From: a virus
Lineage: Duplodnaviria; Caudoviricetes
Length of the DNA: 37,973 bases
Virus record (IMG/VR): IMGVR_UViG_3300017902_000170
Span: 1-37,973 of that record
Reading direction: 5' to 3' (one strand)
Every line of letters starts with the position of its first letter. The stretch's first letter is position 1. A model generated the notes under the pieces. It was not told the origin of the DNA, searched no databases, and saw nothing but the letters and a program-made list of their open reading frames with translations. Made by a program: the position numbers and the translations under genes. Shown here in pieces: positions 1 through 37,973 of the stretch.

Positions 1-116
1 AGTTTTAACACAAGATTTCGCGGTGATGTATCTTCTAAATCTGCGACAAAGTTATTCTGAGCAATCAGATAACGTAGCGACTCAATTTCACCAATATTAG
101 GAACGAGTAATGCCAT
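1..116 (-). CDS. Partial (5' end) putative virion structural protein, MALLVPNIGEIESLRYLIAQNNFVADLEDTSPRNLVLK..., running off the left edge
   Basis: Hand-translated. ATG at 116, SD-like GAGG(T) at 126-130, TATAAATA late promoter at 161-168, frame open to the window edge. Confidence 0.8.
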   Translation of the reverse strand, partial: MALLVPNIGEIESLRYLIAQNNFVADLEDTSPRNLVLK

Positions 117-160
117 TGAAAAACTACCTCTAGGGGTCTAGTTGAACTAAGAACTATCTT

Positions 161-168
161 TATTTATA
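161..168 (-). promoter_or_regulatory. T4-type late promoter TATAAATA
   Basis: Exact gp55 -10 consensus; overlaps the stop of the 224-aa gene and lies about 45 nt upstream of the next ATG. Confidence 0.8.
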
Positions 169-838
169 ATTTTAATTTTAGAGAGATTAGTATCCTTCTA
201 ATATTGTTCACGCTTATCACGTTGAAACGGAGAATATCTCCCGCTACAATCGTGGATGTCCAATTATTTAGGACATCATCAAAGTATTTATCAGTATTGG
301 TAAGTTGAACTCTATTTCCACCAGTCATGGTAGAAAAATTAGGATAATCAGCAAAAGTTGTTTTCTCTATTTCAAATGTAATATCACCAGTCTGATCAGA
401 CAAAACTCTGATCTGTTCTATTACACCAGTAACATCTATGGTTAACTTACCTTTGTCTCCAGTTTGCATTGGGAGACTTCCACTATCGATGACATAGTTG
501 ACAGTTCGTGTCAAATCTGCGGCTGCAGCTAAAGCAATAATAACTATGTCATCTGAGTTTGCTGGAGCAGTTGTAAACACAATCTGATCCCCAGATATAT
601 TGTAATCGTTTGATGGATCTAAGAAAAGACCATTTTTAGTTACAATAAGTTGTTGGTTGTTGTTAGGAGAGTAGGGTGCTCCTTGATCATTTAATGAAAA
701 TGTAGTTTCAGACCCATCTTGTGCTGGAGTCTTTCCTATCAATATGTTCCCATACTGAATAGACTTAGAGGGAATCTCATAGTCTACACCGACATTGTAT
801 CTGCCAGGTTCGTTAAGGGTTACTAAGTAATCTGCCAT
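164..838 (-). CDS. Putative virion structural protein (224 aa)
   Basis: In the late operon, coupled to the upstream gene by a TAATG overlap. Contains the 'NG..L.P..DY.ISG..I.FTTAP' beta-sandwich repeat common in cyanophage fibre/baseplate proteins. Confidence 0.7.
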   Translation of the reverse strand: MADYLVTLNEPGRYNVGVDYEIPSKSIQYGNILIGKTPAQDGSETTFSLNDQGAPYSPNNNQQLIVTKNGLFLDPSNDYNISGDQIVFTTAPANSDDIVIIALAAAADLTRTVNYVIDSGSLPMQTGDKGKLTIDVTGVIEQIRVLSDQTGDITFEIEKTTFADYPNFSTMTGGNRVQLTNTDKYFDDVLNNWTSTIVAGDILRFNVISVNNIRRILISLKLKL

Positions 839-1170
839 TATGTTACGCCTGGAATTACGAGAACATTTCCTTGTATTGGTCTAGTCTTGTACGCATTAGG
901 CGATGTCAAAACCAGATCATACACATATCTTCCTCCTTCTATTGTAGATGTGACAGTCGATGCCAACGCTACTTTTATCTGTCCATTAACTCTATTAGGA
1001 AATGACACAACAAAAGAATTGAACTTTGTTGCCTCTGGATGTTTCTTTATTTTAGCTTCTCCAGTGTATCCAGTTAAATTTAAAGAACTTTGATCTTCAT
1101 TTCTAACAGTAAAAGTTGCCTCAAAATCTACACCTTGATCTAAAACTAAATTGATGTTCCTAGCTGTCAT
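838..1170 (-). CDS. Small beta-sandwich virion/baseplate-associated protein (110 aa)
   Basis: NLVLDQGVDF...GRYVYDLVL...G.V.V.PGVT pattern typical of small myovirus structural proteins; late promoter upstream. Confidence 0.7.
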   Translation of the reverse strand: MTARNINLVLDQGVDFEATFTVRNEDQSSLNLTGYTGEAKIKKHPEATKFNSFVVSFPNRVNGQIKVALASTVTSTIEGGRYVYDLVLTSPNAYKTRPIQGNVLVIPGVT

Positions 1171-1189
1171 CTTTCAAGAGGAGTTTTAG

Positions 1190-1399
1190 TTATTTATCTA
1201 ATTTACTTAAAATTAGCTTCATCATATCCTTGAGTTCATCAACGTCATCCTTTAGTTTATCCATTTCACTTACCTCTTTCATTTTATTTTCTTTCATTTT
1301 GAGGTAGTTATTGTATGCAGCATCATTACAATTCAATATAGCACCACTCTCTTCATCTCTATAAAGAGAATTACTATCTTTCACTTTTACTTTTTTCAT
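1190..1399 (-). CDS. Small coiled-coil protein (69 aa) coupled to the DUF4815 gene
   Basis: TAATG overlap at 1399; LYRD..SGAILN motif followed by a heptad-rich C-terminus. Confidence 0.75.
   Translation of the reverse strand: MKKVKVKDSNSLYRDEESGAILNCNDAAYNNYLKMKENKMKEVSEMDKLKDDVDELKDMMKLILSKLDK
1191..1198 (-). promoter_or_regulatory. Late promoter variant GATAAATA
   Basis: NATAAATA embedded in the last codons (GAT AAA TAA) of the 69-aa gene, about 20 nt upstream of the ATG at 1170. Confidence 0.6.
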
Positions 1400-4300
1400 T
1401 AGATAGATGCGATAGCTCTTAGATCACGGATCTTTGGAACATAAGCAAAGTTAGTTCCCGACATGATAATTTTAATCTGGAATCCGTTAAACTGTGGTAG
1501 ATCTTTTATATTGAACTCATATTCTTTATAGTCTTGATCTGTCTGAGATGCTAAGATTCTTCTGTCTGGTTTACCATTATTCTTAGCTGGATCAATTACA
1601 ACACCATTAGAATCTAGGTTTTCAAAGCCAGGGAATAGTTCAAATAATTGATACTGTGGTGGAGCATCAATTCTGAATACTCTGTATAATACTCTAATAT
1701 CATTAGTAGAGTGTCTGTAAGCATCAAACATAACCTTCAAACCATCTGCAGCCTTCTCAAGGGATACTACTTTAGAAAGATAAATTGCTGCACTTGGATC
1801 AGCGTCAAGGGAGTTGACTCTGGAATCTGTAGCATAATCTGTAATTTTAGAGTTAAGTCTGTCCATAACAGTGACCATATTGACTCTATCCAAGTCAATC
1901 ATAGGACTTACTTTTGTATCTTGTGTAGTTAAGAAAGCTTGTAGTGTAAATGATTTTCTGCCAGGGAAATCAACCAACTTATCTAATTCATTTGTTTTAG
2001 ATGCAATAATTCTAGGAGTGGGTAGAACATTATTGCTGTTTAATGATATACTCTCAAATCCCTGATCCACAAATCCACTTAAGTTTCCATCAGGACTATT
2101 ACCACTAAATGTTCTCATTCTACCTGATATATCTGTTCCATCAGGAAGTAAAGTAGAAAAATTAGGTCTAACAATGTTGAACGCAATATTTTGTGTTGCC
2201 ATTGGCCCATATGGTGTTCCAACTTGTACATACTGTTGATCATAACTACCACCAGACTTAGTTTCTCTAAAGAACAATTCTGGTAATCCACTAGCATTTC
2301 CAGTTGATCTGTCTAGTCCACGGCTAGAAATACCAACCTTCAACCAGTAGTGGTCTACATCAACTGGATACTTAGAAGTGTCTGTGTCAGACATCTTATG
2401 AGATGTATTAATTCTTCTCAAAGATACGCTATTCATTTCATACTTGAATATCTTATCATTGATGTTATAGTCACCAGCTTTGGTTTCATCCATAGATCTT
2501 GTGATATTGTTCAATGATGAAGATGAAGTGGTAACACCAGTGTATCTAATGATCTCATTTCCAATTTTTGCATAGCCTGGGTTTGAAGCATTAACTTCTG
2601 CACCCTCAAACGAAGTAAATATACCAACAGCTGTTACTGTGATATCACTTGTACTTGAAGAATCTACCGTAGCAGTTAGTTTCTCAGGTTTAACATCACC
2701 CTCTACTCCAGAAAGAATAACTTTATCTAAAGGAGAGTACATACCATGATTATTATGTCTTACACGGAAATGTAATCCATCGTTGATGTCATTAAGATAT
2801 CTAATAGCTCCACCACTTACAACACTGGTTCCGCCTCCACCAACATATACAATAGCAGATGATGAGTCAACTTTAGGTTTACCCTGAATATTGTTCAGGA
2901 CTAATGTATTGAAGGCACTTATAACACCAACATTATTAGGAATACTTAATTCAAGATTCTTACCAAAACCACCAGTGTTTGTTGCAGATACTGTAAGTAC
3001 ATCACCAGCTGAATATCCAGTTCCACCAATAGCGACTGTTGCTGCAACACCTACTCCACCATTTACAGTTAAGTTTACAGTTGCACCAGTTCCTCTTCCA
3101 AATTTTGATATTAAAGGTATATTGGAGTAAACAACAGATGTTGTAGCAAATCCAGTACCAGAATTTGTGATTGTTAGATTACTACCGATACCGATTGCAC
3201 CAAGAAGTTTATTCAAGTTCGCCTTGAAGTTTGGATTACTCTGTTGATAGATTGTAGTTCCTTCTGTTAAACCAGTTTGTTCAGCAGTTGTCAAACTTTT
3301 TGCTAATCCTACAACAGCGTTGTATGAAACCATGTCGATTGGATTAGGAACAAGAGAAACAATCTGTCTGTTTCCAATATCTAAATCAGGATTATAGAAA
3401 TTAACACTACCAGAATTTGCAGTAAATTCCGCTCTGTATAAATTGAACTTCAAGTCTTCTAACTGACTAGGATCCCATGTAGCACCGTTCTGTGATTTGA
3501 ATAGTGAACCAAGTAGAGGTTGTTGAGATACAATAATCTTTTCAGAATCTGCAGCATTGACTGTGGTGATATCTTCTTCACCCATCCTAGAGATGTACAC
3601 AAAATATTCGTTAGATGCAGAAAGAAGAACAAGAGCAAACTCTCCTCCACCTTCACAATAAACAGGTGATGGGAATGTAAATGTTGTAGCTTTAGATCCA
3701 TCATCAGATAAGACAACTTCATCAGGGTCAAGAATACACTCACCAAATGGTAATATTTCTTGAGTAGGTAAACCAGTCTGTAGTGTTCTTACTTGAAGTG
3801 TAACAGGCAATTCATTTGTGTCCTTCGCTGAGAAATAGACATCACACTTAGTTAAGTAGACTCCATTAACATCAGGAACTTCAAATGACTGTGCAAGAGG
3901 GTCAACCCATCTTGTTTGTCGAGTTGTTCTTTGATTAAATGCAACGTTTACTACTTCTCTTGTATCTGTGCTTGATATTTGTCTAGAATCAGATTGTGGT
4001 ATTCTTTGAACATCTGCGTTTCTTGTTCTGAGAGTAGATGCCTCAACTGTCTGTAAAGTTCCAGAAGCAGTGAAATTAGCTGAACCTTCACTATCTGTGA
4101 ATCCAGAGATAGTTTGATTAGTAGAACTGGATGATAATGTAAACGTCTTAGTACCAGTGTTGAATGTAGGTGCAGAAGGGACTGTTGGATCGGGTAAGAA
4201 TAGAGAACCTATAAGAACTCCTGCCTTATCTGTAATAAGTCTGATATTGGATACTGTTGCAATAGCACCACTGGATTGACCAATTAACTTCATTCCAGTA

Positions 4301-7300
4301 GTAATGTATCCATAGAATCCAGATGCAGCTTGAAGTTCTAAGGATGCAGTATCAACGTTTAGAATTGTAGTTGTTGACGAATATGTTGATGATATAGCAG
4401 AAGATGGTTCGTATGGATTTTGTTTATATGTTTGTGTTGGTGCATTGTATGGGCCATACTTATGGTTCTGATTGGCCAATCTAAATCTAATTGCATCATT
4501 ATTTGAGTTAGGACGACTTCCTTCGACAATTTCACCAGCACCAAACGTACCAGATACCATTGTGACTTCAACAAGTTTAGGCACAACAAATCTTGCCATG
4601 TCAATGTTATCGAAGAATGGATATAATCTTGTATTTGGTTTCAATCTTCTACAAACAAATTCAATGTTTCTAGATCTCATTGTAGCGACAACTTCTGTGT
4701 TAACTACTTTATCGCCAAGACTTGTAGTGTCAAATCTCTCACCAACTCTAAATTGAATACCCTCTCTAGTTTGATTGCTTCTAGTAACTGTAGTCTCAGT
4801 TCTAAATACCTCTCTTCTGTCCAAGAATTGTGTAGTTGTAGTGATTGGAATACCACCTCTACGAGGGCCTACAAATGGGCCACGTTTTTGAACTCTTCTT
4901 GAAAGAACTGTTGATTGTGTTTCAACCCTAGTAGCAGGGCCTAATGTTGAACTTCTTCCTGTCCATGTAGTTTCCCAACCACCCCAGTCAACAGGTGAAA
5001 GACCAGTATTACTATCAGCGCCAGTCATTCCCATCATTGAATTGAAACTACCTTCAATATCGTATGTTGCAGAAGTTCTTCTAGTTTCAATCCATGTATC
5101 AGTTGCAGGGTTTAGTTCAACTTGTCCAATCCAGTTTACAACAGCAAATGGGTTTACGTTTACAATTCTAGTAGCAAATTTGTTTTCTAGGAAAATAGTG
5201 TCATCATAATTCAAACATACAACATCACCAACTCTTCTAACATTAGAATCACCTAAGTCGCCTGCAAATCTATAGTCCGCTGATGGATTAGATGATGTTG
5301 CGGCACCAACGATAGCTTCTGATCCAAGTAATAAATCAATAGAAGTTGTATAGTGCTGTGGTCTTAATCTTCCTTCAGTAGAGTCAATAGATGCTTTAAA
5401 TTGTCTATTTGTGACATCACCAGAAGTCACAGACTTAAAGTTGTCAACGAAGAATCCAGACTTAAATCTATCAAGGTTAGTCTGTGGATCACGAAGAGAC
5501 ATATTAGTTGTTTCTACTTCAAGTAAAGACAAAGATGTATAGTATTCAATATTCTTAACTCTATCCTCAATAGTAGCGATATCCTTCATTCGGAATCGTT
5601 TGTGTTTAGCGATAGTTAATTTTACATCATCTGTGTTATAAACATAAGGAGGCATCTCAATGGTAGCCACTTCTAATGCATTGTCTATCGTGTTTGGTAG
5701 TTTTGGATAGACTGCTGGTGCTCCCTTTAATATTGAGAAAATACCTTCTTTACTTAAGAAAAGTTTGTCTATTCTGCCAAGGTAGTAATCATATGAAATA
5801 TTGAATGACTTATCCTGTGCAATAATATGTGATGTGGAGGATGTACCAGACTCAAATTGTCTAGCAAAGAACTCGCCAGGAGATCTACTTGCAACAGCAC
5901 TAGTTACTCTTGGTCTTAAATCAATAATATCAGAAGCATATATTCCACCCACAGTAGGTAAACTGTTCTTATATAAACTAGAGTCATATGAATTTACAGT
6001 TACAAAGTCGCCTGGGTCTGCAGCATCAATTACATAGTTATTGTAAATGACTGTAATTCTTCTTGTGGGAGCTTCAGTTCCTTGTTTTCTAACGATATAA
6101 GAGAAGTCAACATAATCCATTTCTTGGCCAGGATCAAACTCAAAGTCATTCTGAATATCCTTATCGCCAGGAATAAATGTCTGAACTACACCTTGTACAT
6201 TTGTTTCTTCAAAAGTAACTTCTTCGCCAACTTCAAATGTATTTTCATTCTGGTAAACGAAATTAACTTCATTAGATCCATTTGTTGATACAAATACAGC
6301 AGATGCACCAGAGTTTTTACCAATTATATTCTCACCTCGTAGAGCATTAAGAATATTGGTATTCAAACCAGTAAGTTGGAGAATAGGTAACTGAGGGTCA
6401 TCAGTAGTTGAAGATTCTAAGATAGCAAGAACATAAGCAACATCACAAACGCCTAAGGATATTCTCTTGTCTTGCACTCGATTACCATAGACTCCATCAT
6501 AAGTTAATCCATCATTTAACTTCATTAATCCAGTGCCTGACTGGGTTTTTGCGGACTTATTAACTGTGTAAGTTGTTGCTCTGTTTAATACTTTTGATTT
6601 TGGTTTTACATTTACTTTCTTCCAAGTAACTGTTAAAACTGCAGCACCAGAGGCAACAGATAATCCAGATAAGGTTACTGTTCTTCCACTAACTGTAAGT
6701 TTTTGATCTGTTAAGTTTTCTACAACACCAGTTGTTTTGAATGACAAGTTATAATCTTCTTCATCAAATGGTTCTAAGTTTAAATCAGCATCTGTTTCTA
6801 ATGTTCCACTAAAGGCATTATTAGCAACAGTGATCGAATATGACTTTCTAAATATAAGATTCGCACCATTTGTGTCTACGCTCGCAACATTAGGTCTAGT
6901 CAATTCACTGAATAAAAATGCAGTAGAGTTATTCTTAACTTCTAAAGTAACCTTGAATAAGTCATTTACATTAACATCAGCAGATGGTAATGCACCTGAG
7001 TTGACGTTAGTAACATCAGGGACAGCTTCGAGAGTAATATTCGTAGCAGTCTGAGCCGTGACACGGTTGAATGTTGGAACATTATTACCAGATACACTGT
7101 ATTGAATGATGTCTCCAGTTTTAATTCCAGCACTACCAAAGTTTGCACTAGGAGAAGTGATTGTAGATGCACCACCAGATTTTGCACTTACAGTGAATTG
7201 TGTTGCAATCGGAGCAATCAGATGTCCTAATCCTAAAACAGGGTCAGCACTAAACTTGTAATTAGTAGGATCATTTCCTACTAACTGTTTAATATCATCA

Positions 7301-8919
7301 ACCCCATAGTCTTCTACTCTATTAATACTTCTGGATACATCGACACCATTTATTTCTATCTGTTCTCCAGCTTGGAACTGCCCGTTTACTTGATATAAAA
7401 CTAACTGTGTAGAATTATTTGAGGCTTCGTAAGCATATCCTGTTGCACTACTATTTTTACCCTCAATAAAGGAAGGAACAGTTACGCTGGTTCCTGTGTT
7501 TAGTTGAAGGTATGTGAATGTTTGAATATCATAAAGAGATGATTCAAAGACTGTTGCTGAATCTGCATATCCAACATTCTTTACTTTGATATCATATAAT
7601 CTAGCAACACCAATTTGTTCACCATTACCTTCCCCAACAGTTGCAGTTCTCTTGTTGAAGAGATTTACATATGAGTCTGTGCCTATTCCTATAGGGGGTG
7701 AACCACTTACATGATTGAGTTCTATTTTTCTACCAATACTGAATGGTATAGATTCGTTGAATACTCTATCAGTAGTTCTTGGTTTCTCTACGTCTATGGA
7801 TGTGGTGCTGATTGTTTCTACTTCATATCCTTTTACATAAGCTTTTCCTGGCCCTACGTTCAAAGTCATTAAATCATCTGTAGGAACATTACCCTGTTGA
7901 GTTAATTGATTTGAGTAGAAGGCACCATCATTACCAACTCTGTTGTTTAAAGATTCTTTAGTGGAAACACTAAATGGATTTACATAGTAATGTCCTGATT
8001 CATCAAATGTTCTCTTCGCTAATTCATCACGGATTAAATTGTAGTTTGATTCTTTAACAAATTTCTGTAATTCACCATTATCAATCCTCATCAATTCTAC
8101 AAAGTTCTCATCATTTAGATCTGTGAGAGATTTCTTAATTAGAGTTGTAGATAGTTTGAATCTATCAGCACCAGGCGCTGCAAAGTTTGAGAATCCTCTT
8201 GCATTATCATATAGATCGTTGTCAGATGCAGAAGCAGTAACTAACTCTTCTTTTACCAATAAACCAACTCTGTATGATGGTGCATTACTATACTGATCTA
8301 GTATAACTGTGGAATCAGCAACGGTGACAAAAAATCCTCTGATAAAATAGACACCCTGAGCAATCTTTGCAGCCGCACCAGTAGCTGTTGAGTTAGATAT
8401 GATTGTTGTCGCAAAACTAGCACCAGATCTGATGCTAGAAAGGGAATAGTTTAAATCTTCTTCTAATATTAAGTTTTCACCATCTGCAAAGATTACCCTA
8501 GAAAAATCAGTATCACTAGAACTTTGATATTTGATGTATAGAGTATATGCACCTTTAGATGATTCTCTATTTGTAATATAATTTTCTACTTTAGCAGTAA
8601 CACCACTAGTTTCACCTTTAATCTTCTTTCCAATCAAGTTCTCTAGGTAAAGAGATACAGGAATACCTAAGTGAGTATCATCAATTTGTACAGCAGTGTA
8701 GTCCGAATCATATGCGATTTGGCCAGGAATTACAACAGAACCTTCCTTAAAGAAATGCTTACCAAATTTTTCAATCTGGTTCTGTAGAATAGATTGAAGT
8801 GTGGTAAGTTCTCTAGACTGTACAGGTAAGCCTGGTTTGAATAGTACCCTCTGATAATTTTTTAGTTCTTCAAAATCATCAAAGTATGGAGATGAATTTA
8901 AGTTGGTATTCTGTGGCAT
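1399..8919 (-). CDS. Large virion structural protein, DUF4815 / VrlC-like (2506 aa)
   Basis: N-terminus NLNSSPYFDDF...VLFKPG.PVQSRELT.LQSILQNQIE.FG, plus DRFKSGFFVDNF, DPLAQSF and LGSLFKSQNG..W motifs. Lies directly after gp8, as in T4-like cyanophages. Confidence 0.85.
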   Translation of the reverse strand: MPQNTNLNSSPYFDDFEELKNYQRVLFKPGLPVQSRELTTLQSILQNQIEKFGKHFFKEGSVVIPGQIAYDSDYTAVQIDDTHLGIPVSLYLENLIGKKIKGETSGVTAKVENYITNRESSKGAYTLYIKYQSSSDTDFSRVIFADGENLILEEDLNYSLSSIRSGASFATTIISNSTATGAAAKIAQGVYFIRGFFVTVADSTVILDQYSNAPSYRVGLLVKEELVTASASDNDLYDNARGFSNFAAPGADRFKLSTTLIKKSLTDLNDENFVELMRIDNGELQKFVKESNYNLIRDELAKRTFDESGHYYVNPFSVSTKESLNNRVGNDGAFYSNQLTQQGNVPTDDLMTLNVGPGKAYVKGYEVETISTTSIDVEKPRTTDRVFNESIPFSIGRKIELNHVSGSPPIGIGTDSYVNLFNKRTATVGEGNGEQIGVARLYDIKVKNVGYADSATVFESSLYDIQTFTYLQLNTGTSVTVPSFIEGKNSSATGYAYEASNNSTQLVLYQVNGQFQAGEQIEINGVDVSRSINRVEDYGVDDIKQLVGNDPTNYKFSADPVLGLGHLIAPIATQFTVSAKSGGASTITSPSANFGSAGIKTGDIIQYSVSGNNVPTFNRVTAQTATNITLEAVPDVTNVNSGALPSADVNVNDLFKVTLEVKNNSTAFLFSELTRPNVASVDTNGANLIFRKSYSITVANNAFSGTLETDADLNLEPFDEEDYNLSFKTTGVVENLTDQKLTVSGRTVTLSGLSVASGAAVLTVTWKKVNVKPKSKVLNRATTYTVNKSAKTQSGTGLMKLNDGLTYDGVYGNRVQDKRISLGVCDVAYVLAILESSTTDDPQLPILQLTGLNTNILNALRGENIIGKNSGASAVFVSTNGSNEVNFVYQNENTFEVGEEVTFEETNVQGVVQTFIPGDKDIQNDFEFDPGQEMDYVDFSYIVRKQGTEAPTRRITVIYNNYVIDAADPGDFVTVNSYDSSLYKNSLPTVGGIYASDIIDLRPRVTSAVASRSPGEFFARQFESGTSSTSHIIAQDKSFNISYDYYLGRIDKLFLSKEGIFSILKGAPAVYPKLPNTIDNALEVATIEMPPYVYNTDDVKLTIAKHKRFRMKDIATIEDRVKNIEYYTSLSLLEVETTNMSLRDPQTNLDRFKSGFFVDNFKSVTSGDVTNRQFKASIDSTEGRLRPQHYTTSIDLLLGSEAIVGAATSSNPSADYRFAGDLGDSNVRRVGDVVCLNYDDTIFLENKFATRIVNVNPFAVVNWIGQVELNPATDTWIETRRTSATYDIEGSFNSMMGMTGADSNTGLSPVDWGGWETTWTGRSSTLGPATRVETQSTVLSRRVQKRGPFVGPRRGGIPITTTTQFLDRREVFRTETTVTRSNQTREGIQFRVGERFDTTSLGDKVVNTEVVATMRSRNIEFVCRRLKPNTRLYPFFDNIDMARFVVPKLVEVTMVSGTFGAGEIVEGSRPNSNNDAIRFRLANQNHKYGPYNAPTQTYKQNPYEPSSAISSTYSSTTTILNVDTASLELQAASGFYGYITTGMKLIGQSSGAIATVSNIRLITDKAGVLIGSLFLPDPTVPSAPTFNTGTKTFTLSSSSTNQTISGFTDSEGSANFTASGTLQTVEASTLRTRNADVQRIPQSDSRQISSTDTREVVNVAFNQRTTRQTRWVDPLAQSFEVPDVNGVYLTKCDVYFSAKDTNELPVTLQVRTLQTGLPTQEILPFGECILDPDEVVLSDDGSKATTFTFPSPVYCEGGGEFALVLLSASNEYFVYISRMGEEDITTVNAADSEKIIVSQQPLLGSLFKSQNGATWDPSQLEDLKFNLYRAEFTANSGSVNFYNPDLDIGNRQIVSLVPNPIDMVSYNAVVGLAKSLTTAEQTGLTEGTTIYQQSNPNFKANLNKLLGAIGIGSNLTITNSGTGFATTSVVYSNIPLISKFGRGTGATVNLTVNGGVGVAATVAIGGTGYSAGDVLTVSATNTGGFGKNLELSIPNNVGVISAFNTLVLNNIQGKPKVDSSSAIVYVGGGGTSVVSGGAIRYLNDINDGLHFRVRHNNHGMYSPLDKVILSGVEGDVKPEKLTATVDSSSTSDITVTAVGIFTSFEGAEVNASNPGYAKIGNEIIRYTGVTTSSSSLNNITRSMDETKAGDYNINDKIFKYEMNSVSLRRINTSHKMSDTDTSKYPVDVDHYWLKVGISSRGLDRSTGNASGLPELFFRETKSGGSYDQQYVQVGTPYGPMATQNIAFNIVRPNFSTLLPDGTDISGRMRTFSGNSPDGNLSGFVDQGFESISLNSNNVLPTPRIIASKTNELDKLVDFPGRKSFTLQAFLTTQDTKVSPMIDLDRVNMVTVMDRLNSKITDYATDSRVNSLDADPSAAIYLSKVVSLEKAADGLKVMFDAYRHSTNDIRVLYRVFRIDAPPQYQLFELFPGFENLDSNGVVIDPAKNNGKPDRRILASQTDQDYKEYEFNIKDLPQFNGFQIKIIMSGTNFAYVPKIRDLRAIASI

Positions 8920-8925
8920 TTGCTT

Positions 8926-10521
8926 TTAAAACTCCAGCACTATTTTGATGTCTTCTTTTTGACTTGCGGATCTAGGAATCGCAGTTCTGTTATCAATATA
9001 GATTATTTCACCTGACTTAGTATTAAATTCTGCTGATGATATACCAGCACTAAAACTCATACCAAGTTGATATGTCTTATTATTTATTGAGGTACTGACA
9101 CCGTTATAAGAGGTGTCAACAGACAACATTGAACCAACTACAGAAGAACCAATAATTGTAACTCCGTAGCCTGGATCTGGATTAGATGTAAATGGAATTA
9201 TCTTATAACCAGTAGCACTTGATGCTGCACCAGCTGGTTGATAATACTTCAATACTCCAGTAACTTTGTCCCATGATGCAACATATCCTATCGCAGTAGA
9301 TCCTAAACCAACTGTTTGTGTTATCTGAGAGTCAACGGCATAAGTTGTAGCTGTCGTTACACCAGCAAGTTTTATCGCCTTCAGACCACTGACCATCGCA
9401 GTGTCTAGTAATTCTGTACTACTACCAAATACGGTGGGATTTTTTATAAGACCAACCCTAGCAAAGTCATTACCTTCAATGATATCAGGGTTAGTTTCTA
9501 TTGTCTCAAATCTTGAATATAATAACGCTCTGTATGCTCCTAATTCTCTATAGACATCATACCCATGTCCCCCCTTTGGTGGAATTATAACACTGAAACC
9601 AGCGATAGATGTCGTTCCTATTCCTGTGTTGGTAAGGTTAGCAAGAACACCGCCAGACTCAGAGCCAGGAGCGCCTGGAAAGAATTGTATAGATCCGTGG
9701 GTGTATCCTTCTCCTCCATCTGTAACAAATACTTCAGATACCTTTCCGAAAGAATCAATCGTAATTGTAGCCTTTCCTCCTGATCCATCTCCGAGAATCG
9801 GAACATTGGCAAAAGATGTACTGATCGGTTGATAGTTAGAGCCTCGATCATTGACAACAATAACTTCGATCTTTCCATCTATAGCATTAGCCTGTGTTGC
9901 AACAGTCTCGCCCTCAGCCCCCCAGTTTTCGGGCACTGGTATGTATTCAATAGAGTCAAATTTAACGATTTCGGATGGCTTAATCGTGTAAAGGTATTTC
10001 CAAACATAACCATCGCCACTAGTGCCAGCTGCCCTTGGTTCAAGGTCAACAAATGTGGGTTGGTCATATGAAGGCCTCCCCTTTGGGTTCTCTGGGTCTG
10101 ATCCATTTTGTAGACAAACGTAAACTTTCAAGTCTTCATTCACTATGTAGTAATTTGCTTCATACAAACTACCTTGTGAAGTAATTGGTGTGAGATTGTA
10201 AATATTATAGTCATGTCTGTACATCTCATAGGTTGTTCCAGCTACCCACTTTACCTTCCTTACAAGTCTACGAACATCTTTATCTGTAACCTTCTTCATC
10301 GCAATGATAGACTCTTTTATGGAGTATTCTTCCTCGAATCCATCTAGAGGTGCAGGGGTGTTGGTGGCCCATGTGGCAGTACCGCCTGCCGCTGGTTCGA
10401 TGGAATTTGGTAATCCCATGAAAGCATAATATTTGTTTACAGTAGATCCGACTCCGACAAAACTTTTCACAAAAGTCTCGGCATTTAGAATTCTAAACTG
10501 TTCGGATATAATAGCAGGCAT
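8926..10521 (-). CDS. gp8: Baseplate wedge subunit gp8
   Basis: MPAIISEQFRILNA start, VYVCLQNG, DGYVWKYLYTI, GHG.D.Y.ELG and C-terminal IIYIDNR..I.R...Q.EDIKIVLEF; synteny agrees. Confidence 0.9.
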   Translation of the reverse strand: MPAIISEQFRILNAETFVKSFVGVGSTVNKYYAFMGLPNSIEPAAGGTATWATNTPAPLDGFEEEYSIKESIIAMKKVTDKDVRRLVRKVKWVAGTTYEMYRHDYNIYNLTPITSQGSLYEANYYIVNEDLKVYVCLQNGSDPENPKGRPSYDQPTFVDLEPRAAGTSGDGYVWKYLYTIKPSEIVKFDSIEYIPVPENWGAEGETVATQANAIDGKIEVIVVNDRGSNYQPISTSFANVPILGDGSGGKATITIDSFGKVSEVFVTDGGEGYTHGSIQFFPGAPGSESGGVLANLTNTGIGTTSIAGFSVIIPPKGGHGYDVYRELGAYRALLYSRFETIETNPDIIEGNDFARVGLIKNPTVFGSSTELLDTAMVSGLKAIKLAGVTTATTYAVDSQITQTVGLGSTAIGYVASWDKVTGVLKYYQPAGAASSATGYKIIPFTSNPDPGYGVTIIGSSVVGSMLSVDTSYNGVSTSINNKTYQLGMSFSAGISSAEFNTKSGEIIYIDNRTAIPRSASQKEDIKIVLEF

Positions 10522-10544
10522 TTTAAAAAAACGTTTTTTTCTTT

Positions 10545-10552
10545 TATTTAGT
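10545..10552 (-). promoter_or_regulatory. Late promoter variant ACTAAATA upstream of gp8, followed by an A7-CG-T7 palindrome (10525-10540)
   Basis: CTAAATA variant about 24 nt upstream of the ATG; the leader closely matches that at 20594-20622. Confidence 0.6.
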
Positions 10553-10554
10553 GG

Positions 10555-13500
10555 TTAAGTTAATGGTTTCTTTCTAGAAACTACAGATGCTGTAGATAAT
10601 CCAGTATTACCATTCATGTTATTGACGAAAAATTCTTCGGGATTTCCAGAACCACGATTCTGATATCCATAGATTTGACCCCAACTATATTTACCCCAGA
10701 AGGTATCTGTGTTTGCTGTTACAGCAAGACCAACTTGAATTACATTGTTACCGTATGATATAGGGCCAGGCAAGAACGCACACGTTACAGTGGCAAGTCC
10801 AGAGACTGCATCGCCAGGAGTGATTGTTTCTACTCTGAATACACCTCCCAAATAGTCACCCTCAGTCACCATTCCAACGGCTACATTTGAACCACTAGAA
10901 GTTGTAATACCAGTAAGTGCATGACCAACAACTAAAGGACTATCGTAGATGGTGAAGAAGTCACCTTTCTGTAATCCAGTGAAATTCACTCCAAGCTGGT
11001 TGAGTGAAGAATATCCATATCCCAAGTTAGTGTTATCATTGAATTGAGATTTCAATGTAAATGCTAATCTAGGTAATACGTTGGCAGTGCCTGGCAACCA
11101 TGTATTTATTCCTACAATATCACCAAAGTCTCCTTTTGCATTTATAGAGAATATATCTTCTCTCCTAGTCTTGTCAGTTTGAACAAGAACTGGGGGTGAA
11201 CTACCAACATCATAACCAAATCCACCATCTGTAACTGTTACAGAGGTTATTACACCAGCAGTTACCGATGCAGTTGCAGTCGCTCTGTTGATAACTGGGT
11301 CAGCATAGAATTGAGTTGTTCCACTACCTACAGCGAGTATTCTTGTGCTATTGAAATCACCATATGGTGTATTCGCAATATCACGAATTTCGTTTGGATG
11401 TGTTATATCTCTCTTATTCCAGTTTGCTAGGTCAAATGAGTAGTAAACATCTCCTACTGTACTAATACCGATGTAGAAGTTGTTGAAGTATTTAATTTTA
11501 GCGAAGTCAAATGTTGCAGGGTGTTGTGTGCCAGCTGGTAATTGTTGACTGTAAGGTTGCCAGAAATTCTTGTCAGTAGAAAGACCAATGGTTCCGTTGT
11601 TACCAACAAAGATAAATTTACTACCATCATAAATGACATCATTAATATCTTGAACTGTATTACTTACCTTATCTGACCAAATTAGACCATCATTAGAAGC
11701 AATAACAGCACCACCATTACCAACTGCAATGAATTCTGCTTGTCCGTATGCGATAGAGTTCAATGTTTCTAGAGTTCCAGAGTATTGACTGAATGCCTCT
11801 GCTGTTGTCATACCAACCGCAGTAAAGATAGATCCAGCAGCACCAACTGCAACCCATGTATCTCTTGATCTCTCCCAGATAACATCCTTAAAACTACCAG
11901 TATATGTACTATCAAATGTATTGGTTACGTTTATTGCAGGGATTACTCTCTTCTCTTTCAAATCAATAGGAGTCCAAGCAGACATACTATTACCAACTGC
12001 AACTGATCTTGCCATTGAAGCACCATCTCCAACTGCCATGACATAATTGACGTTAGTATTACCTTGTGAGTATCCCATACCCACACCATTAAACTGAACT
12101 GTATTACCAAATCCTATTTGTCCTCTTTCCCAGAAAGTACCACTCTTAGTGTTCATGTAGTAACTACTTGAACCAACAGCAACATATGGTTCTGACTGTG
12201 TGATTGCTTTGAAATTTACCGCCTGAATAATACCACTGATACCATCAAACTGCCAATCCTTAATTGGGTCTTTACGATTGATCTTAGCATTTGATATTGA
12301 AATTTCTGGATTTGTAATTGAATATCCAGTACCACCAAAACTTACAGTCAGAGATGATATACTTGAGGATGTAGAAACAATAGATGTTACTACGCCTGGT
12401 ATGATTTCATTATCATCGAATATCTGAATAGTATTTTCTGCTTGTATGAGTTTATCAATAGCGTTGAATAATGGATACACATTGTTGACGTAAATGGTAT
12501 CATCAGTCTTACCAACATTTTTAATTAGTCTGGTTGTAGGTAGAACCTTACTCTTCAAACTAGGTCTTGCCTTCGATACTAATACACCAGAAAGAATTTG
12601 ATCACCTCTCTGTTTCTCCCATGAAAGGGGTCTATCAGCGTCTTGTGCAGTGTTGATTCCAATGCTATTATATGTGAATGTTTCTAAGAGATCGGAAGCA
12701 ACGATTCTCTTACTTGTTCTCTCGAACTGATCTACGTCTGTTACATCAAATCTGTTTTCTTTAATTTGGACTGTATCACCAGGCTTCAATGACTGAACTG
12801 GTTCAACAGTTTCAACATCTCTCTTAGATCCTCTAAAGTAGAATACAGAACACTTAGAATTTGGTTTTGGTGCTTCAGTAAATATAACTCTACTACCCTT
12901 GTATATGTAAGAGGTCTGTGGTGTTTGTAAAATATCATTAATGTAGATGAAGATATTATTTGTAATATCCATATCACTACCAGGCAATGTCTTGAGACTT
13001 AAGATCTCTGTCACACCGCTAGTTGTTACTGATAGAGTAAACTTCTTACGAGTTCCGTTAAAGAATGGTGCGATGTCGTCAAACAATATGAACTGGCCAG
13101 GATAGAATCCAGAGAAACTATCATTCTCTAATTCTTCAACTGTTAGCTTGAATTCTGTTAATACACCTACTCTTGGGTCTGTTGCAATACCAGAAACTGT
13201 TAAATTATCACCAACCTTGAATGCTGTTCCTTCCTCAAGAATATTAAACTCTGAAATATTACCATCAACATTGATACGGAAATCAATCTTAGAGTTTGTT
13301 CCAATACCTGAATTACCTGAAGCATACACCAGATTTCTATTGAACATCTTGTCTGGTTCTGCAATATCAACAAATACAGGTTTAGTAACTTCGCCACCTC
13401 TCTTATACAATGCTTTTTGTGTTGTTAATCCAGCATTAACTCGGAAGGTCGCAGAATCTAGTTTCTCAATTACATCATACCCAGAGAATCCTTGTTCTAT

Positions 13501-16500
13501 AGATGATGCAATTCTCTTACCTTTTTGTGATAATCCAGCTCTTGCATAGTTGTGATCTACAGTTGAAATACCAACATTAACAACATATGTTTTACTGTCG
13601 ATAATCTTATCTACAAATGTACCACCAGCAGCAAAGTCAGTTCCACTAGGAGAGTTGTTATTCAGTCTAGGTGCAAGTATGACACCTTGAATTTTACCAC
13701 CAGAGTTATAGAAACTAGGTGTGGTAGATGGCCCTACCTGTGTTTCAATAGTATTATTGTCAATGACTCTAGTAATCAGAGATCCATTGTAATAAGGATC
13801 TCCCCCTTTTGGATAGAATTGTTTTGTAGTATAGTTATCCTGTGAGCATGAGAATAAAATTCCCTCAGTTCTTAATTTTACATTTCTACCAACACCAGCA
13901 GCAGTTGTAATACCATGAACAACTGGTAAGAATGCTGTCATGATACCTATAGACTCATGATAGTCTGCATGGTTAATATTATATGCAACCCTAGTAGAAA
14001 CACCAACATTCAAAGTTACGTTGTTAGATGTTACAGAAGTTGGATATAATGCAGTGTTATGTGCAGGGTCTGTAGTTCTAGGATATGGATGTTCTGTTGC
14101 ATATTGATCCATAGAGCAAGAGTAAATCAATCCACCTGTCACTAAACCAACTGATGTTGTGGTAGATAATCCATGTGATGAGTCAGTGGTTATCGTTGCC
14201 AATCCACTGTTTGCATCATAGGTAGCATTCGTTACATTGAACTTAACTCTAGATGTAATACCAACATTGATTGTGAATGTATCCAAGGTAGAGGTGACAA
14301 CACCAACTTCTACATTGTGTATTGGGTCAGTGCTTCTAGGATATGTGTGATCTGTTGCATATCCGTCCTGAGCACATCTAAATGTGTATGAATCTGTAGC
14401 AAGACCTATGGTATCTCTAGCAATCAACAATCCGCCGAGTTTTGCGTTTTCAAATGTATGAAGATAATTACCACCACTAATGACTGCATTGTTGACAGAG
14501 GAGACTAGAATATGTTCAGTCTGATTAGATGATGTTCCTACGTCCAGAGTAATGGTGGTATCTGTAGTAGCAGTAATCTTAACAGCAGTATTGTAAGCAG
14601 GATCTGGGCCATTGAGGCCAGATTTCCTTGGGTAATAGTGGAATGTCGCATGATTGTCTAAAGCGCAAGTAAATTTGAATCCATTTGTTTTTAACTTGAC
14701 AGAAGTTCCTTTTTGGAGTGTATGAGATCCAATATCAATCGTCATTAATCCAGTGAAAGGATCGTATGATCCACTTGTAGGAGTATGATAAACTAGAGGA
14801 GATGTTCCTACGTTTACGCTAAACTTATCAAGATCAACAGTTGTAACTGATAACCATTTTTGATCAGATGGATCTTTTCTTCTTGGGTAACTCTTAATGG
14901 ATAATCGACCATCCATCTTACATCTAAATCTTATAGAATCTCTCTCAAACTGAACTCTATTACCAGTAACCATTCCATGACCAGCAGATGTAACAGTCAT
15001 AATACCAGATCCAGCATCATAAGTTGCAAATTCTACATTTCTAACATATGATCCATTGAATCCATGAACATTAGAGAACACAGTCATGATACCTGTGCTA
15101 GCTGTATATGATGCAGTTGAAATATTGTAATTAACTATTGTTGATACGCCAACATTGATTGTTATAGTATCAGCAGATGTAGAACCGATACCAACGGATA
15201 CATTACCACCAATAGGATCATCAGGACGAGGATAGGCGTGTTCTGTTGCGTAATTATCTCTAGCACATGTGAATATTATAGATGCAGTATTAATACCAAC
15301 GGTATCTCTTGCTTTCTTAAGACCACCAGTGGTTGCACTCTGGAACCAATGTGTATTTACAATAGTGGATATACCAACAAATACGGAGAATGTATTTACA
15401 CCAACGTTGTAAATTGGCAACCACTGATTCAAATAAGGATCAGAGTATCTTGGATATGCCTTATCAGCAGTATATCCATCTTTATCACATTTGAATGTAA
15501 TTGATTCTAAGTCAAACTTAACATATTCACCAGCAACGAAACCATGATTTGCAATGGTTGGTTCTAGTACACCAGTACTAGGATTATACGTTGCCGTCGA
15601 AATTGTATGAGCCGATTCATTGATGTATGAGTGTCCAGCACCAACATTCATCACAAATTCACCAGTTGCAGGGTTGTATGTTGATGTTGATATTGAACGC
15701 TCTTCGATTGTAGACACACCAACTCTCACTTCAAAGGTATTAGTGGTAGCTGAAATAATTCCTATGTTTGTATTGTATACTGGGTCTGTCTTACGAGGAT
15801 ATGCATGTATAGTTGCATAGTTATCTTTAGCACACTTAAATGATAATGCACCCTCTGCTATCTGTATTCTTTGTGATGGTCTTTCAACGTTATTCGCATT
15901 TGACGAAACATAAACGTAAGGTGTATAATCTCCACCACCAGTTATGACTGCATCAGTACCAACACCAACTAATGAGTATGGATAATCTCCACCAGCGATA
16001 ACACCCTCAACAGCTATACCTTGATTAGGTACAAATTGATAAACATTAGCAGAGGTTGTAGGGCCTACGTTGACTGTAAACATAGTACCAGCAGCACCAA
16101 TAATCTCTACTGGTTTATCATAGTAAGGGTCACTTGGTCTTGGGTAGAAGTGATTGGTTTGGAAACCATCTTGTTCACATTTGAATACTAAAGATCCATT
16201 TTTAAATTTGATAGACTCACCAGTTTGAAAACCATGTAATCTATCAACAGATACAGTCATGACACCTAATGCTGGTGTATAGTCTGCAAATCTTATGTTA
16301 TACTTGACGATAGTTGAGATACCAGCATTGACTGTAATAGTCGTTCCAGCTACACCTGTGATTGGAACGGCAGTATTGTAAGTTGGATCTTTTGCTCTTG
16401 GATAGTATTTTGTAGAACTATTTCCGTCAGCAGTACATGAGAATCCTAATGAACCATCTCTAAACTTAATACTCTGTCCTACTGTTAAGTCATGAGTTCC

Positions 16501-19500
16501 AATACTCATTGTCATAACACCTACAGAGGGTGTGTAGTCCGCCCCAGACACTGTATAATCCAATCTAGTAGTAATACCAGCAAAGACTTCAAATGTATCG
16601 GTAGAAACGTTACTGATTGGTATCCACGAGTCACTTATAGGATCAGTCGATCTTGGATAATATTTGGTTGATGTAAATGCGTCTAATGAACACTTCCAAC
16701 CTATAGATTCATCTGCTATTCTAACTTCATCACCATTTGAGAATCCATGACTAGGCATGGTCAAAGTCATGATACCCACAATAGGGTTATAATTTGCGGT
16801 TGTTATTGAGTGTTGTGTAGGGCCTGAAAGACCATGATTCGCAACAGTCAGCACCAAAGATCCAGTGCCAGGATTGTAGTCAGCGTTAGTGGGTGTTGTT
16901 GTTCCACCACCAACTATGGATATTGAGTTAGGTATGGTTTCGGAAGCTACGAATTGATGTTCATAGTCCCCACCAACTTTAATAGTTTTTGGATCAGAAC
17001 TCACATATGTGTGTGCATAATCACCACCAGCAAATGTGGATGTTGCAGTAGAATTAAGCCAGACATGCGGATATGGCCCACCAGTCAGTAATGCGCCTTC
17101 TTCTGCACGAAGGAATTGGTGAGGATAATCTCCACCATATATCAATGCGCCAGGAAGAGCCTCCTCAAATCTATGAATATACTGATTTTTTACACGAGAT
17201 ATACCGACATCTACTTCAAGTGCAGTTCCAGAATAACCTACGATTGGAATAGAAGTATCGTATGCAGTTGATCTACTTCTTGGATAATAATGTTGATAAG
17301 CACCATTATCTAAAGCACATGTAAATGCAAGACCAGTTAGAATAACATCTTTACCTACTTTGTAGCCGTGAGGAGCAGCAGTAGTGACAGTTAGAACTCC
17401 AGTTATATTGTTATATGATGCAGTTCCGATATTTAAAGCGGGGTCATAGTCGCAAGTAAATGCGATGCCAGATAGAACGACACAATCATCTTCTGTAAGA
17501 TTGTGATCTTTTCTTGTAGTAACAGTTGCAATACCAGATGACTCATCATACTCAACATGACCAACTTGTACAGCAGGGGCACTTGTGAATGTGACTGCAA
17601 TACCAGTAGCCTGAATAAAGTCATCATTCTCTAATCCATGACCTTTGTATGGAATGAATGAACCAATACCAGATCCAACATTGGCAGTGTGAATACCAGT
17701 GGTAGTCATTGCAATACCAATATTGACATTGAAGTTAAGTGTACTTACTATACCAGTAACACCAAAATACTTTTGAGTGTCGGACGGAAATATAATATCT
17801 CCAACACCTGTGCTAAATGCGATACCAGATAACTTGACAACGCTTGAAGTTGTCAATCCATGAGCAGATGCAGAAGTAATAGTTGCAACACCAGAAAGAG
17901 AATCATATTCTAGTGCGTTTATATTTTTTGAATCACCATCTTTGTCACCAATAGCAGTAATTGTAGTAATACCAGTTGGAGGGTTTTGATTGATATGTTC
18001 AATATGTTTAGGAGTAAAGAATCCAGTTCCACCCTCTACGATACTGAAGTTTGTAATGATACCTGCTTCTGCTCTGTTTACAACACCACCACCGACATAG
18101 TTGTGTTCAAAACTTGATATACCAACGAATGCTTTGAAGGTGTTTGCAGTCGTTCCTATTATGTCAAAACCTGTGACGTTTCTACCGTCCATGATTGCAG
18201 TATCAATACCAGCTTGAACGAGACCACCACTAACATATGTCAATGGTTGTGTACCTACACCAGCCATGACTGTTACTATTTGAGTACTAGCAACACTTAC
18301 GATTGGGTATCCATCTTCTCTGAATAAGAAAGTAGATATACCTTCTGTAACTTGAACTTCTTTTATAAGTAGATTTTTACTTTGATTTCCAGCTGTACCA
18401 ATATAGTGACCACCAAAAACTTGAACTGTTGCAATACCAGTAATATAATCATATCCGAATGAACCTATATTTCTTGCAGCAGATACTGGTGCAAACGTAA
18501 ATCCAGCACCTGTAACTCTTACTCTATCATCAATTTCAAATCCATGAGCACTACCAGTCGTAAATGTAGCAACACCAGCAATGTGATTATAGATTGCAGT
18601 ACTAATTGCAACACTGGTTGTTGATGATTGACCTAGAAGTGCGGTAATACTTGCACCGTAACCTTGAGATGATCTAACTGTGATTTCTGGTATTTCATTA
18701 TAACCTTGACCTTTACCTTCAATTTGAATGAACTGAAGACTACCTGTAGAACCAACACCAACTCTTACAGATGCCTTTTGTGGAGTGTAATATCCAGCAC
18801 CAGTCTGTAATCCTACTTTATTGATTCTTCCTGCTCTTGGAACTCCACTTAAGAAATTAAGTTTATTTGTTGCATTGTCTATTACTTCAAAGTCTAATCC
18901 TGGCGTCTGAACAACGTTATTGATTAATATAAATGGATTATTGTTTATGTCAACGCCTGTGTTCACACTATTGTAGAGTGAAGTGACAACACCTGTATTT
19001 TCAGTCAGTGTAAATTGTGTGCCTGCAATACCTGTAAACTCTAATGAAATATCATCTAAAATTACGTTTTTATCTTTAGGGTCAAATGAATCTAGCTGTC
19101 TAGAAAATAATCTACCAGAAAATGAAGAGTTAGTCTGTAATCCTTGAGGGCCTGTTTTTCCGTAAGGTGCATCTGTAAAGAATATATTATCGTCAACAAT
19201 ATTGTAATCACCAGCAAAAACGGAGTATCCTATACCAGCAGAAGCATGAGTTGTAGCTATTGATCCAAATGCACCTCTCTCTACAACAACACCTGATTGT
19301 GCTGATTGATTGAATATAGGAAAATATCCAGCACCAGTTTTAAATATAATAATTTCTGATACTGTTCCAACTCCAGATATTTTAGGGTAAAAGACTCCTT
19401 CTACACTAGGGGTAGCTGTACCCTCTATTACAATCTTAGGTGGATCTGTTTGTGCATAGCCTGCTCCTCCATCTAAAACCTCGATATTAACTACTCCATA

Positions 19501-19557
19501 AACAGAGTTAAATGTTGGTCTTAGTAGAACTCCTTGTCCAGGCGTAGTTCTTGGCAT
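10555..19557 (-). CDS. Giant baseplate/fibre structural protein (3000 aa), probable C-terminal part of a split gp7; about 12 FxCxxD...YPRxxDP modules and a C-terminal beta-propeller-like region
   Basis: Lies between the gp7 N-part and gp8. Has GGxGY repeats, AVG..G.I..S.DG..W propeller-blade motifs (~11300-12240) and a YSWG.I...GLST..V.R..PL C-terminus. Confidence 0.75.
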   Translation of the reverse strand: MPRTTPGQGVLLRPTFNSVYGVVNIEVLDGGAGYAQTDPPKIVIEGTATPSVEGVFYPKISGVGTVSEIIIFKTGAGYFPIFNQSAQSGVVVERGAFGSIATTHASAGIGYSVFAGDYNIVDDNIFFTDAPYGKTGPQGLQTNSSFSGRLFSRQLDSFDPKDKNVILDDISLEFTGIAGTQFTLTENTGVVTSLYNSVNTGVDINNNPFILINNVVQTPGLDFEVIDNATNKLNFLSGVPRAGRINKVGLQTGAGYYTPQKASVRVGVGSTGSLQFIQIEGKGQGYNEIPEITVRSSQGYGASITALLGQSSTTSVAISTAIYNHIAGVATFTTGSAHGFEIDDRVRVTGAGFTFAPVSAARNIGSFGYDYITGIATVQVFGGHYIGTAGNQSKNLLIKEVQVTEGISTFLFREDGYPIVSVASTQIVTVMAGVGTQPLTYVSGGLVQAGIDTAIMDGRNVTGFDIIGTTANTFKAFVGISSFEHNYVGGGVVNRAEAGIITNFSIVEGGTGFFTPKHIEHINQNPPTGITTITAIGDKDGDSKNINALEYDSLSGVATITSASAHGLTTSSVVKLSGIAFSTGVGDIIFPSDTQKYFGVTGIVSTLNFNVNIGIAMTTTGIHTANVGSGIGSFIPYKGHGLENDDFIQATGIAVTFTSAPAVQVGHVEYDESSGIATVTTRKDHNLTEDDCVVLSGIAFTCDYDPALNIGTASYNNITGVLTVTTAAPHGYKVGKDVILTGLAFTCALDNGAYQHYYPRSRSTAYDTSIPIVGYSGTALEVDVGISRVKNQYIHRFEEALPGALIYGGDYPHQFLRAEEGALLTGGPYPHVWLNSTATSTFAGGDYAHTYVSSDPKTIKVGGDYEHQFVASETIPNSISIVGGGTTTPTNADYNPGTGSLVLTVANHGLSGPTQHSITTANYNPIVGIMTLTMPSHGFSNGDEVRIADESIGWKCSLDAFTSTKYYPRSTDPISDSWIPISNVSTDTFEVFAGITTRLDYTVSGADYTPSVGVMTMSIGTHDLTVGQSIKFRDGSLGFSCTADGNSSTKYYPRAKDPTYNTAVPITGVAGTTITVNAGISTIVKYNIRFADYTPALGVMTVSVDRLHGFQTGESIKFKNGSLVFKCEQDGFQTNHFYPRPSDPYYDKPVEIIGAAGTMFTVNVGPTTSANVYQFVPNQGIAVEGVIAGGDYPYSLVGVGTDAVITGGGDYTPYVYVSSNANNVERPSQRIQIAEGALSFKCAKDNYATIHAYPRKTDPVYNTNIGIISATTNTFEVRVGVSTIEERSISTSTYNPATGEFVMNVGAGHSYINESAHTISTATYNPSTGVLEPTIANHGFVAGEYVKFDLESITFKCDKDGYTADKAYPRYSDPYLNQWLPIYNVGVNTFSVFVGISTIVNTHWFQSATTGGLKKARDTVGINTASIIFTCARDNYATEHAYPRPDDPIGGNVSVGIGSTSADTITINVGVSTIVNYNISTASYTASTGIMTVFSNVHGFNGSYVRNVEFATYDAGSGIMTVTSAGHGMVTGNRVQFERDSIRFRCKMDGRLSIKSYPRRKDPSDQKWLSVTTVDLDKFSVNVGTSPLVYHTPTSGSYDPFTGLMTIDIGSHTLQKGTSVKLKTNGFKFTCALDNHATFHYYPRKSGLNGPDPAYNTAVKITATTDTTITLDVGTSSNQTEHILVSSVNNAVISGGNYLHTFENAKLGGLLIARDTIGLATDSYTFRCAQDGYATDHTYPRSTDPIHNVEVGVVTSTLDTFTINVGITSRVKFNVTNATYDANSGLATITTDSSHGLSTTTSVGLVTGGLIYSCSMDQYATEHPYPRTTDPAHNTALYPTSVTSNNVTLNVGVSTRVAYNINHADYHESIGIMTAFLPVVHGITTAAGVGRNVKLRTEGILFSCSQDNYTTKQFYPKGGDPYYNGSLITRVIDNNTIETQVGPSTTPSFYNSGGKIQGVILAPRLNNNSPSGTDFAAGGTFVDKIIDSKTYVVNVGISTVDHNYARAGLSQKGKRIASSIEQGFSGYDVIEKLDSATFRVNAGLTTQKALYKRGGEVTKPVFVDIAEPDKMFNRNLVYASGNSGIGTNSKIDFRINVDGNISEFNILEEGTAFKVGDNLTVSGIATDPRVGVLTEFKLTVEELENDSFSGFYPGQFILFDDIAPFFNGTRKKFTLSVTTSGVTEILSLKTLPGSDMDITNNIFIYINDILQTPQTSYIYKGSRVIFTEAPKPNSKCSVFYFRGSKRDVETVEPVQSLKPGDTVQIKENRFDVTDVDQFERTSKRIVASDLLETFTYNSIGINTAQDADRPLSWEKQRGDQILSGVLVSKARPSLKSKVLPTTRLIKNVGKTDDTIYVNNVYPLFNAIDKLIQAENTIQIFDDNEIIPGVVTSIVSTSSSISSLTVSFGGTGYSITNPEISISNAKINRKDPIKDWQFDGISGIIQAVNFKAITQSEPYVAVGSSSYYMNTKSGTFWERGQIGFGNTVQFNGVGMGYSQGNTNVNYVMAVGDGASMARSVAVGNSMSAWTPIDLKEKRVIPAINVTNTFDSTYTGSFKDVIWERSRDTWVAVGAAGSIFTAVGMTTAEAFSQYSGTLETLNSIAYGQAEFIAVGNGGAVIASNDGLIWSDKVSNTVQDINDVIYDGSKFIFVGNNGTIGLSTDKNFWQPYSQQLPAGTQHPATFDFAKIKYFNNFYIGISTVGDVYYSFDLANWNKRDITHPNEIRDIANTPYGDFNSTRILAVGSGTTQFYADPVINRATATASVTAGVITSVTVTDGGFGYDVGSSPPVLVQTDKTRREDIFSINAKGDFGDIVGINTWLPGTANVLPRLAFTLKSQFNDNTNLGYGYSSLNQLGVNFTGLQKGDFFTIYDSPLVVGHALTGITTSSGSNVAVGMVTEGDYLGGVFRVETITPGDAVSGLATVTCAFLPGPISYGNNVIQVGLAVTANTDTFWGKYSWGQIYGYQNRGSGNPEEFFVNNMNGNTGLSTASVVSRKKPLT
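13380..18600 (-). repeat. Protein-level degenerate repeat array (Y..xTG.MT.T...HG / F.C..D.....H.YPR..DP / VNVG.S / H.F......GG.Y)
   Basis: 12 YP[RK] cores counted in the translation (YYPRSR, YYPRSTDP, YYPRAKDP, FYPRPSDP, AYPRKTDP, AYPRYSDP, AYPRPDDP, SYPRRKDP, YYPRKSG..PDP, TYPRSTDP, PYPRTTDP, FYPKGGDP). Boundaries are approximate. Confidence 0.85.
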
Positions 19558-19570
19558 TTACTCTGTTTCC

Positions 19571-20593
19571 TCAACTAATGTTAATAGAACTTGAACAATA
19601 AACTCTGGTAACACCAGTGCCGTCTCTTATGATACTGAATGTTAGAATGTCATCATTTGCCGTTGATGGTGGCGGATTACCTCCAACCCATTTTACTCCT
19701 GTTGCGATAGTAGCTCCATTTACAGTACATGGATCACCATAAGTATATCCAACTCCAGCATTGATGATAAGTGTTGCTGTGGTTGCCTTGCTGTTTTCAC
19801 CACTTACGTTTGTAAATGCCCATGAAGTAATTGTTGTTGTTGCAACTCCAACGACTACAGATCCTTGTGAAACATCAATAGTAAATGTGCCGCCTGCACT
19901 TACTTGCATAATATCACTATAGTTTCCTACAACCTTCTCTGTGATATCAGAATTGAAGTTGACTTGATCCATTAAGGTGCTTGCACCACCGACTAGAACG
20001 TCACCTTGTACGTCTAATCTACATGTAGGAGCAGTAGAACCGATGCCAGTATATGCTTCGTTGGTAACTACAAATGACTTGTTATCTGATATTGCAGCAT
20101 CGGATACTCGCAATCCATATCCATTTCCTTTTGCAACTGCCCAAATACTTGGGTTTTCGTTTGAGAATGATGCGACTTCTAGTTGAGATGTGGGTAAAGA
20201 TGTTCCAATGCCGACCATACCATCAGCTTTGATTCTGAACATTGTTGTTGCAGTTCCAACCTCAATAGGGCCTTCTGCAATCGCACCAGGCTGTTGAATT
20301 GTAACTTTACCTATATCTCCATAGGATGTTGTTACAACACCAGTTGTATTGATATTAATATCACTTGAAACACCAGCAGCAGTTCCAGAAAAAGTTGATG
20401 TTGATGCAATACCAGCATTTGTTGAGTAACCAGCTGTAGTGGCGAAGGAAACAAAGCTTACAAGATTAGTACCATCTCCGAAAGTATCATATATCTCGTT
20501 AAAATTATTGTTAATCTTTATAGTTCCTGCCAACAGGGTATCACCTGTGCCGTCATTCGGAGCAGAACCAGTACTAATCCCTTGTTTAGACAT
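19571..20593 (-). CDS. Short fibre/baseplate protein (340 aa) with a T4 gp9/gp10-like N-terminus
   Basis: MSKQGISTGSAPNDGTGDTLLAGTIKINNNFNEIY resembles the DGTGD.LR.G..KIN.NF.E.Y N-terminal motif of gp9/gp10. Two fibre-type repeats: VGIGTSLPTSQLEV and TGIGSTAPTCRLDV. Confidence 0.75.
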   Translation of the reverse strand: MSKQGISTGSAPNDGTGDTLLAGTIKINNNFNEIYDTFGDGTNLVSFVSFATTAGYSTNAGIASTSTFSGTAAGVSSDININTTGVVTTSYGDIGKVTIQQPGAIAEGPIEVGTATTMFRIKADGMVGIGTSLPTSQLEVASFSNENPSIWAVAKGNGYGLRVSDAAISDNKSFVVTNEAYTGIGSTAPTCRLDVQGDVLVGGASTLMDQVNFNSDITEKVVGNYSDIMQVSAGGTFTIDVSQGSVVVGVATTTITSWAFTNVSGENSKATTATLIINAGVGYTYGDPCTVNGATIATGVKWVGGNPPPSTANDDILTFSIIRDGTGVTRVYCSSSINIS

Positions 20594-20614
20594 TACTTAA
20601 AAACGTTTTTTCTT

Positions 20615-20622
20615 TATTTATA
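20615..20622 (-). promoter_or_regulatory. T4-type late promoter TATAAATA
   Basis: Exact consensus in the 30-bp gap, 21 nt upstream of the ATG at 20593. Confidence 0.8.
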
Positions 20623-20623
20623 G

Positions 20624-23600
20624 TTAATATGGAGGGTTATCATCCATAGTAGCAGTTGTTGTATCTACATTCAATACATTTGAGTTAGCTCTCTTTGTAT
20701 CATAGTAGAAATTATTATCAACAACTTTGTTTGCGACAGCTTGTTTTGCTTGTGCAAATGTCGCCTCTCCTATCTGTTTTACCTTAATAAATTCATCATC
20801 AACCTTGAGGATATCACCTTTTGATAGTGAACCAATACCAGCACCAACTGTGATGTTTTCACCACTTGCACTAATAGCATCTGCAACTTCTACAGTTAGG
20901 AGTTTATTTGTAATAGGTGTTTGTATAATATTGTCAATCAAGATCAATGCTTGTTTGTTTGGATCTTGAACTTTGAGAAGATGTGTGCCAGTTCCTAAGC
21001 CAGTAAACTCAAATGGCAATGATGTTGATAGACCAGAAACTCTAAAGTTTACATCATCAACCTTCTGAACAAATAATTCATTAGGCATGATGTTTGTTCC
21101 ACATTCTACAGGAGTCAATTCTATGTTGTTAGTTGGAGTCGCACCACCAATATATGTTCCAGCAATCGTTATGACATTGGTTGAAGCGTATCCAGTTCCA
21201 CCAGTCACAACACCAACATTAGAAATATCTAAATTAGAATCTCTAGTAATATTAAATATCGCACCAGAACCAGATCCATTATTTGTAGATGGAACATTAG
21301 TGTATGTTGTTTGTATACCGACTCTAGAACCTGTTGTTTTGGTAACAGGGAACAACAAGTTATTAGCTGGTGTTGCACCACCAAGATATGTACCAGCAAT
21401 ACCTACAGTATCACCAACAATATAACCTTCACCACCACTAATTAGAACAACAGCAGTGGATATACATTGTCCAGTTCCTTGATCAAAGTCAAACTTAACT
21501 TGGAATCTAGCACCAGATCCAGTTGTGGTGAAGCCAGGCAAACCACCATCAGCACTACCAAATCCATACAATGTAAACACTGCGCCTGGAGGATTTTGTG
21601 TAACAGCAGTTCCTGTAACAGGGCCTGGAATTTGAACATTATATCCATTCTCAAATAGAGAACTACCACCTACTCCAGAAGTTACCGCAGCCATCACAAT
21701 GTCCTTAGTTCCTGTTGTGTATGATGTAATTGCAATACCAATTTTAGATCCACCTTGAGTGTCAAGATTTACCACTTGTCCAGTTTGGAAATCATGATTT
21801 TGAATGCTAATAATATTCAGTGGAAGGTTCACATCTGTACTTGATGCTGCATTATATGATTTTTTAAATGCTGGATTACCATTGGTTTTTAATTGGAACT
21901 GTCTACTTCCAACTAACGTACCAGTCCTATCATGTTCTCCAGTAAATCCACTTGAAATGTCATCTATGTTCAAGACCTTGTTAGTCTTGTTCATGATGAA
22001 GCTCTTAATTGGTCTACCTTCTGGGAAGAAGATTCTTTGTACAGAACCATCATCTAATGCATCATCTTCCGTAACCATAGCAAAATTATCTCTCTTACCC
22101 ATATACATCTCGTTATCAATGTTCAAGATAAGGTCAACTGTGGTATCAACTGCTTGAACTCTCATGTTATTGGATTTGGCAATTCCAACAGATACTAAGT
22201 CTAATGTGTTAGCGTCATTCTTAGGATTACTCTCAATAACAAGATCTGAGAACTCTAAGAATCCAGATGGATGAACAATTGATTTAACAGACTCTTTCCA
22301 TGTGTTATATGGTAAATTGCTCTTGATTGAATATGAGAATTTCTGGAAGTAGAAGTTATCTGATAATCTCTGACTGAAATCGTTAAGAATACCAAAATTC
22401 AAGTCATTTTTAGAAACTTTGTCTCTTGTGACACCAAGAGTTGTTGGCACGCTGAATCTGTTGACATCTCTTACGTTTCCTTTCAACTCAGATACTTGAC
22501 CGAACAATGTATCGCCAGGTAAGAGAGTACCGATAGTATCTCTCAATCTAAGTTGACTGATGTTCACATTCCAACCATTTTCTGCTACAAATCCTTCAAA
22601 CTTAGTAGATGTAACTTTCTCACCAGATAAGTACTTAGCATCATTGATAATAGTCATATTAAACTTCGCCATATCATTGAAGTTTACAATAGACCCTAAT
22701 GTGAAGTCATCATCATAAGTTCCAAGTGTAACTGTAGATATTCCAGGCGCATCTGCCATACTGAACTGTACAGTTGCATTTGTAGTGTTTACACCTGTAA
22801 CTGTGTAGAATGAGAAGTCATAATCGGATGAGTTGAAGTTACCTTCACCTGATTGTAGTGATGCTGGTTTAATTCTACAACCTTCAACAAATACCCTATC
22901 ACCAATAGCAAATGGTAACTTAACATCTGTAGATGCATAACCAGTTGTCACTGGGATGTTGAATTGTGCATCCAATAACAATTCAGCAGTAACTGTAGTA
23001 CCACTATGAGTAATATTGTCTATATCATAACCATTTGAGTTATTAGTTGTAATAATACTCAAAGGTTCTTTGAACTCAAACGCATTTTGTATAATTTCTA
23101 CACTATCAACAGCACCACCAGATACATGTGCTGCGATTGACACATTACTGTTACCTCTGACTGCAAGAGTCGGTGGCTGGTTATATCTACGTCCTCCATC
23201 AATAACTTGTATTTCATCTATCCTAGCAATACCACTAATATCAACAATAGCGGGAACTGCTAAGAATGGTAGTAAAGTTGGATCAGTTGGGTAATCAAAT
23301 CCGTCTTTAATTCTTTCAATAGTATCAATCTGTCCTATTTCGGGAGAAGAGACTTTTACAATAGCATCCTGACCTTGTGTGCTTGCAAAACCAATAACTC
23401 TTGGAAGAACTGTATATCCTTTGCCTGGGAAGTTGATTTTAGTCTTGAATATCGGGCCCCTAGCAGAAAGTGATGTTGTACTGTATGTAATTGTGCTTAC
23501 ACCAATTCTAGAAACAAATTTTTGTGATTCTAATGGTTTTTCTTTTAAGTTGAACGTAAATGTCTTATCATCTTTAATTAAAACGCTATGTTCATTTTTA

Positions 23601-26600
23601 AGAATGATATCTCTAAATGTTATATTGTTTCTACCAGTAACTTCAACGTCAGATGATCCAAATGTCTTTCTTGTGTCGGATGGCACAACAGAAGTCAAAT
23701 CATAGAAAGTTTTACTTGGCCAGAAAAGTTCGGTATTGAGAGTTACAGTAGCATTGGCATTGCCAGGGATGCCATCTCTAGTAATGTTAAATCCACCAGC
23801 GTTTGTTCCTTGAACATCAAGTCTATCGTTAAAATTGATATCTTCAAAGAAGTCCAATCTCATATCAGTCAAACTTGGATCAGAAACATCAAATGTTATG
23901 ATATTACCTGTTGTAAAATTCAAAGGCGGGTTAATTTTAGCAATGAAACTTAAATTGTTAGCACTTGCAGTCGTGACTGTCGATATTGAAACTGGATTGG
24001 AGTCAAATACGTCAGATTTGTATTTGCAGAGTTTTATAAAGTCTGGATCTTCTCTAAGAACAAAATATGTCTCATTATTGATCAATCCATTGATTGTATT
24101 TCCATTATCATAGTAAACAACTTTATCCCCGCTCTGTAAGTCTTGATCACCAATGTTTATCTGAGTCAAATCAGCAGAGAAACTTGTATATGTAAATCCA
24201 ACTCGTTTTGTAGTGACTTTAGCAAGAACTGGGTCATATCTGATAATTGTTGATTCACTAGACTTAGGTAAAGCGTCAATTTTGATTATATCACCAGCAA
24301 CAAGTTCGTGAGCAGAAGAACAACCAACTTCACCGAAGAATCTTTCTACTTTAGTTGTTACTTGAGGATATGCAGTTGATAAAGAGTGTGCAAATCCAAT
24401 ATTAGAAGCAACGTTATAAAACCATATTGCATCAGCAGCTGTGGAGAATGCTACAGTAGTTAATCCAATATAATCTTTATCAAAGTTGACTGCATAGACC
24501 TCTCCATTAGGAAGCACTTCAGTTCCAACTCCAGAAGTTGCACCAGCAGCTACTTTTGCCCAAACAAGAGATGTGCCACCAATACCCATGTTATAAACAA
24601 GTTTTTGTCCAGTAAAGAACTTGTGATTCTTAAGATATATTCTTTGTTGTGGTACAAAACGATTTTCTACAGTCTGAATCGCTTGTGTTCCTAAACCAGT
24701 GCTAGTAATTGTGTAATGTGTTCCTGTAGATCCAACACCAACTGTTTCTAGTGGATTAAAGTAGGTAAGATAGTTCTCAAAAGTAAATTGTGAAATTGTT
24801 GACGTTCCAACAGGGAACAAGAACTTATCTGGTTTTAATATTACATTATCAATGCCTGATTGGTGAGTTATCGCAGCACCAACAAAGTTTTCTCTGTTTA
24901 CGAACAATCTGGAGAAGTTAGTATCAATACCAGTGACAATCATAGTCTCTGTGCCAACACCAATATGATCACTTGGAGTAAAACCTCTAGTATCAGTCAC
25001 AAAGATATGTGTAGATACTCCAGTATTTGTTACAGTGTCTACGAATGTAGAAAGACCAACTTTTCTACTAATAACTTGAACTTTTTGAGCTCCATTGAAC
25101 TCTGTAAACTGAGATGTATCAATACCACTCAATATGACTGTTTCACCATCTGCTATGCCATGTGGAACTGTAGTAACACCAACAATGTTTCTCTTATCGA
25201 GTCTAAGTGTAGTGCCAGTGAATGTGTTGATACCTATTTCAACAGAACTTACTTGTTTACCTAAAAGTTCACTTACAACTATGTTAGCACCAGCACCATT
25301 AGTTCCTTTATTGTCTAATTCGAGTGGGTCGTCAATTTTATACCCATCTCCTCTAGAAAAAATAGTAACAGATGATATTCCAGCACTCTTTGTTTTTATA
25401 ACTTCAAATTCTTGCTTCAATACATCTTTTACATCATCAATCAACTCATAGTCAGAGTTACCGTATGATAGGTAGTATGGAGATATGTTTCTTACCAGAT
25501 CTCTACTTGCTATATCAATATCTTGGTTGAAGAAAGTGACAAAGTTTTCTTCTATAGGAGTATCTTTAAACTGTCCACCAACCATATATGGGAACTTAGG
25601 TTTAGCAACACCACTAGAGTCAACATCGACACTATAGAAGTAGGCATACGTTCCATCTGGATATTGTGGAGTCACACAATACCTACCACCGTGTATGTCT
25701 AGGTCGCCAGAGTTGTCAAAGACATAATCATTAACAAAGTATCCAAATGCAAAGCCAGGAGGTCTTAGACCCGCTTTAACACTTGTATCAAGAATATAAC
25801 CACTACTCAATCTTCTAATAGCACCACCGACTGCGTTCTGATATCCATATGGGCCATAAATGGGATTACCATCATATGCATAACCCAGAATAGGTGAGTG
25901 GAAAGCGTTAGGTGTTTCTAAGTTACCAGAATCAATATTATCTCCTAATTGATATCTCAATTTTTGAGGAGGATACATTCCAATAGTTTGTAATTGGAAC
26001 TCTGGGTTTGTGCTTGGTTTTGTTAGTATAGAATCTTCAACGTTGATGATATTTTCATTTTTTTGAACTTGGTTAATCTTCCATTCACGAACATTACCAA
26101 TAAACTTAGCACTCTTACCTCTGTTCTGTAATATCATGGTAGTGTCACTTACACCATAACCAATACCACCATCCAATATTTGTACGCCAGTAATTTTGTT
26201 ATCTGTGATTATAGGACGTACATCTCCAAAGCTACCTGTGGGGGATGAGATAATAATATCAGAGTCTTCACGATATCCGTTACCATTTGCAAGTATCTGA
26301 ACACCAATAATAGATCCACCAATAATAATTGGTTTGAGAAGAGCTAAAGATGTAACTGTGGCGATACCAACATCGGGTCTTCTATGAAAGTCCATGATAT
26401 TAGTACAACCATAACCAATACCACCTTGCTCCAGATAAACATTATCAATCGAACCAAGAACTATTGGATCTATCTCTGGTTTTATCACAGTGGTAGCAGC
26501 AAGACCTGATAATGACTCAATCTTTACTGATATGGGTGGATACTTTATAGTATGTTTACCACTGCCCAATCCACGAATTACAACGGTTTTATTTTTGTCA

Positions 26601-29600
26601 TAATTTGTAAAATTTCTTTGTGAGGAAACCCCAACATCACAAAGTTTGAATCTATTAGGATCTATAACTTTGACAGCGTACTGTGTTGAAGTTGAGAGAC
26701 CATTAGCAACAGTTCCATCGGTAGAATACTCAACGATCTCTCCGTTATTGAAGTGATGATCGTATGCCAGTATATAATCGTCAGATGTACTAATACCAGA
26801 TTGAATGTCTCCGTTAACAGGTCTTGCTGGAATGATTACTTTTCTATTTGAATATCCAGACCCAGCATTTTTTACATAGATCTTGGTTATTGTATTTTTT
26901 GACTTGACTGTGGTAAATCTATGAAAACCAAAACTTATATTTCCAATGTTAACAGTATTGATTCCAGCTTTAGCATCTTCTGGAGTATTATGTAACTTAA
27001 TTCTTTTCTCATTTACTGGAGCAACATAGTAAGCAGATCCACTAACGACGTTTACAATCGGTGTGTTACCTCTTGCATCATAGATGATACCTTCACCAGT
27101 TTCAAAGTTATGTCTATCTTCAAATGAAATACTTTCGTCAGTTGTGTTAACTGATGATCCATCTGCCTTAAAGTTAGCAACAATTCTACCTCTTACGAGA
27201 TTAGACTCAAGAACAGCACCACTACCATTACCACCTTCTACGGTAATCTTTGGTTTCTCTTGATATCCAATGCCAGGAGATACAAGTTTTACTTCTTTGA
27301 AAGATCCAACAACGTTAGCGTGACCTAGAGCATCAAATCCTTGTTGATCTTTGATGATAAGTGGAGGGCCTTTAATTACATCATAACCTGAGCCTGGATT
27401 TGTAACAGTAATGCTTGTAATATCACCATGAAAGATCTGTTCATCAAAAACAGTAGGAGGGAATAGTTCAACACCATTCGCCATCAATCCTACAGGTCTG
27501 TTGTTAACATCTCTCTTATTAGGATCATCAAATAATTCTTTTTCTTTTACAAAGGGATACTTTCTAAGTATCTTCTGATTTTTAAGTGTTTTGTTTTCCC
27601 ATCCAGATTTGTAGATGTATTGGCCAGGAGTTCCTGTTCTAACAGCGATGTACTTCTTAGCAAATACGTCAGAACCACTATATGAAAGATAAAAATCAGT
27701 TTGGTTGATTGCAGTTACAAAATAGATACCAGTATTGATTCCACTGTTAGTTGTATTGTCCCAATAGATTCTATCACCAGTTACATAATTGTGTGCTAAT
27801 AGACTAGTCCCTGCGGCAGGGTCGAAGGCGGGGTCATATGATTGAATGGTATAAGTAAACCCACCACCAAGCAAAGGCGTGCCAAATCCGTCTACAACCT
27901 CAATTGAACTAGTTTTTACCCATACCTTATTGTCAGTTGCAAAGATTGGGTAGTTTGGTAGACCAGAAGAAGCGACATAATAGAACTTCTCTTGCTTATC
28001 AAGGTAACTATTCTGAATACCAACAGGGAAGTTGTCAACACCAGCAAAATAATTATTATTATGTGATGCTTTTGTAACTGTCTTTGTAATTACTGTTGGA
28101 TTAGTTGGTATAGTACCGCTAGTTTGTACAACAACTGTATTAGCGTAAACTTGTGCTACATTTGTAGAATCATACTCGATCAATTTGACTGTAATGTCCT
28201 GTTCTTGACCAAGATCATTTTTAATCTTTAATATCTCATCAACGTAAAAAACACAAGAGTCAAATATTGAAATTCTGAAAGTATTGACGTTTACTTGGTT
28301 AATATCTGAGATTGTATGACTAGATGGTACATTGTAGATCCAATTATTGAATTGAGCATTGTCAGATAAATCTCTACCGAAAGAAAGTAACTTTAAACTA
28401 TCACCAACTTGCATATTTGTCGATTGAGAAGTATCCACTTCATCAATAACGTTTACAAGTCTGAATTGTAGTAATGATGTTTGTCCAAATCCAGCATAAG
28501 CGTATGCAAGTTTGTTTTCTAGGATATCTGCACCAAAAACCAGAGATGTTGAGATACCAGTAACACCTAAAAACTGGTTTACAGTCTTATCAGTATATCT
28601 TAGGTTCAAGAAGTTAGCACCTTCTCTTGGTTTGACCAATAGAGTACCACTTTGTCCAAATCCGACTGTAGAGTCAACTACAAGTGTCTCAGAATCCTCT
28701 GGAGTAATCTCTAATGCTTTTGTTTTACCAGGCACAGTAAAATTACCATCAAATGATGTAGAGTCAAGAGAGATCTCATAGAAATCGGTTTGATTGATTG
28801 GTCTATACTCTACATTGTAGATCGAAGCACTTACAGTTCCAATACCAGCTACATCTTGATACAGAAAGTTACCGATTGTCTGTAATGGTTGTCCACCAAA
28901 CAAGTTTTCTACTAAAACGTGCTTAGTTTTGAAATATACGTTTGCTGAAGCAGTAAGAGTTTTTTCAATTGGTTTAATTAACTCAATTTCTTCACCATAC
29001 AGTAATTTGAAAAGAATCTGATACGAAGCATCAGTTCCTTTCGACATATAGAAGTCTTTTGCCCTTGTAAGAATATTAGTTACTGATGTACCAGGCTGAA
29101 AAGTTCTATTTTCAAAGCCAGGCAAGAACTCGGTCTTGAACTTTGTAAAAAATGTCTGTAAGAAGAGGTTACTTAGGTTTATTACAGTTGAACCAGCTAT
29201 ATGAACCGCAGCATTGGTTTCGGCAAAGTTTGCAAACTCGGCAGCGTCCTCTCTTGATATCTGATCAATACCACTGAATCCTCTAGCACAGCCAAGGAAC
29301 TGAGTATCAGTTTTAGATGTATATGTTATAACTTCATTGTCAATCTTCAATAAACCATAGGTATCAGGCCAACCAGTCGTAGATGTAACGGTTAATGTCC
29401 TGTCACCAGCATAACAAGCATTAGTAAGTTCAGTAGAAACAGTAAGAGTTTCTTGATTGAACGCACCAATCTTTCTATACTCAGCCAAATTGTTGGCCAA
29501 GTCAGACATACCAGACTGGTGTTCTTGTGATTCGTAATATTGTATTAAGAAATCTTTGAATAGAGGTGATTCCTGACTTAGGTACTCAGGAATTTGTGAT

Positions 29601-29641
29601 TCTATTAAATGAGATATCTTTACTCTTTTAATATCCGTCAT
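20624..29641 (-). CDS. gp7: Baseplate wedge initiator gp7-like (N-terminal part, 3005 aa) with a discontinuous YHYH-like domain
   Basis: Directly follows gp6. N-terminal SQIPE...F..FL.QYY and KDFY.SKGT..S..ILFKLLYG; D.FYFQKFSYSIKS...W...V..IVHPSG motif; HSPILGYAYDGNPIYGPYG. Confidence 0.8.
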   Translation of the reverse strand: MTDIKRVKISHLIESQIPEYLSQESPLFKDFLIQYYESQEHQSGMSDLANNLAEYRKIGAFNQETLTVSTELTNACYAGDRTLTVTSTTGWPDTYGLLKIDNEVITYTSKTDTQFLGCARGFSGIDQISREDAAEFANFAETNAAVHIAGSTVINLSNLFLQTFFTKFKTEFLPGFENRTFQPGTSVTNILTRAKDFYMSKGTDASYQILFKLLYGEEIELIKPIEKTLTASANVYFKTKHVLVENLFGGQPLQTIGNFLYQDVAGIGTVSASIYNVEYRPINQTDFYEISLDSTSFDGNFTVPGKTKALEITPEDSETLVVDSTVGFGQSGTLLVKPREGANFLNLRYTDKTVNQFLGVTGISTSLVFGADILENKLAYAYAGFGQTSLLQFRLVNVIDEVDTSQSTNMQVGDSLKLLSFGRDLSDNAQFNNWIYNVPSSHTISDINQVNVNTFRISIFDSCVFYVDEILKIKNDLGQEQDITVKLIEYDSTNVAQVYANTVVVQTSGTIPTNPTVITKTVTKASHNNNYFAGVDNFPVGIQNSYLDKQEKFYYVASSGLPNYPIFATDNKVWVKTSSIEVVDGFGTPLLGGGFTYTIQSYDPAFDPAAGTSLLAHNYVTGDRIYWDNTTNSGINTGIYFVTAINQTDFYLSYSGSDVFAKKYIAVRTGTPGQYIYKSGWENKTLKNQKILRKYPFVKEKELFDDPNKRDVNNRPVGLMANGVELFPPTVFDEQIFHGDITSITVTNPGSGYDVIKGPPLIIKDQQGFDALGHANVVGSFKEVKLVSPGIGYQEKPKITVEGGNGSGAVLESNLVRGRIVANFKADGSSVNTTDESISFEDRHNFETGEGIIYDARGNTPIVNVVSGSAYYVAPVNEKRIKLHNTPEDAKAGINTVNIGNISFGFHRFTTVKSKNTITKIYVKNAGSGYSNRKVIIPARPVNGDIQSGISTSDDYILAYDHHFNNGEIVEYSTDGTVANGLSTSTQYAVKVIDPNRFKLCDVGVSSQRNFTNYDKNKTVVIRGLGSGKHTIKYPPISVKIESLSGLAATTVIKPEIDPIVLGSIDNVYLEQGGIGYGCTNIMDFHRRPDVGIATVTSLALLKPIIIGGSIIGVQILANGNGYREDSDIIISSPTGSFGDVRPIITDNKITGVQILDGGIGYGVSDTTMILQNRGKSAKFIGNVREWKINQVQKNENIINVEDSILTKPSTNPEFQLQTIGMYPPQKLRYQLGDNIDSGNLETPNAFHSPILGYAYDGNPIYGPYGYQNAVGGAIRRLSSGYILDTSVKAGLRPPGFAFGYFVNDYVFDNSGDLDIHGGRYCVTPQYPDGTYAYFYSVDVDSSGVAKPKFPYMVGGQFKDTPIEENFVTFFNQDIDIASRDLVRNISPYYLSYGNSDYELIDDVKDVLKQEFEVIKTKSAGISSVTIFSRGDGYKIDDPLELDNKGTNGAGANIVVSELLGKQVSSVEIGINTFTGTTLRLDKRNIVGVTTVPHGIADGETVILSGIDTSQFTEFNGAQKVQVISRKVGLSTFVDTVTNTGVSTHIFVTDTRGFTPSDHIGVGTETMIVTGIDTNFSRLFVNRENFVGAAITHQSGIDNVILKPDKFLFPVGTSTISQFTFENYLTYFNPLETVGVGSTGTHYTITSTGLGTQAIQTVENRFVPQQRIYLKNHKFFTGQKLVYNMGIGGTSLVWAKVAAGATSGVGTEVLPNGEVYAVNFDKDYIGLTTVAFSTAADAIWFYNVASNIGFAHSLSTAYPQVTTKVERFFGEVGCSSAHELVAGDIIKIDALPKSSESTIIRYDPVLAKVTTKRVGFTYTSFSADLTQINIGDQDLQSGDKVVYYDNGNTINGLINNETYFVLREDPDFIKLCKYKSDVFDSNPVSISTVTTASANNLSFIAKINPPLNFTTGNIITFDVSDPSLTDMRLDFFEDINFNDRLDVQGTNAGGFNITRDGIPGNANATVTLNTELFWPSKTFYDLTSVVPSDTRKTFGSSDVEVTGRNNITFRDIILKNEHSVLIKDDKTFTFNLKEKPLESQKFVSRIGVSTITYSTTSLSARGPIFKTKINFPGKGYTVLPRVIGFASTQGQDAIVKVSSPEIGQIDTIERIKDGFDYPTDPTLLPFLAVPAIVDISGIARIDEIQVIDGGRRYNQPPTLAVRGNSNVSIAAHVSGGAVDSVEIIQNAFEFKEPLSIITTNNSNGYDIDNITHSGTTVTAELLLDAQFNIPVTTGYASTDVKLPFAIGDRVFVEGCRIKPASLQSGEGNFNSSDYDFSFYTVTGVNTTNATVQFSMADAPGISTVTLGTYDDDFTLGSIVNFNDMAKFNMTIINDAKYLSGEKVTSTKFEGFVAENGWNVNISQLRLRDTIGTLLPGDTLFGQVSELKGNVRDVNRFSVPTTLGVTRDKVSKNDLNFGILNDFSQRLSDNFYFQKFSYSIKSNLPYNTWKESVKSIVHPSGFLEFSDLVIESNPKNDANTLDLVSVGIAKSNNMRVQAVDTTVDLILNIDNEMYMGKRDNFAMVTEDDALDDGSVQRIFFPEGRPIKSFIMNKTNKVLNIDDISSGFTGEHDRTGTLVGSRQFQLKTNGNPAFKKSYNAASSTDVNLPLNIISIQNHDFQTGQVVNLDTQGGSKIGIAITSYTTGTKDIVMAAVTSGVGGSSLFENGYNVQIPGPVTGTAVTQNPPGAVFTLYGFGSADGGLPGFTTTGSGARFQVKFDFDQGTGQCISTAVVLISGGEGYIVGDTVGIAGTYLGGATPANNLLFPVTKTTGSRVGIQTTYTNVPSTNNGSGSGAIFNITRDSNLDISNVGVVTGGTGYASTNVITIAGTYIGGATPTNNIELTPVECGTNIMPNELFVQKVDDVNFRVSGLSTSLPFEFTGLGTGTHLLKVQDPNKQALILIDNIIQTPITNKLLTVEVADAISASGENITVGAGIGSLSKGDILKVDDEFIKVKQIGEATFAQAKQAVANKVVDNNFYYDTKRANSNVLNVDTTTATMDDNPPY

Positions 29642-31516
29642 TTATCTGGTATAGATTGTTTCGCTAGCGTAACTAGAAGTTGTGACGTATGCTGTAGCAG
29701 ATGTGTTTTCACCAGAAGATACAACGTCTGGTAATGCCCTTACTGTGCTATCTGGAACACTTAATTGTAAGTATAAGTCTTTCAAGGCAATAACATCATT
29801 GGAATCAGGTATTGCTTCCACTTCAATGACTCCACTTGTTAGTGAAGTCCCTGTTATATTTACCACATCCAAATTAATCTCTCCGTGAACATAGTCCACT
29901 GTACCAGCATCATTCTTAACAACTAATGGAAGGTTATTTACGAGTTTAAAGAATACTAATTTTCCAACAGTTGTTCCAGCAGTAGGAATGTCACCCAAAT
30001 ACAAAGTTCCGTCAATACCACTGACCGTAAATCCTGTAGATCTTACGCCATATCCATTTGGTTGGTCGTAAAACGCATTTCCGTAGCAAAGTTCATAAGT
30101 TGCGAAAGTATTGATCTCAGGTACAATATCTCTTCGCATCTTAACTCTTGTAATGTTAGATGTAACACCTCTTGCAGCATCATCAATCAATCCTACGACT
30201 TTACTATACTTAAATCTACCACCAAAAGCATTAATATCTGATGAATTAGAATAAGTTGTTAGAGTCTTGGTTACGGCAGTGATAAGTTCAGCTGAATCAC
30301 TTGTAGCGTTGGTATTATAGTAAACCGAAGTATCAACTTCAACGTAAAGATATTTTAGATCAATGATTTCGGGTTTGATACCAGCAATACTGTATTGTTT
30401 TAGCTGTCTAGAGATATCATCTTTTGTAATTTGTGATAAGAAAGAACCGTTCTTTGGTTTTATAGAAATGAACACCTTACCATACTCAGGCGGGTCTAAT
30501 TCTTCTCCTCCGTAGGCGGTCACAGATTCAACGTTAGGGTAAACGAAGGGAATTATACCTGTGTAGTCATTCGCAGTCACGGCACGGTACTGGGAACTGT
30601 AGATACGAGGTGCTAGGTATTTTATACTCGATACATCTTCAATTCCGTCGCCATTTTCGGATTTTTGTTGAGTTGTTAAAACTGAAATTCCAGAAGTTAT
30701 GGTTGTATCGGTATCATCTCTTAAAATACCAACAAATGAGAAATTTCTAGCGTTATTTCCTAATCTTCCGTTAGTTACAATGTAAGTAACGGTAACTATC
30801 GCTCCAGCAGGAGGTTTTTTACCAATAATTCCGTCTCCAAACAAAATTTCATACTGCTCATCTTCAATTTCTTGAATTAGGAACAATTTAGAGGTCGAAT
30901 CAACTTGTAAAATGTTATTATAGAGCGAATATATCTCATTTGTCGTAGATGACACTGTAACACGGATAGAAGTTGTGTCAATATTCGCATTTGGAAGAAT
31001 AAATCTTTGATTTGGTTGTGAATAATCGATCTGAAATGTTTTTTCGAGATATATTCCTTCGTAAATCTTTAAATTATCAAAAGTAGCGATATTATTTGTA
31101 CCACTTGTCGCTACAAAGTCGTCTGGAATGGAAAAAATGTAAGAACTTCCCTGCTGAACACCTAATGCAACTTGTCCAGCTTTCAAAGTTACGATTTTTG
31201 TGTCATTTGTACCCAAGTCTACGCTAAAATTCACCACAGCTTGTGCAGATCTTGATGATCTGGGTACATAACCAATATTTCTTGCTAGTGATACCACGTT
31301 TTCACGCAATGTAGCACTGTCAAGGAAACATTCATTGACTGCCATGTTAGTATTGTAAGCAGTAATGTATGAGTTATACGCTAAAAGGTCAATTAGAGTC
31401 GAAAAGTTAGATCCTTCAAAGTCAAAATCAGCGAAATCACTGTTTACACGAAGGTAATCTTTAATTTGTGACCTAAGAGATGCAAAATCTAGGTTTGTAA
31501 ACTGGTTAAATGACAT
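29642..31516 (-). CDS. gp6: Baseplate wedge subunit gp6
   Basis: FTNLDF..L...IKDYLR..SDF.DFDFEGSN, FLDSATLRENVVSLARNIGY.P.S, FGDGIIGKK, Q.RAVTA.DY and YGKVFISIKP. Confidence 0.95.
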   Translation of the reverse strand: MSFNQFTNLDFASLRSQIKDYLRVNSDFADFDFEGSNFSTLIDLLAYNSYITAYNTNMAVNECFLDSATLRENVVSLARNIGYVPRSSRSAQAVVNFSVDLGTNDTKIVTLKAGQVALGVQQGSSYIFSIPDDFVATSGTNNIATFDNLKIYEGIYLEKTFQIDYSQPNQRFILPNANIDTTSIRVTVSSTTNEIYSLYNNILQVDSTSKLFLIQEIEDEQYEILFGDGIIGKKPPAGAIVTVTYIVTNGRLGNNARNFSFVGILRDDTDTTITSGISVLTTQQKSENGDGIEDVSSIKYLAPRIYSSQYRAVTANDYTGIIPFVYPNVESVTAYGGEELDPPEYGKVFISIKPKNGSFLSQITKDDISRQLKQYSIAGIKPEIIDLKYLYVEVDTSVYYNTNATSDSAELITAVTKTLTTYSNSSDINAFGGRFKYSKVVGLIDDAARGVTSNITRVKMRRDIVPEINTFATYELCYGNAFYDQPNGYGVRSTGFTVSGIDGTLYLGDIPTAGTTVGKLVFFKLVNNLPLVVKNDAGTVDYVHGEINLDVVNITGTSLTSGVIEVEAIPDSNDVIALKDLYLQLSVPDSTVRALPDVVSSGENTSATAYVTTSSYASETIYTR

Positions 31517-31932
31517 TATATCCTAGTTGATTGAAGAATAAATTCTATATTTTGTCTGGGAATAGCTAATCCAACGATATCATAGTTAATAGTTACTGTT
31601 AATTCATTAGTATCAAGCGGATATATCACTCTAACATCAACACGCCTGATTCTAGGTTCAAAGTTTTCAAGTAAAAGTCGTATATCATCCTCTAAAACTT
31701 GAGCATTATCAGGATCTGCCTGTTCAAAGAGAGAATCTTCGACAGCACTACCTAATAAGTTGTTATAAAAACGTTCACCAACTCTTGTTCTTACCAAATT
31801 TGTCACAGCTCGTTTGATCGCATCCTCATTTTCAAACACACCGATGTCATCCGTCACAGGATGGCGGGTAAATGTAAGACTTATATCCTTGAAAGGCGTA
31901 CTTTGGAGGTTGCGTTCGTCAACTTTAGCCAT
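31516..31932 (-). CDS. gp25: Baseplate wedge subunit gp25
   Basis: FKDISL.F..HPVT.D, AIKRAV.NLV.T..GERF...LGS and FEPRI motifs; immediately upstream of gp6. Confidence 0.93.
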   Translation of the reverse strand: MAKVDERNLQSTPFKDISLTFTRHPVTDDIGVFENEDAIKRAVTNLVRTRVGERFYNNLLGSAVEDSLFEQADPDNAQVLEDDIRLLLENFEPRIRRVDVRVIYPLDTNELTVTINYDIVGLAIPRQNIEFILQSTRI

Positions 31933-32054
31933 TACTCATTCAAATTTTGTTTTCTTTTTTCGTCATTGGCATCATCACCAACAACTTCACGCAAAAGATC
32001 GTCTGCTACGTCCTCTTCTGGTCGAGGATTAATGTATTTTTTATCGTCTGCCAT
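31932..32054 (-). CDS. Small acidic protein, 40 aa (MADDKKYINPRPEEDVADDLLREVVGDDANDEKRKQNLNE); not in the ORF track
   Basis: Hand-translated; TAATG overlap with gp25; late promoter variant about 22 nt upstream. Confidence 0.7.
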   Translation of the reverse strand: MADDKKYINPRPEEDVADDLLREVVGDDANDEKRKQNLNE

Positions 32055-32076
32055 AACAAATATACTAATTCAAATC

Positions 32077-32084
32077 TATTTAGA
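32077..32084 (-). promoter_or_regulatory. Late promoter variant TCTAAATA heading the gp25-gp6-gp7 operon
   Basis: CTAAATA directly after a terminator and before the ATG at 32054. Confidence 0.6.
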
Positions 32085-32087
32085 CAC

Positions 32088-32113
32088 AAAAAAAGACCCT
32101 TTGAGGGGTCTTT
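32088..32113 (-). terminator. Rho-independent terminator
   Basis: Minus strand reads AAAGACCC-CTCAAA-GGGTCTTTTTTT, a stem followed by U7. Confidence 0.8.
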
Positions 32114-32132
32114 GAGGTTTTTTTGATTGATT

Positions 32133-32288
32133 TTAACCAGCAGCTAATGGAGATTGCTTGTCATTTGTGTTTGCGGCAGCTTTTTTTCGTGCTTGAGCAC
32201 TCACATCATACTGTCCTTTAACACTTCCACTAGCAAAACCAGCACTTTCTACGTTATGGGGAGCTAATTTTGGATCTGAATCTGCCAT
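32133..32288 (-). CDS. Small protein, 51 aa (MADSDPKLAPHNVESAGFASGSVKGQYDVSAQARKKAAANTNDKQSPLAAG); not in the ORF track
   Basis: Hand-translated; AAAGGT SD-like sequence, late promoter upstream and terminator downstream. Confidence 0.75.
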   Translation of the reverse strand: MADSDPKLAPHNVESAGFASGSVKGQYDVSAQARKKAAANTNDKQSPLAAG

Positions 32289-32305
32289 TTTTGACCTTTT
32301 TCTTT

Positions 32306-32491
32306 TTATTTATCAATTTGAGCTCGTAATCTGTCGGGTGAGATCCCTTCATTCATGTAAAAATTGAGTCTGACCCTTGCCTGTTCCCTATCAAGACCTA
32401 CATCTTGCTTCGGATCGTTGACACACCAGCCTGATGTGCCTAATTCTACGACCTTGTACTTTACATTTTCCATTGGTTGTGGTGTTGTCAT
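32306..32491 (-). CDS. Hypothetical protein (61 aa)
   Basis: TAATG coupling to the glycosyltransferase stop. Confidence 0.7.
   Translation of the reverse strand: MTTPQPMENVKYKVVELGTSGWCVNDPKQDVGLDREQARVRLNFYMNEGISPDRLRAQIDK
32307..32314 (-). promoter_or_regulatory. Late promoter variant GATAAATA
   Basis: Encoded by the final GAT AAA TAA codons of the 61-aa gene, 18 nt upstream of the ATG at 32288. Confidence 0.65.
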
Positions 32492-33249
32492 TAGATAATC
32501 CTCGTTTTTTCATGTCCAACACGGATTTTTGGATCAATCCAAATTTCCATACCCGCTTCTTTAGCGTCTAAACAGAAAGATACGTCTTCTCCACACATAT
32601 CTTGTACATCTCCAGACTCAAAGACTTGCATTTTGGGAGCAAACCAAGGATATTTCATCTCTTTATGCTCGAATACACCATTTTTAATCAACAACCAACC
32701 AAATCCAGTGTAATCAACAGTGAAAGGCTTGCGTCTACGAGAGATTGACTCGATAGTTTCGTGATTCATCACTCCACCATTCTTAGCAAAGTCCTCTTCT
32801 TCTAGCCAATGTGCAACAGATGTTGTTTTTCCGTCCTCTGTGCAGTACCAACCACCAGCAATATCCTTTTGCATCCATACTAAACGATAGAATTTCTCTG
32901 TATCAAATACAATATCAGAGTCTATCCATAATTGATAGTCATATTTTAGTTTTCCATCCCAAGGAATCTGATCTGGGCCTCTTAATACGTTAGCACCAAG
33001 ACACTTGCACCTTGCAAAGTTAACCATTGATGAATAATCTTGTGAGATCTGAATACTCGATCCATTCTGCACGAGGTCAAAGCATAGTTGAACGAAGTTC
33101 TTTAAAAAGATATAAGATACTCCTCTTCCTGGCAGACAGAAAACTATTGCTTTACCTTTAGCTAATGCCTTTGCCTTTTCTAAATCAAAGTCGTCTTCGA
33201 CCTTTTTAGTTTTGGGGGCATTTGCTTTTACTGTAAATCCTTTTGCCAT
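32491..33249 (-). CDS. GT-A fold (family 2-like) glycosyltransferase
   Basis: NFARCKC, LWIDSDIVF (DxD motif), TGFGWLLIK..VFE, GEDVSFC and VGHEK motifs. Confidence 0.8.
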   Translation of the reverse strand: MAKGFTVKANAPKTKKVEDDFDLEKAKALAKGKAIVFCLPGRGVSYIFLKNFVQLCFDLVQNGSSIQISQDYSSMVNFARCKCLGANVLRGPDQIPWDGKLKYDYQLWIDSDIVFDTEKFYRLVWMQKDIAGGWYCTEDGKTTSVAHWLEEEDFAKNGGVMNHETIESISRRRKPFTVDYTGFGWLLIKNGVFEHKEMKYPWFAPKMQVFESGDVQDMCGEDVSFCLDAKEAGMEIWIDPKIRVGHEKTRII

Positions 33250-33272
33250 AACATGTTGTAATTACATTCTTA

Positions 33273-33301
33273 AGTATACCACGGTCAAACCAATTTGTCC
33301 A
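33273..33301 (-). promoter_or_regulatory. Sigma70-type early promoter TGGACA-N17-TATACT with extended -10 TG
   Basis: 17-bp spacer, TGgTATACT, about 23 nt upstream of the glycosyltransferase ATG. Confidence 0.65.
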
Positions 33302-33326
33302 TAGTGTTATATTATATAGTCTTTTT

Positions 33327-33989
33327 TTATGAGCCCTTTTTGAGAAACTCCTGACTATTACTGGGGCCTAACAACATTCCCTGATCGTAAATATCCGTGA
33401 CAACGTTGCTGTTGATTACGATGTCACCAGCTAACGATAATCTTTTTTCATCAGTTTGGAAATGGGGGTAAACCGCATGATACAAGTCACTAGGGAATAG
33501 TAACATGTGTCCTTCATTATATTGCTTCTCTAACTTCCAGTTTACTTTACGAGTTCTACCTATGATATCTGAGTACGTTAATATAAAATCCCCTGCGTCT
33601 GGGTGCATTGCATCTTTTACAGATTGTTCAACATTTGCAACAGCTGGTAACTTTAACCAAATGACAAATGACCAGATAGCATCATGATTATGTAATGCTT
33701 GATATTCTCCTTTACCAGTATAATTTGCCCAGAACTTTTGAAAGGTCAAATCATGTATATGTGTAGTCTTAAGTTTCTCAGGAAAACCGTAGTCCGTAAC
33801 ATACTCTTGTATGATGGGATTTAATACTTCTTTTTGAAATCTATTATCATCATCAATTAACATCCATTGTTGTTTAGCATCATCAGGTTCATACTTCTCT
33901 ACCAGATGATGTAAATGATCTAAGACATTTTTATCCAGAGTGACATCTAGAACAGCATAGTTCGGTAATTCAATTTTCTTCGTGTTCAT
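33327..33989 (-). CDS. Putative 2OG-Fe(II) oxygenase (TIGR02466 / 2OG-FeII_Oxy_5-like)
   Basis: WAN....GEYQALHNH...SFVIWL and EG.MLLFPS.L.H.VYP.....RLSLAGD: HxH...H triad plus the 2OG-binding R-x-S. Confidence 0.8.
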   Translation of the reverse strand: MNTKKIELPNYAVLDVTLDKNVLDHLHHLVEKYEPDDAKQQWMLIDDDNRFQKEVLNPIIQEYVTDYGFPEKLKTTHIHDLTFQKFWANYTGKGEYQALHNHDAIWSFVIWLKLPAVANVEQSVKDAMHPDAGDFILTYSDIIGRTRKVNWKLEKQYNEGHMLLFPSDLYHAVYPHFQTDEKRLSLAGDIVINSNVVTDIYDQGMLLGPSNSQEFLKKGS

Positions 33990-34140
33990 TCTTAATCACC
34001 GCTATTTCTTCTGTGCGAAGTTCATCATCAGGATAATAATTGAAAAATGCTTTTATGTGTTGTAGTTTATCTTTGACTTCCCTACCAGGCACGTTCTCCG
34101 CAATGAGATAGCCTCCGATTGTTATGTTATAGGTACTCAT
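33970..34140 (-). CDS. Hypothetical protein, 56 aa (MSTYNITIGGYLIAENVPGREV...); not in the ORF track
   Basis: Hand-translated; fills the gap and overlaps both neighbours. Confidence 0.6.
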   Translation of the reverse strand: MSTYNITIGGYLIAENVPGREVKDKLQHIKAFFNYYPDDELRTEEIAVIKNEHEEN

Positions 34141-34294
34141 CTTCCCAAGTTGCCATCATGTCTTCTAGATCCTTTCTTATGTCAGGATGATACATGAGAT
34201 GATTATCATGCTCTAATCGAAAAGAGATTGATTCGTAGATGTATTCTAGCTCCTTGATGTCGAGCTCTATATTCATTGTTTCAGAAATGTTCAT
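34127..34294 (-). CDS. Hypothetical acidic protein, 55 aa (MNISETMNIELDIKELEYIYESISFRL...); not in the ORF track
   Basis: Hand-translated; fills the gap between oxygenase genes. Confidence 0.6.
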   Translation of the reverse strand: MNISETMNIELDIKELEYIYESISFRLEHDNHLMYHPDIRKDLEDMMATWEDEYL

Positions 34295-34305
34295 TATAAA
34301 CTTAT

Positions 34306-34986
34306 CTATACATTTTGTACTTTTGGATCAGGGAACCATTTATTAGTACGATCTATAAGTTCCTGACTATTCAATACAATATCTCCAGCGATTGATATTC
34401 GCCATTCAGTTGTAGTGAAGTGTGGGTACACAATATGATTTATATCGCTTGGAAAGAAGACTATTTTACCTTCCATACTTTCATTCAGTTTGTAGTTCTG
34501 TTTTTTCAGTTGGCCACATGTATCAGGATACACTAATACAAAGTCCCCTGCTTCTGGTCTGAAACCAGGCTGTACCATACTTTCCACCTCACTATCAAAC
34601 GGAATCTTCAACCATACTACAAAGGTAAAGATACCTTGATGATCGTGAATACTTTGATAGTCTCCCTCATGACTGGCACGACACCAGAAACGACTAAATG
34701 CAAGTCCATGATCATGTGTTGATTTGATCTTAAAAGGGCAACCGTATGTATCAAAATACTTTTGAGTCATAGGCATCAGAACAGCATTTGCAAAGCGTTG
34801 TTCGTCATCAGCCAATGACCATTGTTTATCGTTTACATCTTCAATACTTAATAAACGATTACCTTCCCACTTCGACTTCGGGGCATACTTATGAATCAGT
34901 TTCCACACATAGTCCAGATCTTCTTGTTCTAACTGGCCTTCAATCACTCCATAGTTGGGTAGATCGACAGCATTACAATCTTTCAC
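34306..34986 (-). CDS. Putative 2OG-Fe(II) oxygenase, paralog of 33327-33989
   Basis: GDYQSIHDH.GIFTFVVWL and EGKIVFFPSDINHIVYP.....RISIAGD. Confidence 0.8.
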   Translation of the reverse strand: MKDCNAVDLPNYGVIEGQLEQEDLDYVWKLIHKYAPKSKWEGNRLLSIEDVNDKQWSLADDEQRFANAVLMPMTQKYFDTYGCPFKIKSTHDHGLAFSRFWCRASHEGDYQSIHDHQGIFTFVVWLKIPFDSEVESMVQPGFRPEAGDFVLVYPDTCGQLKKQNYKLNESMEGKIVFFPSDINHIVYPHFTTTEWRISIAGDIVLNSQELIDRTNKWFPDPKVQNV

Positions 34987-35485
34987 GATACCTCTTTCTT
35001 CCTAATACCACTTTGTCCATCATAGCTTCAGTATATCTTCCTATGTAGTATCCCTTGGCCTCCAGTTGTTTTGAAGTATCGTCCAACGCGCTGATTTTTT
35101 GTATCATCACAATGGTAAACATCTCATCCAACTTTGTCAACAACCATAAATCCTTGCCCTGTTGATTCAGAAACGTGTTGAGTCCATCGACGCCGCCAGA
35201 CATTTGATCTGGATTAATATTATTAGCATTTGACTTTGCAGCCACTATCACGATATCATTACTTCCATCAAAGGCTTCACACTCTCTTGAAACCACCTCC
35301 CAGTAGTCGTACGCGCTGAAATAGTCAAAGACCTTGACCAACTTCATACGGCCATCATCCTTTGCCTTCTTACTAAAGGGACAACGAGGCCCTGTGTAAC
35401 CTCCCTTGTTCTCTCCGTCGGGTAACTGTAACCAATCAATCCAATCAGCAGTATACTGCTCTAAATGATCTAAGACATGTGCCAC
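34973..35485 (-). CDS. Hypothetical protein with a W..WL..P...G..CPF motif (about 170 aa; likely GTG start at 35485)
   Basis: The ORF track starts at 35512, but a TAGTG overlap with the upstream stop favours 35485. Confidence 0.65.
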   Translation of the reverse strand: MAHVLDHLEQYTADWIDWLQLPDGENKGGYTGPRCPFSKKAKDDGRMKLVKVFDYFSAYDYWEVVSRECEAFDGSNDIVIVAAKSNANNINPDQMSGGVDGLNTFLNQQGKDLWLLTKLDEMFTIVMIQKISALDDTSKQLEAKGYYIGRYTEAMMDKVVLGRKRYRERL

Positions 35486-35685
35486 TAATAACTTTGATCC
35501 TCCCTGATACATTCATCGCCAATACAGACAGAGAACGACAAGCTATCAGTATGATAAGACCTGTAGATCCTGCCCCATATGACATTGAACTCTTCTTGAT
35601 TCAAATTTTTAAACAAACACTTATCCTCAAAATAAATGTGATAGGATTTTACTCCTTGATCCGTTGTGGTACTTGAATTGTCCAT
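35485..35685 (-). CDS. Hypothetical protein (66 aa)
   Basis: Co-oriented and tightly packed; YHIYFEDKCLFKNL core. Confidence 0.65.
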   Translation of the reverse strand: MDNSSTTTDQGVKSYHIYFEDKCLFKNLNQEEFNVIWGRIYRSYHTDSLSFSVCIGDECIREDQSY

Positions 35686-35972
35686 GAACCTCCTTTTAAC
35701 TCTACCAGCTTGAACTTTTTCTTATTGCGTTCAATTTCTAACAACCACGCTTCATTCATTGTACTGCCATATTCAACAGGATTCATACCAACGAAATCTA
35801 GTATAGCAGTATCTACCATATGATAGAGAGTATCCCAAGTGAGAGTGTATTGTAATGCAGACGCTATCTGTTCAACCTCATACTCTGAGAGGTTCTGATT
35901 CAAGACGCCTAATCTACATTCGACTAACTCATTCAAGTCAATCTCTATCTTGCTATTCTTATATATTGCCAT
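35649..35972 (-). CDS. Hypothetical protein (107 aa), paralog of 35993-36277
   Basis: ORF plus visible alignment with the neighbouring protein. Confidence 0.75.
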   Translation of the reverse strand: MAIYKNSKIEIDLNELVECRLGVLNQNLSEYEVEQIASALQYTLTWDTLYHMVDTAILDFVGMNPVEYGSTMNEAWLLEIERNKKKFKLVELKGGSWTIQVPQRIKE

Positions 35973-35992
35973 AATGAGTTCTTTACAGTTTC

Positions 35993-36277
35993 TTAATCAA
36001 ATGATATACCTTCTTCATCAGGAAGGTCTAATAGTTTTTCTTCTACCCAATGATCTTTGTTATCAATACCAGCTGCTTCAACATACTGCATGATATGTTT
36101 ATCCACTTGCTTGTAGATAGGATGTAAGTCTATATCCATACGAATATCATGTGCAATCTCTGCCACTTGCTTCTCAGTTAAACAATGATCAGGATGAAGA
36201 AGATCACAACAAGGGATCCTCTTCTCTATCAGCTGATTAATGTTTATACGAATCTCATAGTCGTTATAAACCGCCAT
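35993..36277 (-). CDS. Hypothetical protein (94 aa), paralog of 35649-35972
   Basis: ORF with TAATG coupling to the upstream peptide. Confidence 0.75.
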   Translation of the reverse strand: MAVYNDYEIRININQLIEKRIPCCDLLHPDHCLTEKQVAEIAHDIRMDIDLHPIYKQVDKHIMQYVEAAGIDNKDHWVEEKLLDLPDEEGISFD

Positions 36278-36375
36278 TAAAAGAACCTACCCTTAGATGC
36301 AAAGTTCACGATGGCAAATGATGAGCCTATACAAAAGGTCATCAATACGAGTGTTAATACAAATCCTTCAATCAT
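36277..36375 (-). CDS. Single-pass membrane micropeptide, 32 aa (MIEGFVLTLVLMTFCIGSSFAIVNFASKGRFF); not in the ORF track
   Basis: First ORF after a strong promoter; TAATG overlap; about 22 hydrophobic residues followed by a basic tail. Confidence 0.65.
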   Translation of the reverse strand: MIEGFVLTLVLMTFCIGSSFAIVNFASKGRFF

Positions 36376-36401
36376 TGTCTGTTTTATGTGTTTACCTTTA
36401 T

Positions 36402-36430
36402 AGTATAACACAAACCTGGCCCAGAGTCAA
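36402..36430 (-). promoter_or_regulatory. Sigma70-type early promoter TTGACT-N17-TATACT with extended -10
   Basis: Near-consensus hexamers, 17-bp spacer, TGtTATACT. Confidence 0.8.
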
Positions 36431-36566
36431 CCTACTGGCAAATTTTTTATATCCAAAAATTTTTTAATATCGAATAATATAGAGCTCTCGATTTTGGTTC
36501 GTTGTAGGTTAGGGACTTAAGCGTTTTTATAAACCGCATCGCTATCGCGATAAAAAAATAAAACAT

Positions 36567-36596
36567 AAAAAAACCCTGCTCCAAACGGAACAGGGG
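36567..36596 (-). terminator. Rho-independent terminator
   Basis: Minus strand reads CCCTGTTCC-GTTT-GGAGCAGGG-TTTTTTT, just after the stop at 36613. Confidence 0.85.
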
Positions 36597-36612
36597 TAGC
36601 GGGTGCTCTATC

Positions 36613-36792
36613 TTATATAAGGGTGGCATGCTTAGTGTTTATGCTGCCTCTGTTGGTATTGGTTCGGATGCCCTTAGTTTGGGATAGAAGCAGATGGCGG
36701 CGCTGTGGTTTCTGTGGTTTTAATCTGGTGTAAGTAATCTGCCTGCCATCTGGTAGCGTGAAAGTGCGCTGAGCGAGTATGTTCCGTGGCAT
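36613..36792 (-). CDS. Small, highly basic protein, 59 aa (MPRNILAQRTFTLPDGRQITYTRLKPQKPQRRH...); not in the ORF track
   Basis: Hand-translated; TAATG overlap with the upstream gene; terminator follows. Confidence 0.7.
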   Translation of the reverse strand: MPRNILAQRTFTLPDGRQITYTRLKPQKPQRRHLLLSQTKGIRTNTNRGSINTKHATLI

Positions 36793-37127
36793 TAGAGCGC
36801 AACCTCCATGCCGCTAACAAAATCTTCTTTGAGATGCTTATAAGTAAGATACCAATCAAAATTGCGCTGGATTACGCCAGTGCCTGTGGCAAATTCGTCT
36901 AGCAGGGCATTCAGTCTGCTCTTAGTGGTTACAGTCTGCCAACCGCCGTCAAATAGTACAATGCTATTAGCATATACTTCAGCAATCTTATTGCCATGTA
37001 GTTTGACAATGCTGCCTACCCTATCAGAAACGGAGCAATAAAAACTCTCAACAGAAGTGTTAGCGGACTGCCAGTGCTCCTTTCTGTTTCTGATTGCCCT
37101 GTTCATGTCTTTTTCAATTTTACGCAT
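36792..37127 (-). CDS. Cyanophage early hypothetical protein (111 aa; start MRKIEKDM)
   Basis: LHGNKIA...DGGWQT.TTKSRLNALL pattern. The promoter (37159-37186) and a GGAG SD place the start at 37127 rather than 37202. Confidence 0.8.
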   Translation of the reverse strand: MRKIEKDMNRAIRNRKEHWQSANTSVESFYCSVSDRVGSIVKLHGNKIAEVYANSIVLFDGGWQTVTTKSRLNALLDEFATGTGVIQRNFDWYLTYKHLKEDFVSGMEVAL

Positions 37128-37158
37128 TTGGGATGCTCCGTGTTTGTTTGTTAGTTTA

Positions 37159-37186
37159 ATTATAAAGGATATGGCACAGAAAGCAA
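37159..37186 (-). promoter_or_regulatory. Early promoter TTGCTT-N16-TATAAT
   Basis: Perfect -10, followed by an AC-rich leader (AACAAACAAAC); same -35 as the promoter at 37751. Confidence 0.65.
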
Positions 37187-37194
37187 CGAGCAAG

Positions 37195-37218
37195 TGTGCC
37201 AATATTTTAATTGGTTAA
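37195..37218. repeat. 24-bp imperfect palindrome, copy 1 (TGTGCCAATATTTTAATTGGTTAA)
   Basis: Matches the copies at 37784 and 37847. Confidence 0.6.
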
Positions 37219-37394
37219 TCTTGGTCTGTATATTCACCATCAACAACCCTAGTGCCGTTTAGTGCATACCAAACAACCTGAGCATGCCCGAACTGTTGGG
37301 CGAGGTCATAACACATGCCCCAAGAATCATCGAGGGAAGCAACGCTTTCCTTAATGTTAGTGTTAGGGACTTCTACGAAATATTCTGTGATCAT
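37215..37394 (-). CDS. Hypothetical protein, 59 aa (MITEYFVEVPNTNIKESVASLDDSWGMCYDLAQQFGHAQV...); not in the ORF track
   Basis: Hand-translated; co-oriented and fills the gap. Confidence 0.7.
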   Translation of the reverse strand: MITEYFVEVPNTNIKESVASLDDSWGMCYDLAQQFGHAQVVWYALNGTRVVDGEYTDQD

Positions 37395-37440
37395 AATAAA
37401 AAAATGTGAATGTTTAAAAAAGGTTTATAATGGTTATACC

Positions 37441-37695
37441 CTATGCAAAGATAGGGTTAGCGTACTTGCTGCAAGGGTGTGGATCACTTGGAGAGCAACC
37501 GAAAGATGCTATAAAGGAATCTAACGCAGCAACCTCATCTGCGGTTAATGTATCGAAATCTACTGTAGCAATGTGATCTACGCCCCATTCTGCAACCTCG
37601 AATACAAATTCCTCCCAGTCGCAGCAAACGTGTGCAACGTTTTCAAAGTTATCTGACTTAAGGATTCTGTTTGAGATTGCTTCAACTCTGTTCAT
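37441..37695 (-). CDS. Hypothetical acidic early protein (84 aa)
   Basis: ORF directly downstream of an early promoter. Confidence 0.7.
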   Translation of the reverse strand: MNRVEAISNRILKSDNFENVAHVCCDWEEFVFEVAEWGVDHIATVDFDTLTADEVAALDSFIASFGCSPSDPHPCSKYANPIFA

Positions 37696-37727
37696 AATTA
37701 AAAAACCTGTGTTTGATTTATATACCT

Positions 37728-37756
37728 AGTATATACACAAATTTACGAAAAAGCAA
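37728..37756 (-). promoter_or_regulatory. Early promoter TTGCTT-N17-TATACT
   Basis: 17-bp spacer; about 32 nt upstream of the ATG at 37695. Confidence 0.65.
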
Positions 37757-37783
37757 CCGATTACAACAAAAGATTAAGGCAAA

Positions 37784-37870
37784 ATGGACAGAAATTAAAT
37801 TGGCACAAAGGCCTAATTTTTTGCTTATTTCTTAATGTTTCCTTCATGTGCCAATAATTAAATCGGCACA
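37784..37870. repeat. 24-bp imperfect palindromes, copies 2 and 3 (37784-37807 ATGGACAGAAATTAAATTGGCACA; 37847-37870 TGTGCCAATAATTAAATCGGCACA)
   Basis: Consensus TGTGCCAAT-N6-ATTGGCACA; intergenic, upstream of an early promoter. Confidence 0.7.
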
Positions 37871-37892
37871 CTATAAGGAAATTTAACTAAAT

Positions 37893-37973
37893 TTACCTAT
37901 AATATAAACTGCCGCCTGTCCAAGTTGCTTTAGCAGGATCCAGCGCTGCTTCTCTCTCTTTGATAATTCTAAA
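37893..37973 (-). CDS. Partial (3' end) hypothetical protein ...FRIIKEREAALDPAKATWTGGSLYYR
   Basis: Open frame from the right edge to TAA at 37893; W.GG.LY C-terminus. Confidence 0.6.
   Translation of the reverse strand, partial: FRIIKEREAALDPAKATWTGGSLYYR

Follow-up and report, generated by a model that had tools for sequence, protein, structure and literature searches.

The window and its genes

The window, the whole stretch of 37,973 nucleotides that was analysed, is the baseplate region of a marine cyanophage of the Kyanoviridae that resembles Synechococcus phage S-SSM7 (Lipsvirus). It was placed by its gp6 gene, with S-SSM7 and G005, a relative that is 99% complete, as the points of comparison (Table 1). 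Between positions 20000 and 29000, 0.90-0.98 of the words of the stretch recur in 20 of 24 listed public runs (15 studies, with 5 rows that may be the source itself), and because the stretch recurs in this way the CCWGG pattern described below is not an assembly artefact.

Table 1. Features of the window, with positions counted from its first letter
Feature	Positions	Strand	Remarks
Coding genes, T4-like baseplate and virion, Kyanoviridae (Lipsvirus-like)	164..35972	-	hold 44/46 CCWGG, all Pro-Gly (CCW GGN)
gp6 baseplate wedge gene, used for placing the window	29642..31516	-	85.7% identity to Synechococcus phage S-SSM7; 84% to G005
CCWGG span, 46 sites, each GCCWGG or CCWGGC	804..36419		exact count; outer C in G-C-C on at least one strand
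CCWGG beyond the 15 listed genes, reads CCWGGC	34085..34089		exact count
CCWGG beyond the 15 listed genes, reads CCWGGC	36415..36419		exact count
Companion site signals, window-wide	1..37973		CTGCAG, GAATGC, CCGG, GGWCC/GGSCC, TTCGAA and YACGTR counts

CCWGG sites in the window

A sequence-only reading of this DNA had noted by eye about 45 CCWGG sites, all flanked; the exact count is 46, with G at -1 or C at +1 in 46/46, and the 13 coordinates quoted in that reading each lie within 1 base of a real site. Its estimate that base composition would supply such a flank about a third of the time was also accurate (p=0.34 per site), which puts P(46/46) at about 2e-22. The comparison with a codon-shuffled null that it had proposed was run as 200 synonymous-codon shuffles over the 15 coding genes, giving 38.7 +/- 3.8 expected HCCWGGD sites (lowest value 27) where none is observed, while flanked CCWGG numbers 44 in these genes against 9.3 in the shuffles. 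That CCWGG is kept only in flanked form is thus confirmed.

All 44 coding sites encode Pro-Gly dipeptides, so CCWGG could be removed synonymously only into CCGG, and the count of CCGG in the window is 0. The codon choices proposed earlier hold as well: 32/44 sites use the minor glycine codon GGC, compared with 102/1018 Gly codons overall, and the remaining 12/44 follow a codon ending in G. The base before the flanking G, in sites flanked on one side (n=42), is T in 10, C in 14, A in 11 and G in 7, and 24/44 coding sites overlap Y-GCC only; RGCY was rejected as the motif, since all four bases precede GCC.

The GCY overlap at other sites

The flank is real, and its earlier description as any GC dinucleotide was too broad: judged by the sites that survive, the protective context is G-C-Y and not every GpC. 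In the window, CTGCAG overlaps GCT in 5/5 cases and GAATGC is followed by C or T in 8/8. CTGCAG, CTCGAG, CCATGG, CCAN5TGG and GAATGC survive almost solely in GCY overlap. Given as observed/expected, unflanked CTGCAG stands at 0/43 in S-SSM7 and 0/46 in G005 and flanked CTGCAG at 24/34 and 29/38, respectively; CTCGAG at 0/12 unflanked versus 5/8 flanked in S-SSM7 and 0/17 versus 2/5 in G005; CCATGG at 2/24 versus 15/10 and 0/24 versus 14/9 in the same two genomes; and CCAN5TGG at 1/41 versus 12/14 in S-SSM7. GAATGC is followed by Y at 23/23 sites in S-SSM7, 32/32 in G005 and 78/78 among 80 overlapping relatives, GAATGCR being absent (0 vs 39-43 expected) whereas GAATGCY is kept. An unbiased scan of flanks returned g+C[CT] in 9/10 rows. 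A generic GpC motif was rejected on the purging of GAATGCR and, in S-SSM7, of GTGCAC (0/22 observed/expected), TGCGCA (0/13) and ATGCAT (0/54), a reading of GCA and GCG which assumes that the nucleases concerned would be blocked at those Cs.

The window also holds no GGWCC and 24 GGSCC, with Gly-Pro using GGC or GGG in 21/21 cases; TTCGAA and YACGTR are absent from its coding DNA. As in the avoidance of restriction sites by phages generally, the loss of CCGG, TTCGAA, GGTACC, YACGTR and others is absolute.

The rule in relatives

Across 80 diverse relatives, CCWGG shows 10 exceptions in 737 sites, so that the rule is near-absolute, and by sequence comparison it is confined to the Lipsvirus clade. 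Unflanked CCWGG overlaps GGWCC in 10/10 cases in S-SSM7, 3/3 in G001 and 6/7 in G005; in the S-SSM7 subclade a second modification, at GGWCC, may guard the same C. The earlier proposal that CCWGG is purged unless a G-preceded C is modified is supported by the same rescue at five unrelated sites; a generic GpC target is not supported.

This rescue and the GGWCC overlap of the exceptions together point to purging relieved by a modified C, and not to a nuclease of specificity HCCWGGD acting without modification, which had been the earlier alternative. Such a nuclease would fit the window taken alone (0/46). The G-flank rule also holds at five other sites, however, each of which would need an odd nuclease of its own, and the GGWCC overlap of all 10 unflanked S-SSM7 sites contradicts the idea, leaving it scarcely credible.

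Searches for a modifying enzyme

No C5-, N4/N6- or Dam-type methyltransferase was found in the complete relatives. PF02086 and PF01555 had no match in S-SSM7 or in G005, and tblastn with seven cyanophage methyltransferases, including CmoX, gave nothing below E 0.3 in G005. SSSM7_129 and SSSM7_257, with matches below cut-off, look like HemK-like and sugar O-methyltransferases. No TET/JBP match occurred among the 84 (Pfam) and 61 (PHROGs) of about 319 S-SSM7 proteins searched. PF23859 (DpdA) had no match in S-SSM7 or G005, nor in the control phage CAjan.

A proven cytosine modification is known from Synechococcus phage S-B43, in which, according to PMC12783734, CmoX/CmoY produce 5-glycylcarboxymethyl-C at GC, CmoX acting on all GC. 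S-B43 serves here as a positive control, as 6/6 of its CCGG sites overlap GCC, an overlap footprint of the same kind in another cyanophage with cytosine modification in GC context. A GpC-specific C5-methyltransferase, CmoX or TET system, of the kind that the sequence-only reading had raised, might lie in the unsequenced part of the genome, the window being a fragment. CmoX is nonetheless an enzyme of the C5-methyltransferase family, and PF00145 is absent from the complete S-SSM7, which follows the same rule, while the S-B43 control matched; sites with their C in GCA or GCG are purged in S-SSM7 without rescue; and YGCY is not eroded (O/E 1.08-1.09), which would argue against the deamination expected of 5mC. 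We regard a C5 system as highly improbable.

The best candidate for the modifying enzyme is SSSM7_173 (380 aa), DUF4338/DruA-like, which matches PF14236 only and not PF25680. Its family was found in 15/27 panel genomes, 25 of the 27 being sampled in part (60-200 kb each), and DUF4338/DruA-like GNATs account for 6,706 homologs among the 7,998 candidates scored. The predicted structure of a 91%-identical homolog has a GNAT fold (pLDDT 91), and GNATs fill the list in the fold search, where Mom (8bv8; Z 9.4, rmsd 3.9, 167 aligned) ties with generic acetyltransferases (top Z 9.6), so that the fold alone names no substrate. Mom is not among the Foldseek matches listed for this model, and a phmmer search of the PDB with the GNAT sequence gave no match. 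FemA came first in a model of pLDDT 66 (Z 8.4), a placement that the pLDDT 91 model did not uphold.

The gene is absent from the 38-kb window, and no contig connects the two. It is carried by contigs that share the window's signature (HCCWGGD 0, GGWCC 0, GGSCC kept), such as L201 and L202, and we infer that the window's own genome has it too.

The slot between gp44 and gp62

The GNAT gene sits between gp44 and gp62, and in most of 9 phage records its neighbours are annotated as clamp-loader and regA genes; in the Druantia type I defence system, DruA is accompanied by a DruB-E helicase module. Among 80 gp44 loci, of which 20 were left out as not spanning the slot, the GNAT is present in 23, none of them with a D12 methyltransferase, and a D12 methyltransferase occupies the same slot in 34/37 GNAT-less loci; no sampled locus has both. 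A PF02086 gene is likewise present in 9/12 GNAT-negative genomes. A homolog search with the D12 methyltransferase returned no informative names; the sole PDB match of the P-SSM2 protein is 7m6b (E 6e-41), which is M.CbeI. M.CbeI and DmtB are alpha-class N4-cytosine methyltransferases that modify the inner C of GGCC, giving GG-m4C-C (PDB 7M6B; PMC8616854, PMC3425538), and PMC8919816 describes m4C-type RGCY and GGWCC motifs from SMRT data in marine myoviruses. Both would share with the GNAT the same predicted target base, the C after G and before Y.

In the D12 phages every surviving CCATGG reads R-GCC (3/3 in P-SSM2, 5/5 in P-SSM4). PF02086, with its DPPY motif, is the family missing from S-SSM7 and G005. 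Lipsvirus rescue moreover reaches Y-GCY, which is found solely in GNAT and CmoX phages (0/72 in D12 phages), and most GNAT phages rescue CCGG, which D12 phages never keep.

Avoidance of HCCWGGD does not follow the GNAT, 13/15 GNAT-positive genomes retaining CCWGG freely. The purge is thus best read as pressure that hosts exert on Lipsvirus, and information comes only from the rescue. CCGG offers such a case: among CCGG-purging genomes, GCC-overlapped survivors occur in 9/10 GNAT-positive versus 1/7 GNAT/CmoX-negative ones (Fisher p 0.004, not corrected for kinship, related phages sharing gene and codon history so that genome counts are not independent). Nine panel genomes in which CCGG is not purged were left out (HTVC008M, S-SM2, S-SRM01, S-B68, Sf-CH8, S-SKS1, S-CAM7, Bellamy and ACG-2014f). 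The GNAT-positive S-SSM7 itself has 0 GCCGG vs 56 expected, the window also 0 and G005 only 5. In short IMG/VR loci, mostly with distant GNATs, survivors were seen in 2/11 vs 1/17 loci, a weak and unsupportive difference.

Proposed explanation

Phage genomes avoid restriction sites. Ordinary avoidance differs from the present case, in which the sites that survive would reveal a modification motif and lead to an enzyme. We propose that the sites are purged, and kept almost only in G-C-Y, because the C is masked by N4-acylation through the phage DUF4338/DruA-like GNAT, an explanation that we consider evenly poised between right and wrong. Hosts would carry enzymes cutting CCWGG, CTGCAG, CCATGG, CTCGAG and GAATGC; the middle C:G pair of GCY would be modified, on the C and not on the partner G; the GNAT would make the mark at N4 of C, just as Mom marks N6 of adenine; and the masked C would block host nucleases. 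Because Pro-Gly forces CCNGG, sites that cannot be avoided would be given a G or C flank through synonymous codons and so take the protected form. The target may originally have been RGCY and have loosened to GCY in the lineage toward Lipsvirus.

The nearest precedent is Mom of phage Mu (PF25680, PDB 8bv8), which PMC13219725 presents as a Gly-tRNA-dependent GNAT that acylates N6 of adenine in SASNY. Shared with it would be the GNAT fold and a base acylation that follows replication, has loose sequence specificity and protects phage DNA against many nucleases; the candidate differs in its family (PF14236) and in its probable target, C in GCY rather than A in SASNY. S-SSM7 has a tRNA-Gly gene, and ARAGORN finds none in G005.

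More broadly, and tentatively, the DUF4338/DruA-like GNATs of marine T4-like phages could be a 'cytosine Mom', N4-acylating C at (R)GCY to give a base not yet described and having, at one locus, taken the place of an m4C methyltransferase; we see this as possible though short of probable. A literature search that took in few subscription papers found no study of the footprint or of a DUF4338 substrate. If right, the proposal would tell which base and motif an abundant ocean-phage GNAT family targets, offer a lead to the function of DUF4338/DruA and extend the known phage DNA bases by cytosine-N4 acylation. S-SSM7 is available in culture and commercial enzymes match the predicted motif, so that a direct test is feasible. 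Surviving restriction sites can reveal the specificity of a DNA-modifying enzyme from sequence alone, S-B43 being the positive control.

Alternative explanations

Host methyltransferases might instead place the GCY and GGWCC marks during infection, the phage having merely adapted its codons. This would suit complete Lipsvirus genomes with no recognisable methyltransferase and a GGWCC protection for which the phage has no candidate enzyme, and cyanobacteria do have GG-m4C-C methyltransferases, according to 10.64898/2026.10.20.760421. Yet phages of one host, WH7803, differ, S-T4, S-SCSM2R and S-PRM1 keeping GCC-overlapped CCGG and S-SCSM1 and S-PM2 none, with the caveat that an isolation host may not be the natural host; viral motifs were also seldom shared with prokaryotic MAGs in PMC8919816. 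We think a host origin unlikely. If the GNAT instead modifies DNA at a different motif or on a different base, the footprint at GCY would be the relic of a lost RGCY/GCY methyltransferase, which is compatible with a fold that gives no substrate and with the missing GCCGG rescue in S-SSM7. The absolute rule in the window and the few exceptions among its 80 relatives argue, however, for ongoing selection, and Y-GCY rescue is a property of GNAT and CmoX phages and not of D12 phages; a relic is very unlikely.

Another phage enzyme could also be responsible, whether the Mom-family protein SSSM7_282, an unrecognised gene or a modifier of the partner G (for example deazaguanine at RGC), and this we hold to be distinctly doubtful. 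From the sequence the C:G pair is fixed and the strand is not, which leaves room for a partner-G modifier; the S-SSM7 annotation contains no deazaguanine genes. SSSM7_282 is the sole PF25680 match in S-SSM7, a Mom-family gene is also present in G001 and G005, and its closest IMG/VR homologs lie in contigs obeying the CCWGG rule. Against it, Mu-type modification of A in SASNY (PMC13219725) does not fit GCCWGGA sites, DSL-LC03 shows no clear rescue although it has Mom, and G006 lacks PF25680, yet 18/18 of its CCGG sites overlap GCC.

CCWGG sites in the window and in related phages

An exact count of CCWGG in the window gives 46 sites, every one of which reads GCCWGG or CCWGGC, in agreement with the claim of the sequence-only reading that each CCWGG overlaps a GC dinucleotide. 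In the codon-shuffled null proposed with that reading (200 synonymous shuffles of the 15 window genes), 38.7 ± 3.8 unflanked sites, i.e. HCCWGGD, were expected and none is found, while the total of 44 is close to the expected 48; the CCWGG footprint is real. All 44 coding sites fall in Pro-Gly dipeptides, and the synonymous route suggested for them also held, with the rare GGC codon used at 32 and an upstream codon ending in G at the other 12. Any of the four bases is found ahead of the G in protected sites. The window has no CCGG and no GGWCC; avoidance of GGWCC at all 21 Gly-Pro dipeptides accounts for an enrichment of GGSCC.

The window carries T4-like genes for the baseplate and other virion parts, its gp6 being 85.7% identical to that of Synechococcus phage S-SSM7 (genus Lipsvirus, Kyanoviridae), and window DNA is present in 20 of the 24 public runs listed. 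Exceptions to the CCWGG rule number 10 among 206 sites in S-SSM7, 7 among 215 in G005, a 99%-complete Lipsvirus relative, and 10 among 737 in a set of 80 overlapping, non-independent IMG/VR relatives. Avoidance of HCCWGGD is seen in none of 25 further T4-like marine phage genomes, covered at 60–200 kb each (O/E 0.77–1.2), among them the nearest outgroup, Sf-FS3. IMG/VR L341 and L342 (GC 0.43–0.44), a virus lineage of higher GC content that carries a Mom-family gene, have unflanked CCWGG at 0/6 and 0/12, scarce GGWCC and freely kept CCGG.

Probable protection by G-C-Y and GGWCC

Many restriction-type sites are wholly purged from Lipsviruses. An unbiased flank scan of S-SSM7 and G005 returned ten rows, nine of which have G ahead of C[CT], at CTCGAG, CTGCAG, CCATGG and CCWGG variants. 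Observed over expected counts of CTGCAG in S-SSM7, G005 and the window are 0/43, 0/46 and 0/7 when unflanked and 24/34, 29/38 and 5/6 when flanked; for CCAN5TGG they are 1/41 versus 12/14 in S-SSM7, with avoidance only partial in G005 (11/38 unflanked). The base after GAATGC is C or T at every site (S-SSM7 23/23, the relative G001 19/19, the window 8/8, G005 32/32, relatives 78/78). The GC context originally claimed must be narrowed to G-C-Y: S-SSM7 sites with the C in GCA or GCG stay absent (GTGCAC 0/22, TGCGCA 0/13, ATGCAT 0/54). The base pair common to all rescued sites would be the middle C:G of GCY, which is the outer C of CCWGG. It is very likely that modified GCY cytosines shield these sites against host nucleases. 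Commercial enzymes for these motifs are PstI, NcoI, XhoI, BsmI, PflMI, EcoRII and MspI.

S-SSM7 and the window show a strong deficit of three asymmetric motifs, WCCTGC, HCCTGAA and HCCCGT, possibly due to further host nucleases; their G-preceded forms are at expectation and CCCTGC is enriched. RGCY is depleted (O/E 0.12–0.7) in almost all sampled Kyanoviridae, the exceptions being S-CAM7 (0.93), S-CAM9 and S-PRM1 (0.87).

A nuclease with the specificity HCCWGGD, the alternative raised in the sequence-only reading, would fit the window alone; in the window's subclade GGWCC is purged and the CCWGG rule has no exception. It is excluded by the relatives, where unflanked CCWGG is tolerated when it overlaps GGWCC (S-SSM7 10/10, G001 3/3, G005 6/7, and 10/10 in the 80 IMG/VR loci, in four distinct contexts); the decisive feature is therefore overlap with a modifiable motif. 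Counted by eye, an overlap with GGWCC is likewise present at all three unflanked CCATGG of S-SSM7 (of 21) and at its sole unflanked CCAN5TGG (of 14). In a comparison of the window with L081–L085 (S-SSM7) and L038–L047, Lipsviruses show three states of GGNCC use: GGWCC purged and GGSCC kept (the window, and DSL-LC02 alike), the reverse (S-SSM7), or both present.

The candidate modifying enzyme

A GC-directed C5-methyltransferase, the kind of enzyme named in the sequence-only reading, is not supported: all 232,878 bases of S-SSM7 lack a PF00145, PF02086 or PF01555 match, in a search whose PF00145 control detected CmoX, the C5-MTase-family enzyme of S-B43, and the Lipsvirus system does not belong with the C5-MTase/CmoX systems. 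G005 likewise has no PF01555 or PF02086 match, and tblastn of seven cyanophage methyltransferases against both genomes gave nothing below E 0.3. The GNAT-type genes left in S-SSM7 are the Mom-family SSSM7_282, beside tRNAs, and the DUF4338/DruA-like SSSM7_173, between gp44 and gp62. The tRNA cluster that the Mom-family gene directly adjoins in both complete Lipsvirus genomes comprises Ile, Thr, Arg and Leu.

Coordinates of window genes and of candidate or compared genes in other phages
Feature	Location	Description
Window gene	32491-33249	conserved unknown protein, weak glycosyltransferase PHROG match (E 2e-5)
Window gene	33327-33989	2OG-Fe(II) oxygenase (PF13759)
Window gene	34306-34986	2OG-Fe(II) oxygenase (PF13759)
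PF02086 methyltransferase	L351:19160-19996 (P-SSM2)	next to gp44; also in 42 of gp44 loci L443-L522
Mom-family gene	L085:16423-17395 (S-SSM7)	adjoins tRNA cluster
Mom-family gene	G005:229061-230029	adjoins tRNA cluster
DUF4338 paralog	W07:86527-86916 (HTVC008M)	second, distant paralog

Among 80 gp44 loci, 20 of them too short to call, the GNAT occurs in 23, none of which has the D12 'Dam' methyltransferase, and 34 of the 37 GNAT-less loci hold D12 between gp44 and gp62. The P-SSM2 D12 has one PDB match, 7m6b (E 6e-41), described as M.CbeI, an N4-methyltransferase acting on the inner C of GGCC (PMC8616854, PMC3425538). The cyanophage PF02086 enzyme scores under the TIGR00571 dam cut-off and is probably an RGCY/GGCC N4-cytosine methyltransferase rather than a GATC adenine methyltransferase. 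Purged sites survive in D12 phages only at R-GCY (3/57 versus 0/72 at Y-GCY), and likewise in distant-GNAT phages (5/23 versus 0/26); phages whose GNATs are closer to that of Lipsvirus keep both. SMRT sequencing of marine myoviruses is reported to give m4C-type RGCY, CCWGG and GGWCC motifs (PMC8919816).

The DUF4338/DruA-like gene occurs in 15 of 27 panel genomes. Eighteen of the 27 purge CCGG and enter the comparison of survivors, in which GCC-overlapped CCGG is kept by 9 of 10 GNAT genomes versus 1 of 7 with neither GNAT nor CmoX (Fisher p 0.004, uncorrected for kinship). All six survivors in S-B43, whose GC modification is described as proven (PMC12783734), overlap GCC, as do 18/18 in genome G006, which has the GNAT and no Mom. 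This contrast and the shared slot both point to SSSM7_173. Against the GNAT, no GCCGG is kept in S-SSM7 or the window, and a short-locus survivor test, mostly of distant GNATs, was weak (2/11 versus 1/17 loci). The window does not contain this gene; contigs sharing the window's exact motif signature do carry it.

On balance, the chances are even that the DUF4338 GNAT, a family called GNAT in the literature (PMC10853773), is the enzyme of the GCY mark. A homolog 91% identical to SSSM7_173 is modelled with a GNAT fold (pLDDT 91), with Mom (Z 9.4) among tied acetyltransferases, so that the predicted fold names no substrate. The simplest reading would be that the candidate took the place of an N4-methyltransferase specific for (R)GCY, with the same amino group as its target; the mark may then, more tentatively, be an undescribed N4-acyl cytosine. 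Mu Mom is described as acylating N6 of adenine with Gly-tRNA as source, and TmcA as acetylating N4 of cytosine in tRNA (PMC13219725). In its action the proposed system would resemble Mom, or else the RGCY-specific m4C methyltransferases found in sister phages, yet it belongs to neither group. The Pelagibacter phage HTVC008M keeps CTGCAG only as R-GCT (4/4).
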